A DNA stretch of 63,985 nt, counting the filler, from Candidatus Hydrogenedentota bacterium (GTDB lineage: Bacteria > JBFMHD01): the NCBI GenBank assembly GCA_040752395.1. It is 6 parts of 6 records of this genome, joined end to end, with 100 filler letters (N's around TTAATTAATTAA, not from the genome) between each part and the next. Parts side by side here need not be neighbours in the genome. Positions count along the whole stretch, not along the records: positions 1 to 10,894 come from JBFMHD010000084.1; positions 10,995 to 21,739 come from JBFMHD010000085.1; positions 21,840 to 32,534 come from JBFMHD010000086.1; positions 32,635 to 43,314 come from JBFMHD010000087.1; positions 43,415 to 54,057 come from JBFMHD010000088.1; 1 more part is not named here. One strand, 5' to 3'. Below, in pieces: positions 1 to 63,985 of the stretch. The notes under the pieces were generated by a model. The model was given only the letters and a program-made list of their open reading frames with translations, searched no databases and was not told the DNA's origin. The first letter of the stretch is position 1; each line of letters opens with the position of its first letter. The position numbers and the translations under genes were made by a program.

Positions 1-75
1 GTTTGCATACCATTTGGAATCCCAGTCTTCAATAATTTTCAGTCTCTGAATTTTTGGTGGCACCTTCTGACCCAT
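1..75 (-). CDS. rpsC: 30S ribosomal protein S3, N-terminal part (runs off window start)
   Basis: Manual translation [25 protein letters not shown]; position downstream of rplV; SD GAGGAG 6 nt upstream. Confidence 0.93.
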
Positions 76-81
76 TAGACT

Positions 82-112
82 CTCCTCTGAAAAATATTCT
101 AACTCTAATAAT
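82..112 (-). promoter_or_regulatory. 31-bp conserved site, copy 1; supplies the rpsC SD
   Basis: ATTATTAGAGTTAGAATATTTTTCAGAGGAG, 6 nt before the ATG. Confidence 0.85.
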
Positions 113-187
113 ATCAAATAGAAGCAAGAGGCAAGAAGCAAGATAACGGAAAGAAAGATAACGAAAGAGGCAAGAAAACGTCTGAAT

Positions 188-218
188 CTCCTCTGAAAAA
201 CTTCGCAACCCTAATAAT
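188..218 (-). repeat. 31-bp conserved site, copy 2 (internal)
   Basis: ATTATTAGGGTTGCGAAGTTTTTCAGAGGAG. Confidence 0.85.
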
Positions 219-364
219 TTGGGCTACAGGCTACAGGTTACGGACTACAGCCGGCTGGAGCCAAAAGCCCAGAGCCTGCTGAAAAGTCTTGAGTCCTGAG
301 TCTTGAGTCTTGAGTCCTGTTTTGACTCACGACTCACGACTCTTTTTATATCATCTTTAGTTTT

Positions 365-460
365 TCATCCTTTGTGTAGAGCGCAAAAACCCAAAAATGC
401 AATAACCCAATAACCCAAGAACCCAATAACACAATAGTGTAGAGCGCAACCCGCGCTCAT
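365..460 (-). other. Possible 31-aa hydrophobic mini-ORF inside a repeat module
   Basis: MSAGCALHYCVIGFLGYWVIAFLGFCALHKG*, preceded by GAAGGAG of site 3 at 5-nt spacing. Confidence 0.3.
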
Positions 461-465
461 GTTGA

Positions 466-496
466 CTCCTTCGAAAAACTTCGCGACCCTAATAAT
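466..496 (-). repeat. 31-bp conserved site, copy 3
   Basis: ATTATTAGGGTCGCGAAGTTTTTCGAAGGAG, identical to copy 7. Confidence 0.85.
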
Positions 497-550
497 TTTA
501 CGAAGTAAGAAGTATCAGAAAAAATTTTAATCTTTCAATCTTTGAATCTC

Positions 551-892
551 TCAACTCTCTTCATTTGTAACAACAATGGTTATATGCGAGGTGTAAACTC
601 TTATGCGGTTAGCCATCCCACGTGACCTCGGTACAACCCGCTTTAATATAAATCCCCTGTCTGCATAAGCTTGCTTTATATATAAATCCTTTTCATCAAG
701 TCCTGCATCATCCTGTTTAGCATTGTTAACCGCGGATTTTAAAAGCTTTAATATTATCTTAGCAGCCCGTTTATTACTAAATTTTAACTGATCCATAACT
801 TCTCTAACGTTCTTCTTACGAATCTCATTTAAAATGAGCATCACTTTACTCGGTGTTATTCGTTCAAATCGCTTTATAGCTCTCGCTTCCAT
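551..892 (-). CDS. rplV: 50S ribosomal protein L22
   Basis: A..K..RI.P.K, LLKSAVNNA, RSRG.A.RI...SHITIV motifs; S10 operon order. Confidence 0.97.
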   Translation of the reverse strand: MEARAIKRFERITPSKVMLILNEIRKKNVREVMDQLKFSNKRAAKIILKLLKSAVNNAKQDDAGLDEKDLYIKQAYADRGFILKRVVPRSRGMANRIRVYTSHITIVVTNEES

Positions 893-894
893 AA

Positions 895-1191
895 TTATTC
901 CTCTTTACCCTTTTCACCCTCACCCTCTGCTTTCCTACCACCATGCATTTTAAAAATTCTTGTTGGTGAAAATTCGCCTAATTTATGACCAACCATATTC
1001 TCCGTAACATATACCGGTATAAACTTTCTACCATTATATACAAGAAATGTTATACCTACAAATTCAGGTAAAATAGTTGTTCGCCGTGACCATGTCTTTA
1101 TTACACCCTTAATCTTACCCTCTTTTAAATCCTTAACTTTTTTTAAAATATATTCATCAACAAATGGCCCTTTCTTAACTGACCTCGGCAT
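895..1191 (-). CDS. rpsS: 30S ribosomal protein S19
   Basis: [30 protein letters not shown]. Confidence 0.98.
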
Positions 1192-1196
1192 CTAAA

Positions 1197-2024
1197 CTAC
1201 TTCCTCCTTTTTAAAATCATTTTATTTGATGGTTTAGATTTTTTTCTTGTTTTTAATCCTTTGGTATGCCAGCCCCACGGCGAAACCGGATGCGGATTCC
1301 CTTGAGGCGATTTCCCTTCGCCCCCACCATGCGGATGGTCAACAGGATTCATTGCCACACCACGTACCGTTGGCCTTATACCCATATGCCTTGACCTGCC
1401 CGCTTTCCCAATTGATATGTTCTCATGCTCTTCATTACCTACCATCCCTATCGTTGCTCTGCATTCAAGTTTAACCATTCTCACCTCGCCTGATGGTAGT
1501 TTCAAATGCGCATACCCTCCTTCCTTAGCCATAAGCTGTGTATAATTCCCGGCAGAACGACAAAGCTGGCCACCCTTCCCTCTTGTTAATTCTATGTTAT
1601 GAATAATAGTACCCACAGGTATCTTTTCGATTGGTAAACAATTACCTATCTTAATTTCAGCATTAGACCCATTCATTACTTCATCCCCAACATTTAACCC
1701 TTTCGGTGATAATATATATCTTTTTTCTCCATCCTTATAGACAAGAAGCGCAATCCTTGCTGACCTTGCTGGGTCATACTCTATTGAGACAACTTTTGCA
1801 GGGATACTATCTTTCAACCTCTTAAAATCAATAATCCGATATTTTCGTTTTGCTCCGCCACCACGATGCCGAACCGTTATCCTTCCCATATTGTTCCGAC
1901 CACCTGTTCTTTTCAATGGTATAACTAAAGATTTTTCAGGCTCGGTTCTTGTTATCTCTGAAAAATCAGAGACAGTCATCTGCCTCTGTGCTTGCGTAGT
2001 CGGTCTGTAAGCCCTGATACCCAT
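1197..2024 (-). CDS. rplB: 50S ribosomal protein L2
   Basis: [40 protein letters not shown]. Confidence 0.99.
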
Positions 2025-2026
2025 TT

Positions 2027-2311
2027 CTATGCTCCCTCAAATAGCTTAATTGTCTGACCTTCCTTCAGTTTAATTACAGCCTTTCTTCTTTCTCGCGTAT
2101 ATCCTGCCCTACCCCTTAATCTCCGCACTTTAGCTGGTTTTTTGATAATATTGATTTTTCTTGCATCAACTAAAAATAACTTTTTTATAGCCTCTTTAAT
2201 CTGGCCTTTGGTCGCTTGTGAATGTACATAAAACGTATATATACTTTTCTCTCTGTTAATAACTGCTTTCTCTGTCTGTACCGGTTCAATAATAATATCT
2301 TCAGGAAACAT
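2027..2311 (-). CDS. rplW: 50S ribosomal protein L23
   Basis: [23 protein letters not shown]; operon order. Confidence 0.95.
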
Positions 2312-2313
2312 AT

Positions 2314-2964
2314 CTACCCTCTTTTTTCAAGACTTAAAAAACTCTTTAACCTCTGATTAAACTCCAAAAAAGAATCATTCGTAAATAAAATGTCTTCAGT
2401 ATCCAGAATATTATAAGCATTTACATCAGAATATCTCATTATTGCGACACCTGGTATATTTCTGCCTGATTTTATAATTTTTTCATCATTGTTTTGTTCG
2501 ATGATAAGAACCTTGTCTCTCAGACCCATTTTTTCTAAAAGTAAAACCATCTTCTTTGTTTGCGGTTTCTCAAATTCAAAATTTTCTATAATATGGAACG
2601 CTTGTTCTTTTGCTTTAATTCTTGACGCTCCTAATAATGCAAGCCTTTTCATTCTTATATTAATCTTCTGTCTCCAATTCCTTGGTTTCGGACCAAAAAC
2701 AGTCCCACCCCCTAGCCATAAAGGACTTCTTATAGAACTATGTCTTGCTCTACCTGTGCCCTTCTGACGCCACGGTTTACGACCACCACCACGAACCTCA
2801 GCCCGTGTCTTTGTTTTTACCGTGCCCTTTCTCTGGTTAGCAAGATAAGCTGTTATAACTTGATGTAAAAGAAATTCATAAATTTTACCCTGATATATCT
2901 CTGAACTTAATTCTTCTTTACCAGTAAGTTCACCGTCTTTTGTAAACCTCTCAGCTGTTAACAT
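2314..2964 (-). CDS. rplD: 50S ribosomal protein L4 (start revised to ATG 2964)
   Basis: TKTRAEVRGGGRKPWRQKGTGRAR, GGGTVFGPKPR; the ORF-track extension overlaps a TCTTGCT repeat. Confidence 0.96.
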   Translation of the reverse strand: MLTAERFTKDGELTGKEELSSEIYQGKIYEFLLHQVITAYLANQRKGTVKTKTRAEVRGGGRKPWRQKGTGRARHSSIRSPLWLGGGTVFGPKPRNWRQKINIRMKRLALLGASRIKAKEQAFHIIENFEFEKPQTKKMVLLLEKMGLRDKVLIIEQNNDEKIIKSGRNIPGVAIMRYSDVNAYNILDTEDILFTNDSFLEFNQRLKSFLSLEKRG

Positions 2965-3033
2965 CTTTCTCTCCAATAGGCAAAATACCAGATCTTGCTT
3001 CTTGCCTCTGATAACAATAATGACCACGGCTGC

Positions 3034-3645
3034 TTATGCTGTTGTTATCTGTAAATAGCTTCCATTCGCTCCTGGTACAGCACCTTTTACAAATATAAGA
3101 TTTTCTTCTTTGTTTATATCTACAATCTTCAGATTTCTAACCGTTACTCGTTCACAGCCATAATGTCCAGGGCCACGTGTCCCTTTTCTTGAATGCTGCG
3201 GAAATCTTGTTCCTCTTGAGCCAACACCTCTAAATGACTTAGCGGTCCCATGACTCGCTCCAAACCCACTAAAACCATATCGTTTCACCGCACCTGTAAA
3301 CCCCCGACCTTTTGTCAGTCCACTAATATTTACCATCTCTCCTATGTTAAAAATATCTACTTTTATCTGGTCACCTACATTGTAATTTGTATCAAATTTT
3401 AGCTCTTTTAATACTCTGCAAACAGCAACATTTACTTTTTTGAATATCCCTGATTCTGCATTGTTCAAAGACTTCTCTTTACAAGTGTCAAACCCAAGTT
3501 GCAGTGTTTCATACTTATCATTCCCATATTTAATCTTTTTAATAAGATAACATGGACCTGCTTCTATAACAGTAACAGGTATAACTTTACCCTGTTCGTC
3601 AAATAATTGTGTCATCCCCAATTTTTTTCCAATTAATCCCTTCAT
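3034..3645 (-). CDS. rplC: 50S ribosomal protein L3 (likely start MKGLIGKK at 3645)
   Basis: GKKLGMTQLF, PVTVIEAGPC, KGRGFTGAVKR, VKGAVPG. Confidence 0.97.
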   Translation of the reverse strand: MKGLIGKKLGMTQLFDEQGKVIPVTVIEAGPCYLIKKIKYGNDKYETLQLGFDTCKEKSLNNAESGIFKKVNVAVCRVLKELKFDTNYNVGDQIKVDIFNIGEMVNISGLTKGRGFTGAVKRYGFSGFGASHGTAKSFRGVGSRGTRFPQHSRKGTRGPGHYGCERVTVRNLKIVDINKEENLIFVKGAVPGANGSYLQITTA

Positions 3646-3661
3646 CTTGTCGCTTCGCTCC

Positions 3662-4000
3662 ATTGCAAATTGTAAATTGCAAATTTATTTGCCTACTTTG
3701 GGTCTTGTGACCCTCACTACGTCATTTTTCCATTCATTTTGCAATCTCCAATTTCCAATCTTCAATTTTCAATTGTGCCTCTTGCTTCTTGCTTCTTTCG
3801 TCATCTTTCTTTCCGTTATCTTGCCTCTGAGAAGTCTTGAGTCTTGTTTTGACTCACGACTCTTTTCATATCATCTCATATAAAAAGTTAAAAGTTAAAA
3901 GTAAAGAAAGCGAAAATATACACTTCCTTGCCGTATCTTTGAATCTCTGTGCCTTTGTACCTCTAACTACAATTTCCAATATACAATTCGACATACGCAG
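3662..4000. repeat. Mosaic of heptamer modules between rpsJ and rplC (TTGCAAA/TTTYCAA inverted arms, TCTTGCT, GAGTCTT/GACTCAC, AAAGTTA)
   Basis: 7-nt periodic tracts shared with other arrays; no full 31-bp site here. Confidence 0.85.
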
Positions 4001-4008
4001 TATGTCGC

Positions 4009-4317
4009 CTAACTCTTTATCTCTACATCTACACCAGCAGGTAATTCGAGTTTCATCAACGCATCAATCGTATCCGGCGAAGGATTATAAATATCAATCA
4101 ACCTTTTGTGGGTTCTTATCTCAAATTGTTCTCTTGACTTTATGTTTACATGTGGAGACCGAAGCACAGTCCATCTATTTACATTAGTCGGTAATGGTAT
4201 TGGACCTGATACTTCTGCCCCCTTTCTCTGCGCAGTATTAACAATCTTCTTTGCAGACTGGTCAAGTATCCTGTGGTCAAACGATTTTAGTTTAATCCGT
4301 ATCTTCTGTTTAGCCAT
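4009..4317 (-). CDS. rpsJ: 30S ribosomal protein S10 (start revised to MAKQKIRI)
   Basis: [26 protein letters not shown]...[16 protein letters not shown]. Confidence 0.98.
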
Positions 4318-4354
4318 AATAAATTGAACCTCAAAGCCTGCCTTAAGTTTGGCA

Positions 4355-5563
4355 CTACTCAATCACCTTTGTAACAACACCTGCACCAATCGTCTTACCA
4401 CCCTCTCTAACCGCAAACCGCACACCCTCCTCCATCGCTATGTTGCTTATTAACTCAACCTCTATCTCGGTGTTGTCCCCTGGCACCACCATCTCTACAC
4501 CCTCTTTTAACTTTATGGTCCCGGTTACATCCGTTGTCCTGAAATAAAACTGCGGCCGATACCCGCTGAAAAATGGCTTGTGCCTGCCACCCTCCTCCTT
4601 CTTTAATACATATACCTCTGATAAAAATCGCTTGTGAGGCGTTATCGTCTTCGGAACCGCTACTACCTGTCCACGCTCCACCTCGTCCTTACCTATACCC
4701 CTTAATAATAACCCTATGTTATCACCTGCTACACCCTCATCTAATAACTTCCGAAACATCTCTACACCTGTCACTACCGTCTCCTGCGTCGGCCTTATCC
4801 CAACTATCTCTACCTTGTCTCCTACCTTTATCTTGCCTCGCTCCACTCGACCCGTCACTACTGTCCCTCGACCCGTTATCGAAAATACATCCTCGATCGA
4901 CATTAAAAATGGCTTCTCTATGTCTCGCTTTGGCACAGGAATGTATCTGTCTAATGCATCGATTAACTCTATTACACATTTCCCAGCCTCATTATTCGGC
5001 TCACCCTCTCGCATCGCTTTTAATGCATCACCACGTATAAATGGTATCTCATCACCCGGAAACTTATACTGCTTTAATAAATCCCTGACCTCCATCTCTA
5101 CTAAATCTATTAACTCAGGGTCATCTACTAAATCTATCTTGTTCAAGAATACTACGATGTAGGGCACACCTACTTGCCGGGCTAATAATATATGTTCGCG
5201 TGTCTGCGGCATCGGACCATCAGCTGCACTCACTACAAGTATCGCACCGTCCATCTGCGCAGCACCGGTTATCATATTCTTTACATAATCCGCATGGCCT
5301 GGACAATCTATATGTGCGTAATGACGATTTGCACTCTGATACTCAACATGCGAGATCGCTATGGTCAATATCTTGGTCTCATCCCGCCTGCCCTGTTTCT
5401 CGCTCGCTTTTGCTACCTCATCATAACTCACCTCTTTTGCTAAACCCTGGCGTGCTAAAACCCGCGTCATCGCTGCGGTGAGCGTTGTCTTACCATGATC
5501 AACATGGCCTATTGTCCCAACATTAACATGCGGCTTGGTTCGCTCGAATTTTGGTTTACTCAT
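4355..5563 (-). CDS. tuf: Elongation factor Tu
   Basis: [41 protein letters not shown]. Confidence 0.99.
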
Positions 5564-5570
5564 AGTTCTC

Positions 5571-5902
5571 CTCCTCTGAAAAACATTGTAACTATAATAA
5601 TATCAAGTAGAAGCAAGAGGCAAGAAGCAAGATAACGGAAAGAAAGATAACGAAAGAAGCAAGAGGCAAGAGGCAAGAAAACGTCTGAATCTCCTCTGAA
5701 AAACGCTGTAACTCTAATAATTTGGGCTACAGGCTACAGGCTACGGACTACAGCCGGCTGGAGCCCGAAGCCCGGAGCCTGGTGAAAAGTCTTGAGTCTC
5801 GAGTCTCGAGTCTCGAGTCCTGTTTTGACTCACGACTCTTTTTATATCATCTTTAGTTTTTCATCCTTTGTGTAGAGCGCAAAAACGCAATAACCCAATA
5901 AC
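5571..5902 (-). repeat. Composite array between tRNA-Thr and tuf with two 31-bp sites (copy 4, 5571-5601, tuf SD; copy 5, 5691-5721)
   Basis: Same module order as 82-420 with different repeat-unit counts. Confidence 0.95.
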
Positions 5903-5908
5903 GCATAT

Positions 5909-5981
5909 AGCCCACGGGCGGATTCGAACCGCCGACCACCTCCTTACCAAGGAGGTGCTCTACCGCCTGAGCCACATGGGC
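5909..5981 (-). tRNA. tRNA-Thr(GGT), CCA not encoded
   Basis: GCCCATG acceptor stem pairing with CGTGGGC, D-arm GCTC..GAGC, anticodon arm CCTCC-TTGGTAA-GGAGG, T-loop GTTCGAATC. Confidence 0.96.
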
Positions 5982-6069
5982 AAATATACTTTTATCTTCA
6001 TCATAGTTAATTCAAACTGTCAAGCAAAAATCGTTTTCCTTGGTATCCTCCCGGTCTTTGGTAGAGTCC

Positions 6070-6316
6070 TTAAGTTCGGTGTTTTTGTTTTCGGTTATAG
6101 GTTATAGGTTTTAGATTCTTATATCATGAGATCTGTGCAATTCGCGCAGAATTTTAACTCAACTACATTGCGTCAAAAGTCCAGATATAGAAGTTTGGTT
6201 GGTGGCACTGCCACCTTAGGTTATCGGTAAACCGAACATCGAACATCGAAAACCTAACACCGAAGCTAAAACCCAAAACCGATAACCGAATATCTTGCTT
6301 CTTAGATTTTGCTTCT
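6070..6316. repeat. Inverted heptamer arms (GGTTATA/TCGGTGT versus AACCGAA/AACATCG) around a ~120-nt loop
   Basis: Left arm 6076-6105 is the reverse complement of 32961-32990 with one mismatch. Confidence 0.75.
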
Positions 6317-6347
6317 ATTATATCACCTGTAACTGATGAGATAAGTA

Positions 6348-7244
6348 TCATAGGGTAAGTTTAAGATCTTCGTATGCTGGTAGTATTCTTAATGATGAAT
6401 GTGTTTTATTTTTAATTTTTTTAGCATATCTCATAATATCATCAATCTTTCTATCCGGTGATTCGGGTGCATAATGAAACGGTATCAAAACCTTAACTTT
6501 ATTACGTTGGCAGAGTTTTATACCTTCCTGAACTATGCTATGACCCCATGTCTTTTTTCCGAAACCTTCTTTTTCGCAGGCTTGAGGATCATATTCCTGA
6601 TGGGTATACTGGGTATCATAAACAAGTGCGTCAGCACCCCTGCATAATTTATCAAGCTTCTTTTCCCATTCTTTGCTATGCTCAGTATCAGTTGCATATA
6701 CAAAAATTTTACCTTTTCTATTTTCTATTCTATAACCAAAAGTCGGATCAGGATGATTTATATATATGGGTAATATTTTATATTCCCGGATTCTTAGTAT
6801 TTTTTCTTCTTTTAATTCAATCATTTTTATTTCTGACTGTAAATTAGAAAAGTTAAGAGGGAAAAATGGTTTTGTAAAAATCTTTGGCAGCTCCTTTTTA
6901 AGATTTTTACAGCCATAAATATTGATTCTGTTACCTTTTATATAGATAGGCTTAAAAAATGGTAGCCCAATAATATGATCCCAATGTAAATGTCCAAGAA
7001 ATAAATCAATCACAGCCCTACCAGTATTAAAATCAGTTTTTCTTAATTGTTTACCATCGGGATTAACAGCACATAATTTATTTCCTAATAGCCGTATGCC
7101 GCTGCCGGCATCAAGAATAAAAGCATAATCTTTGTCTTCAACCAGAGAGACGCAACTTGTATTGCCGCCGTATTTATGATAATTAATCTTTCTTGTTGAG
7201 GGTGAAGGTAATGATCCTCTGACACCATAAAATCTAATATCCAT
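6348..7244 (-). CDS. MBL-fold metallo-hydrolase (RNase Z/phosphodiesterase-like)
   Basis: GVRGS.P, YGGNTSC, DAGSG, HLHWDHIIG, TDTEH, WGHS, FHYAP. Confidence 0.9.
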   Translation of the reverse strand: MDIRFYGVRGSLPSPSTRKINYHKYGGNTSCVSLVEDKDYAFILDAGSGIRLLGNKLCAVNPDGKQLRKTDFNTGRAVIDLFLGHLHWDHIIGLPFFKPIYIKGNRINIYGCKNLKKELPKIFTKPFFPLNFSNLQSEIKMIELKEEKILRIREYKILPIYINHPDPTFGYRIENRKGKIFVYATDTEHSKEWEKKLDKLCRGADALVYDTQYTHQEYDPQACEKEGFGKKTWGHSIVQEGIKLCQRNKVKVLIPFHYAPESPDRKIDDIMRYAKKIKNKTHSSLRILPAYEDLKLTL

Positions 7245-9202
7245 TATATTTCTATCCCTTCTTCAACTATTATTCTTGTGATTTCAGCGACGCTCCAGGC
7301 CTGGGCAAAACATCCTCTGCATAGATGCGGGCTATCCCCATCAAATATTTCAGAGATGTTGCTGATACAACCATCAGAAAGATGTGTATCTAAAAAATTT
7401 TTTAAATAAATTTTTACTTCTTCTCTGGTTTTACTGTCTCTACTATAAACATTAAGATAGGCAGTAAAATATGGTCCTAACAAATATGGCCAGACTGTAC
7501 CCTGATGATAAGCCATATCACGTGCCTTTAAATCACCTGTGTAAACTCCTTTATACCTTTTATCATCAGGTGAGAGGGTTCGAACCCCAAACGGGGTTAA
7601 AAGTTTCTCTTTGATTACTTGAAGAATTAAACGCGCCTTTTCTCCAAAAATAAGCTGAAAAGGAAGACTCATAGTGAATAATTGATTGGGTCTTAAACTT
7701 GAATCCTTCTTATTCTTGTCTATAACATCAAATAAATATTTGCCATCAGAAAACCAGAAAAGATCAATAAACCTCTCTTCAATTTTTTTAATATATCTTT
7801 GAGTAAGTATCTTTGTTTTATTATCATTGAACTTATCTGCAAATAATTCAACTATCTTTAATAAATTATACCATAAAGCCTGAATTTCTACGGGTTTACC
7901 TCTTCTTGGTGTTACTACAATATTCTCAACTTTAGCATCCATCCATGTAAGTTGAATACCTTCTTCGCCTGCATATAACATCCCATCCTCGTCATCAACC
8001 TTTATAGAATGTCTCGTCCCTTTAATATGATTCTCAATGATATTTAAAAGTTTCTCATAAACTTCATCTTTTATAAATTCTTCATCACCTGTATATCTAT
8101 AGTAAAAATATATAGAATTAGCCAGCCATAAAGTGCCATCAACTGTATTATAAAGAGGTTCTGTCTGGGCTTCAGGAAACACATTCGGTATCATACCTTT
8201 AGATAGATATTTCAGAAAAGATTTTATTATACTTTTAGCGATATCAAATCTCTTGGTTACAAGAGCTAAACCGGGCAATGAAATCATAGTATCCCGGCCC
8301 CAGTCAGTAAACCATGGATAACCTGCTATAACACTCCAGCCATCATCACGTCTTACAAAAAAAGAATCACAAGCAGAAAATAAAACAGACTTAGTTAAAC
8401 TCTCTCCGCCTTTTCTAAATTCGGCGTCATACCTTTGCTGTATAATATTATCTGCCTGCTCAGTAGTTAAAATTGGATCTATGTTATCAGTTGCGATCAA
8501 AGTAATTGTTGATGCTGGATTTAAATTTATCTCAAAAACCCCGGGAGAGAAGAGGTCTTCATTATAAGGCTCTCCTTTTTCTTTATCTATTGAGTATAAA
8601 AAATTATAATACCATAAAGGTTCATCAATAAATTCTGAATTATCAAGTTTAATATATAAACAGAAATTATCACGATTTATTTTTAAGGTTCCATCATTAA
8701 ATTTATTGGTATATTTTATGTTCTGGTTTGATTTTTGAACTATATGATGATTTCTTATAGATAATAATGGTCTTAATCTGAGTTTTATATTTTTAGTACC
8801 TTCTAAGTATTTATAAGAGAGGTAAATGGTATTACTATCAGGTAACATACCGAGCTTTTTTTCTAATCTATAATCTCTGACTCTGTAAACCCATTTAACA
8901 AAAGCATCGAGACTAAATTTTTCAAGGTATTTATAACCATCGGGATATACGATACCATCTGAATATATGTTAGAGTCTATAGCGACCCTCTCGCCGGCTA
9001 AATCTAAAACTTCTTCAATCTTATTTAAAAATACAAACCTTTCCACAGGTTGTCTTGTAACCGCTACTAATAAACCATGGTATCTTCTCATAAGGATACC
9101 AAAAATATTACACACAGAATAACCACCAATCCTGTTGGTTATTAAATATTCTTTATTCAGATTTTTTTTAAAATCAAAAAGCTTTTCTCCAGATAATTCC
9201 AC
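7244..9202 (-). CDS. Glycogen debranching enzyme, amylo-alpha-1,6-glucosidase type (start revised to GTG 9202)
   Basis: EYLITN..GGY, RRYHGLL, IAGYPWFTDWGRDTMISLPGL, TWMDAKV, YHQGTVWP, QAWSVAE. Confidence 0.93.
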   Translation of the reverse strand: MELSGEKLFDFKKNLNKEYLITNRIGGYSVCNIFGILMRRYHGLLVAVTRQPVERFVFLNKIEEVLDLAGERVAIDSNIYSDGIVYPDGYKYLEKFSLDAFVKWVYRVRDYRLEKKLGMLPDSNTIYLSYKYLEGTKNIKLRLRPLLSIRNHHIVQKSNQNIKYTNKFNDGTLKINRDNFCLYIKLDNSEFIDEPLWYYNFLYSIDKEKGEPYNEDLFSPGVFEINLNPASTITLIATDNIDPILTTEQADNIIQQRYDAEFRKGGESLTKSVLFSACDSFFVRRDDGWSVIAGYPWFTDWGRDTMISLPGLALVTKRFDIAKSIIKSFLKYLSKGMIPNVFPEAQTEPLYNTVDGTLWLANSIYFYYRYTGDEEFIKDEVYEKLLNIIENHIKGTRHSIKVDDEDGMLYAGEEGIQLTWMDAKVENIVVTPRRGKPVEIQALWYNLLKIVELFADKFNDNKTKILTQRYIKKIEERFIDLFWFSDGKYLFDVIDKNKKDSSLRPNQLFTMSLPFQLIFGEKARLILQVIKEKLLTPFGVRTLSPDDKRYKGVYTGDLKARDMAYHQGTVWPYLLGPYFTAYLNVYSRDSKTREEVKIYLKNFLDTHLSDGCISNISEIFDGDSPHLCRGCFAQAWSVAEITRIIVEEGIEI

Positions 9203-9207
9203 TTGGT

Positions 9208-9450
9208 CTCCTTCGAAAAACGCTGTAACTATAATAATATCAAGTAGAAGCAAGATAACGGAAGAAGTGAGAGGTATCAGGACAGGCTACAGGCTACGGA
9301 CTACAGCCGGCTGGAGCCAAAAGCCCGGAGCCTGAAGCCAACATATCATCTTTAGTTTTTCATCCTTTGTGTAGAACGCAAATCGCGCTCATGACGACTC
9401 CTTCGAAAAACTTCGCGACCCTAATAATTTCACGAACTTCTCGCTTCTTC
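9208..9450 (-). repeat. Composite array with 31-bp sites copy 6 (9208-9238, SD of debranching gene) and copy 7 (9398-9428)
   Basis: AGAAGCA/AGAAGTG/GGCTACA modules between two sites. Confidence 0.93.
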
Positions 9451-9469
9451 TCCACCTACAACTGAAGCA

Positions 9470-9862
9470 TTACAAGCCATCGTCTACACGCTGTTTCCCT
9501 GCTGGCTTGAATTTATTTATTATAAACTTAAACAATGGGGTAAATTTTTTCTTTAGGATTATTAGCCACCTATACTCTTCACAATAGAATGTTTCTTCAT
9601 CCTGCATAACAATTACTTTAGCACCGATCTTAGTTAAATTTTTAGAACCGCGACAAAGAAGTTTCAAGTTATCAGATAAACCAACCATAACAAGATATAA
9701 AGGTGCTGGAAACCCCTCTGGCGGCATCTCTACAACAGTATAACTTAAAATATTGCCGATACCATCAACATTATCTTGGGCTGTGGGTTTGCCACAATCA
9801 ATACATTTATTCACATCAGGCATATCAATCTTACCACATTCGCATTTTGAAACCTTGAGCAT
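9470..9862 (-). CDS. Zn-ribbon/OB-fold (DUF35-type) protein
   Basis: KCECGK...P...CIDCG, G.ILSYTVV..PPEGF..P...V.V.L. Confidence 0.75.
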   Translation of the reverse strand: MLKVSKCECGKIDMPDVNKCIDCGKPTAQDNVDGIGNILSYTVVEMPPEGFPAPLYLVMVGLSDNLKLLCRGSKNLTKIGAKVIVMQDEETFYCEEYRWLIILKKKFTPLFKFIINKFKPAGKQRVDDGL

Positions 9863-9867
9863 CGTGG

Positions 9868-10040
9868 CTCCTCTGAAAAACGCTGTAACTCTAATAATTC
9901 GGGGTACAGGCTACGGGCTACGGACTACAGCCGGCTGGAGACAAAAGCCCGGAGCCTGAAGCCAACATATCATCTTTAGTTTTTCATACCTTGTGTAGAG
10001 CGCAAAAACGCAATAACCCAATAACCCAATAACCCAATAG
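9868..10040 (-). repeat. 31-bp site copy 8 (9868-9898, SD of the DUF35 gene) plus GGCTACA and AATAACCC modules
   Basis: ATTATTAGAGTTACAGCGTTTTTCAGAGGAG, identical to copy 5. Confidence 0.92.
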
Positions 10041-10142
10041 TTGAGTACTCCTCTCATAATAGGGTCGGACCTTTAGTTATGAAAATGGGGACGGTTATGA
10101 TTTTTACCCTGCAACAAATTAATCGAATCAAATCCTGACTCA

Positions 10143-10709
10143 TCAAAACCCTATCTTTTTAACTGGTTTGTTATCTGGCTCTATCAATTCTTTTAAAGCC
10201 TGAAAAATAATCTCTATTTTCTCATCATGCCCCTTAACCTGTCTCTCCAGTTCCTTAATACTTTCAAAAAGCGCTTTATAAGATGACAGCATCTCTCTCA
10301 TCTTTATAAATGCTCTTACAACAAAAATACTCATCTCAATCGCTCTGGGAGAATTAAGTACTGAAGCAAGCATAACTGCACCGTGTTCTGTAAAAACATA
10401 GGGCATAGAACCGCCAAAATATTTCCTTGATGGTATCGCAAATTGCGATACCACTAATTCCAGTTCCTGATTATTAAGTCTAAACATAAAATCATTTGGA
10501 AATCTCTTTATGTTGCGTTTCACCTGTTCACGCAAACGGATCGGCTTTACTCCATAAATAAACGCAAGATCTTTATCCAGTATTACTTTTTGATTGCGAA
10601 TCGTAAAAATTCTATTCACAATTCTTTCGATGGTGAAAACAGGGACGGTTCTGGTTTTTACGTTATTCAGTTTTCCCCTTCGGTGTCTAAAGCGAAACCT
10701 GTTAAACAA
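10143..10709 (-). CDS. ORF6N domain DNA-binding protein
   Basis: IFTIRNQKVILDKDLA.IYGV....L.EQVKRNI.RFP.DFMF.L, PYVFTEHGAVMLASVLNS, C-terminal KKIGF; start uncertain. Confidence 0.88.
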   Translation of the reverse strand: MFNRFRFRHRRGKLNNVKTRTVPVFTIERIVNRIFTIRNQKVILDKDLAFIYGVKPIRLREQVKRNIKRFPNDFMFRLNNQELELVVSQFAIPSRKYFGGSMPYVFTEHGAVMLASVLNSPRAIEMSIFVVRAFIKMREMLSSYKALFESIKELERQVKGHDEKIEIIFQALKELIEPDNKPVKKIGF

Positions 10710-10766
10710 TCAAAAACTCCTTGCCTGTAAAATTAATCAATCGTTTACTTCGATTTATATATATCA

Positions 10767-10894
10767 CTCCTCTAAAAAACATTGTAACTATAATGATATC
10801 AAGTAGAAGCAAGAAGCAAGATAACGGAAGAAGTGAGAGGTATCAGGACAGGCTACAGGCTACGGACTACAGCCGGCTGGAGCCCGAAGCCCGG
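10767..10894 (-). repeat. 31-bp site copy 9 (10767-10797) plus modules, truncated by contig end
   Basis: ATCATTATAGTTACAATGTTTTTTAGAGGAG; following modules match 9239-9330. Confidence 0.9.
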
Positions 10895-10994
10895 NNNNNN
10901 NNNNNNNNNNNNNNNNNNNNNNNNNNNNNNNNNNNNNNTTAATTAATTAANNNNNNNNNNNNNNNNNNNNNNNNNNNNNNNNNNNNNNNNNNNN
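10895..10994. other. Artificial contig spacer (N44-TTAATTAATTAA-N44)
   Basis: All-frame stop linker; identical spacers at 21740, 32535, 43315 and 54058. Confidence 0.98.
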
Positions 10995-11067
10995 ATAACC
11001 TCCGTTAATTATAAATTATATATAATATTCATAATAATATATATAATTTATAATTAACGGAGGTTAT
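10995..11067. repeat. Perfect 30-bp inverted repeat with 13-nt loop upstream of dnaN
   Basis: ATAACCTCCGTTAATTATAAATTATATATA (10995-11024) is the exact reverse complement of 11038-11067. Confidence 0.9.
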
Positions 11068-11072
11068 AAGAG

Positions 11073-12173
11073 ATGAGGTTTAAAGTTCATAAGAATGTTT
11101 TATTAGAAAATGTTCAAATTACAAGTGGTGTTATCCCTGTAAGACATACAGTATATTTAGTTTCATTTATGTTAATTGAAGCTGATTCGAGTTTGGGAAA
11201 AATCACTTTATCAGGTACTGATTTAGAAACGAGCATTACTAATTCTTTCCAATGCGAGGTAACCGAGTCGGGTTCGCTAACTGTTCCGGGTAAGAAATTT
11301 AACGAACTTTTAAGAGAGTTACCTGATGAAAGTATAGAAATTTATACAGAAGAAAATAATATGATAATAAAATGTAAAAAGGATCATATTATACTTAAGG
11401 GTCAGCCACGGGATGATTTCCCCGTATTACCCAAGGTAAAAAAGGACAATGTAATTATGCTGGATCAAAATGTTTTTAGAGATTTAATAAGGAAGATAAA
11501 TTATGCTGCACCGATAGATGACAGCAGACAATGTTTGAATGGCGGTTATTTACATATAGTTGGTAAAGAACTGAAATTTGTGGCAACTGATGGTCATCGG
11601 CTTGCATTAGCAAAAACAGAGATAGAAATAGGTATTAAAGATGAAACAGGTATAATTATACCTGTAAAAACTCTAAGTGAATTATTAAGAATTATAAAGG
11701 GTGAAGCTGAAGTGGTGATATCGTTTTCGAGTAATCAAATCTCTTTTGAGATGGATAGCATAATATTAATAAGCAGATTAATAGAAGAAAAATATCCAAA
11801 CTACGCTCAAGTGATACCTCAGAAACAGGACCATATAGCAGTGGTTGATAGAGCTGAGCTTTTAGCTGAAACAAGAAGGATTGCGCTTCTTGTTTCAGAA
11901 AGAGGCTATTCAGTAAAGTATAAATTCGAGAATAGAATGTTATTTTTATATTCTACTTCCCCTGATATTGGTGAGGGAACCGCTGAACTGGCTATAGAAT
12001 ATGAGGGTGAAGAAGTTCAAATAGTTTTAAATGCTTTATATATGCTTGATGTAGTGAAGAATATTGAAACGGAATCAATAGAAATTCATTTTTCGAATAA
12101 ATTATCTCCTGTTGTTATAAAGCCTGTTGGAAAAGATGATTATCTTTGTCTTATTATGCCGATGCGTCAATAA
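11073..12173 (+). CDS. dnaN: DNA polymerase III beta clamp
   Basis: GTDLE, VATDGHRLA, SRLIEEKYPNY, C-terminal LIMPMR. Confidence 0.97.
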   Translation: MRFKVHKNVLLENVQITSGVIPVRHTVYLVSFMLIEADSSLGKITLSGTDLETSITNSFQCEVTESGSLTVPGKKFNELLRELPDESIEIYTEENNMIIKCKKDHIILKGQPRDDFPVLPKVKKDNVIMLDQNVFRDLIRKINYAAPIDDSRQCLNGGYLHIVGKELKFVATDGHRLALAKTEIEIGIKDETGIIIPVKTLSELLRIIKGEAEVVISFSSNQISFEMDSIILISRLIEEKYPNYAQVIPQKQDHIAVVDRAELLAETRRIALLVSERGYSVKYKFENRMLFLYSTSPDIGEGTAELAIEYEGEEVQIVLNALYMLDVVKNIETESIEIHFSNKLSPVVIKPVGKDDYLCLIMPMRQ

Positions 12174-12321
12174 TACTTTCTTTGTTATCTTGCTTTTACT
12201 TCCACACCAATTGTTCATTAAACATATTTCATTAGTCTTCGGTGGAGTTTCTTTATCCTGGTTTTTGCCTTTTGCTTCTTGTTTCTTTTGTTATCTTATA
12301 ACTAAGTGGTTACGAGGTTAA

Positions 12322-14235
<1,914 letters not shown>

Positions 14236-14325
14236 AGATTCAGACTTCTTACTTCTTACTTTTTTCGTTATCTTGCTTCTTGCTTCTACTTGATATTATT
14301 ATAATTACAATGTTTTTCGAAGAAG
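14236..14325 (+). repeat. CTTCTTA/TCTTGCT modules plus 31-bp site copy 10 (14295-14325) at the gyrA start
   Basis: ATTATTATAATTACAATGTTTTTCGAAGAAG, 4 nt before the ATG. Confidence 0.88.
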
Positions 14326-14329
14326 TTTT

Positions 14330-16777
14330 ATGGCAATAGAGAAAGAAAACTTACTACCAACAGCTGTTGAATATGAGATGAAGACAAGTTATCTTGATTA
14401 TGCGATGAGTGTAATCATTGGTAGAGCGCTACCCGATGTTCGGGATGGCTTGAAACCTGTTCATAGAAGAATTATCTTTGCAATGAATGAACTTAACAAT
14501 ACCCCTGATAAGCCATTTAAAAAGAGTGCGCGGATAGTTGGAGAAGTTATAGGTAAATATCATCCCCATGGTGATGCTGCTGTGTATGATACTATTGTTC
14601 GAATGGTTCAGGATTTTTCGCTAAGGTATCCACTTATTGAAGGTCAGGGTAATTTTGGGTCTGTCGATGGGGACCCAGCAGCTGCTATGAGATACACTGA
14701 GATACGGCTCTCTCCTATCTCACTTACAATGATAGAAGACATAGCTAAAGAAACAGTTGATTTTGTACCAAATTATGATGGTACACTGGAAGAGCCATTG
14801 ATTTTGCCTACAAGACTGCCTAATTTAATTATAAACGGTTCAAGTGGCATCGCTGTTGGTATGGCTACGAATATACCACCACATAACCTAAAAGAAATAG
14901 CACAGGCTATAAAATCTCTAATAGATGACGCTGAAATCGAGATGGAAGAATTAATAAAGATTGTTCCTGCACCAGATTTCCCAACTGGTGGTGTAATATT
15001 TGGCCGATCAGGTATAATTGAGGCATTTACTACAGGAAAAGGTAGACTCATACTGGGTGCTGTTGCTTCGATTGAAGAGATGAAAGGAAATCGCGAAGCT
15101 ATAATTGTTACAGAACTGCCATATCAGGTGAATAAAGCTAATCTACTTGAGAGCATAGCACAACTTGTTAACGAGAAAAAATTAGAAGGCATAGCTGACA
15201 TACGGGATGAATCTGACAGAGATGGGATGCGGATTGTTATAGAGCTTAAAAAAGATACTAATCCCAAAATAATATTGAATAAACTCTTTAAACATACGCA
15301 GATGAGGATAACTTTTGGTGTTATAATGCTTGCTCTTGTTAGCGGCCAGCCAAAAATCTTAAATCTTAAAGAGATGCTTTTGGAATTCATAAGGTTCAGA
15401 AAAGAGACTATTATCAAGAGAACCAGGTTTGAGTTGAAACAGGCTGAAGAAAAAGCACATATCCTTGAGGGATTTAAAAAAGCTATAGATATACTTGATG
15501 ATGTTATAACAACCATACGAAAGTCTAAAGACCGCGAAGATGCGCATAATAGATTGGTTTCTAAGTTCAGCTTTACTGATGCACAGGCCAAGGCTATTCT
15601 TGATTTAAGATTGCATAGATTAACCTCGCTTGAGATACAGAAAATTATAGAAGAACTCAAAGAAACGTTAAAACTTATAGCACGATTGAAGTTTATACTT
15701 GAGAACGAGCGAGAGATTTATAATTTAATTAAACAGGAGATGGATTTACTTGTTTCTGAGTTTGGTGATGATAGACGGACTAAAATAGTTGAGGAACTTA
15801 AAGATTACAGACCTGAGGATTTAATCCAGCAGGAAGAGGTTATAATTACTATAACTCATTCAGGTTATATTAAAAGGATGCCTCTTAGTACCTACAAAAC
15901 TCAGCAGAGGGGTGGTAAAGGTATCACGGGTATCTCAACTGATGAAAAAGATTTTGTAGAGCATCTATTTGTTGCAAATACGCATCAGTATATCTTATTT
16001 TTTACTAATAAAGGCAAGTGTTACTGGCTAAAAGTTTACGATATACCAGAAGGTTCTCGCATATCAAAGGGCAAAGCTATAATTAATTGTATTGATATCC
16101 AGCAGGATGAAAATATCACAGCTATGATACCAGTGAAAGAGTTTGATGATAAACATTATCTTTTTATGGTTACAGAAAAAGGGGTGGTAAAAAAGACAGT
16201 TCTCTCTGCTTATGGCAACCCGAGGAAAGATGGTATCATTGCTATTTCTTTGAATGAAAAAGACAGTCTTGTTGAGGTGAAACTGACTGATGGAAGTAAT
16301 GATATGATTATAGGTACTGCTGATGGGATGGCTCTAAGATTTTATGAAGAAAAAGTAAGAGCTATGGGAAGAAGCGCAATCGGTGTAAGAGGAATAAATT
16401 TACAAAAAAATGATTATGTTATTGGTGCTGTTGCTGTAAAACACAATATGAATATTGATATACTGGTAGTTTCTGAAAAAGGATATGCTAAACGAACTCA
16501 GCTCGCTTTATATAGAATTACAGGTAGAGGTGGCAAAGGAATTATAACAATGAAGACAACGGATAAAGTAGGTAAACTTGTTTCAATACGAAGTGTCTGT
16601 GAAGATGAAGATTTAATGGTAATAACAACAAGGGGGATGGTTATAAAACTTGCTATAAAATCAATTAATATTCAAGGCCGAAATACCCAGGGAGTAAGAA
16701 TTATAAAGATAGGAGAGGATGATCTCGTTGCAGCTGTTGCACCGGTACAAGTAAAAGAAGGAGATAATCAGTTATGA
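14330..16777 (+). CDS. gyrA: DNA gyrase subunit A
   Basis: [39 protein letters not shown], GyrA box QQRGGKG. Confidence 0.98.
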
Positions 16778-18081
16778 AAAAAATTTTTATACTTGATACA
16801 AACGTGCTCTTACACGACGCAGGCTCTATCTTTAATTTTACTGATAACGATGTGGTACTGCCTGTGGTGGTGCTTGAAGAACTGGATAATTTTAAAAAAA
16901 ATCAGGATGAGACGGGTAGAAACTCACGAATGGTTGTACGAGAACTTGATAAACTACGTAATAAAGGACATATAAATGACTGGGTTACAATAAAAGAGAA
17001 CGGAAGATTAAAAGTAGATGTAACCGATTATTCAAAAGAGATTGGCATTGAGGGATTCGGTAAAAAGGCTGATAATTTGATATTAGGATGTGTCAGGCAT
17101 TATACAAAAACTGAAAGTAGACCTGTTATATTTATCTCAAATGACATTAATCTGCGGGTCAAAGCAGATGCTTTAGGACTTTTAGCAGAAGGCTTTGAAA
17201 GCTCACATATACAACTTGAAGAACTTTATAAGGGACTTAAGGTCTTGAAAGTTGATAATAGTGTTATTGATAAATTAGACTCAAAGAAAGAGATTGATTA
17301 TACCGATGAATTTGGCGAAATCTTTAATAATCAGTTTATCATGTTTCAAACCGAAAAAGGGGTATCAACACTCTCAAGATATGTAAAAGATACAAATAAA
17401 ATAAAAATAGTTCCTGAGTTAAAGAACATTATCTGGGGTATAAAACCAAGAAATATTGAGCAGAGATGTGCATTTGATTTACTGCTTGATAATTCTTTAG
17501 AACTCGTTTCACTCTGTGGTAGGGCAGGAACAGGTAAGACTTTGCTTGCACTTGCTTGTGGGCTTGAGGCAGTAGTTCAGAGAGGAAATTATGATAAATT
17601 ACTTATCTGCAGACCAGTGGTTCCGGTTGGCAAAGACATAGGGTATTTACCCGGCGATATAGAGGAAAAATTGATGCCGAGAATGCAACCTATCTCTGAT
17701 AATCTTGAATTTTTATTTGCCCAGAGAAAAAACAGAGGTCCTGTTGAAGACCTTGAATATTTTTTAAATGAGGGTATTATTCAGCTTGAACCACTTACTT
17801 ATATAAGAGGAAGAAGCATACCAAATCAGTATATGATAGTGGATGAAGCACAGAATTTAACCCCATTAGAATTAAAGACAATAATAACAAGGGCAGGTGT
17901 TGGTACCAAGGTTGTTCTAACAGGTGACCCATTTCAGATAGACCACCCATATCTTGATTCTTTATCAAATGGTTTGTCGTATGTGGTCGAAAAATTCTTA
18001 TCACAATCAATTTTTGGCCACATAATGCTTGAAAAAGGTGAACGTTCCAGACTTGCAGAACTTGCTGCTGCGTTAATGTAA
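16774..18081 (+). CDS. PhoH2-type protein (PIN domain plus PhoH ATPase)
   Basis: [13 protein letters not shown] motif, GRAGTGKT Walker A, GYLPGD, YIRGRS, DEAQN. Confidence 0.92.
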
Positions 18082-18085
18082 AGGT

Positions 18086-18883
18086 TTGATGGAAGATATT
18101 TTATTACGCGATGCACATTATGTCGTAGTTGATATAGAAACCACGGGATACAGACCGGCAAACGATGAAATTCTTGAGATCGCTGCAGTGCACTGGCATA
18201 AGGGCCAGGAATTAGAACATTTCCAATCTTTAATAAAACCAGAAAATAAAATACCAGAAGATTCAATCTCGATACACAATATTACAGATGAGATGGTTAA
18301 AGACGCTCCTGGTTTAGAAGACGTTCTTATACGATTCCTTCAGTTTATAAAAAATAAAATACTTGTGTTCCATAATGCCCAGTTTGATAAAAAGTTTATA
18401 AACTATAATTTACAGAGACTCGGGATGAGTTTGCTTGATGATAATGTAGTGGATACACTCAAAATCTCAAGAAGATTATATCCGCGTATCTCACACGCAT
18501 TAACTGATTTAAGCGAGCGATTAAGACTTGATCATGCAAATAAACACAGGGCATATGCTGATGCTTATTGCACAGCACAATTACTTGATATTTTAATTAA
18601 TGACCTTGAGAGAGAGGAATATTATTTTGTATCTGAGGTGATAAAATTTAAAAAGAAAAAGAAAGACCTATTAGAGATCTTTTTACCACAAATAGAGGAG
18701 GCTATAAAGAAGAATAGTTTTATTGAGATAGAGTACCGACTGCTTAAAATTATAGTAGTTAGAAGGATTATAAAACCGCTTGAGATTATATTTGAGGATA
18801 AAGAGAAAATCTTAAAATATATTTATAAAGGAAAGGTAAAATCTCTGAACCTGAATAAATTAGTTTTTATCTGCCAAATTTAG
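18086..18883 (+). CDS. DEDDh 3'-5' exonuclease (DnaQ/PolC-like) with possible WYL-like tail
   Basis: VVDIETTG, FHNAQFD, HRAYADA. Confidence 0.85.
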   Translation: MMEDILLRDAHYVVVDIETTGYRPANDEILEIAAVHWHKGQELEHFQSLIKPENKIPEDSISIHNITDEMVKDAPGLEDVLIRFLQFIKNKILVFHNAQFDKKFINYNLQRLGMSLLDDNVVDTLKISRRLYPRISHALTDLSERLRLDHANKHRAYADAYCTAQLLDILINDLEREEYYFVSEVIKFKKKKKDLLEIFLPQIEEAIKKNSFIEIEYRLLKIIVVRRIIKPLEIIFEDKEKILKYIYKGKVKSLNLNKLVFICQI

Positions 18884-21427
18884 ATGAAAAAAATTAGTAA
18901 TCAATTACACAGGGTTTTTGACCATCCAGTAAGATATTTAGTGTTCACTGTTGTTGTCTACTGCCTCGTAGGTTTCCTCATATATTCAAATACTTTGCAT
19001 AGCCCATTCGTATTTGATGACAAACATTTTATCTGCGAGAATTATACAATTAAAAACATAGGGAATATTAGCGAGATATGGGATTGCTGGGCTACGAGAT
19101 TTGTAACATTTGTAACATTTATGATCAATTACTATTTTCATAAACTAAATGTGTTTGGTTATCATATGGTGAACATATTAATTCATATTGGTTCAGCGAT
19201 AATGGTTTACTGGTTTGTCTGGCTTACTTTTTCTACACCTGCAATAAAAAAATCTCAATGGGTAATAAATAAAGCAAGAATATCATTTATGTGTGGTTTA
19301 CTATTTTTGGTTCATCCTATACAAACCGAAGCAGTAACATATATATTTCAACGTTCAACTTCGCTTGCAACACTTTTTTATTTATTGGCGCTTAACTTGT
19401 ATAATCGAGCAAGACAGATAAGCATTGAGAACCATGCCCTGGGCCAATGGCTGCATTATTACCTCTTGTCTATAATTGTAACCCTGACTGCAATGTATAC
19501 CAAAGAGATAACCGGAACAATTCCAATAATAATAGTATTATACGAATTCTATTTTTATCGTGAATCAGGAAAGATAAGATGGAAATATCTTCTTTTTTTC
19601 ATAGCACTTATACTCGTTATTCCGTTGACTTTAATGATGAAGAAGCCAGTTACTTTTATAGATATAGAACGATTAAGCGGCAAACCAGTCTCTTCGATAC
19701 ATTATTTGCTAACACAATTCAGGGTTATGATAACCTATTTTCGGCTATTATTATTACCAGTAAATCAGAATTTTGAATACGATTACCCGATAATAATAAG
19801 TATTTTTAACACAACATTTTTAATAAGTTTTATTTCAGTTATTACTATTGTTATCACTGGGGTTTTACTGTATCACAAAAACCGTATTATTTCGTTTTGC
19901 ATTTTGTGGTTTTTTATCGTGTTGTTGCCCGAATCGAGTATTATACCTTTGCGTGACGTGATTTTCGAGCACAGACTATATTTGCCTATGGTGGGTTATT
20001 CATTACTTTTGCTTACCGTGGCCACGGTAATTATAAAAAAGGTATGGATAATACGTGTATTTATATTACTATTGATTATTGGCTATGCAACTGCTACGTA
20101 TAATAGAAATATTGTCTGGGAGGATGAGGTAAGACTATGGGATGATGTTGTAGCCAAATCGCCAAAAAAAGCAAGTGTTTATTATGGTCGCGGGAATATG
20201 TACCTTTCAAAAAAGAAATATGAAGAAAGTTTAGAGGATTATAATCATTCCCTATCTTTAGATAGTGGCTGTGTTACAATTTATATAAATCGTAGCATAC
20301 TTTATAAAACCATTAAGAAAACCAGAGAGGCTTTATCTGATATTAATAGAGGTCTCGCGTTATATCCCTATTTAGGATTAGCTTATAATATAAGAGGAAA
20401 TATTTATAGTGAGATGGAAGAATATGATAAAGCATTAGCTGATTATAATATAGCTTTAAACTTAATACCATTTTATAAACCGAGAATTTATTTAAATAGA
20501 GGATTACTATATTACAAGTTAAAAAGATATGAAGAGGCATTAGCTGATTTGAATCTTGCATGTAAATTTGATCCATCACATCCTGAAATATATAATGGTT
20601 ATGGTTTGGTTTATATGGGAATGAAGGAATATGATAAAGCTTTAACAAATTTCAATAGTGCATTAGAGAATGACCCAAATTTCAAAGAAGCATATTTCAA
20701 CCGCGGTTATCTTTACCAAACTCAAAAAAAGACTGAAAAGGCAATTGCTGATTTTAATAAAGTATTGTCCATTGATTCTGGTTTAATTGAGGCCTATTAT
20801 AATCGTGGTAAAGTTTATAGTTTAATCGGTGAATACGACAAGGCGATAGCAGATTTTAATAAGATTATAAATTTGTACATAGATACAGTAAGTATATATA
20901 ATGAAATTGGCAACAATTATTATTATAAAAAAGAATACAACCAGGCAGTTGTTTACTTTAGTAAAATATTGAGTATTAATCCTGATAGTTTTGAGGCTTA
21001 TAATAATCGAGGGCTAGCATATTATAATATGAAAAAATATGATAATGCAATATCAGATTTCACACAATCGATTAAGAATAACCCTCAATTTGCAGAAAGC
21101 TACAATAATCGTGGGAACGCGTATTACGTAACAAAAAATTATGCCAGGGCGCTCGCTGATTTTAATCAAGCCATAGAATTAGATTCGACACTTGCTAAAG
21201 CGTATAACAATCGTGGGATTATTTATTGCATAGGCAAAGCATATGATAATGCGCTTTCTGATTTTAATATGGCTATAAAACTGGATCCATTATTTTACAT
21301 GGCATATTATAATCGTGCCAATGTGTATCATATAAAAAATGAATACACAAAAGCACAGCAAGACCGGGAAACGGCCCAACAGCTATTTTTAAGAGGAGGA
21401 GAAAATTTAGATGAAAGGACTAATTAA
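18884..21427 (+). CDS. TMTC-like multi-TM protein with long C-terminal TPR array
   Basis: PFVFDD, GYHMVNILIH, HPIQTEAVTYI.QR, KE, EHRLYLP, RN.VW....LW.D; more than 10 AY.NRG TPR repeats. Confidence 0.85.
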   Translation: MKKISNQLHRVFDHPVRYLVFTVVVYCLVGFLIYSNTLHSPFVFDDKHFICENYTIKNIGNISEIWDCWATRFVTFVTFMINYYFHKLNVFGYHMVNILIHIGSAIMVYWFVWLTFSTPAIKKSQWVINKARISFMCGLLFLVHPIQTEAVTYIFQRSTSLATLFYLLALNLYNRARQISIENHALGQWLHYYLLSIIVTLTAMYTKEITGTIPIIIVLYEFYFYRESGKIRWKYLLFFIALILVIPLTLMMKKPVTFIDIERLSGKPVSSIHYLLTQFRVMITYFRLLLLPVNQNFEYDYPIIISIFNTTFLISFISVITIVITGVLLYHKNRIISFCILWFFIVLLPESSIIPLRDVIFEHRLYLPMVGYSLLLLTVATVIIKKVWIIRVFILLLIIGYATATYNRNIVWEDEVRLWDDVVAKSPKKASVYYGRGNMYLSKKKYEESLEDYNHSLSLDSGCVTIYINRSILYKTIKKTREALSDINRGLALYPYLGLAYNIRGNIYSEMEEYDKALADYNIALNLIPFYKPRIYLNRGLLYYKLKRYEEALADLNLACKFDPSHPEIYNGYGLVYMGMKEYDKALTNFNSALENDPNFKEAYFNRGYLYQTQKKTEKAIADFNKVLSIDSGLIEAYYNRGKVYSLIGEYDKAIADFNKIINLYIDTVSIYNEIGNNYYYKKEYNQAVVYFSKILSINPDSFEAYNNRGLAYYNMKKYDNAISDFTQSIKNNPQFAESYNNRGNAYYVTKNYARALADFNQAIELDSTLAKAYNNRGIIYCIGKAYDNALSDFNMAIKLDPLFYMAYYNRANVYHIKNEYTKAQQDRETAQQLFLRGGENLDERTN

Positions 21428-21439
21428 ACGATACGCGAT

Positions 21440-21739
21440 ATGTTCAATTATTTTTATGTTGTTAATGATTACAGAAATAATCAGTTAAGTTATGCTGCAA
21501 GGTTTGGGAATGTATTATCAGTCGGTGCAACTAATGGATGGGATGAACGGATAAAGAAGCCGGATTATTTCTGGGGAAGCAATTATGGCGATGGTATAGA
21601 TGTAGTAGCGCCTGGAAGAACCCAGGCGGGTTATGTGGTAGAAATTTCACGTGATAAGAACTTTAGTTATTGTGACATAGCCTCTGATACTGTATGGACA
21701 TCCGAGGAGTTTTACCAGGTGACCGATGAACTAAGGTAC
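21440..21739 (+). pseudogene. Subtilase (S8) fragment joined to an Fn3-like piece, truncated by gap
   Basis: VLSVGATN...SNYG.GIDVVAPG, but no catalytic D/H regions upstream and no GTS motif after. Confidence 0.5.
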
Positions 21740-21839
21740 NNNNNNNNNNNNNNNNNNNNNNNNNNNNNNNNNNNNNNNNNNNNTTAATTAATTAANNNNN
21801 NNNNNNNNNNNNNNNNNNNNNNNNNNNNNNNNNNNNNNN
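21740..21839. other. Artificial contig spacer
   Basis: N/TTAATTAATTAA/N. Confidence 0.98.
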
Positions 21840-22001
21840 GTCCTGATACCTCTCACTTCTTCCGTTATCTTGCTTATTGCCTCTTGCTTCTTTCGTTATC
21901 TTTCTTTCCGTTATCTTGCTTCTTTCGTTATCTTTCTTTTCCGTTATCTTGCTTCTTGCTTCTACTTGATATTATTATAGTTACAAAGTTTTTCAGAGGA
22001 G
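21840..22001 (+). repeat. TCTTGCT-type modules plus 31-bp site copy 11 (21971-22001, purA SD)
   Basis: ATTATTATAGTTACAAAGTTTTTCAGAGGAG, 6 nt before the GTG. Confidence 0.92.
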
Positions 22002-22007
22002 GTCTTT

Positions 22008-23222
22008 GTGCCAGCAACACTAATCGTAGGTATCCAGTGGGGTGATGAGGGTAAGGGGAAGATAACAGACCTGTTGGCTGATAAATATGATTGCGTTGTA
22101 AGATATCAGGGCGGCGATAACGCGGGACATACCGTTGTTAAATTAGGTAAAAAATTCAAACTTCATTTTGTACCATCAGGAATCCTCTTCAAAAATAAAC
22201 TCGCTGTTATGGGAAACGGGATGGTTGTGAACCTTATCTCACTTGTGAAAGAATTGGATGAACTGAAGAACAATGGTATTGATATTCGTTATTTAAGAAT
22301 ATCTGACAGGGCCTTTACTATCTTACCCGTACATATTAATGAAGATAAATTAAAGGAGGATGGTTCTTTTTCTATAGGGACAACAGTGAAAGGTATTGGC
22401 CCTGCATATAAGGACAAAATAAATCGAACAGGTATACGAATCGGTGATTTCTTTGAGCCTGATATTGAAAAAAGACTCTTAAACAGAGAATTAAACAATA
22501 GTGAGATTAAAGAACAGTTATCCTGTTTTAATAAAGTCAAAGATTATGTCTGCGATACTGTAACTTTATTAAATGATATGCATAAAAAGGGTGGAAAAAT
22601 ATTGCTTGAGGGTGCTCAAGCCACGATGCTTGATATTGATTTTGGTACGTATCCTTATGTTACGAGTTCTTCACCCTCAGCTGGCGGCGCCTGTACAGGA
22701 ACAGGACTCCCACCATCTTCGATAAAGAAAATTATAGGTATTTCAAAAGCTTATACAACCCGAGTCGGTAAAGGGCCATTCCCAACTGAACTCACTGATA
22801 AATTGGGAGATCTAATAAGAGAAAAAGGTGTTGAATATGGAACAACTACAGGGAGACCGAGACGCTGCGGCTGGCTCGATCTCGTTGCGCTCAGATATGC
22901 TATAAATGTTTGCGGTGTTACCGCAATCGCTATTATGAAGCTTGATGTCTTATCAGGACTTCATGAGATTAAAGTGGCTGTAGGATATGTATTACATAAT
23001 AAGAAACTAAAATGTTTTCCATCGAGAATATCTGCAATCAAAGAAGTAAAGGTTGAATATAAGACTTTTAAAGGGTGGGAGACCGATATAAAAGGTATAA
23101 GAAAATTAAAAGATTTACCGATACAAGCACAGAGATACATAAGATTTATTGAAAAAGAAATTGGTATCCCTGTAAAATATATTTCTACCTCACCGGATAG
23201 AAAGGACACGATAATAAGATGA
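22008..23222 (+). CDS. purA: Adenylosuccinate synthetase
   Basis: QWGDEGKGK, QGGDNAGHT, GTYPYVTSS, EYGTTTGRPRRCGWLD. Confidence 0.98.
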   Translation: MPATLIVGIQWGDEGKGKITDLLADKYDCVVRYQGGDNAGHTVVKLGKKFKLHFVPSGILFKNKLAVMGNGMVVNLISLVKELDELKNNGIDIRYLRISDRAFTILPVHINEDKLKEDGSFSIGTTVKGIGPAYKDKINRTGIRIGDFFEPDIEKRLLNRELNNSEIKEQLSCFNKVKDYVCDTVTLLNDMHKKGGKILLEGAQATMLDIDFGTYPYVTSSSPSAGGACTGTGLPPSSIKKIIGISKAYTTRVGKGPFPTELTDKLGDLIREKGVEYGTTTGRPRRCGWLDLVALRYAINVCGVTAIAIMKLDVLSGLHEIKVAVGYVLHNKKLKCFPSRISAIKEVKVEYKTFKGWETDIKGIRKLKDLPIQAQRYIRFIEKEIGIPVKYISTSPDRKDTIIR

Positions 23223-24457
23223 ATCTACCATTATGGTCAGTGCTACCTTTTGTGGCACTGCTTTTAAGTATAGCGATATTGCCGTTAGCTGTACCACATT
23301 TCTGGGAACCAAACAAAAACAAGGCGATAATATCATGTATATTTGGGTTACCGGTTGGTATATATTTTATATTCGCAAATCCGCGTTATCTTATGCATAT
23401 TGAACACGAATATTTTTCGTTTATTGTTTTATTGGGAACGTTGTTTATTATTTCAGGTGGTATATTCTTAAGAGGTGATATTCAAGCCACACCAATAAAT
23501 AATTCTATTTTTTTACTTATCGGCTCTATACTTGCATCATTTATCGGTACCACAGGTGCTGCTATGCTTCTTATTAGAGCCGTACTTAATATAAACAAGC
23601 AAAGAAAACATATCTGTCATACTGTAATATTTTTTATTTTTTGTGTTGCCAATATAGGTGGTTGTTTAACACCTTTAGGTGATCCGCCGCTTTTTCTTGG
23701 ATATCTAAAAGGAGTACCTTTTTCCTGGACATTTCAATTATTACCCGAATGGTTGTTTATGAACGTTATATTGATAGTTTTATATTTTATAATAGATGCT
23801 ATAATGATTAAGAGAGAGCGCAAGAAGGACTTACTGAGAGATGAAATGACAATAGAGCCGATAAGAGTGATAGGCGGTATTAATTTTATTTTTTTACTCG
23901 GTGTCATTCTCACTGTTGCATTTATTCCTATGACACCCTGGCGTGAATTAATTATGTTTTTATTAGTAGGGTTATCTTTAAAGCTTTCTTCCCGGGAAGC
24001 AAGAACAGCAAACAAATTTACTTTTAGTCCTATAATAGAGGTAGCGGTATTATTTTTCGGTATTTTTTTAGCGATGATGCCCGCGCTTGTTATTTTAAGT
24101 GAGCGTGGTGCATCGCTTGGGCTGATGAGTCCTGCCCAATTTTTTTGGTGCACCGGCTCTCTTTCTTCTTTCTTAGACAACGCACCAACTTATGCTGTAT
24201 TCTTTGAACTCGCAAAAGCTGTTGGTGGCGGTGTCGGTGAATTGGTTGCCGGGGTACCAGAAGAACTCTTGAGAGCGATCTCCATAGGTGCAGTATTTAT
24301 GGGAGCTAATACTTACATAGGTAATGGACCCAATTTTATGGTTAAAGCGATCAGCGAAGAAGCAGGCGTTAAGATGCCGAGTTTCTTTGGATATATGCTC
24401 TGGTCAGGCTGTATTTTGATCCCGTTATTTGTAGTTGTAACTTTTATCTTTTTCTGA
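23219..24457 (+). CDS. Putative Na+/H+ antiporter (ion transporter superfamily, CitMHS_2-like)
   Basis: Multi-TM; GTTGAAMLLIR, ANIGGCLTPLGDPPLFLG, SSFLDNAPTY, TYIGNGPNFMVK. Confidence 0.85.
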   Translation: MNLPLWSVLPFVALLLSIAILPLAVPHFWEPNKNKAIISCIFGLPVGIYFIFANPRYLMHIEHEYFSFIVLLGTLFIISGGIFLRGDIQATPINNSIFLLIGSILASFIGTTGAAMLLIRAVLNINKQRKHICHTVIFFIFCVANIGGCLTPLGDPPLFLGYLKGVPFSWTFQLLPEWLFMNVILIVLYFIIDAIMIKRERKKDLLRDEMTIEPIRVIGGINFIFLLGVILTVAFIPMTPWRELIMFLLVGLSLKLSSREARTANKFTFSPIIEVAVLFFGIFLAMMPALVILSERGASLGLMSPAQFFWCTGSLSSFLDNAPTYAVFFELAKAVGGGVGELVAGVPEELLRAISIGAVFMGANTYIGNGPNFMVKAISEEAGVKMPSFFGYMLWSGCILIPLFVVVTFIFF

Positions 24458-24752
24458 TACTCTTACTTCCTACTTTCAAAGGCACAAAGGATATTAAGGG
24501 ATTGGTCATAGGTGATGGGGTATATTAGGGGGCGGCGGTTAGCTTAGGGGTCGTGAGTCGAGAGTCGTGAGTCAAAACAGGACTCGAGACTCAAGACTCA
24601 AGACTCAAGACTTTTCAGCAGGCCCCGGGCTTTTGGCTCCAGCCGGCTGTAGTCCGTAGCCTGTAGCCCGTCCTGATACCTCTCACTTCTTCCGTTATCT
24701 TGCTTCTTGCTTCTACTTGATATTATTAGAGTTACAATGTTTTTCAGAGGGG
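24455..24752 (+). repeat. Composite array ending in 31-bp site copy 12 (24722-24752, serC SD)
   Basis: GAGTCGT/GACTCAA, GGCT/TGTAGCC and TCTTGCT modules, then ATTATTAGAGTTACAATGTTTTTCAGAGGGG. Confidence 0.92.
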
Positions 24753-24761
24753 GTTTTATCT

Positions 24762-25856
24762 ATGTACGGACGAGTTTATAATTTTAATCCAGGACCAGCA
24801 GTACTACCAGAAAGTGTTCTTGAAAAGGCGAGAGACGAGATGATGAATTATAAAGGAACAGGAATCTCTGTTATGGAGATGAGCCATCGGTCTAAAGAAT
24901 TTGAGGAAATCATTCAGAATGCAGAGGCTTCTGTAAGAAGAATTATGAATGTTCCTGATAATTACGATATTTTATTTCTGCAGGGTGGTGCAAGTCTACA
25001 GTTTGCTATGGTTCCTATGAATCTTTATATTGATGGCAAACCGGTAGATGTTATTCATACAGGTGCATGGACTAAAAAAGCGATTGGCGAACTAAAAAGG
25101 ATAACCCAATACAGCTTAGCCTGGGATGGTGAACCGCTAAAATTCAGTCATATACCAACACAAGAAGAATTAAAACTCGAGAAAAACGCTTCATACGTCC
25201 ATATATGTTCAAATAATACGATTTTTGGAACACAATGGCGAGAATTTCCTGCTACAGGTGAGGTTCCATTAGTCGCTGATATGTCATCTGATATTATGTC
25301 CCGCGTGATAGATGTTTCTTTATTCGGGCTTATTTTTGCAGGCGTTCAGAAGAATGTGGGGTCAGCCGGGGCTACACTTGTTATTATAAGAAAGGATTTA
25401 GTAGATAGATGTAAAGACAGCGTTTCTGTAATACTTCAATATAAAACACATATCAAAGAGAAGTCTTTATATCATACACCCCCTTGCTATGCGATTTATA
25501 TTTCAGGACTTGTTTTGGGATGGATTGAGAAGCAGGGGGGACTCAGCGCCATAGAAAAAATAAATGAAGAAAAAGCAAGGATACTTTACGATGCCATAGA
25601 TAGCAGCGATTTTTATTATGCAACAATAAAAGACAAAGAATCACGTTCAAGAATGAATGTGAATTACAGAATCAAAGGCAATAACGAAGAATTAGAAGAC
25701 CGATTCGTCAAAGAGGCAAAGAAGAACGGGCTTGTTGGATTAAAGGGGCACAGGTCAGTTGGCGGGTTACGTGCTTCCTTATATAATGCTTTATCTATAG
25801 ATGGTGTTAAAACATTAGTTGAATTTATGAATGAGTTTGCTAAAAAGAATGGTTGA
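24762..25856 (+). CDS. serC: Phosphoserine aminotransferase (start revised to MYGRVYNF)
   Basis: NFNPGPAVLP, EMSHRS, QGGASLQF, ADMSSD, QKNVG, GHRSVGGLRASLYNA. Confidence 0.97.
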   Translation: MYGRVYNFNPGPAVLPESVLEKARDEMMNYKGTGISVMEMSHRSKEFEEIIQNAEASVRRIMNVPDNYDILFLQGGASLQFAMVPMNLYIDGKPVDVIHTGAWTKKAIGELKRITQYSLAWDGEPLKFSHIPTQEELKLEKNASYVHICSNNTIFGTQWREFPATGEVPLVADMSSDIMSRVIDVSLFGLIFAGVQKNVGSAGATLVIIRKDLVDRCKDSVSVILQYKTHIKEKSLYHTPPCYAIYISGLVLGWIEKQGGLSAIEKINEEKARILYDAIDSSDFYYATIKDKESRSRMNVNYRIKGNNEELEDRFVKEAKKNGLVGLKGHRSVGGLRASLYNALSIDGVKTLVEFMNEFAKKNG

Positions 25857-25924
25857 CAAAACAAAAACTTTTAAATATTAGCTAATTTTGTCGATGTTCG
25901 TAATAACAATGAAACAAAAAACAG

Positions 25925-26377
25925 GTGTATGTTATGTTGGATGAAATGTATTTTCAATCCCAGGAAGTTATAAGAATAACAGGCGTATCAAATAGACAGC
26001 TTCAATACTGGGATGAAACTAATTTTATTAAACCAAGTTTTAAATCTACAAGAAGAAGGAGATATACATTAAGAGACATAGTGCTTATTAAAATATGTAA
26101 AACCATTCAAGACCATCTTGGCCTTTCTATCCAGGAATTACGCCGAAATCTTAATAGAATAAGAGAATTGTTACCCAGAGAGGTTGTGCCGCTCGAAGAC
26201 GTTGTTGTGTATACTGATGGTGAAAATATCATAGTAGCAGAGAGAGGCAGGTATTTAAATTTCAGTCTTCGACAGAATATGCTGAAATTTGATTTAGGTG
26301 AGATAATTCAGTGGGCAAAATATGTTAAAGAGAACCGGGAAGTATACACTGCTGAACAGCTAATACTTTCATTGTAG
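25925..26377 (+). CDS. MerR-family transcriptional regulator
   Basis: V..ITGVS.RQLQYWDE...IKPS......RRY...D HTH. Confidence 0.85.
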   Translation: MYVMLDEMYFQSQEVIRITGVSNRQLQYWDETNFIKPSFKSTRRRRYTLRDIVLIKICKTIQDHLGLSIQELRRNLNRIRELLPREVVPLEDVVVYTDGENIIVAERGRYLNFSLRQNMLKFDLGEIIQWAKYVKENREVYTAEQLILSL

Positions 26378-26421
26378 TATTTCCTCAGAAACTCATCAAC
26401 TTTTTCGAGGGAGTCATATCG

Positions 26422-28008
26422 ATGGATTCAAAAAAAATTTTTATATATGATACCACATTACGTGATGGAACACAGGCTGAAGGTATAGCATTCTCAGTTG
26501 AGGATAAGATTCGGATAACTAAAGAGCTTGATAACATAGGTATAGACTATATTGAAGGCGGCTGGCCAGGGTCAAATCCTATATCTATAGAATTTTTTAA
26601 AAGAGCCAAACATATAACTTTTAAACATTCTAAACTTGCTTCCTTTGGTTCTACACGTAAAGCAAAAACCAGTGTTAGTGATGACCCAAATATCAAAGCT
26701 ATTTTAGAGGCTGATACACCGGTTGTGACTATTTTTGGTAAATCCTGGGATTTGCATGTTAAAGATGCGCTGAAAGTCGATCTACAAACTAATCTTGAGA
26801 TGATTAAAGATTCGGTCTCTTATATTAAAAAGTTTAACAAAGAGGTTATCTATGATGCAGAACATTTTTTTGACGGTTATATAAACAATAAAGACTACGC
26901 AATTGCTACTTTGAAGGCTGCAAAAGAAGGTGGCGCGGATTGTTTATGTTTATGTGAGACAAATGGTGGGAGACTATATTTTGAGGTCTTTAATATTGTA
27001 AAAGATATTAAAGCGATGTTTCCTGATATAAGGATAGGTATCCATACACACAACGATTCAGAATTAGGTGTAGCTAATACTTTAGCAGGTGTCGAGGCCG
27101 GGGCAGAACATGTGCAGGGTACGGTAAATGGTATCGGTGAACGATGCGGAAACGCTAACCTCATCTCTATCATCGCTAATCTGGAACTAAAAATGAATTA
27201 CAAATGTTTATTAGAAAATAAAATAAGAGATTTAACCTATCTCTCGAGGTTTGTTTATGAACTGGCAAATCTTGCGCCTAATACCCGTCAGCCTTTTGTA
27301 GGGAAGAGCGCGTTTGCTCATAAAGGCGGTATCCACGTGGATGCAGTTGTTAAAAACCCACAAACCTATGAACATATTGACCCTGAACTTATTGGTAATG
27401 AGCGACGAGTACTAATCTCAGACCAATCAGGTCAAAGTAATCTCCTATATAGAGCCGAGGAATTAGGATTACCTATAAAAAAGGGTACCCAGGAAATTAA
27501 GACTATTTTAAAAGTTCTTAAAGACAAAGAGTTTGAAGGTTATCAGTATGAAGCTGCTGAGGGTTCGTTTATTCTGCTTGTTAAAAAACTTCTTGGGTTA
27601 CATAAAGACTATTTTACCCTGGTGAGTTTCAGAATAATAATTGAAAAAGAGACAGATATAGAGGAGCCCTGTACCGCTACCGTAAAAGTAAGGGTTCACA
27701 ACAAAGAAGAGCTTTCTGCCGGTGAAGGGGATGGCCCTGTTAATGCGCTTGATAACGCTTTGAGAAAAGCATTATTACCCTTTTATCCTGAACTTAAAGA
27801 GATGTCGCTTGTGGATTATAAGGTTCGTGTGCTTGAAGAGAATCGTGGTACCGCAGCAAAAGTGGTTGTTCTTATCACATCATCTGACGGCACCAGGGAT
27901 TGGGGAACAATAGGTGTCGCTGAAAATATAGTTGAGGCATCGTATATAGCGCTTGCTGATAGTTTTGAATATATGATTTATCTATACAGAGAAAAACTTG
28001 AAAGATAA
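26422..28008 (+). CDS. cimA: Citramalate synthase
   Basis: YDTTLRDGTQAEG, IEGGWPGSNP, GKSWDLHV, YDAEHFFDG, HTHND, AHKGGIH. Confidence 0.93.
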   Translation: MDSKKIFIYDTTLRDGTQAEGIAFSVEDKIRITKELDNIGIDYIEGGWPGSNPISIEFFKRAKHITFKHSKLASFGSTRKAKTSVSDDPNIKAILEADTPVVTIFGKSWDLHVKDALKVDLQTNLEMIKDSVSYIKKFNKEVIYDAEHFFDGYINNKDYAIATLKAAKEGGADCLCLCETNGGRLYFEVFNIVKDIKAMFPDIRIGIHTHNDSELGVANTLAGVEAGAEHVQGTVNGIGERCGNANLISIIANLELKMNYKCLLENKIRDLTYLSRFVYELANLAPNTRQPFVGKSAFAHKGGIHVDAVVKNPQTYEHIDPELIGNERRVLISDQSGQSNLLYRAEELGLPIKKGTQEIKTILKVLKDKEFEGYQYEAAEGSFILLVKKLLGLHKDYFTLVSFRIIIEKETDIEEPCTATVKVRVHNKEELSAGEGDGPVNALDNALRKALLPFYPELKEMSLVDYKVRVLEENRGTAAKVVVLITSSDGTRDWGTIGVAENIVEASYIALADSFEYMIYLYREKLER

Positions 28009-28010
28009 AA

Positions 28011-29168
28011 TCAACCTAATAACTTCTCAATAAGTTCCCAGCCATTGTTTATAATATTTTTAGTACGCTCTGCAGATATCTCATTAAAATTATCAACACC
28101 TTTACTCTTTTTATATGAACGATAGAGAAGATACGGTACCATGGCTTTTGTATGAACCCTTAATCTTATCGGCGTACAGTGGTCGGGTAGAATAAGAACC
28201 TGATACTTTTTATCCTGGTTTTCAAAAAATTCGAGAATTTTACCTAAAACCTTCTTATCAATAGTTTCAATAGCCCGTATCTTCTCTTGTAGATTTCCCA
28301 TATGGCTCGCTTCATCAGGCGCTTCTATATGAAGATAAACTAAATCATAACCGGACTTGAATGCATCGATTGTATATAAAGCCTTGGCATCATAATCAGT
28401 ATCAATAAAGCCAGTAGCACCAGGAACGTTTATTACATCAAACCCGGATAGAATCCCGATACCCTTTAATAAATCAACAGCTGATATAATCGCTCCTTTG
28501 ATTTTAAATCTCTTTGCCTGATTAACAAATCGCGGTTTTTTACCACCGCCCCATGGCCAGAGCATATTAATCCCGGATACCTCATTACCTAATATTTCGT
28601 ATGATTTAAAAATCAGTTTTAGAAGTATGTTATTCTCTTTACCGCCTCTTGGCAAAATATCTTTGATATATCGACCGACATTATCGTGTGGCGGGTACGT
28701 TATACTTTTACCATCGCCCTGTAAAATAAGTATGTTTCTATAGGATTTACTATGTAATAGTTTGACCCCTTTTATTCCCAGATTTTTATTGAGTTTATCA
28801 ATCAATATATTAGCTGTTTTATCACAGGGATGACCACCTGAATAATCTATTAATCTTAAATCTTTATCAACATTTATAAAATTTACTCTATATGCAACCT
28901 CTTTATTTTTTAAGTTATATCCAAGACTGATGCATTCAAGTGAGCCACGTGGCAACCCTTTTTTAATTTTTTGACCTATTATTGTAGCATTGGCTATCTC
29001 ACTACCTGGTTTGCAATTTAACGGTATGGTTCTAACTAATCCTACCTCACTGTTTTTCGCCAGTTTATTAAAATTTTCTGTGCGACTGACAGCGAGTGGG
29101 GTTTGATTGTTCAGATCTTCTATCTTGTAATCAGCCATCCCATCAGGAACAAGTAAAAGTGTCTTCAT
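28011..29168 (-). CDS. Cofactor-independent phosphoglycerate mutase family (ApgM-like)
   Basis: DGMAD, TPL, PGSEIAN, HIEAPDEASH.G, LPDH.TP...RVH. Confidence 0.88.
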   Translation of the reverse strand: MKTLLLVPDGMADYKIEDLNNQTPLAVSRTENFNKLAKNSEVGLVRTIPLNCKPGSEIANATIIGQKIKKGLPRGSLECISLGYNLKNKEVAYRVNFINVDKDLRLIDYSGGHPCDKTANILIDKLNKNLGIKGVKLLHSKSYRNILILQGDGKSITYPPHDNVGRYIKDILPRGGKENNILLKLIFKSYEILGNEVSGINMLWPWGGGKKPRFVNQAKRFKIKGAIISAVDLLKGIGILSGFDVINVPGATGFIDTDYDAKALYTIDAFKSGYDLVYLHIEAPDEASHMGNLQEKIRAIETIDKKVLGKILEFFENQDKKYQVLILPDHCTPIRLRVHTKAMVPYLLYRSYKKSKGVDNFNEISAERTKNIINNGWELIEKLLG

Positions 29169-29172
29169 AACT

Positions 29173-30228
29173 TTAGAAACCGAGATATCTCATAATTTCT
29201 TTAATATCGCATTCCATCTCAGGCGGCTTTGAAACCTGCTTTACTGCAAGATTTGGATCCTTTAAACCATGACCTGTTAATATACATACAATTAACTCAT
29301 TATCTTTAATTTTTTTTTCTCTATGTGCTTTTAATAAACCAGCAACACTCGCTGCTGATGCAGGTTCGCAAAATATTCCCTCGTTCATTGCAAGGAATTT
29401 ATATGCCTCAAGTATCTCATCATCAGTAACCATATCAATATAACCATCAGATTCTTTTGCGGCAGCTACAGCTTTATCCCAGGATGCAGGGTTTCCTATC
29501 CTTATTGCAGTAGCGATAGTTTCTGGTTTATCAATTTTTCTTTTAAGAACAATAGGTGCAGACCCACTGGCCTGGTAACCGCAAAGCCGGGGCTTGTTTT
29601 TTACAACGTCTTTTTCAAAATATTCTTTATATCCAATCCAATAGGCTGTAATATTCCCTGCGTTACCAACAGGTATGAATTGTCTATCAGGTGCTCTTGA
29701 AAGCGTGTCACATATCTCAAATGCTGCTGTTTTCTGGCCTTGTAATCTATATGGGTTGAGCGAATTAACAAGCTGTAGCGGGTATTTTTCAGTAGCTTCT
29801 AAAACAATATTTAACGCTTCATCAAAATTACCTTTCAAAGCAATGACTTTAGCACCATGTATCATACTTTGAGCAAGCTTACCGAGCGCTATAGCATTAC
29901 TCGGGATTATTACTATACAGAGAATACCAGCTCGTGTTGCGTATGCAGATGCTGAAGCTGATGTATTACCTGTAGAAGCACATATAACAGCTCGTTTGCC
30001 CTCTTCAACAGCTTTACTTATAGCTACTGTCATACCCCTGTCTTTAAATGAACCAGTGGGGTTTAAACCTTCATATTTTAAATATATCTCACCTTTATGA
30101 GATAATTTTTTCTCTAAACTATATGCCCTTAAAAGAGGTGTATTACCTTCAAGCAGAGTTATAACAGGCGTTTTATCATTCACAGGTAAATATTTTCTAT
30201 ATCTTTCTATAACACCATAGTAGCTCAT
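29173..30228 (-). CDS. thrC: Threonine synthase
   Basis: EGLNPTGSFKDRGM, CASTGNTSAS, PVGNAGNITAYW, TAIRIGNP. Confidence 0.96.
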   Translation of the reverse strand: MSYYGVIERYRKYLPVNDKTPVITLLEGNTPLLRAYSLEKKLSHKGEIYLKYEGLNPTGSFKDRGMTVAISKAVEEGKRAVICASTGNTSASASAYATRAGILCIVIIPSNAIALGKLAQSMIHGAKVIALKGNFDEALNIVLEATEKYPLQLVNSLNPYRLQGQKTAAFEICDTLSRAPDRQFIPVGNAGNITAYWIGYKEYFEKDVVKNKPRLCGYQASGSAPIVLKRKIDKPETIATAIRIGNPASWDKAVAAAKESDGYIDMVTDDEILEAYKFLAMNEGIFCEPASAASVAGLLKAHREKKIKDNELIVCILTGHGLKDPNLAVKQVSKPPEMECDIKEIMRYLGF

Positions 30229-30279
30229 TATGGTAATCCCTCAAGTTATATAATAGAGGCAAGAACCAAGATAAACAAA

Positions 30280-31575
30280 CTATTCAAGGATTCTTATAAG
30301 CGATGATTTTGCTTTAATAATACTTAATTTATCTATCTCTTTTAGCGCTTCTTTAACCCTTCGTTCATTAGCTTTATGAGTTAATATAACAATAGGTACG
30401 CCTTTAGGATTATTCACTTCTTTTTGTATAACCGATGCTATACTAACATCATTTATTCCGAGTATCCGTGATATTTTTGCTAAGACAAGGGGTCTATCAA
30501 GAGTGATAAATTTTAAAAAATAAGAACAATAAATATCGTCAACCGCGAACACAGCTTTTTTTATATATCTTTTCTTTATATTTTTCGGTAATTTTTCTCT
30601 ATAAACGATCTTCTTTGCTAAATCAACAACATCAGCGACAACAGCACTTGCAGCAGGATATCTTCCTGCACCTTTACCATAATAGAGTTGTTCCGAAACA
30701 GCATCGCCTTTTAAAAATATCCCATTATACTCGTCAGGGATATTTGAGAGAGGATGATTAATTGGTACGAGAGCTGGATGAACCCTTATATCGATTTTAT
30801 CAACAATGCGTTTGATAGTAGCTATGAGTTTCACACGAAATCCCATCTCAAACGCATATTTTATATCCTGGAGCGTAATATTACTTATACCCTCTATGTA
30901 AACATCGTTAAAAGGTATAATTGATTGATAAACAAGCCCTCCTAAAAGTACAGCCTTGTGTGCAGAATCGATACCATTTATATCAAGCGATGGGTCAGCT
31001 TCAGCGAATCCGTTATTTTGAGCGAGTTTCAAAGCTTTATCAAAATCCATCTCTTCCTTTTCCATCCTTGTTAAAATATAATTAGTTGTTCCATTTATAA
31101 TGCCATAGATTTCAGTAATATCATTTGCTATCAACCCTTCTCTGATTGATTTTAGTATAGGGATGCCACCTGCAACAGATGCCTCGTATCTTATCTCGAC
31201 ATCATTTTTAAAAGCCAGGTCAAAGAGTTCTTCCCCACGCTCAGCTAAAAGCGCTTTATTAGCTGTAACAACGTATTTTTTATTATTTAATGCATTTGAT
31301 ACAATATCATAAGCGGTATCTAATCCACCTATTAATTCAACAACAATATCACATCTTTTAGAAGCACTCTTTATATCGATTATTTTTATATTTTGAGATA
31401 TATTTATTTCTTTTAATATTTTTTTATTTTTTTCACAAACACCATAAATTCCGATCTCTAAACCAGTCTTTTCATTAATCTCTTTATTTTTATTTGTTAT
31501 AAGTTCATAAACACCTCTTCCAACTGTTCCAAGCCCTATTAGATTAATATCAACACACATCTTTTTCATATTCAA
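30280..31575 (-). CDS. hom: Homoserine dehydrogenase with ACT domain
   Basis: GLGTVGRG, VVTANKA, EASVAGGIP, NGTTNYIL, GFAEADP. Confidence 0.95.
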   Translation of the reverse strand: MNMKKMCVDINLIGLGTVGRGVYELITNKNKEINEKTGLEIGIYGVCEKNKKILKEINISQNIKIIDIKSASKRCDIVVELIGGLDTAYDIVSNALNNKKYVVTANKALLAERGEELFDLAFKNDVEIRYEASVAGGIPILKSIREGLIANDITEIYGIINGTTNYILTRMEKEEMDFDKALKLAQNNGFAEADPSLDINGIDSAHKAVLLGGLVYQSIIPFNDVYIEGISNITLQDIKYAFEMGFRVKLIATIKRIVDKIDIRVHPALVPINHPLSNIPDEYNGIFLKGDAVSEQLYYGKGAGRYPAASAVVADVVDLAKKIVYREKLPKNIKKRYIKKAVFAVDDIYCSYFLKFITLDRPLVLAKISRILGINDVSIASVIQKEVNNPKGVPIVILTHKANERRVKEALKEIDKLSIIKAKSSLIRILE

Positions 31576-31586
31576 TTGGTCTCCTA

Positions 31587-32513
31587 TTACAATGCTATCC
31601 TTTGTTTCAACATTCTAAATCTATTCTCTATCTCTTTTTTTGTTATATTATAGAGTTTAAAAATGCTAAAATCTTCAATATTATAAGAGGCAGTGACAGT
31701 GCCATAAGCAAGTGCCCGAGCCATAGATTTTTTATCAAGCCCTAAATCTTTACTTGCGAGATAACCCATTATACCGCCAGCAAAACTGTCCCCTGCACCC
31801 GTTGGGTCTTTTACCTCTTTAGTTAAAAATGCGGGCAGATTGATGAAAAACTCTCTGCTCATAGCATCTACACCATAACAACCCTTTTTTACTATCACAA
31901 CCTTTGGCCCTAAATTAAGTAATTTCTCCATAGCTTCAAGATAATTTATACTCTTTTTTTGTACTGACTCTTCCAAAAACATATATAGCTCAGCTTCATT
32001 TAATATCACGCCATCAACCACCTTAAATAATTCAACCAGTACATCCTTTTTACTTTTAATCCAGTAATTCATCGTATCGCAGATAACAATCTTCGGTTTC
32101 TCTATCTGGTTCAATACATCTACCTGTAATTGTGGGTCTATATTGGCTAAAAAAAGGTATGTTGTATCTTTATGAATATCCTTTAGAATCGGTTTAAAAT
32201 TCTGGAATGCGTTAAGTTCTGTGCATTCAGATATAGCTTCATTCATATCGCCTTCATATCTACCTTTCCAGAAGAATGTTTTTTCTCCTTTTTTGATTTC
32301 GACACCTTGATAGTCTATTCTTCTTTTCTCCAATCGTTTCAAAAAATTAAGATCAAAATCATCACCGACTACACCTATCATATATACTGGCGTAAATAAA
32401 GAAGCAGATACAGAAAAATATATAGCAGACCCGCCGAACCTGCGTTCCAGTTTACCAAAAGGCGTCTCGACTGTATCATACGCAATAGAACCTACTACTG
32501 TAAGTTTACCCAT
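31587..32513 (-). CDS. PfkB-family carbohydrate/nucleoside kinase
   Basis: VVGSIAYDTVETP, GGSA.Y, DPTGAGDSFAGG. Confidence 0.92.
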   Translation of the reverse strand: MGKLTVVGSIAYDTVETPFGKLERRFGGSAIYFSVSASLFTPVYMIGVVGDDFDLNFLKRLEKRRIDYQGVEIKKGEKTFFWKGRYEGDMNEAISECTELNAFQNFKPILKDIHKDTTYLFLANIDPQLQVDVLNQIEKPKIVICDTMNYWIKSKKDVLVELFKVVDGVILNEAELYMFLEESVQKKSINYLEAMEKLLNLGPKVVIVKKGCYGVDAMSREFFINLPAFLTKEVKDPTGAGDSFAGGIMGYLASKDLGLDKKSMARALAYGTVTASYNIEDFSIFKLYNITKKEIENRFRMLKQRIAL

Positions 32514-32534
32514 AAAATTACTCCGGAAAATATA

Positions 32535-32634
32535 NNNNNNNNNNNNNNNNNNNNNNNNNNNNNNNNNNNNNNNNNNNNTTAATTAATTAANNNNNNNNNN
32601 NNNNNNNNNNNNNNNNNNNNNNNNNNNNNNNNNN
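32535..32634. other. Artificial contig spacer
   Basis: N/TTAATTAATTAA/N. Confidence 0.98.
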
Positions 32635-32636
32635 TT

Positions 32637-32882
32637 AACCCATATCTCCAGACCGCACATCTTGACCTTGATAAACCGATAAATATCTTAAAACCATTTC
32701 TTACAGAAAACAATATTAATTTTATAAATCTTAAGGATTATTTTAAAAAGACTGATAGAACCCTTTATTTCAAATACGACGCACATTTTAATGAACAAGG
32801 CCACGAATTTGTTGCTCACATTATTTCGTACTATCTGAAAAATCTAAGCATAATTAATTTAAAGGAAATAAATAAAATTTGA
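32637..32882 (+). CDS. C-terminal part of an SGNH/GDSL-like hydrolase (5' truncated by gap; not in the ORF track)
   Basis: Manual translation includes LYFKYDAHFNEQGHEFVA (DxH block V). Confidence 0.65.
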   Translation, partial: NPYLQTAHLDLDKPINILKPFLTENNINFINLKDYFKKTDRTLYFKYDAHFNEQGHEFVAHIISYYLKNLSIINLKEINKI

Positions 32883-32932
32883 CGATATATATTAATATTA
32901 AGAGTAATCTTTCAGTTATAGGTGGTGAAGAA

Positions 32933-33000
32933 ATAAGAAGTGAGAAGTGAGAAGTATCAGATAACCTATAACCGAAAACAAAGACACCGAGACTAAGAAG
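32933..33000. repeat. AGAAGTG and AACCTAT/AACCGAA heptamer module upstream of the giant gene
   Basis: Matches the reverse complement of 6076-6105 and the AGAAGTG units elsewhere. Confidence 0.75.
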
Positions 33001-33015
33001 CCCAACTGAGGATAG

Positions 33016-36000
33016 ATGGGATATAAAGTAATTTTTATGAAAGTTGATAAGGTAGATTTTCAAAACTGGATAAAGATACTAATCGCTATTTTTATTTTAA
33101 CTTTAACCAGTTCATTACAGGCGAAAATAAAAATAATAAGTGGTCCTGCGGTTGAAGATGAGTTAGCTGGTGTTGGCAGCGATGGTTATGATTCTTATGC
33201 AACCCAGATCTATCTTGAACACGCTTACCCTGATAATGATCCGTTTACTTTCTCGTTTCATCACAAGTTTGCTACTAGATATAGTTATTCAGATTTACAT
33301 TATGACCTTCTTGACAGTCCAACAATAACTGTTAACGGGGACCAGGTAACCATTTATACAGCAGGCACACCATACTATACCAATGAAGCTGTGGTTTTTG
33401 ATAGCGGGTTGATTATTTTTGGTGAGACGGACCCGATTACAGAGATGCAAGTGAATGCGCTACCTGGTGACCCAATATTAAATTACTCATTTTTACCTGA
33501 TAGCGCACTGTATCCAAACTGCACCAATCCTTTACATTTAAAAAAAGTGAGGTTCGAGTGGAGAATCACTCTTGATTCTGATTCAAGTGTGATAGATACA
33601 AATGTGTATTATAGATATCGGCATAATGAGTATCCGAATGATGGCGGGATAAATATTAGTGACTGGAGCGAAACAAAGGTTTTTATCCCGGGTGGACCAG
33701 CAAGCGACGTTGTAGTATATGATAATTTAATTGATGGCGTACACAAATTTGAGATAGAAGCTTATGATTCAGCTACCAATGTTCTTGTTGATACCGTTGT
33801 AATCTGGTTTAATGTCCAGGTTAAGCCATATCTCAAATTTTTAGCTCATCCTGGCGACGATATCAATGTATCAGAACCGATTAATCTCAATCTTGCGTAT
33901 CAATGGTCAGGTTATGACCCGGTTGATGCAACAAATCTTTTGTATTCGTTTAATTTTGCAAGAGATTATACAGGAACATATACTTTTGTAACAGGTGGGA
34001 CATCGTATGATTCAACTGTAACCCAAACAGGTATTTACAGATTTAATATTTATGTCTCAGATGGCTATAATACTGGTGCTATATTTTATGATAAACAGGG
34101 TGATATTTATAATGTTTATGATTTACCCCATATAATGACTTCGGTTCAGATTTCAGAGACACTTTCACCATATATTTTTCTTGAACGCGCGTTTTGTGAG
34201 CGAGCAGGTGTGGACACGAACCCTCTGTGGAACAATGACAATACCTCAGATACAGACATTATTAATATTCGTGCTGCTCTCGCATATACGCCTGATAATG
34301 AAAATTTTACCTATTATCCAGAAGGCAGTATAATAGATGGAAGCGTTATCAACTCGATTTCGTGGTATAATGGTGTTGTTCCTTTTGGATTTTATTCTGC
34401 AGATGTTTTTATGCCACACCAGGGATTTTCACTTGAGAACCCGTTTGGTAGGATCAGGCAGATACCTGATGCTGGTGATGATGCTGATATATACAACGTT
34501 TCAAGTCCATATACTGCTGATAACATATTTGGTTCAGGTGAATCACAACGTGGAAGCATGCTCGGACTCGATCCATATTATGATAACACGTCTAGTCGAC
34601 CGCTTTACTGGAACCCGACACACGGGTCAACGATATATCACAATGAAGTTGTTATAACGTTACGAAATCTTACAAGAGATGGTGTTCGTCCTAATGGTGG
34701 TTCACGAAACCACCAGTTTTATTTTTCCTGGAGACTCAATGATATCTATAACTCATCTCCTGAATTTGATGATCCAGGAATGAATGGCGAACTATATAGA
34801 AAAACCACATCTCAAGGCTTTGATTGGAGATACTCGGATAAGACATTTAACGATGACAAATTTTATCCTCCATTTACCTGGAGTGAAAATCATCGAGATG
34901 ATGAACCAGTATATGATCCCAAAAACAGTATTGGTGGTGTAGAACTGGCGATGTATCATCTTGAAGATTTTATAGATATATATTTTGGCGACCTTCAGGA
35001 TGGCTGGAATCATTTTACTGCGCTATGCGCAGATAAAGATGGCTATATATCACTTGAACCAGTAACACTTTCTTTTTATGTCGCTGACCCACCGAGGATA
35101 CCACGAGACGGGGATATAGAATATGGAAATGTAGTAGATGTTGAGGGATTGGCTGGACCAACTGGTTCCTATTTTGAGAGGGCCGCTACCTATGCGTGGG
35201 TTGGTAAGGACAATACCACGCCACAATCTCAGCTACTCTACAGGTATACGATAAGCGGGCCGGGTAAGAACAGTATCTGGACAGACTGGGCATCTGATAC
35301 TATCGTTTCTTTTGAACTGGAGTATGATGGAACTTATGAATTTTTTGTGCAGGCACGTGATCTCGGAGCTGATTTAAATAGTGATGTACCACAGATAGGC
35401 GATGACAATTTCAGTTCTGTAAGAAGTAAGCGGATACAATTTTATTCCAGGGCCGAGACCGTGATGAGAAAATACATAGTTGTTACAGACTCAGCTTTGG
35501 CAGGGGCTTCAACGATAACTGCTGATTCAGATGACGGTGTTGGAACAACGTATGCGTTCCCGAGATTACCTGCGTTGACTGATGTACTCGTTGAAGAGCC
35601 ATTTGGTACCATAGATGGCACCAATAAACAATTTACTTTAAAGTATGACGCATATTTTATAATTTATGTAACTATAAATGGGACAATAACCACTGATTAT
35701 ACAATTGGAGGTACGAATAACAATATTTTAACTTTTAACACCGCACCCGCAGAGAATAGCGAGATACTTGTAAAATACACTTTTAAAGAAGGAACATCAG
35801 ATACAGAGGTATATAATATCCCAAAAATAAAAGATAGATTTGGTGTACTTTATACAGATGTAACGCCATTAAATCCGAGTACACTTGCTGGTTCACGTGA
35901 ATATAAAATCAATTATGCTACTGGTTCAATTATATTTGGTGTACCACCTTCTGATACACCAACGCTTGAGTATTCTGTGAATGTCTTTGATAATTCATTA

Positions 36001-39000
36001 GATACCTCAGTGCAAAAATTCCCTATAAAATTTGAATGGCAGTCATTTTTACCGCGTTTTGACCCTTCTGATAACAGCGCCATTTCTGATACACAGGCTG
36101 AGTATGATGTATTTCTCGATGGTGTTCCAGTACTGGTAAAAACAAACTCCAGGTATTATGAGATAGTAGAGCCGATGGATGATGGGTTTCATACCTTTAG
36201 TGTTCGGGCATTCAGAGGTGTTTTGGGATTGAATGATGAGAGTGAAGTAGAGATACCGTTTATTGTGTCTATGAAACCAGTTGTATATATTGATACGGTT
36301 TTAGCAGTAAATAAAGAAGATTATAGTGATTCTTACAGGATATACAATGGCGAGGTGATAAATTTTGGGGCAATAGAGATACATTATCATGCTATCTCAC
36401 CGATAAACATAAAAATAGACAGCTATTATATAGACGCAGCAGGCAGTCTAATTACCACGAGTTCAACAAGTGTTATTATAACATTTAATTCTGAGGGACT
36501 GAAGAGTATTGGTGTGAAAGCTTCTGATATTTTAGGCAATGTTGGTGAATTCTCGTATTTTACTTTTACCATAAGTTCAAACCCATTTATTGAGATTGAT
36601 ACAGTCTCATTTATTGATACGACGTACCCAGGGAGTGACACAGGGCCACATATTGTTCGTGGAGATACTGGATTATTTATATTTCATGGTAGAGATGCTA
36701 TTGATTCTATAAGTCAGCTTGTATATGAATATAATAAAAACTTTGACCCTCAAAGTGTAATATTTATCTCGACCGATACTAATGGTACGAGTACTTCTGT
36801 TTTTATCCCTAATTTTGATCTCATAGGTTCGAATGAGGGTCAAGGTCAGTTCACCTTTGAAGTGCGGTCCAAAGACAGAAATGGGAATTATTCGACTTCA
36901 GATTCGTTTGTTTTTTTCAGGGATTCAAAAGCGCCGTTTTTTAATTTTATTTCGCCGACACCTGACAGCGGTACTCAAATGCTTTCACCCGCTGATGTAA
37001 CCATAGCAATAGACATATCTGACTCTGGATTTTCAGATACGACCGTGTGGTATACCTTAATACTTTATAATTCAGGAATGGGTATTGTTTATGAGGATAC
37101 TGGTAACGGTGACACACAGAGATCCTATGTTGATTTACCGGTAGATAGCTACTCTATTGTTGTTATTTTAACTGACCAGGTGGGATTAAAATATACAGAT
37201 ACCCGAGTTTTTTATGTGGTACCATTTGGAGCCTCGAGGATCATATTATTAAGAGGACCTGCTATTACAGGTGAGCTTGCAGGTCTCGGCACCACAGTTG
37301 ATAACTATTATACCCAGACAACTATTGAATGCGATGTTGATGATTTGAACTCAAAGACATTTTCATTCAGGCATCATGCTCAATATAGGGGTGGATTATT
37401 ATCTGATTATGAATATTTAACCAATCCTGTGATCAAAGTTTTAGGACAACCAGTTACCATAAAGACAGATCCCTCGACCTTATTAGAAGCGAGTGTTGAT
37501 ACAGTAACTGGCAAGATAACTTTTGGCGCTGTGCCGTCTGCGATCCCAACGATTGATTATTCTATCATCGCAGATTCAACATATCCACGTACTGACACAT
37601 TGTTTAACCCACTCTCGATTACTACCGCTGAGTTTGAATTTACGGTATGGAGCGGTGTAGATGTTGTAGATACAACTACAGCGATAATAACCCAACATAA
37701 TGTTTACAAGAATGATGGTAGTATTATTCAGGGCAGTTTATCAGATACTATTTATTTAACTGAACAGAGCCAAACAATCTCGAATGTTTTTGCCAACCTG
37801 GTTGACGGTCTTCATCAATATATTATTTATGCGATTAGCCCATCAGCAGGACTTATGGATACCTTAATGATTTCATTTCAGGTTCAGGTAAAACCAGTGG
37901 CAACGATTACCAATGCGCCGCCAGCAGAGTTATATGTTACCGAACCATTTACCCAGAACCTGATTTATCAATGGGAAGCCTCGAATACATTTGAAGGCGA
38001 GACTATTTATTATACGTATGAATTTTTATGTAATCAAACAGGTCTTCTTTATCGTGAAACAGTACTACGGACCGATACAACAATTTCAGTTTCAACAAGA
38101 GATACCTATTATTTCAATTTGTATGTCAGCGATGGCTACAATACCTCGGTCTATATTTATGATAATGGTGGATCCTTGCGCCAGTCAACTGATACGCCGC
38201 ATCAAAGCACTGCATTGCTGATTATGGGCAACAAACCCAGTTTGTATTTTGAGCGGGTATTTGTAGAAAAAGCCGGTGTGGTTTCAGGGACACCATATTC
38301 ATCTGCTGATGGCGTTGATACCTTAAATCCAGTAGCTGATTTGCTTTATGAAGATAATAATCTGTGGTATTTTGTATCTTCTCCTTCGTCATATTATAAT
38401 TCAATCAGCTGGTATAATGGTTATGGTCCTTTTGGATTTAACGGTTATATTATAAGTCTTGGACCCAACTCCCCACTCCTTTATAGTAAATATGGCGAGC
38501 TACGTTTAGATGCTGATGTTTTTGAGATTACTGTCAGCCAAAATTATGATATCCAGGCAGGCTCAGGTGAATATCAACGCAAGAGTAAATTAGGGTTATC
38601 AAGCTGTAATCCAGGTGATGATCCGTTACGTATTAGCTGGAATCCCTCAAACGGAAGCACCTTGCGCATTAATAAACAAGATTATCTGAATAGCTGGATT
38701 ATTAATGGTACGTCGGTACAGAGCATCCCTGAAGAATACACTAATGAAGTTATTTTTACTGTTCGGGGGGTCGCACCAGCTGGTATTGAAAACAATGCAT
38801 TATATTATGCATGGCAGTTAGAAAACATTAATGGCTCCACAGGTTTTACCAATCCCGGGGTAAATAATGGTAGAATAGAGACAACAATCGGGGGGGATAA
38901 ATATTTTGCAACGTATGAGTGGACAGAAAACCATGTGACAGGTGCGCCGTTTGATGATCCAAGTACAACGATTGGCGGTACGCCTAAAACCTTTTATCAT

Positions 39001-41592
39001 CGTGAAGACTTTATTGATATTTATTTAAAAGACCTTGAAGATGGTGTGAATATTTTAACTGTAAAAAATACAACTGATCAGGGAGTTGGTTGTGTTGCAC
39101 CAGCAGTTGCAATTTTTAATGTAAAGAAACCGCCTACGTTTACAAAATTTACCGGTCCTGAGGGCGATGTAACTTCAGCTTCAGTCAGCTATACCTGGGA
39201 AGCAAAAGATAATACAACAGACGTATCAGAGATACGATATCGGTTTAGTATCTCTGCACCAGTGTCTATTGTTTCAGTGACATATCCTTCTGGTCAGACC
39301 CAGCAGATTACTGCAGGTATGTTTACAGACTGGGACACTGCTACCTCGATAACCATCAATCTGACATATGAGGGCGCATATTCGATAACTATTCAGGCAC
39401 GGGATGCAGGTGGAGATTTAGTCCCACTTAATGATGATGATAATCTATCAAATTTTGAATGGGACATCGACCACTGGGTTGCAAGCAATTATACTGAAGA
39501 ACTTAAAACCACCAAGGAATTTTTTGTGGGATTATTTCCTGAATCAATTATTACCAAAGGACCATATATTTATGAGCAAATCACTGAGACAGCGTTACCC
39601 GGGACCACGGTAGATTCAGCTGATACCGATGACGGCGATTCACGTACCTGGGCATTCCGCCGACTCCCAACGAATAAAATAGTTCTGGCTGAAACCCCAA
39701 AGGGCGATATTAATGGCACAAATAAAAACTTTATTTTGTCTAATGCTACTACGCTTGATGATATTATTAAATATAGAATCGATAATACCACGTACACGGA
39801 TCGAACTAATTTGATATTAGCTACTTCGGATTATAAAACACTGACACTACCAACTGCTCCATCATCGGATGTCGAGGTGTTGTATCGGTATAATAATAGT
39901 CCTGACAGCAGATCATGGAACGCAGTTACAGTTAAAGTAAATGGTGTGCCACTTGTTGATCGCACTGGCGATACTTTTTACGGGACAGCTCCAAATGAGT
40001 TCAAGGTTGATTTTACTAATGGTTCTATTCTTTTGAGAGAGGGTGTATTAGATACGCCGATTATCAATTATTCAGTTGATTTTATGAAAACCTCATATAT
40101 TTATGATCAGGTTGAATTTGACTGGGATGCCCTTATCCCACCCTCCAGTGATAATATAAAGGATACTACTGCTACATTTAATGTATATTGCGATGGTGTT
40201 GCTGGATTCCCTATTCTCGGAACCCCCTCACGTAAAACGACAATCACCAGTAATTTAGCAGATGGTACCTATACTATAAAAGTATATGCAAAAGACTCAT
40301 CAGGGAAAATAGACCCGTCACCAGCAGAAATTACGTTTGGCATTTATGCGCATCCTATTGTGGTCATAGACCGCGTTATTGCTATAAACCAGTATGATCC
40401 AACAGATACTCTTTTAGTGACTCAGGGAATGACCGTTAACTATAGTTTGTTTCAATTCTATTATTCTGCTGTGCCATCATTACCAACTGCCTCGATCTTA
40501 AAATACAGTTATGATACAGGATTTGGGTTCATTGATACCACAGCCACTATGGTTAAGGTTAAATATAATTCTGAGGGCATGCAATCATTTAATTTGAAAG
40601 CAACTGATTCACGTAATAAAACAGGAGAATTATCGACTCCATTTACTTTTATCATAGGGTCGAACCCCAGTGTGCGTATTACACAAATTATGAATTCAAG
40701 AGGAGAAACAACAGTAATATATGATACCACATCAAAGGTAGAGGTTAATACAGATACAGTTATTATTTATTTCAAGGGAAGTGATGCTATTGATACGTCA
40801 GGTGCTATTCGATATCAATATAGGTTTGCTACGATGGGTTCGTTTCTTCTCACAGGTAACAATGGGTTTGATAGTTTTATAACTTTATATCTTACAGCAT
40901 ATTCAGATGGTATTTTATTGTTTGAGGTCAAAGCCATAGATTCTGCTAATAATTCTTCTGAGGTGGATACAATAAGCATATATAGAAACACTATTAAGCC
41001 GACAATTACTTTTGTATCGCCAACTCCCTCGCCTGATAACACAACTCTTTATGTTAATTCTGCTACATTTAAATGGATAGCAACTGATAGCGCTTTTACA
41101 GACGCTGTAATAACGTATGATATCATCTTTCAGAAACCTGATGGAACTATCCAGGCTTATCTTGGAACCTTAAATGAAACCACATTTACTGATTTTGGGT
41201 CAGGTAACTATATTTTTACTGTAATAGCACGAGATGAAGCAGGTAATACGGATTCGATCCAGAGAACCTTTAATGTAAGTGTAATTTTACAATTCGATGA
41301 CCCGGGCCACCCCTATCCTAATCCTGTTGTAGACCAGGAATATGCTTGTATATATTTTGATTTAAATGGTCCCGCAGATGTTACGATTAAGATTTATAAT
41401 TTAAATCAGGAGTTAATAAAAACCATTTATCTTCCAAACAGAACAGGTAATGCTGATTTAGACAAATATTTATGGTATCTTGATAATGATGATGGTGATA
41501 AAATAGCAAGTGGTGTATATTTTTACAGGATTGAAGCCACATCTCCATCGGGTAATATCTCTTCTTTTGGAAAGATTGCGATTGTAAAGTAG
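33016..41592 (+). CDS. Giant secreted beta-rich protein (2858 aa): tandem duplication of a ~1370-aa unit plus T9SS-CTD/FlgD-like end
   Basis: Signal peptide ending SSLQA; C-terminal YPNP..IYNL..ELIKT..W...G..IASGVYFY..KIAIVK. Confidence 0.85.
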   Translation: MGYKVIFMKVDKVDFQNWIKILIAIFILTLTSSLQAKIKIISGPAVEDELAGVGSDGYDSYATQIYLEHAYPDNDPFTFSFHHKFATRYSYSDLHYDLLDSPTITVNGDQVTIYTAGTPYYTNEAVVFDSGLIIFGETDPITEMQVNALPGDPILNYSFLPDSALYPNCTNPLHLKKVRFEWRITLDSDSSVIDTNVYYRYRHNEYPNDGGINISDWSETKVFIPGGPASDVVVYDNLIDGVHKFEIEAYDSATNVLVDTVVIWFNVQVKPYLKFLAHPGDDINVSEPINLNLAYQWSGYDPVDATNLLYSFNFARDYTGTYTFVTGGTSYDSTVTQTGIYRFNIYVSDGYNTGAIFYDKQGDIYNVYDLPHIMTSVQISETLSPYIFLERAFCERAGVDTNPLWNNDNTSDTDIINIRAALAYTPDNENFTYYPEGSIIDGSVINSISWYNGVVPFGFYSADVFMPHQGFSLENPFGRIRQIPDAGDDADIYNVSSPYTADNIFGSGESQRGSMLGLDPYYDNTSSRPLYWNPTHGSTIYHNEVVITLRNLTRDGVRPNGGSRNHQFYFSWRLNDIYNSSPEFDDPGMNGELYRKTTSQGFDWRYSDKTFNDDKFYPPFTWSENHRDDEPVYDPKNSIGGVELAMYHLEDFIDIYFGDLQDGWNHFTALCADKDGYISLEPVTLSFYVADPPRIPRDGDIEYGNVVDVEGLAGPTGSYFERAATYAWVGKDNTTPQSQLLYRYTISGPGKNSIWTDWASDTIVSFELEYDGTYEFFVQARDLGADLNSDVPQIGDDNFSSVRSKRIQFYSRAETVMRKYIVVTDSALAGASTITADSDDGVGTTYAFPRLPALTDVLVEEPFGTIDGTNKQFTLKYDAYFIIYVTINGTITTDYTIGGTNNNILTFNTAPAENSEILVKYTFKEGTSDTEVYNIPKIKDRFGVLYTDVTPLNPSTLAGSREYKINYATGSIIFGVPPSDTPTLEYSVNVFDNSLDTSVQKFPIKFEWQSFLPRFDPSDNSAISDTQAEYDVFLDGVPVLVKTNSRYYEIVEPMDDGFHTFSVRAFRGVLGLNDESEVEIPFIVSMKPVVYIDTVLAVNKEDYSDSYRIYNGEVINFGAIEIHYHAISPINIKIDSYYIDAAGSLITTSSTSVIITFNSEGLKSIGVKASDILGNVGEFSYFTFTISSNPFIEIDTVSFIDTTYPGSDTGPHIVRGDTGLFIFHGRDAIDSISQLVYEYNKNFDPQSVIFISTDTNGTSTSVFIPNFDLIGSNEGQGQFTFEVRSKDRNGNYSTSDSFVFFRDSKAPFFNFISPTPDSGTQMLSPADVTIAIDISDSGFSDTTVWYTLILYNSGMGIVYEDTGNGDTQRSYVDLPVDSYSIVVILTDQVGLKYTDTRVFYVVPFGASRIILLRGPAITGELAGLGTTVDNYYTQTTIECDVDDLNSKTFSFRHHAQYRGGLLSDYEYLTNPVIKVLGQPVTIKTDPSTLLEASVDTVTGKITFGAVPSAIPTIDYSIIADSTYPRTDTLFNPLSITTAEFEFTVWSGVDVVDTTTAIITQHNVYKNDGSIIQGSLSDTIYLTEQSQTISNVFANLVDGLHQYIIYAISPSAGLMDTLMISFQVQVKPVATITNAPPAELYVTEPFTQNLIYQWEASNTFEGETIYYTYEFLCNQTGLLYRETVLRTDTTISVSTRDTYYFNLYVSDGYNTSVYIYDNGGSLRQSTDTPHQSTALLIMGNKPSLYFERVFVEKAGVVSGTPYSSADGVDTLNPVADLLYEDNNLWYFVSSPSSYYNSISWYNGYGPFGFNGYIISLGPNSPLLYSKYGELRLDADVFEITVSQNYDIQAGSGEYQRKSKLGLSSCNPGDDPLRISWNPSNGSTLRINKQDYLNSWIINGTSVQSIPEEYTNEVIFTVRGVAPAGIENNALYYAWQLENINGSTGFTNPGVNNGRIETTIGGDKYFATYEWTENHVTGAPFDDPSTTIGGTPKTFYHREDFIDIYLKDLEDGVNILTVKNTTDQGVGCVAPAVAIFNVKKPPTFTKFTGPEGDVTSASVSYTWEAKDNTTDVSEIRYRFSISAPVSIVSVTYPSGQTQQITAGMFTDWDTATSITINLTYEGAYSITIQARDAGGDLVPLNDDDNLSNFEWDIDHWVASNYTEELKTTKEFFVGLFPESIITKGPYIYEQITETALPGTTVDSADTDDGDSRTWAFRRLPTNKIVLAETPKGDINGTNKNFILSNATTLDDIIKYRIDNTTYTDRTNLILATSDYKTLTLPTAPSSDVEVLYRYNNSPDSRSWNAVTVKVNGVPLVDRTGDTFYGTAPNEFKVDFTNGSILLREGVLDTPIINYSVDFMKTSYIYDQVEFDWDALIPPSSDNIKDTTATFNVYCDGVAGFPILGTPSRKTTITSNLADGTYTIKVYAKDSSGKIDPSPAEITFGIYAHPIVVIDRVIAINQYDPTDTLLVTQGMTVNYSLFQFYYSAVPSLPTASILKYSYDTGFGFIDTTATMVKVKYNSEGMQSFNLKATDSRNKTGELSTPFTFIIGSNPSVRITQIMNSRGETTVIYDTTSKVEVNTDTVIIYFKGSDAIDTSGAIRYQYRFATMGSFLLTGNNGFDSFITLYLTAYSDGILLFEVKAIDSANNSSEVDTISIYRNTIKPTITFVSPTPSPDNTTLYVNSATFKWIATDSAFTDAVITYDIIFQKPDGTIQAYLGTLNETTFTDFGSGNYIFTVIARDEAGNTDSIQRTFNVSVILQFDDPGHPYPNPVVDQEYACIYFDLNGPADVTIKIYNLNQELIKTIYLPNRTGNADLDKYLWYLDNDDGDKIASGVYFYRIEATSPSGNISSFGKIAIVK

Positions 41593-41614
41593 GCAGAATA
41601 TCTGTATTTTAAGG

Positions 41615-43156
41615 ATGCTTAAGGCATTCATCTGGCAGAAAATTTTTTATTCTTCGTGCCTCAAACCATTGGTTTTAATGGCTATGGTTCTATATAATGA
41701 AAAAAAGGTTTTTTTTGTAGTATATTGCATACTATTTTATAGTTCAGTAAACCTCTATGCTGGTGGCAAAGGTACTTCTGGTGCACAATTTCTTGATATT
41801 GAAGTAGGGGCACGGGCAATGGGGGTGGGTGGTGCGTTTGTTGGATTAGCTGATGATGCTGAAGGAATTTATTATAATCCGGCCTCGCAGGCTTTCTTTC
41901 TTAGAAAAAATATATTAATACATCACGATTCGAGATTTTTTGATAATCAGTTCAACTATTTCGCTTATAGTTCTCCGCTAAAAGAGAAACACGGCCTTTC
42001 GCTTAATTTTACTTATCAAGATGCAGGTAATTTTGAAGCTTATGATATTGCTAACAGGAGAATGGGTAGTTTTGATGCGAGAGATTATGCTCTTGGCTTT
42101 GGCTATGGTTATAGACTTAATAAATCTTTTGGTGTAGGGGCAAATTTAAAATTTATCAGGTCTACAATAGCATCGTATGATGCTGAAGCTATTGGTTTAG
42201 ATGCCGGACTTTTATTCAGGTTTAATGAGAAGTTATCAATAGGAGCATCGTTAAGAAATATCGGCAGCGGAATAAGATTTATAAGACAGAAAGACGATTT
42301 ACCTTTAAATTTTCAAGCAGGTATCGGCTATACACCTTTTAAAAACTGGAATATCCTTTTTGATATTAATAAATCGATAGATGATGATAAATTCAGAATT
42401 CATTTAGGCACTGAATATTGGTTTCTTGGTCGTTATGGTATAAGAGTGGGGTATAGGGATGTAGATGATATGGGAGGCGATGTAGATGGTTTAACAGCGG
42501 GTCTGGGACTACGGTTTTTTATAGAAGAACCTGATAAAAGAGCAAGACGCGAGTTTTATGCAGGTGAACCATCGTTAAATTATGCATATATCCCACAGGG
42601 TGATTTCGGGAAAAGTCACATTCTTTCTTTATCATTTGCTTTCGGGAAAATAAGAGGGGCGGTTGATAAGATTAAAAAAGAGAAAGAAGCGAGATTGCGG
42701 ACCCCTGAGGAAATCCAAACAGAGAAAGAGAATTATGTGAAAAAAGAAAAATTTAAAGGAAAACTCATCGCTGTTCTTGATTTCAGGAATACTTTAGAAG
42801 AGGACGGATACGAATGGTTAAGAAAAGCGTTAAGAGACATAATCGTTTCGAAATTACAGAATAAATACACGATTCTTGAGAGAAAAAAAGTGAAAGAGGT
42901 CGCAGAACTGGTTGACCTCGCTGGCATCCAACTTAAAACCGATGAAGATTTTTTACAATTCGGCAGATTCTTAGAAGTCGATGGCTTTATAGCAGGTGCT
43001 TTTGCTGTTGAGGCTGATATAATTCATCTTGAGGTTGGCATCTATGATGTTAAATCCTCTGTTGTAAGAGATAGTTTTATGGTGAAAGAAAAGGTCGAGG
43101 ATGTTTTTAACATCGGAGAGAACCTTGCTAAACGTGTAGAACGGAGCCTCAAATGA
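41615..43156 (+). CDS. PorV/PorQ-like (UPF0164) outer-membrane barrel fused to a CsgG/FlgO-like domain
   Basis: FL.I.VGARAMGVGGAFV..ADD...IYYNPA; C-terminal IAVLDFRN...LER; start may be later. Confidence 0.8.
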   Translation: MLKAFIWQKIFYSSCLKPLVLMAMVLYNEKKVFFVVYCILFYSSVNLYAGGKGTSGAQFLDIEVGARAMGVGGAFVGLADDAEGIYYNPASQAFFLRKNILIHHDSRFFDNQFNYFAYSSPLKEKHGLSLNFTYQDAGNFEAYDIANRRMGSFDARDYALGFGYGYRLNKSFGVGANLKFIRSTIASYDAEAIGLDAGLLFRFNEKLSIGASLRNIGSGIRFIRQKDDLPLNFQAGIGYTPFKNWNILFDINKSIDDDKFRIHLGTEYWFLGRYGIRVGYRDVDDMGGDVDGLTAGLGLRFFIEEPDKRARREFYAGEPSLNYAYIPQGDFGKSHILSLSFAFGKIRGAVDKIKKEKEARLRTPEEIQTEKENYVKKEKFKGKLIAVLDFRNTLEEDGYEWLRKALRDIIVSKLQNKYTILERKKVKEVAELVDLAGIQLKTDEDFLQFGRFLEVDGFIAGAFAVEADIIHLEVGIYDVKSSVVRDSFMVKEKVEDVFNIGENLAKRVERSLK

Positions 43157-43314
43157 CACGCTCAAGCTGTTATTGGGTTGTTGGGTTGTTGGGTTGTTGG
43201 GTTATTGGGTTATTGGGTGCTGATATTTTATACAGTTATGATGTAACTATAGGCAAAGTATATTTCAGTGTTGGTGGTGATAGCTCAGGATCAAATTTTT
43301 CATTTAACAGCGAA
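43153..43314 (+). CDS. Probable secreted protein, 5' end only; signal peptide encoded by an octamer repeat
   Basis: ATGA overlap with upstream stop; (GTTRTTGG)x6 at 43169-43216 encodes WVVGLLGCWVIGLLGA. Confidence 0.55.
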
Positions 43315-43414
43315 NNNNNNNNNNNNNNNNNNNNNNNNNNNNNNNNNNNNNNNNNNNNTTAATTAATTAANNNNNNNNNNNNNNNNNNNNNNNNNNNNNN
43401 NNNNNNNNNNNNNN
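43315..43414. other. Artificial contig spacer
   Basis: N/TTAATTAATTAA/N. Confidence 0.98.
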
Positions 43415-46400
43415 GTTCCTTATGTAATAGCTCAAGAAAGAGATTGGTGGGATAGTATTTATATCTTTAATTATGATAATTCTGATACTCAGGTTATAGG
43501 CAGAGGATTAAATGTTGGTAATAATGCTATAATAACTTTTTACAATAATTTAGGTGCTGTGACTTGTAAAATAGCATTTGAAGATAATTTAGATACAATG
43601 CCATTAAATATGGTATTTTCGCCCGCGTTACCTAAATTTGTTACAACTAACAGCAATGGTTTATTTTTAATAACAAGTATCAGAGACCCCAATGCAGGAC
43701 TTGGGTTAAGTAATCCTACTGAAAAAGATTGGGGCGGTATAGCTGTAGTGGAGAATAGTAATAATGATTCTGCGGTATTTAAAAATGTTATAATGCGGTA
43801 TGGCGGATCTGATAAGAGTTATAGTGTGGATTGGTATGCGTTAAGAGAGTATATAGCAGTTAGAAATCTGACAGGTGGTATCGAGATAGATTCCTGTGAT
43901 ATCGGTGGTGGTAGCAGTGATACTGGTATAGGTATTGCTCTACAAAAATCAGGTGGTTTGAGATTAACTAATTCCTGTATCCAGGTTTTAGAAGAATGCC
44001 TAGATATTAATACTGATGACAGTGGTAGTGGGAATATAGGTGTGTTAATATCGCAATCAAATCTACAAACCTATAGGAATGGGATACGTATTGATTTAGA
44101 GGGTGAGACCGTTGTTTTAGATAATGTTTATATTCAGGGTGATGGTATTGGAGGTAAAACTGATACAGGTATTTATATTTTTGGTAATACCGGTCAATTT
44201 TTAATGCGGAATTCTACTATCAATAATCTTGATGCAGGCATTGAGAACAAAGCAACTCCGGGTATTGTTCTTATAGGTGATAGTTTTGCTTCAAATAATC
44301 CTGGAGGTAACACGTTTAATAATGCTACATGGTTTATAGCAAACATAAGTACTGGTACATTAAAAGCAGAGAATGACACATTTGGTAGTGGACTTACTAA
44401 TTTAGAGATTGATGCAAGACTGCGAGACGACAATGAAGGTTTCAGTCGCATAGACTTTTTATCTCAACCATCTGTGCTTAATAAAATAGGTGACCTGCCT
44501 GGCGGTTATAAAAACGTTAATGAAACCATACCTGTTCTTGCTATAAGAGCAGGCGGTGATCCGAATAGTGATACTCTAAATTATATTAAACTTACGAATC
44601 TTGGTACTGCAAATTCATCTAAGTTGAGTCTTTATTTAGTTGATGATGCTAATAATGATTCTGAGATCAATGCAGGTGATACATATATTACAGAGATTAC
44701 AGCAACAGGCAGTAATACGTTTGCAAAAACAAATATAAATTATCAATTTTATACTGATAGTAAATCACTTTTAGTTGCTTGCGTATTCAAATCATATGCT
44801 GATTCAGGGTCCACCTTCAGAGCTCAGCTTGATACTTCTTCGTTTAATTTTATCGTTGCTGATACAGGTTCGGTCTCTGCTCTGGTTAATGCAAATGATA
44901 TAATTGTTAACAATACTTCACCCGTAGGCGCTATTATAAGCGAGGTCTGGGATGCTGGCGCTACAAACTGGTTTATTGAGTTATATAACCCAACAGGAAT
45001 AGTAGCTGATTTAAAAGGAGGTACCATAGTAACTTCTCAAGGAGCATTTATTATCAATGGTCAGGATTCAGTGCAGCCGTATGGCTATTTATTATTTGCT
45101 GGCAATTCAAGTGTCAGTCCTGATAGTCTGGTACCAACAGCTATATTTAACGGCAACCAAAATGATACCATAATTTTATATGACTCTACGGGCTTAGTTC
45201 TTGATAAAATAGGGTTTAGTAGTGTCACTGATGCACAATTTTACGAAAATGCACCAGCACCTGCATTTAATAACGCTACTCACACACTTGAACGAAAACC
45301 AGGTGATCTATTCCCTTACTCCGGGAATGGTACGGATAATAATGATAATTCACAGGATTTCATTGTAAATGACGATGAAGATTCTACGCCACAGAACAGG
45401 TTTAGTTTTAGAGAACCATACGCTTTTGAGCTTGATGCCCCGAGCACAGTACTACTTGGGGTAGGGTTTACTCTGACAATAACAATACGAGATAATATCG
45501 GAGCAGTGGTAAATAATTTTGAGGATTCGTTCTTTGTAAATATCACAAGTGGTGCAATAACTCAATCCGAGACATATCTTGCTCAAAATCAGGCAGGCAG
45601 TACAACAGTAACCTGTACAATCACAGGTTATACAGGTGCTGCTACAATTGATGCTCGACTGGATTCGCCTGTTGCAGGACTCAGTGCTGAAACAACAGCA
45701 GCTGTAACAATTGAGACACCACCGATACTTGTTGTAGAGAGCGTATCAGTTTTAGCTGATTCTATTAATGTTGGTGAAAATGGCGAGACTATTCTGGTTG
45801 TGGTTAAAAATAATGGTGGAGCTACGCTCCAGCTTACTGATTCAAGACTATTATTTTCAAGAGCTGGTAATCCAATGAATGATAGTTTCACATTTATCTG
45901 TGTATCTGGCGATACAAGGATTACGCAAGCACAGAGTAAAATCCTTACTTTTATAATTAATACCTCAGCTACTATTTCAACAGGTCCAATAATGGTTGAT
46001 TTTAGCTGTACCGGCTCTGATATACTCGGTTATAGTTATATAACTAATGATGCATCAGCTGATACAAAAGATACATTTGTTGTACAGACCGGTGCACAGC
46101 TTGAGATATTAAGTGTAACGCTAAATTCTGATACTTATTCAACCTCACAAACAGGCTGCACAGCAACAGTAGTTATCCGTAATAACGGTGAAGCAGGACT
46201 TGTTATAGATTCTGATGAGATAGAGCTGATATTCAGATTATCCGATACAGATGTAAGCGATTCTTATCAATATTCATTATACTCCCCAATATCTGATACT
46301 GTACTAATTTTAAGTTATACTGTTCAAAACTATATTTTTACTTTTAATATAGCAGATTCTGCTACTCTTGGTAGTATTAATGTAGATGCTACCTGCACTG

Positions 46401-49400
46401 GTGAAGATATTAATACAGGTGGTATATTAGTTGATACGAGTGCCACTACTTCGGATACCTTTGTTCTTCTAACAAAAGCGAATCTTGAGACTGTGAGTAT
46501 AAGTATAGCTGCGGACAGTGTAACGCGAGGCTCAACTGTAACAGTGGTTATTAGTTTAACGAACAGCGGTCAAGCTTCGATGTGGATAGATAGTGCGGTA
46601 TTAATTTGCACGAGAGCGAGCACAGGGGTGAATGTGAGTGGAGAGTATATTCAGAGCTATACCACAAATTTACCGTGGAGCATAAGTGGTGGTCAGACGT
46701 GGACCGAGACGATGTATATGTATGCGGCCACAAATGCGAGTACAGGTGCGATATTAGTAGATTTGAATACTAAATGGTATGATACATATATTCAGGTAGC
46801 GAACTGGCGAGTGGACGCAGATACCAAAGATACGTTTGTGATGCAGACACCGGCAAGTATAAGTATATTGAGTATTCTTGTGAATTATCCTACCGGGAAT
46901 CCGGTATATCAGGGTGGTAAGAACATAGATGTAGTATTCACGATAAGGAATAGTGGTGAGGCGAATGCGGTATTATATGATGTAGTAGATAGTGTATGGT
47001 ATGATGGTGTGAGTGCGAGTGATAGTTGGAGCATAGCGGATTCAAGCGGCTTAGTTGGTCAGGTAGTGAAAGGGAACACAAGTAACAGCACGTATACGAT
47101 AAAGGTAGATGTAAATGCGAATGCGGTACCAGGTGTGCATTATTACAGTGGTGGGGTATATAGCCGAGATGAAAATTGGGAGACATTCACAAGTATAGAT
47201 ACTACCTATACTGTACTTGATGACATAACGGTGAACACAGCGAGTGCGGTCGCGATATTCAGTATATATGCGGTGCCTGAGACAGTAGTTCAGGGTCAGG
47301 GTATAGCTGACTCGTGGATAATATATGTTACGATAAAGAATACAATCCAGAATTCAACAACATCTTTATACATAATATCGGGTGACAGTATACGGATAAG
47401 GGTAGATGGAGTGACAGACATAAGTAGTGGTCATAATTGGAGTGTTGTAAGTGATACGTATTTAAGTCCTGACACTGTGATATTATCAAGTGATATAGAT
47501 GCGAATGATTCAGTGATCTGGCGGTTTTATGTAACGAGTGTAGGGGATTCATTAGGTAGTATGCGGATAGATGCCAAGGATATAACAGGTACTAACACAG
47601 TGAGCGGATTAGTGCATAACGGCACGATGAATGATGCAGCTGCACCGGATTCAGTGCAGGTAATCTCCAAAGCGAATCTTGAGATAATGAGTATCAGTAT
47701 AGCAGTTGATACGATGTCAGATAACCAGAGCGGTGCAGACAGCAAGCAGGTATTGGTAGTGATAAGGAACACAGGTCAGAGTAATGCGATAAATATTAAT
47801 GATACATTAATATTTTTAAGGAGTGATAGTGATATAACGGATTCATTTACAGTGATAGACACAGGTAATCCAACAACGATAAATGGGAATGACACAAAGA
47901 CGTTTGTGTATTGGGTTAGCATAGATTTGGATGCGCCGACTGGTGTGATAGCGATAGGTGCTACGATTACAGGGACAGATGCGACTGTACCGAACAGTGT
48001 ATCAACTACTGACTCATTGACTGGTGGTGATACTATTTATGTTCAGCGAAGAGCTATTGTAATAGTTGATACAGTAATAGCAACCGACACAACGGTTGAA
48101 CGTGGGGCAACAGGTAAAACTGTTACTATATATTTGAAAAACATTGGTGAAGCTACTGCTAATATTAATTCAAATACAGGTGTAGCATTATATATAAGCG
48201 GTGCTAATAATCAGGTTATTAGTAAGATTACTAATCCGGGTGATACTTTTATTTTTACAGGAAGTGCGCCTTCCTGGCCATCGAGTTTAAGTGGTGGCGG
48301 CACTACTGCCATTTCATTTACACTTGATGTTAGCAACACCGCGAACACAGGCTCGGTTTATCTTGATGGCGCATGCACCTATGTTGATGTTAATGCTCCA
48401 AATTCAGTAACAGGAGACAGTAAATCATTATGGTATGATTCATGGGTTATAATATCGCCTGCTGAACTCAGGGTTTTATCTGTACAAGCAAAATATTTAG
48501 TATCAAGAGCCGAGACACCTGTTATAGTTACTTTTGTTATTCAAAATATAGGTGGATATGATGCACAAGTTGGTACAACTGCGCTTACGTTAAACGGTTC
48601 ACAGACAGGTTATACTGTAACATACACAGGAGCAACTTTACCACAGACTATTACACCTGGCTCTACTTTTACAGGAACTTTTACTGTCGAAGTAAGTGCA
48701 AGCGCTGCTTTAGGTACCACGGTTTTAGATGTTAGTGCTGGTGGGACTAATGTATTAACAGGTTCTGCTTTAAGTGATGCAGGCGCAGATGCTCCTGATA
48801 CCTGGGTCGTACAGACACAGGGTCAGATAAGTATTTCGTCAGTGGTTGTAACTGAGAATTCTGTGTTATATAATAATGATACAATAACTGTTACTTATAC
48901 AGTAGTAAACAATGGTCAGGCAGGGGTCTATATTTTGTATGATTCGCCTTTATGGGATGGTTCATTTAAACCGGATTCGTTTGTTAAAGTATCGACCTCG
49001 CTTGATTCTACAGTAGCTTTGAGTGGGAATGGTGCTTCAACTACGTTTGTTTCAATTTATAAAACAGTCTATGCTGCTACAGGGACCATCAATGTTGATG
49101 CGTATATAAAAGCAGTTGATGCAAATGATACTGATATAGATGCTTCTGATTCGTATGCTACAGCAGGTGATTCTGTGATAATCACTACACCTCAACCATT
49201 ACGTATTCTATCTATAATTTTACAGAATGATTATAATGATGGTGATACACTAACACAGGGCACAGGTGGCGCACCTAATATGATATTTGTTGCTGTAGTT
49301 GTTAAGAATGATATGACCGACCTGAATGATACCTCTGGTATATTTGATACCTCGTTTACTACCCTGAGTTTCAAGATAGATACAGGTGGTGGTTATGGAT

Positions 49401-52165
49401 ATGTTACAGCGAGCGGATATAATGGTATAGGTGCATATACAGAGATCGGCAACGATACAATAGTAGGACCAAACTCAACTGATACTCTGATTTATCAAAT
49501 AACGGCCATAGGTAATAACACAGGAACTTTAAGGATAGATGCGAGTTTATCAGGTACTTCTGGTATCTCTGGTTTATGGAACGAGTCCACAGTTGGTGAT
49601 ACAGTAGGTTATGGAAGGGGTAGGGTGGTAGATCCAGGCGAATTACAAATAACAGCTATCTCGTGTGATTCTGCTGCTGTCACATGTGGTCAGCAAGGTT
49701 TAATAGTCTATGTCACATTAACCAATCCGAATCCGAATGCATCAGATATTATAATCAATCAGGCACCAGAATTGGAGTTCAGACTCGGGTCAACTGATAA
49801 ATCCGCAGAATACATAGATACCTGGATGGGGCCTGCTGCACCATTTACGTTAAAAGCAGGCCAAACACGAACAGAGACATTTAGAGTAGAAGTTCTGTCT
49901 ACTGCCCAGCCAGGCACAGTAACAATAGAACTGACAAGTGATACATATCTTGATGCTAATGATACAACTTATAATAATACGCCGAGTGTAAGTGATACTT
50001 TCACCTGGAGAGTGCAGACACCTGCGATATTACAAGTTTTGTATGTTGCGACATCATCTGATACTGTGTTACAGGGTAGTAATTTTACATTATATATTTG
50101 TGTTAAAAATAATGGTGGTGATTCAGCAGCTGATGCAGATAGTTTATACATAACTATCAAATTTGATAGTGGAACGATAGATAGCACGGATTCGTTTACT
50201 TTAAATTATATTAGTGGTACGTCTTCATTATCAGCGAATAGCAGTGAAACCTTTACTTATAATGTTAATGTGAATGCTGCAGCGCCTGTATCACTTATGA
50301 CAGTTACCTGCACAGTCGCAGGTGTTGATACGAATAAAAGAACTGCTATATCTGACACCAGTGGGTTTGATACCTTCAATATTCAGGGTGCTGGTGCGCT
50401 TGAACTTGTCAGTGTTACAAGTGATACTTATGCTATAGTTAGTAATCTTGCGGGTATCAGGATAGTGTTAGGTTTTAGGAATAATGGCAGCGGGGATGTA
50501 ACAAATATTGATACGCCATCGCTGAGATTAATCCAGAATTCTTCAAATATAATAAGTTCATTTACAATTACCAGTACCCAGAGTGATTCAACTTTCCCAA
50601 TCACTACACTTGTGGCAAATAGTAATATTGTTTATTGTACGTTTACATTAACAGCAGGGACTCTTGCGTCCACAGCTACAATTTACTTACATGGTGATGT
50701 TAGTGGTACGGCTCAGATAGTAGGTGGCGGCACTGATACTACCAGAGATACTGATATTAGCCCGTATAGTGGTGATACATTTATTGTTCTCACGCCAGCA
50801 TCAGTATCAATAGGTGCTGTAACTAACTCTGCTGGTACACAACCTGTGAATGCAATAGGTTCTGGAACAATTACTATAAATGTATTATTAAGTAATTCTG
50901 GTACTTCAGATGCTACGGCGATTGTTGATACGAGTAATATCATAATTTATGATGCACTGGGTAATAATATCACTTCTCAGTTTAACGTTACTTTAATAGG
51001 TGGCACTTCTGTGGTTGTTTCTGGTAGCGGTTCAACCTATGCTCAATTCAGTATCAATGTACCGACTACTGAATCTTCAGCTTTGCTTGGTAGTTTCAGA
51101 GTTACAGTAAATGAGGCAGGGATCACTATAAAGGATGCTTTATCAGGTGCCACGATAGGAAATCCGACTAATAATACCACAGAAGAGAACAGGCAGGAGA
51201 TAATGATTGCTGCGGCGCTAAGGATTGATAAGCTTACTTTACCATATCCATTTAATTTTGATACTGTGGTTTTAACTATTGGTTCTGTATCAATCTTTAC
51301 AGGGAATGATATTACAACTGGTGGTCCGAACGGTCAAACATTTCTGAATCAGAACACGGTAGCAAATGGTGATTCGGTTATAATAATGTTACAGCGAGGC
51401 GATACAAGTACCATTGATACGCCGATTACACCGGCATCGAATGGTTTTACCAGTGCATCTGATTTTGATAGCGATATAGCTGGTGCAGATGCAGCTCTTT
51501 CAGGAGGCGATACCCAACTTATAGCTAACGGCTTACTTATTTTGTCTATGTGGAAAAACCAGGTAACTGATGCGAATTATTTAGGTAAAACCGATACTGT
51601 TGCAGAGACTTTATATATTCAAGTTACTAACATAGCTTACAGCGGCTCAGATGGTGCTACGAAATTGAAGGTGTATAAATATTTTAATGGTGTCTGGCAG
51701 TTGCTTGCTGGTGGTTTAGAGATTACTGGTGTGGCTAATAATTATACCTTAACGTTCCAGGTCAGTCCTGATACGACTTATGCGCTTTCAGGGTTATCAG
51801 TATTCAGGATAGTTGCAGCTGGTGTCGGGCTTAATAATGAGGGTAGAGCGGCTAATGTTATAGTATATCCGAACCCATTTATACCGTACGATGGCAATGC
51901 TGCTACAGGTGATTATACTACTGGTATTTATTTCGGAGCGCTTCAGACAAATGGTCAGGCTGATGGGTTCCCATCCGGGACCGAACTTAAGATATATAAT
52001 GTTGTAGGTGAGCTGATTGATGATGTGAGAACAACTTCTGCAGGGTTAATCAACTGGGATGCGAAGAACAAGGGTGGTCGCGAGGTAGCGAGTGGTGTGT
52101 ATATATTCTATATAAGGACGCCGGACGGCTCCCATAAAGTCGGCAAATTTGCGATTATAAGATAG
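43415..52165 (+). CDS. Giant surface protein (>2900 aa, 5' truncated): beta-helix-like region, lamin-tail-like domain, many ~125-aa Ig/CARDB-like repeats, T9SS-CTD/FlgD-like end
   Basis: Frame open from contig edge; IISEV...FIELYNPT; repeated V..N.G.A and DTF.VQT.A.L; C-terminal YPNPF..IYNVVGEL..WD.KN..G..VASGVY..KFAIIR. Confidence 0.85.
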   Translation, partial: VPYVIAQERDWWDSIYIFNYDNSDTQVIGRGLNVGNNAIITFYNNLGAVTCKIAFEDNLDTMPLNMVFSPALPKFVTTNSNGLFLITSIRDPNAGLGLSNPTEKDWGGIAVVENSNNDSAVFKNVIMRYGGSDKSYSVDWYALREYIAVRNLTGGIEIDSCDIGGGSSDTGIGIALQKSGGLRLTNSCIQVLEECLDINTDDSGSGNIGVLISQSNLQTYRNGIRIDLEGETVVLDNVYIQGDGIGGKTDTGIYIFGNTGQFLMRNSTINNLDAGIENKATPGIVLIGDSFASNNPGGNTFNNATWFIANISTGTLKAENDTFGSGLTNLEIDARLRDDNEGFSRIDFLSQPSVLNKIGDLPGGYKNVNETIPVLAIRAGGDPNSDTLNYIKLTNLGTANSSKLSLYLVDDANNDSEINAGDTYITEITATGSNTFAKTNINYQFYTDSKSLLVACVFKSYADSGSTFRAQLDTSSFNFIVADTGSVSALVNANDIIVNNTSPVGAIISEVWDAGATNWFIELYNPTGIVADLKGGTIVTSQGAFIINGQDSVQPYGYLLFAGNSSVSPDSLVPTAIFNGNQNDTIILYDSTGLVLDKIGFSSVTDAQFYENAPAPAFNNATHTLERKPGDLFPYSGNGTDNNDNSQDFIVNDDEDSTPQNRFSFREPYAFELDAPSTVLLGVGFTLTITIRDNIGAVVNNFEDSFFVNITSGAITQSETYLAQNQAGSTTVTCTITGYTGAATIDARLDSPVAGLSAETTAAVTIETPPILVVESVSVLADSINVGENGETILVVVKNNGGATLQLTDSRLLFSRAGNPMNDSFTFICVSGDTRITQAQSKILTFIINTSATISTGPIMVDFSCTGSDILGYSYITNDASADTKDTFVVQTGAQLEILSVTLNSDTYSTSQTGCTATVVIRNNGEAGLVIDSDEIELIFRLSDTDVSDSYQYSLYSPISDTVLILSYTVQNYIFTFNIADSATLGSINVDATCTGEDINTGGILVDTSATTSDTFVLLTKANLETVSISIAADSVTRGSTVTVVISLTNSGQASMWIDSAVLICTRASTGVNVSGEYIQSYTTNLPWSISGGQTWTETMYMYAATNASTGAILVDLNTKWYDTYIQVANWRVDADTKDTFVMQTPASISILSILVNYPTGNPVYQGGKNIDVVFTIRNSGEANAVLYDVVDSVWYDGVSASDSWSIADSSGLVGQVVKGNTSNSTYTIKVDVNANAVPGVHYYSGGVYSRDENWETFTSIDTTYTVLDDITVNTASAVAIFSIYAVPETVVQGQGIADSWIIYVTIKNTIQNSTTSLYIISGDSIRIRVDGVTDISSGHNWSVVSDTYLSPDTVILSSDIDANDSVIWRFYVTSVGDSLGSMRIDAKDITGTNTVSGLVHNGTMNDAAAPDSVQVISKANLEIMSISIAVDTMSDNQSGADSKQVLVVIRNTGQSNAININDTLIFLRSDSDITDSFTVIDTGNPTTINGNDTKTFVYWVSIDLDAPTGVIAIGATITGTDATVPNSVSTTDSLTGGDTIYVQRRAIVIVDTVIATDTTVERGATGKTVTIYLKNIGEATANINSNTGVALYISGANNQVISKITNPGDTFIFTGSAPSWPSSLSGGGTTAISFTLDVSNTANTGSVYLDGACTYVDVNAPNSVTGDSKSLWYDSWVIISPAELRVLSVQAKYLVSRAETPVIVTFVIQNIGGYDAQVGTTALTLNGSQTGYTVTYTGATLPQTITPGSTFTGTFTVEVSASAALGTTVLDVSAGGTNVLTGSALSDAGADAPDTWVVQTQGQISISSVVVTENSVLYNNDTITVTYTVVNNGQAGVYILYDSPLWDGSFKPDSFVKVSTSLDSTVALSGNGASTTFVSIYKTVYAATGTINVDAYIKAVDANDTDIDASDSYATAGDSVIITTPQPLRILSIILQNDYNDGDTLTQGTGGAPNMIFVAVVVKNDMTDLNDTSGIFDTSFTTLSFKIDTGGGYGYVTASGYNGIGAYTEIGNDTIVGPNSTDTLIYQITAIGNNTGTLRIDASLSGTSGISGLWNESTVGDTVGYGRGRVVDPGELQITAISCDSAAVTCGQQGLIVYVTLTNPNPNASDIIINQAPELEFRLGSTDKSAEYIDTWMGPAAPFTLKAGQTRTETFRVEVLSTAQPGTVTIELTSDTYLDANDTTYNNTPSVSDTFTWRVQTPAILQVLYVATSSDTVLQGSNFTLYICVKNNGGDSAADADSLYITIKFDSGTIDSTDSFTLNYISGTSSLSANSSETFTYNVNVNAAAPVSLMTVTCTVAGVDTNKRTAISDTSGFDTFNIQGAGALELVSVTSDTYAIVSNLAGIRIVLGFRNNGSGDVTNIDTPSLRLIQNSSNIISSFTITSTQSDSTFPITTLVANSNIVYCTFTLTAGTLASTATIYLHGDVSGTAQIVGGGTDTTRDTDISPYSGDTFIVLTPASVSIGAVTNSAGTQPVNAIGSGTITINVLLSNSGTSDATAIVDTSNIIIYDALGNNITSQFNVTLIGGTSVVVSGSGSTYAQFSINVPTTESSALLGSFRVTVNEAGITIKDALSGATIGNPTNNTTEENRQEIMIAAALRIDKLTLPYPFNFDTVVLTIGSVSIFTGNDITTGGPNGQTFLNQNTVANGDSVIIMLQRGDTSTIDTPITPASNGFTSASDFDSDIAGADAALSGGDTQLIANGLLILSMWKNQVTDANYLGKTDTVAETLYIQVTNIAYSGSDGATKLKVYKYFNGVWQLLAGGLEITGVANNYTLTFQVSPDTTYALSGLSVFRIVAAGVGLNNEGRAANVIVYPNPFIPYDGNAATGDYTTGIYFGALQTNGQADGFPSGTELKIYNVVGELIDDVRTTSAGLINWDAKNKGGREVASGVYIFYIRTPDGSHKVGKFAIIR

Positions 52166-52180
52166 GAGTCGTCGGAATAT

Positions 52181-52558
52181 ATGAAAGAATCATTAAGATA
52201 TTTAGAAAACGCAAAAGAGATATTAAAGAGTGTAAAGATTGAAAATGATACCTATATGGATATTAAGCCTGTAAGAAAAGCTTTTGGAACAGCATACCTT
52301 GCAGTTACAGAAGCGATAAACGAATATCTCATAAATAAAAAGGGTTTTCTAAAAAAAGATCTACCTAAATCAGTTGAGGCATATAGAGAAGCGCTGCGAA
52401 AATATATATCGATTCATAATGGTAAATTGATGCAAGAATTTGAAAAATTATATGATTCATTGCATATAGCAGGTTATTACCGTGGTCTTATTTATGATGC
52501 TAATATGGTAAAAGATGCATTAAAAGCTGCAAAACATTTTATAGAGCGGATAAGTTAG
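52181..52558 (+). CDS. DUF5618-like (HEPN/PaREP1-like) small protein
   Basis: E.LRYLENAKEIL.....E...Y.D.K.VR.A.GTAYLAV, Y..LHI.GYY.G. Confidence 0.7.
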   Translation: MKESLRYLENAKEILKSVKIENDTYMDIKPVRKAFGTAYLAVTEAINEYLINKKGFLKKDLPKSVEAYREALRKYISIHNGKLMQEFEKLYDSLHIAGYYRGLIYDANMVKDALKAAKHFIERIS

Positions 52559-52586
52559 AGACCCTACTTTTAACTTTTTAGATGGA

Positions 52587-52617
52587 GTCATTAGAGTTAG
52601 AGCGTTTTTCGAAGGAG
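52587..52617 (+). promoter_or_regulatory. 31-bp site copy 13; probable SD for an in-frame TTG at 52627
   Basis: GTCATTAGAGTTAGAGCGTTTTTCGAAGGAG followed by AAAGATTC octamers. Confidence 0.75.
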
Positions 52618-52626
52618 ATTCAAAAG

Positions 52627-53661
52627 TTGAAAGATTCAAAGATTAAAAGATTCAAACTATTACCAGTTTCTCATTTCGTATCTGATATTTCTTACTTCTC
52701 ACTTTTTACTTTCTTAATGATACTTCTCACTTCTTACTTCCTACTTCTAACTTTTTCTCTTTATGCTGGTAGTGGTGATGAGGGCAAAGCAAGTGCGGTG
52801 TTTTTAAAACTTGACCCGAGTGCCCAGACTGCCGGGTTTGGGTCCGCATACGTTGCAAGAACTGACAATGTTAATTCTATATATTTTAATCCTGCAGGAT
52901 TAGGGTTTATTGATTATTATCACGGTTTATTTACTTACAATGATATCTTTGCTGATATTGATTACAATTATGTAGCCTTTGCAATGCCGTTAAAACAGGG
53001 GCGCTGGGGCGGTTTAGGGATTGGGGTGACTCTGCTTGATTATGGTAGTATGACGCGTACACAACTTAATGATAATCAGCCCGTTACAGGACTCGGAACC
53101 TTTAGTGCTGATGATTTAGCTGTTGCTTTATCTTATGGCAGAAAAGTTATGAATGAGGATTTAAGTCTGGGTATAACAGCAAAATATGTTAAAGAAGAGA
53201 TTTATACTTATGACGACAACACCTTCGCAGTAGATTTAGGGTTAAGATGGAAGACAGATGTAGAGGGCTTAACAGTAGGACTAACCTATAGAAATATAGG
53301 TGGTGATTTAAGGTTTGTAAGAGAAGATGATCCGTTACCACGAGCTTTTGTAGGTGGATTTTATTATACAAAATCATTTGTGCAGGGCAGACATAAATTT
53401 GGGCTTGCTGCAGATGTGGTTGCTCCGAATGATGGAGGTACTTATGCTGAGGTTGGTGGTGAATATATTTTCAACGATTTATTTGCGTTAAGGGTGGGAT
53501 ATAATGGTCAGCAGGAAGCAGATGCGGGCTTAACTCTTGGTGGCGGTTTTAATTTCCAGAATTTATCCATAGATTATGCGTTTGTGCCGTATGACGAGCT
53601 TGGGGACCAGCACAGGGTATCATTAAGTCTCATCTTTGGTTACGTCTCTCCTAAAAAATAA
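52627..53661 (+). CDS. PorV/PorQ-like (UPF0164) outer-membrane barrel
   Basis: FLKLDPSA...GFG.AYVA..D....IYFNPAGL, C-terminal IDYAFVPY.ELG.QHRVSL; start uncertain (52582, 52627 or 52717). Confidence 0.82.
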   Translation: MKDSKIKRFKLLPVSHFVSDISYFSLFTFLMILLTSYFLLLTFSLYAGSGDEGKASAVFLKLDPSAQTAGFGSAYVARTDNVNSIYFNPAGLGFIDYYHGLFTYNDIFADIDYNYVAFAMPLKQGRWGGLGIGVTLLDYGSMTRTQLNDNQPVTGLGTFSADDLAVALSYGRKVMNEDLSLGITAKYVKEEIYTYDDNTFAVDLGLRWKTDVEGLTVGLTYRNIGGDLRFVREDDPLPRAFVGGFYYTKSFVQGRHKFGLAADVVAPNDGGTYAEVGGEYIFNDLFALRVGYNGQQEADAGLTLGGGFNFQNLSIDYAFVPYDELGDQHRVSLSLIFGYVSPKK

Positions 53662-53696
53662 GTATCAACACTCGCTCAATTTGCTTTATTAATTTA

Positions 53697-53810
53697 TTAT
53701 CCAATTTTTACTAATTCTCCTTGCGATTTTAAAAATTCTGCCAATTCAGTCTGTTTGTCTAAATTCACTAAATCGACAGGGTGCATTAGTTCATAAATCA
53801 ATAGGTATAA
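53697..53810 (-). pseudogene. C-terminal remnant of a minimal nucleotidyltransferase (MNT)
   Basis: Manual translation LIYELMHPVDLVNLDKQTELAEFLKSQGELVKIG*; N-terminal GS..G...DID part absent. Confidence 0.5.
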
Positions 53811-53873
53811 TCAACATAATTTTTATTTCTCAAAATAGACCTCATATTTTTTTATTCATACAGTCCTAATTTT

Positions 53874-54057
53874 AAAGGCACAGAGGCACAAAGTATGAAA
53901 AGAGTCGTGAGTCACAAGTCGCAAGTCGTGAGTCAAAACAGGACTCAGGACTCAAGACTTTTCAGCAGGCTCTGGGCTTTTGGCTCCAGCCGGCTGTAGT
54001 CCGTAGCCTGTAGCCTGTAGCCCGTCCTGACACCTCTCACTTCTTACTTCCCACTTC
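53874..54057 (+). repeat. Composite array (AGGCACA, GAGTCGT/GACTCAR, GGCT/TGTAGCC, CTTCTYA), truncated by contig end
   Basis: Same modules as 24548-24690. Confidence 0.92.
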
Positions 54058-54157
54058 NNNNNNNNNNNNNNNNNNNNNNNNNNNNNNNNNNNNNNNNNNN
54101 NTTAATTAATTAANNNNNNNNNNNNNNNNNNNNNNNNNNNNNNNNNNNNNNNNNNNN
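54058..54157. other. Artificial contig spacer
   Basis: N/TTAATTAATTAA/N. Confidence 0.98.
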
Positions 54158-54158
54158 T

Positions 54159-57100
54159 AGTGGCTTTGGTGAGTTTCGGATCCCGTTATCAACACTTGGT
54201 GTGAGTAATGGTGATTCTATCGGAATAATATATTATGGCCGTCATTCTGCAGCCAAACCAGGTATTAATGATATCACACCCGGGGTAACAACGGCGAATC
54301 CTGGTTATCCTCATAGTGACTGGGCTGATGAAAATTCAAGAATTGATGCGAGTAAAGTAGCTTGCTACGTTATACAGGAGAGCATTCTTTCAGCATTTCA
54401 CAGACCCGCGGACGAGCCTGTTACTGGTAAAGGAATAATGAGAGACCCATTAAATCCGACAGGAGCAGATAATGTTGATATATTAGCAGCCATTAGCCCG
54501 CCGTCATACACCTCAACACTTTATTTACATTATACCACAAACAACTGGGCTTCTTCTGATACTATTACGTTATCATCTTCATTTACCAGCGGGTCTTACG
54601 AATATTTTGCAGGTATTATACCAAAGCACTCAAGTAAAGGTGACACAGTTAAATATTACCTCAGGATACCAGGTGAGTTTATGCACAATTATATTTATGG
54701 TAATGATAATTCATCGACTGTTACAACATCACAGTCAACAGCGCAGAATAATGCGTTTTATTATGTAATAAAGAATTCTGTACCGAGTGTTCCGAGTGTA
54801 GATTTGGCACCTCATACACCACAGGATAGTTCAACTTTAGTTGCTACAGCATCAGGCTCAACCGATGCTGATACAGTGGACACTGTTTATTATGTTTTTC
54901 ACTGGTATAGAAACGGCACTTATTTAAGTTCACTTACAACTACTGATTCTACATCACCATATACATCATTTGTATCTTGTGATAATACATTTTTAGGTGA
55001 TGACTGGTACTTTGAGGTTATAGTTACAGATAATTTTGATTCCCAGTCACCTGTTATGAGTAATATTATAAGGATCAGTAATTTAGAGACATGGGATACA
55101 TCAGAACCATCAGAGACAAACTCTGCTATAGTAATTAATAACGAATGGATTTTTCGTGATAAAAAGAATGACCAGCGAACCATACCACCTGAACCAGAGA
55201 ATTTTGACATACTTGAAGCGCGTATTAAAATGGATACTATGTATTTTTATATAAGGGTCAAGTTTCAGGATATAACAAATATTAACTATCCAAATCTTGC
55301 TATCTCGATCGATACTAATAATTCGGGTGGTGGCACGGTTTTAGGTGATGAGAGTCAGACCGGGCTCGGTAATGGTTATTATCTATCGAATGCGTATTTT
55401 GAAAAATTAATTGTGCTACATAATTATATTGATAATGTGCCAATAATAGAGATTTACGATGGCAGTAATTGGGTAGAGGGTTCTTTTCAAGATACATTAA
55501 TTATAAATAGTTCAGCCAACGTTCTCGAAGCGCGGATACGACGTGATGAGATCGGGCTCTCTGGTGATAGCAGCGTAAGACTCGCAATCGCTGTGTTCAA
55601 AAATCGGCTCGGCAAAGCAAGTGAGATAAATTCTACAGTAGAATACCCGACTTGCGACGCACTCGATAATCTCGGAATAACTGCTTTAGGTTTCTATGAT
55701 AATGACTGGTCAAAAGATGCGTATGACGGAGAAGTAGCGGATGGCGATGTAGATTTCTGGTTCTGGTTCAGATATGATGCGAATGGTTTAATAAATAATG
55801 ATACACCTACAAAACCAGCAAACCCACAACCCGCTGATTCGGATTCCACCGCTGATAAAACACCTACCTTGAGCTGGGACCCATCAACTGACCCGGATGC
55901 ACAGGATACTATTACCTCATATTTAATTGAATTAGGTGAAGATATGAACCTCGATAGAACAATTAAATACAGGGTTAATCTTGAAAATGATTCTTTAAGT
56001 TTTACTGTACCAGATGAATTAAGTATTGATAAATGGTACTACTGGCGTGTCAGGGCACGAGATCAAACAGGCAGACTATCAAGCGGTGATGTCTGGAGTT
56101 TCAAAGTTATTAAACCTGAGATTTATGTAACACAGCCTCTTGATAAAAATAATATCGATAATTATCTACAGGTTCAGGGTCAGGAAACAAGGGATTCTAA
56201 TATTAACTGGTACTGGTCACCACCAATACATTCAGTAGGCTGGCAAATAAAAGATATTGTGATTCAGGTTTCTGATAACCAATCTTTTACAAGCTATGTT
56301 ATCTGGGATACGTTATATGGTTCTGCTGAGAATGGGTGTACTAATTCATATACGATTACCAGTCCTTCACTCCAGTCATTATTAGAGCGAGGTAATACGT
56401 ATTATGCGAGGATAAAAGCAGGTGATACAGCTACTCCACAGAACTGGAGTGACTGGAGCACTGCGAGTGATGGGGTATATTATTCATTAAAGCAGATCGA
56501 TGGGAATCTTGGTGATTGGCAGGCTGATACAGGCTGGAGTTTAAATAGCGCAAATTATATCGGCGATACGTTTTACGAAGGCATATGGCAGGATTCTACA
56601 AATGACCAGCGAACAGACCGCTCACCACAATATCTTTATCTTGATTTAGATGAATTACATATCGCAGCTGATAAATATAATCTTTATTTCTATATTAAAA
56701 TGACCAATTGGTCTGCATCATACAATATCTATCTCCAGCTTGCTCTTGATATCAATAATAATTCTTCTACTCGTGTTTTTAAAGGCAGAGACGTTGAGGG
56801 TGAGGACTGTTTTACCTCGAGTGAGGCTTGCTGGGAATACCTTGTAAGATGTTTATCCGGGAACAATGTGGTTTATATTAATAATAAAGACTGGGGATTG
56901 GTTGGCCTGGGTAGATATACTGAGAATTCTACTAATAGCTGTGTTGAGATAGCTGTACCGCTTGATAAAGTTGGGGGCTCGAATGAATATTATAATGATA
57001 CTATGAACCTATCTGTTGCTGTTTTCTGGTGTGACAATGGTAGTGTAGGTGATTGGGATGCTGGCTCTGCGTATACTGTGAACGCAGTCGATGTAGTCTC

Positions 57101-60100
57101 GGGTGAAAATGGTACCTGGAGCGAGGTATCTGATAAAGTAGTAGAGTATTATTTACAGGTTAGATTTGATACTGCTAATTTTGTATCAGGGATCAGTATA
57201 AAGGAGGGGGCGGATGAGAGCGCACCGACCCAGCCGAGTAATGACGGCTCACCACTTAGCTCGTTTCAGAGCTATATTTTTTACAATGTATTTGTTGACC
57301 GGTTCTGGAACGGTTATGCAAATAATACACCATCTGACCCGGATATGACAGGCGGCGATTTTGATGGGTTCATAGAAAAGATGCAATATTTTAATGACCG
57401 GGGTATTACTGGTTTGTATTGTTCGCCGATACTCGATTTTGGTGGTGGTACATGGGGTTATAATCAGCATGATTTACACAGGGTTCAAGGCTCGTTTGTA
57501 AGCGATAACTGGACACCGTACTATGGCTGGGATGATTTTGTAACATTAGTTAAAGAAGCTCAAAGACATAATATCAAGGTCGGGATTGACTGGGTACCGG
57601 GTCAGATATATGGTAATGAGACAAGTGGTGGTACCATAGAGCGCCATCCTAAGTTTTATCACGGTGAGAGATTTGGTGGTCGAAGGATATTACAATACGT
57701 TTCAGATGTCAGGCAATTTTTTGTTGACCACTCACGATTTTTATACGGGTTAGGTTGTTCGTTTTTCAGGGTTGATAACCCCAAGTTTTATCCGGATCCG
57801 CTTGAGCAGGGACTACCATTTTTTGTATATACTCGTAAATACTGGGATACATTTGCACCGGATTTATATACGTTTGGTGAGGTGCCTGGTGGTGTAGCTG
57901 ATTGTGCAGCATTTTGTAAAGATGGGAACCGATTACATGGTATGCTTGATTTCCCGTTATCCCAGCCGGTAAAAGACTGGTGTCAGGGTGGTAACAGCGG
58001 TACTTTCAGAAATACTTTAGATAGCAATGAAGCAGGGTATGTTGGTGCTGTAACACCGTTGAATGTTGGTTATTATGAGAACCATGACCATGATAGGTGT
58101 TATCATTATGTTGGAGATAATGCAGATGCCAAATGGAATATGCAGTCTTTATTTTTATTTTTGTCGACCTATATCTCCCCACCGTGTATTTTTTACGGTG
58201 ATGAGCGCGTGATGATGGGAAAGAAGAATATGACATATCCAGGCTGGCAGTATACAGAGAGCACGTCGTTATTTGGAAACACGCGTGCGTTTGCCTGGGA
58301 TTATGATGGTGCTACAAGTGATATAGATGGTACTGTAAAGAATACAATGCGGGCACGGAACATTTTTGAGTGTCTGACTTATGATTCATCAGGACGCTAC
58401 TATGAGAGAGCAGATGGTACCGGTATGATAGTTCGGCGTGGTGCTTGGGATAAAAAGAATGTTGTCTGTCTTTTAAATAACACGAGCTCGTCGCAAACTT
58501 ACTCGAATTTTTATACATGGAATACAAGTACTCAGTTTCGCGATTGGTTTAATGCGCTGAATGGGAATGATGGTCGGGTCTGGTCAGATGCCAATGCTAT
58601 GATTTCGAGTTTTACAGTTAACAGCAAGTATGCAGCGTTTCTTGTAAAAGAGAGTTTTGATTTAGCCTGGCTTGATATTCATGTTAAGGATGCAAGTACT
58701 TTAGCAAATATATCAGGTGCTATCGTGAGTATAGATAGCAAGAGTGCGTGGACAGCTGAAACGAACTCAAACGGTGATGCACAAATCTATGATATCTGGA
58801 CTGAGGATGGCGCTACTACATCACGAACTTTAAAAGTCTGGGCACCAGGATATATGATATTAGAAATCAGCATGACATTTGATGGCGCAAATTTAGGTCA
58901 GCAGGAGAATGATACTACTGTATATTTAACACAGGATAACGGTATTGCACCAGCTGCACCAACAGGTTTATCAGCTGTACCACGGGATAAAGGGGTTGAA
59001 TTAAACTGGACTGCTAATACCGAAGATGATTTTGAGTCGTATTACATTTATCGTTCACAAACATCAAATGACCAGAATCCTACGCTCGTAGTCGAGGTTT
59101 TAAGGAATACGTTTTTTGAATCTAATTTTGATCGTGGGTTAACCAATGGTGATACTTATTACTATAAAGTTAAAGCAAGAGATATAAATGATAACGTAAG
59201 CGGGTTTTCAAATGAGGTGATGGTAGTTCCACATAAAGTACAAGTTACTTTTCAGGTTGATATGAGTAACTCTGGGTTTTCTAATATTACCCAAGTTTAT
59301 ATGAAAGGTAACCCGATTGATATCTCACGCAGCGATTTTAATGAGTCATATAAAATGTCAGACATAGACCCTTTAGTAGCTTTAACATATATAGGTCGAA
59401 ATATCTGGGAAAAAACAATTGAGTTAGATCCTACTATGACAATAAACTGGATTTACGTCTGTAATTACAATAATGGAAGCAGCTGGTATGATGAATATAA
59501 TACAGGTTCAAATGGTTTAAGAACATCGACTTATGAAAACGCTCGCGAAACCAAGATATTAGATTCTGTGAATTGGAGTATGCCGATGGTCAGGGTCTGG
59601 ATGAATGGTTATGATGTAGCGCCGCAGAAACCGATCGGCTTAAGTGCGGTGGCTAAAGACAGGAACATAAAGCTTGGATGGTCGTTAAATCTGGAAGCTG
59701 ATATGGATTATTATGAGATATGGAAGAGTACAGACGGTGTGAATTTTAGTTTATTAACCTATGCTGATGAGGATGTTATTAATTATACTGATTATAATGT
59801 TACAAATGGTGCTGCTTACTGGTATAAGATCAAAGCGGTTGATGTAAACGGATATGCGAGTGATTTTTCTGATTCTGTTTCATCTTCACCGACTACTTTG
59901 ACAGATACCACGCCACCATCAGTACCTCAAAACCTGGAAGCAGCACCTGCAGGAACAGGCAGGGTAAAAATTACGTGGGATTATAATACAGAAGGCGATT
60001 TAGCTGGCTACAATATTTATCGTAGTACAGCTACTTACTTTACACTCACCTCAGATAATAAAATAAACACTGCTATTATACCTGTAAGTCTTACACCGAA

Positions 60101-60815
60101 TTTTACTGACCAGGGGTTATCACCAGGACAACAGTATTATTATGTTGTCACTACGCTTGATGATGCATTAAATGAGAGTGATTCCTCGAGTCTATTATCA
60201 GTTAAGCTTTCAAGATTAACGTTTAGAGTTGATGTAGGTAATGTCAGTCCGTTGAACGTTAAGATAATATCTAACAATATAGATTTTATAGGTTCAAATC
60301 CAGGACAAGATATGACAAAAGTGACCGGAACCAATTCTACTTATAGTTACACTACTGATTTTATAGTCGGGAATAGTCTTCAGTATAAATATACATATAA
60401 TTCGTTACAAACCGTTGAAGGCGATTTTAGTACCGGTTCAAAATACAGAGAATTAACTGTACCTGATGACGTGTCGAGGACATATATAGATGACTGGGAG
60501 GAGTTACCTACAAAAGTTACAGGGTTCAGTGGAACAGCGGATTCAGGTTCGGTCTGGTTAATGTGGAGTGCTAATACAGCGAATGAAGATTTTGCCGGGT
60601 ATAATCTTTACAGAGAGACTCAAGGTGGATATACAAAGATAAATTCATCACTTATAACAAACACTTATTATCAAGTAACCGGTTTAACGAATGGAACAAC
60701 GTATTATTTTACGGTTCGCGCTGTGGATTCAGGCGACATAGAGTACGAGAGTATCAACTCAGACATACTCGCATTAACACCGAATAATTCGATGTATGTG
60801 ATATTTAAGAATTAG
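54159..60815 (+). CDS. Large modular GH13 alpha-amylase-family enzyme (5' truncated) with DOMON-like, Fn3 and CBM20-like domains
   Basis: VFVDRFWNG, GGDFDG, FRVDNPK (nucleophile D), FGEV (acid/base E), ENHD; Fn3 repeats AP..P.GL.A...V.L.W. Confidence 0.88.
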   Translation, partial: SGFGEFRIPLSTLGVSNGDSIGIIYYGRHSAAKPGINDITPGVTTANPGYPHSDWADENSRIDASKVACYVIQESILSAFHRPADEPVTGKGIMRDPLNPTGADNVDILAAISPPSYTSTLYLHYTTNNWASSDTITLSSSFTSGSYEYFAGIIPKHSSKGDTVKYYLRIPGEFMHNYIYGNDNSSTVTTSQSTAQNNAFYYVIKNSVPSVPSVDLAPHTPQDSSTLVATASGSTDADTVDTVYYVFHWYRNGTYLSSLTTTDSTSPYTSFVSCDNTFLGDDWYFEVIVTDNFDSQSPVMSNIIRISNLETWDTSEPSETNSAIVINNEWIFRDKKNDQRTIPPEPENFDILEARIKMDTMYFYIRVKFQDITNINYPNLAISIDTNNSGGGTVLGDESQTGLGNGYYLSNAYFEKLIVLHNYIDNVPIIEIYDGSNWVEGSFQDTLIINSSANVLEARIRRDEIGLSGDSSVRLAIAVFKNRLGKASEINSTVEYPTCDALDNLGITALGFYDNDWSKDAYDGEVADGDVDFWFWFRYDANGLINNDTPTKPANPQPADSDSTADKTPTLSWDPSTDPDAQDTITSYLIELGEDMNLDRTIKYRVNLENDSLSFTVPDELSIDKWYYWRVRARDQTGRLSSGDVWSFKVIKPEIYVTQPLDKNNIDNYLQVQGQETRDSNINWYWSPPIHSVGWQIKDIVIQVSDNQSFTSYVIWDTLYGSAENGCTNSYTITSPSLQSLLERGNTYYARIKAGDTATPQNWSDWSTASDGVYYSLKQIDGNLGDWQADTGWSLNSANYIGDTFYEGIWQDSTNDQRTDRSPQYLYLDLDELHIAADKYNLYFYIKMTNWSASYNIYLQLALDINNNSSTRVFKGRDVEGEDCFTSSEACWEYLVRCLSGNNVVYINNKDWGLVGLGRYTENSTNSCVEIAVPLDKVGGSNEYYNDTMNLSVAVFWCDNGSVGDWDAGSAYTVNAVDVVSGENGTWSEVSDKVVEYYLQVRFDTANFVSGISIKEGADESAPTQPSNDGSPLSSFQSYIFYNVFVDRFWNGYANNTPSDPDMTGGDFDGFIEKMQYFNDRGITGLYCSPILDFGGGTWGYNQHDLHRVQGSFVSDNWTPYYGWDDFVTLVKEAQRHNIKVGIDWVPGQIYGNETSGGTIERHPKFYHGERFGGRRILQYVSDVRQFFVDHSRFLYGLGCSFFRVDNPKFYPDPLEQGLPFFVYTRKYWDTFAPDLYTFGEVPGGVADCAAFCKDGNRLHGMLDFPLSQPVKDWCQGGNSGTFRNTLDSNEAGYVGAVTPLNVGYYENHDHDRCYHYVGDNADAKWNMQSLFLFLSTYISPPCIFYGDERVMMGKKNMTYPGWQYTESTSLFGNTRAFAWDYDGATSDIDGTVKNTMRARNIFECLTYDSSGRYYERADGTGMIVRRGAWDKKNVVCLLNNTSSSQTYSNFYTWNTSTQFRDWFNALNGNDGRVWSDANAMISSFTVNSKYAAFLVKESFDLAWLDIHVKDASTLANISGAIVSIDSKSAWTAETNSNGDAQIYDIWTEDGATTSRTLKVWAPGYMILEISMTFDGANLGQQENDTTVYLTQDNGIAPAAPTGLSAVPRDKGVELNWTANTEDDFESYYIYRSQTSNDQNPTLVVEVLRNTFFESNFDRGLTNGDTYYYKVKARDINDNVSGFSNEVMVVPHKVQVTFQVDMSNSGFSNITQVYMKGNPIDISRSDFNESYKMSDIDPLVALTYIGRNIWEKTIELDPTMTINWIYVCNYNNGSSWYDEYNTGSNGLRTSTYENARETKILDSVNWSMPMVRVWMNGYDVAPQKPIGLSAVAKDRNIKLGWSLNLEADMDYYEIWKSTDGVNFSLLTYADEDVINYTDYNVTNGAAYWYKIKAVDVNGYASDFSDSVSSSPTTLTDTTPPSVPQNLEAAPAGTGRVKITWDYNTEGDLAGYNIYRSTATYFTLTSDNKINTAIIPVSLTPNFTDQGLSPGQQYYYVVTTLDDALNESDSSSLLSVKLSRLTFRVDVGNVSPLNVKIISNNIDFIGSNPGQDMTKVTGTNSTYSYTTDFIVGNSLQYKYTYNSLQTVEGDFSTGSKYRELTVPDDVSRTYIDDWEELPTKVTGFSGTADSGSVWLMWSANTANEDFAGYNLYRETQGGYTKINSSLITNTYYQVTGLTNGTTYYFTVRAVDSGDIEYESINSDILALTPNNSMYVIFKN

Positions 60816-60837
60816 AGGCAAGAAGCAAGAAAACGAA

Positions 60838-61203
60838 ATGATTAAAAGTTATAAAGATTTAGAAGTATATAAAAAATCATATGAGTTAGCTATGAGGATA
60901 TGGATGATAACAAAAAAATTTCCAAAAGAAGAGATATATTCATTATCATCTCAAATTTTAAGATCATCAAGATCCATTCCTGCGAATATTGCAGAAGGAT
61001 GGGCAAAAAGAAATTATGAAAATATATTTAAAAAGCATTTATTAGATGCAATAGGTTCTTGTGACGAAACAAGGGTATGGTTAGATTTTGCTTTTGACAG
61101 CAAATATCTAACGAATGTAGAATATAAAGACTTAATTAATAATTATGATGAAATAGGGAAAATGCTGAACGGGTTAAAATTTAAATGGAAGACTTTTAAA
61201 TGA
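60838..61203 (+). CDS. Four-helix bundle protein (23S rRNA IVS-protein/TIGR02436 family)
   Basis: SYKDLEVYKKS..LA......FPKEE.Y.L.SQI.RSS.SI.ANIAEG. Confidence 0.93.
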   Translation: MIKSYKDLEVYKKSYELAMRIWMITKKFPKEEIYSLSSQILRSSRSIPANIAEGWAKRNYENIFKKHLLDAIGSCDETRVWLDFAFDSKYLTNVEYKDLINNYDEIGKMLNGLKFKWKTFK

Positions 61204-62261
61204 ATTTATTAATAGAGCTTATGTTTAAACTATATTCAATTATTTATTATGTTTTATTATCTTGTCTCTTGCTTCCTGCTTCTTGCTTCTTTAGTACTCT
61301 TTCTGCCGGCACTTATGCTTCGGATACATGGGCTCTGGTTAAAAAATATATCGCTGTGCATCCAGGAACGAGTAAAGCCGTCTGGGAAGATGCAGATAGG
61401 TCATTGATAACCAATGGTGCGATGGAGATGACTCCTGTTGGTGATGGCACGTATCAGGCTATATTAGAACTTAATAAAGGCGCTACTTACAACTTTATAT
61501 TTTTCGCTAAAACAGAAGCTAGTGCACCACCAGGACTACAGACCTGGACAACTTATTATGACGCAGTACCTACAGGTGGGTCTATACAATCAGGAACACA
61601 ACCAACGGTAGTAACTACCGTTGATACGTATTATAACCCTGTATATTACAGTGTGATCGTTGATGGGTATAATCAGGATGCACGCAGAGTTCTTAAAACA
61701 CCTACAAATATTGGTGATACTTTATATATATTTAACAACTTTGGAGATCACCCCAAAGCACCACAGAATTTCAAAGCCAATGCTTTAGATACGCAAAATG
61801 TACTACTTACCTGGGATGATCCGTACACTAACTGGGGTACCTGGGGTGAATCAGTTAAAGCAGTTGATGTTATTGCTGGTGGAACTTATGCTATATATCG
61901 TAATACTACAGGAAGCACAACAACATATACACTCTTAACAACCGTTGATGGCAGTCTGAATTCATATTATGATACCAATGTGGCGATGAATGATACCTAC
62001 TGGTATGTGATTGTATCGTATGATGCTTATCGAGGTGGCACTAATCAGCCGTTTACACAGCTTTGTAGCAGTGATACTTCGAATCAAGATTCTGCTACTA
62101 TTTATGAGCCGATTAATGTATTTTTCAAAGTTGAACATTTTAACTGGGATTATGTAAGACAGCACGATTACATAGTTTATCTAACACCTGATACCGAACA
62201 AAATTTGATATTTGCGAGACGGATTATGGGAAGGATAGCGGTGTGTGAAATAAGAAATTAA
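61200..62261 (+). CDS. Secreted protein with CBM-like N-terminal domain and Fn3 domain
   Basis: Signal peptide ending TLSA; MTPVGDGTY...L.L..G.TY.F; APQNFKA...V.LTW..YWYVIVSYD. Confidence 0.72.
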   Translation: MNLLIELMFKLYSIIYYVLLSCLLLPASCFFSTLSAGTYASDTWALVKKYIAVHPGTSKAVWEDADRSLITNGAMEMTPVGDGTYQAILELNKGATYNFIFFAKTEASAPPGLQTWTTYYDAVPTGGSIQSGTQPTVVTTVDTYYNPVYYSVIVDGYNQDARRVLKTPTNIGDTLYIFNNFGDHPKAPQNFKANALDTQNVLLTWDDPYTNWGTWGESVKAVDVIAGGTYAIYRNTTGSTTTYTLLTTVDGSLNSYYDTNVAMNDTYWYVIVSYDAYRGGTNQPFTQLCSSDTSNQDSATIYEPINVFFKVEHFNWDYVRQHDYIVYLTPDTEQNLIFARRIMGRIAVCEIRN

Positions 62262-62299
62262 AGTTAAAAGTTAAAAGAAAAACAAAAGAGAGGTTTGTA

Positions 62300-63907
62300 A
62301 TGTTTGTAATGAAAGATAAATATAATTTAATACTTTTTACTTTTTACTTTTTACTTTTTACTTCATCTTGTTTATATGCTGTCAATCTTCCAGATACCTG
62401 GGCAAACATACCTAAAAAGCTATCAGGTAATTTTACAGGTACCTGGGCTGATACTGATATGTATGGTCCTGATGTATATCCTGCGGATACAGGATACTGG
62501 TATAGGGTTTTAAAACTTATTCCTGGAAGCCAGTTCCAGTTTAAATTCAAAATCGATCCTGATAGCGATGGCCAAAACTATCTCTTTGAACCTGATTTTT
62601 CTACAAACTCAGGTAATAGAGAGATAACCGTGACAGATAATGGAAGTGGCACGATGAATGTATTTTGTAATTGGGCTGATACCCCTGGAACACCACTTAA
62701 TCTTAACGCACTCTCTGATTCTGGTTCTGCATCTCTTTACTGGGATACACCAAGTTTTAACGATGGTTATGATGTTGCTTATGGTGGATGGTACAATATT
62801 TATTACTGTACAGGGGCTGCTGGGCCAGGGTGGGTCAAAGCTAACCCTAATACTGAAACAGTTACCAATACATATTACAAAGTTAATAATTTAATGAATG
62901 ATACTGTTTATTATTTCTATGTCAGAGCATACGATGCGTATGGTGTAGCAAGTGATACCTCTAATATCGATAGTTGCATACCTGTATCAAAAGTAAACAT
63001 AACTTTTAGAGTTTATGTAGGTGAGATGATAGATTCAGCGGTTTATCTCGGCATGGATACTGGTTCCTGGCAGGAGATACTGCTATCACAAGAAGGGAGC
63101 ACAAATTACTGGAGTGAAACATTAGTGCTCTCCTCAAATCTATTCATCGAATATAAATTTGTTATAGTTGATACAGCAAATGACAAACAATACGAATATC
63201 CTGTAGCTCAAACTATTAGATATATGTTTATATATCCTGATACAACGGGTTTGAGCCAGGTACAGGTTCAGGGTTCATGGAATGATTGGGGTACTAAAAC
63301 CGATTTAACTGAAGATGAGGACGGATACTGGCGCGGTGAGGTGAATTTAGATCCGGGCCAATACGAATACAAATTTATTTTGAATGGTTCTAATTATGTT
63401 TTTGATCCTTATAACCAGTATCAACGGAACAATAATTCGTTACTTGCAATAGATTGTTTGCCATCCAATTCGTATATGCGTGAATTTACTGTTCCACAAT
63501 CCGATACAATTATTAATGTAGATTGGGAGGATACGCCGTTAACACCTCCAAATTTTATTGCAAACCCATATAATAATTCATCTGTTAGACTGCAATGGAC
63601 ACAAGTAAGCTCATCAGAGGATATTGATTCATATATACTATACTATACAGAAACGCCGTGGGATACAAGTACGTGGATCAAAATTACAGAGATTGAGTCA
63701 GATATGAATTATTATTACCATACAAATCTTATAATGGGTGATACTTATTATTACAGGATATATTCCAGAGATTATGGTGGGAATACGAGTGTATGGCCTA
63801 ATTTTGAATCTGCAACTGTAGCCTCAGGTATCGCAGTATATTTTAAGGTCGAGAACAGGGAAGAACTTAATTTAGAAGCAAGAAGCAAGAGGCAAGAGGC
63901 AAGATAA
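62300..63907 (+). CDS. Secreted glycogen/starch-binding protein (CBM48/CBM20-like plus Fn3 domains)
   Basis: VQVQGSWNDW....L..DEDG.W...V.L.PGQYEYKFI.NG....DP.N; two Fn3 repeats. Confidence 0.78.
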   Translation: MFVMKDKYNLILFTFYFLLFTSSCLYAVNLPDTWANIPKKLSGNFTGTWADTDMYGPDVYPADTGYWYRVLKLIPGSQFQFKFKIDPDSDGQNYLFEPDFSTNSGNREITVTDNGSGTMNVFCNWADTPGTPLNLNALSDSGSASLYWDTPSFNDGYDVAYGGWYNIYYCTGAAGPGWVKANPNTETVTNTYYKVNNLMNDTVYYFYVRAYDAYGVASDTSNIDSCIPVSKVNITFRVYVGEMIDSAVYLGMDTGSWQEILLSQEGSTNYWSETLVLSSNLFIEYKFVIVDTANDKQYEYPVAQTIRYMFIYPDTTGLSQVQVQGSWNDWGTKTDLTEDEDGYWRGEVNLDPGQYEYKFILNGSNYVFDPYNQYQRNNNSLLAIDCLPSNSYMREFTVPQSDTIINVDWEDTPLTPPNFIANPYNNSSVRLQWTQVSSSEDIDSYILYYTETPWDTSTWIKITEIESDMNYYYHTNLIMGDTYYYRIYSRDYGGNTSVWPNFESATVASGIAVYFKVENREELNLEARSKRQEAR

Positions 63908-63985
63908 CGGAAAGAAAGATAACGAAAGAAGCACGAAGCAAGAGACGATAAACAGCAGAAAGAAAGAAAAGATTACGAAAGAACC
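63873..63985. repeat. AGAAGCA/AGAGGCA-GATAACG module overlapping the end of the previous gene
   Basis: Matches 120-175 and 5609-5675. Confidence 0.88.

Follow-up and report, generated by a model that had tools for sequence, protein, structure and literature searches.

What is the 31-base sequence that recurs in front of unrelated core genes in this bacterium: a recombination site, an RNA element, the end of a mobile element or a signal for starting genes? The window, i.e. the whole stretch of 63,985 nt that was analysed, is composed of six pieces joined by N spacers. A pattern search allowing up to three mismatches detects 13 copies of the motif. Eight are exact (starting at 188, 466, 5571, 5691, 9208, 9398, 9868 and 21971), two have one mismatch (82 and 24722) and three have two (10767, 14295 and 52587). 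None of 100 dinucleotide-preserving shuffles matched the 31-base pattern. An nhmmer profile built from the 13 copies retrieves the same 13 only (E <= 1.3e-6). The next-best match in the window has E = 1.7, and no decayed, intragenic or antisense copy of the site was found there with this profile. The site family is all-or-none and far above chance in number. Nine sites are located in piece 1, one in piece 2, two in piece 3 and one in piece 5, which corresponds to a density of about one per 5 kb of the window.

The 31 bases are the common part of three longer repeat classes, A, B and C. Site class matches the left flank in 7/7 class A, 4/4 class B (one copy on a contig outside the window, L001, counted) and 2/2 class C sites. 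Since these flanks are class-specific, the repeat unit must be longer than 31 bp. Sites differ on average at 3.96 of 31 positions within a class vs 6.15 of 31 between classes. At the right end, the boundary is sharp and common to all 13 sites: similarity stops at GGAG.

Class A sites on the minus strand are found at 82..112 (6 nt before the rpsC ATG), 5571..5601 (7 nt before the tuf ATG) and 9208..9238 (5 nt before the GTG of a glycogen-debranching-type enzyme gene). A fourth, 10767..10797 (-), is located 57 nt before an ORF6N-domain gene, whose own AAGGAG is present. On the plus strand, class A comprises 14295..14325 (ending in AGAAG, 4 nt before the gyrA ATG), 21971..22001 (6 nt before the purA GTG) and 24722..24752 (ending in GGGG, with the ATG of a class-V aminotransferase gene 9 nt further on). 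Class B is represented on the minus strand by 188..218, the upstream partner of site 82, by 5691..5721 and by 9868..9898. The first two are followed by no start codon, and the third lies 5 nt before the ATG of a DUF35-like OB-fold gene and is identical in sequence to 5691. The class C sites 466..496 and 9398..9428, both on the minus strand, are likewise identical to each other at separate loci. Only mini-ORFs follow them: one of 31 codons, starting in a small hairpin, after site 466 and one of 10 codons after site 9398. The remaining site, 52587..52617 (+), has a unique left flank. Nine nt after it comes an in-frame TTG belonging to an outer-membrane barrel gene, for which 52717 offers an alternative ATG; the proteins of the barrel region at 52717 and 61200 show no homology to each other.

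All 13 sites face the next gene. As the genes of five of the six pieces are all on one strand, this co-orientation is indistinguishable from simple strand bias. The distance of 4–9 nt to start codons at eight of the 13 sites, unlike co-orientation, is separable from it. No start codon occurs within 3–13 nt of sites 188, 5691 and 10767.

On the sense strand, the site reads from 5' to 3' as an A/T-rich ATTAT lead-in, TAKRGT, six variable letters, a purine, a U-rich stretch and AGGAG, the latter replaced once by AGAAG and once by AGGGG. TAKRGT is a -10-like hexamer that fits TAnnnT, with both key -10 positions retained, in 13/13 sites. The purine is located 7 nt after it and is a G in 12 of 13 sites, so that the variable block falls between TAKRGT and the conserved G. 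Spacers (4–9 nt) and start codons (ATG, GTG, TTG) differ from gene to gene and lie outside the repeat. Computed against an assumed canonical anti-Shine-Dalgarno sequence, the predicted Shine-Dalgarno pairing is stronger for site-bearing genes than for the others (means of -9.1 kcal/mol, n = 8, vs -4.6 kcal/mol, n = 28; Mann-Whitney p = 0.002). A site 3–10 nt from the start is present in 8 of 15 genes with an upstream spacer of at least 60 nt vs 0 of 23 genes with shorter spacers. The corresponding Fisher p of 1.3e-4 involves some circularity, since it is the repeats that make the spacers long. The ribosome-docking region is no more open in site genes than in the others (mean unpaired probability 0.39 vs 0.46, p = 0.16), a comparison that presumes a transcript including the pyrimidine-rich spacer.

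A conserved -35 element common to classes A, B and C was not found. In piece 1, a simple sigma-70 scan yields 33 promoter-like sites vs 32.4 expected from shuffles, i.e. no excess, and flags one class A site only (TTGCCT-18-TATTAT). The start-less sites 188, 5691 and 10767 lie 57–120 nt upstream of the gene start, and an upstream promoter fits them better than a bare ribosome-binding site. The Shine-Dalgarno role of the site, its geometry and the modular anatomy of the repeats are readable from the sequence itself, and the site probably hands each gene a promoter as well.

Much of the first-pass annotation agrees with these results. It had listed the same 13 copies, now recovered by both pattern search and profile (shuffles 0/100), on four unlinked contigs, which correspond to four of the six pieces. 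It had placed eight of them 4–9 nt before start codons, and these eight of 13 do precede long ORFs. Its proposal that the site carries the Shine-Dalgarno sequence of core genes accords with the GGAG 4–9 nt from the starts and the stronger pairing. Its suggestion that the repeats can sit before essential genes without silencing them is upheld insofar as a ribosome-binding site is still supplied. The sense orientation that it reported stands as a count (13/13) but is confounded with strand in five of six pieces.

Upstream of the sites, the repeats form a mosaic. Alignment of ten arrays revealed a collinear order of heptad hairpins, pyrimidine-rich spacer and site. The full mosaic array, between rplV and rpsC (76..550, minus strand), spans a C site to an A site and contains, in this order, the C site, a small hairpin with GGGTTATT repeats, a heptad hairpin, a palindromic heptad module, the B site, a pyrimidine-rich spacer and the A site. 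The array from tRNA-Thr to tuf (5564..5908, minus strand) is about 89–95% identical to it over 94–187 nt. Also on the minus strand, the array before the debranching enzyme gene (9203..9469) runs from a C site to an A site without a heptad hairpin or a B site, and the one before the DUF35-like gene (9863..10142) ends in a B site and shares 96% identity over 138 nt with contig L001. On the plus strand, the array before the aminotransferase gene (24458..24761) comprises a heptad hairpin (-34.9 kcal/mol), a palindromic module, a pyrimidine-rich spacer and an A site. Before purA (21840..22007, plus strand), pyrimidine-rich repeat units precede the A site and the array runs off the piece start, while the entire gyrB-gyrA spacer (14236..14329, plus strand) consists of pyrimidine-rich heptads and an A site. 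At 53903..54057 (+), a heptad hairpin and a palindromic module are located at a piece end, with the contig break inside the repeat. The rpsJ-rplC spacer (3664..4008, minus strand) is filled with repeats, its heptad hairpin in sense and its pyrimidine-rich module inverted, and has no site. The S10 run of ribosomal-protein genes, normally compact, harbours some of the repeat DNA with the site.

The modules upstream differ from the site in their constancy. A heptad hairpin occurs in five arrays and the palindromic module in seven; neither is obligatory, and neither is part of the 31 bases. Pyrimidine-rich sub-modules are found in both orientations, the site never. The heptad hairpins upstream of sites have predicted energies of -18.6 to -34.9 kcal/mol (z -2.5 to -5.2) and adopt the orientation of the gene in 5/5 cases. 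In five arrays, a short U run follows the hairpins between the upstream gene and the site. The B-to-A intervals are unstructured (z +2.58 and +1.46), and z is at least 0 in seven of eight gene-proximal leaders. Two candidate explanations for the arrays were rejected. One, structured-RNA leaders, is at odds with positive folding z-scores and the lack of a conserved or covarying fold, and Rfam at gathering thresholds matches tRNA only in the window. The other, a conserved leader peptide after C sites, fails on mini-ORFs of 31 and 10 codons and on a third array that has the C-site flank but no mini-ORF ATG.

Could a tyrosine recombinase or another dedicated enzyme recombine the 31-bp sites and thereby insert or excise the segments between them, as the first-pass annotation proposed with its cassette array? 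Tandem direct repeats, which it had noted correctly, do bracket short segments of 247 nt (466 to 188), 75 nt (188 to 82), 89 nt (5691 to 5571) and 159 nt (9398 to 9208), the right boundary at GGAG is sharp in all copies, and, at the B site, module junctions lie only a few nt from its left edge. The polymorphic blocks are mosaic, TA/GA occurring with AAT/AGC, and AAT/AGC with AG/GA, in all four combinations each, which implies exchange between copies or recurrent mutation. However, dyad symmetry is lacking: whichever of the 13 sites is taken, 115–300 of 300 shuffles reach its best arm score. All four tandem pairs differ in their central letters, with totals of 3, 6, 3 and 7 differences in 31 positions. 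Left flanks are strictly class-specific, so the unit exceeds the site. Instead of diverse cargo, the four intervals represent two homologous series that are non-coding, of low complexity and free of a conserved ORF, and whose length differences are mostly due to the copy number of 7–8-nt units. Other indel breakpoints, i.e. the presence of the heptad hairpin and the copy number of GGGTTATT and of the pyrimidine-rich unit, are located away from any site. The 37 ORFs of the window that were scanned encode no recombinase, integrase or HUH domain; the earlier annotation had suggested searching for co-occurring Xer, integrase or HUH genes. Hallmarks of integrons are missing, too: the 13 copies form no attC-like imperfect hairpin, and the four intervals (75–247 nt, two homologous series) contain none of the diverse, mostly single promoterless ORFs of integron cassettes. 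No integrase gene with attI and a promoter at an array end was seen in the window (37 ORFs scanned). Without inverted-repeat arms, with differing centres and non-diverse intervals, the cassette array with a tyrosine-recombinase-type site is very improbable.

The resemblance to an arm of the streptococcal difSL site, mentioned in the first-pass annotation, holds in part. According to the excerpted text of PMC5357621, difSL is made up of a pair of imperfect inverted repeats (TTTCCGAAAA, TTTTCTTGAAA) flanking an 11-bp centre and is located beside xerS. The site shares the 31-bp length, and TTCGAAAA on the bottom strand of five of the 13 sites matches 7 of 8 letters of part of the left arm, but the second arm is found in none. 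In contrast to Xer/dif systems, as far as the excerpts of PMC5357621 and PMC2965235 describe them, our site has no inverted-repeat arms, many copies instead of one, differing centres and no adjacent recombinase (37 ORFs scanned). A dif-like role is excluded by 13 copies in 64 kb.

Two further explanations deserve consideration. The site might be a purely RNA-level 5'-UTR element of transcripts that start well upstream, with no role as a promoter. It could then serve as a translational enhancer or standby site, as a processing site that yields monocistronic mRNAs whose 5' end is defined, or as the binding site of a regulatory protein. The A/U-rich and U-rich stretches directly before a strong Shine-Dalgarno sequence, the unstructured pyrimidine-rich leader and the absence of a conserved -35 would agree with this, and so would the placement of one array within the S10 gene run, into which transcripts could plausibly read through. 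We nevertheless consider it unlikely: there is neither a conserved or covarying fold nor an Rfam match other than tRNA, three sites have no start codon to serve, and in five arrays a hairpin and U run precede the site, which, if terminating, would make a downstream promoter necessary. Alternatively, a non-autonomous transposable element might have the site as its conserved end, for instance an element mobilized by an HUH-type single-strand transposase that recognizes a subterminal hairpin. The Shine-Dalgarno sequence would then be incidental or selected afterwards. The all-or-none conservation, the 3' boundary, which is exact in 13/13 copies, uniform strand orientation, imperfect palindromes upstream and the restriction of the family to this organism and one stray contig point in this direction. 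Against it, inverted sites and terminal inverted repeats are absent: neither these repeats, a hallmark of MITEs, nor an antisense site was found in the window, the rpsC array contains no inverted pair, and two other arrays have internal palindromes and weak pairs only. Furthermore, none of the 37 window ORFs scanned encodes a transposase, the site is constant whereas a hairpin may be missing, and a distance of 4–9 nt to start codons at eight loci would be a very unusual choice of target. Such an origin is quite improbable.

We consider it reasonably probable that the site is the gene-proximal terminal module of lineage-specific mosaic intergenic repeats and acts as a portable gene-start signal. 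TAKRGT would serve as -10 box and the six variable letters as discriminator, and transcription would start at the conserved G 7 nt after TAKRGT. AGGAG, at the exact end of the repeat, is a strong Shine-Dalgarno sequence, and each gene retains its own spacer and start codon. Upstream, two terminator-like hairpins of 7-nt repeats followed by an unstructured pyrimidine-rich spacer would complete a unit of intergenic punctuation. Homologous or microhomology-guided recombination may carry copies of whole multi-module blocks from one intergenic region to another. Copying would end at the Shine-Dalgarno sequence, the sole sequence common to every target gene, and slippage of 7–8-nt units would alter module lengths afterwards. 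Such spread would need no dedicated site-specific recombinase. Promoter activity and mode of spread are the parts of this gene-start reading that we infer. A bolder version is conceivable, if unlikely: the repeat could be a non-coding gene-start element that actively copies itself to the Shine-Dalgarno sequence of unrelated genes, essential ones included, either by recombination anchored there or by an unknown enzyme, and swaps the native upstream region for a standard terminator/promoter/ribosome-site unit. If true, core-gene expression signals in this uncultured bacterium would be largely standardized by copy-and-paste.

How far does the family extend? A scan of genome contigs with the 31-base pattern returned a single match, the 2.2-kb contig L001. 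It carries a class B module, 96–98% identical, which is followed by a mini-ORF of 24 codons and a gene for 661 aa. The remainder of the genome in which L001 is binned contains no further copy, and gyrA of this bin is only 57% identical to the window gyrA. L001 is therefore probably foreign to that bin. Among 25 genomes of the nearest available phylum, to which the L001 bin belongs and whose gyrA identity to the window is 44–57%, the full pattern (up to two mismatches) occurs in one, on L001 itself. The right half of the site is found at most twice per genome (reversed control 0–1), and a comparison with the repeat DNA yields L001 and two short chance-level matches only. Neither metagenome contigs nor viral contigs match the 31-base pattern. 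The relatives of the debranching enzyme in the best 80 metagenome loci are at most 43% identical, which leaves no orthologous spacer for comparison. We rejected the idea that only this organism has an insertion in its S10 operon: the rplV-rpsC gap measures 101–501 nt in all five nearest-phylum genomes checked. In four of them, it contains an ORF of about 75 hydrophobic residues (read by eye, not tool-annotated). In the main texts of the literature, the right-half string is found in no paper and no paper matched on repeats with ribosome sites.

The closest known kinds are the Neisseria REP2 and Borrelia IR repeats, combined with a modularity like that of BOX and BIME elements. BOX elements and BIMEs occur in either orientation and are not known to be anchored to start codons or to supply a ribosome-binding site. 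They have no apparent sequence relation to the arrays, and no REP-type GC-rich palindrome is apparent here. As in our arrays, BOX elements of Streptococcus pneumoniae and enterobacterial BIMEs comprise few sub-modules in variable number and combination, as described in the excerpted sections of the review by Delihas (2011; PMC3184786). The same sections present REP2 and the Borrelia plasmid repeats IR-A and IR-B as dispersed intergenic elements upstream of ORFs that provide a promoter and a ribosome-binding site, have two stem-loops nearer the 5' end and lack terminal inverted repeats. Our site is likewise dispersed, intergenic, directly upstream of ORFs (8/13) and equipped with a ribosome-binding site. 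However, REP2 as described there contains the ATG, whereas the repeat here stops at the Shine-Dalgarno sequence, and promoter activity has been shown for REP2 but is only inferred here (Delihas, 2011). Set beside the descriptions of REP2 and IR, the upstream part of our repeat is a variable mosaic of 7–8-nt tandem units, and the site serves core housekeeping genes (tuf, rpsC, gyrA, purA). Mycobacterial MIRUs are short repeats in operon spacers with small ORFs that overlap the flanking stop and start codons (Delihas, 2011, same sections). They share with our repeats the compatibility of a short spacer repeat with downstream-gene expression. By contrast, the mini-ORFs found here (31, 10 and 24 codons) are unconserved and the downstream gene is served by the Shine-Dalgarno sequence. 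PeSL (promoter-early stem-loop) cassettes of T4-type phages, in the excerpted account of Arbiol et al. (2010; PMC2839356), combine a stem-loop terminator with an early promoter and separate genes. Homologous recombination between them can shuffle or excise intervening DNA, and mini-circles were shown physically. To judge from this account, PeSLs are the nearest real analogue of the cassette idea, without a site-specific enzyme. They are found in phages and concern non-essential genes, whereas our repeats are located on a bacterial chromosome and bracket mostly non-coding segments.

If the module works as read here, tuf, rpsC, gyrA, purA and other unrelated genes of one lineage would all carry a single ready-made expression signal. 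This would be nature's counterpart to the promoter/ribosome-site parts that synthetic biology has standardized. Repeat DNA could enter essential operons harmlessly, because it brings the signals that the next gene needs. This would extend expression-signal repeats such as REP2 and Borrelia IR to a deep-branching uncultured bacterium, where they would be much denser. For a lineage without a cultured member, the strict all-or-none conservation of the site offers a handle on its rules for promoters and translation starts.

The 31-base site ending in GGAG is matched 13 times in the window (eight exact matches, two with one mismatch and three with two), spread over four of the six pieces that N spacers join, and none of 100 shuffled sequences contains a match. 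A profile built from these copies recovers the same 13 at E <= 1.3e-6, followed by a gap to the next match in the window at E = 1.7. The scan found no decayed, intragenic or opposite-orientation copies. The site family is all-or-none, and the 13 copies counted in the first-pass annotation are confirmed. Each site points in the direction of its next gene. Since genes share one direction in five of the six pieces, orientation alone cannot tell 'towards the gene' from 'one strand'; the spacing to start codons does. In 8 of the 13 copies, the start codon of a long ORF (ATG, GTG or TTG) follows 4-9 nt past the terminal GGAG. The genes served are rpsC, tuf, gyrA, purA and those for a GDE-type debranching enzyme, a DUF35-like protein, a class-V aminotransferase and an outer-membrane barrel. 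Directly after the two class C sites come mini-ORFs, one of 31 codons and one of 10 (433-496 and 9366-9428); both start with MSA and overlap a 6-bp hairpin in which a G-U change on the sense strand preserves pairing. A third mini-ORF, of 24 codons, follows the site on contig L001 (139-215; see below), so that length is not conserved. Sites 188, 5691 and 10767, named by start coordinate, lack a start codon in the next 3-13 nt and lie 57-120 nt upstream of a gene start.

The Shine-Dalgarno role is readable directly from the sequence. The predicted pairing is -9.1 kcal/mol for site genes and -4.6 kcal/mol for other window genes (p = 0.002), with the anti-Shine-Dalgarno assumed to be canonical because the window holds no 16S gene. 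Together with AGGAG at 4-9 nt before eight starts, this bears out the earlier proposal that the site supplies the ribosome-binding site. It is present at 8 of 15 genes with an upstream spacer of at least 60 nt and at none of 23 with a shorter one (p = 1.3e-4), a test that is partly circular because the repeats themselves make spacers. If transcribed, the pyrimidine-rich spacer is predicted to pair weakly with the Shine-Dalgarno, and in that case the openness of the docking region does not exceed that of other genes (0.39 vs 0.46, p = 0.16). Directly upstream of dnaN lies a 35-nt inverted repeat (10995-11067; 97% complementary, 3-nt loop). The GGAGG expected to serve dnaN is part of the right arm and its complement part of the left, which would bury the dnaN ribosome site within a long, A/T-rich hairpin.

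Repeat finding and alignment of ten arrays revealed three longer repeat classes, which have the 31 bases in common. Class A sites always have TCTTGCTTCTAYTTGAT and pyrimidine-rich 7-nt and 15-nt units as left flank (7/7), and class B sites always a palindromic module with the core CCAGCCGGCTGTAGTCCGTA (4/4, L001 included). Class C sites have TTCGTRAA before and a small hairpin after them (2/2). The arrays are collinear: a C site, the small hairpin with or without GGGTTATT repeats, a conserved 26-mer, an optional long hairpin of GAGTCGT and GACTCAAG units, the palindromic module, an optional B site followed by ATTCAGACG, pyrimidine-rich units, and finally an A site and the gene. The rpsC and tuf spacers share blocks of 94-187 nt at 89-95% identity. 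Tandem Repeats Finder reported 89 rows, mostly of period 7 or 8, in spacers and a few gene ends. For the long hairpin, folding energies range from -18.6 to -34.9 kcal/mol (z -2.5 to -5.2), and it lies in the orientation of the gene in five of five cases; the U run following it is short on the sense strand and better on the other strand. At 3664-4008, 32900-33000, 60810 and 63874-63967, pyrimidine-rich units stand in inverted orientation with no site; unlike them, the site itself is never inverted in the window. The tuf array begins directly at the 3' end of a tRNA-Thr (GGU; 5909-5981), which is preceded by a TTGACA-containing stretch. The spacer before gyrB (12174-12324) carries diverged pyrimidine-rich units and no site recognisable in the profile scan; this may represent an array that is old or has degenerated.

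It had been proposed that the sites delimit a cassette array and are of tyrosine-recombinase type. The core site of such recombinases is described as a centre flanked by two inverted-repeat arms; difSL, next to xerS, has the arms TTTCCGAAAA and TTTTCTTGAAA with 11 bp between them (PMC5357621, PMC2965235). Dyad symmetry is absent from all 13 copies, the best arm score of each being equalled by 115-300 of 300 shuffles. The supposed likeness to a difSL arm comes down to TTCGAAAA on the bottom strand of only 5 of 13 copies, and none of the 13 has a second difSL-like arm. A Pfam search yielded no recombinase, integrase or HUH domain in the 37 window ORFs scanned. Tandem partners differ at 3, 6, 3 and 7 of 31 positions, central letters included, and identical copies occur at separate loci (466 and 9398; 5691 and 9868). 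Sites with the same left flank differ on average at 3.96 positions (25 pairs), those of different classes at 6.15 (41 pairs). Copying of whole multi-module blocks would be expected to leave this pattern; repeated insertion at a single site would not. The four intervals between sites fall into two homologous non-coding series. Most length differences lie away from any site and come from whether the heptad hairpin is there or from the copy number of short units. The junction between palindromic module and B site falls at the left edge of the site, as it would in any modular repeat. With no dyad symmetry, unequal partner centres and homologous non-coding intervals, the recombination cassette is unsupported. 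What is left in favour of exchange between site copies is a mosaic of polymorphic blocks within the site, where all four combinations are seen for two pairs of blocks; ordinary gene conversion accounts for this mosaic equally well.

The site's succession of a conserved arm, a variable centre and a second conserved arm fits sigma-70 promoter geometry, i.e. -10 hexamer, discriminator and start position. In TAKRGT, the T, A and final T of the -10 hexamer are kept in all 13 copies; the six variable letters occupy the place of the discriminator; and the position 7 nt past the hexamer, right after them, is G in 12 of 13 copies, followed by a U-rich stretch and the Shine-Dalgarno. Transcription from the site would give leaders of about 18-23 nt. 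Two features suit a promoter more than a ribosome site alone: the position of sites 188, 5691 and 10767 at 57-120 nt upstream of a gene start, and the terminator-like hairpins between upstream gene and site. On the other side, the three classes share no -35 element, and a promoter consensus scan of piece 1 found 33 promoter-like sites against 32.4 expected from shuffles, i.e. no enrichment, flagging only one site copy, of class A. The leaders are not structured: z is +2.58 and +1.46 for the B-to-A intervals and at least 0 for seven of eight gene-proximal leaders. As no Rfam family matches either, a folded RNA element is unlikely.

In every copy similarity stops exactly at GGAG, and the following spacer and start codon remain the gene's own. 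Only two copies deviate in their last letters, AGAAG before gyrA and AGGGG before the aminotransferase gene, right at the junction of repeat and gene. From this we infer that blocks may be copied by recombination events that end, on the downstream side, within the Shine-Dalgarno, which would be the single short sequence that every target gene already has in common with the repeat. Module lengths would later be altered by slippage of the 7-8-nt units.

Among species-representative genomes, the pattern search found only one contig, L001 (2.2 kb, 1-2198), binned in genome G001. Its class B module is 96-98% identical to that of the window. The rest of G001 lacks the site, and the gyrA of that genome shares only 57% identity with that of the window; L001 probably belongs to a close relative of the window's organism and was misbinned. 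In 25 genomes of G001's phylum the full pattern is limited to L001, and none of them has more than two occurrences of the right half of the site. The pattern has no match in the metagenome and viral collections. For the debranching enzyme, the best protein relatives among the matches listed reach 43% identity. As far as these collections show, the family is confined to the window's organism and very close kin; a density of 13 copies per 64 kb implies that it is abundant there. The S10 run is split in the window by repeat-filled spacers, rpsJ-rplC (345 nt, 3664-4008) and rplV-rpsC (475 nt, 76-550). An rplV-rpsC gap of 101-501 nt was present in all five genomes checked from the phylum of G001, the nearest available (loci L108-L112), four of which encode a small hydrophobic ORF of about 75 residues in it. 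In one, L110, the gap carries a long hairpin of 7-nt, TGGTAAC-type repeats. Gap and heptad hairpins are thus older than the site family.

Intergenic 7-nt units continue into coding sequence at 52689-52753, 61267-61291, 62331-62363 and 63874-63907. In the outer-membrane barrel, these units code for the hydrophobic, signal-peptide-like N-terminus (MILLTSYFLLLTFSLYA). In the genes at 61200 and 62300 they specify hydrophobic N-terminal stretches, and the gene that ends at 63907 has its final residues encoded by them. The window also codes for three giant surface-type proteins, of 2858, 2868 and 2204 aa (33016-43156, 43559-53661 and 54201-62261); one matches a CHU_C type IX secretion tail and one carries an alpha-amylase domain. 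A barrel-type or unknown gene comes after each of them, and twice a small helical protein lies in between (DUF5618; 23S rRNA intervening-sequence protein family).

The modular build of the arrays resembles that of BOX and BIME, which occur in both orientations and are unanchored to gene starts. The nearest described kind by function, likened from published descriptions, are the Neisseria REP2 and Borrelia IR-A/IR-B repeats, reported as intergenic repeats without terminal inverted repeats (PMC3184786). In contrast to these, the window repeat ends at the Shine-Dalgarno, has a mosaic upstream part of heptads, serves core housekeeping genes and is much denser. A realistic version of the cassette idea is offered by the PeSL cassettes of T4-type phages, described as repeated terminator-promoter units that can shuffle intervening DNA by homologous recombination (PMC2839356). 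No paper turned up in literature searches for the motif string or for repeats that carry ribosome sites. With the promoter role and the copying mechanism only proposed, the site family is classed, from its sequence, as an expression-signal repeat.
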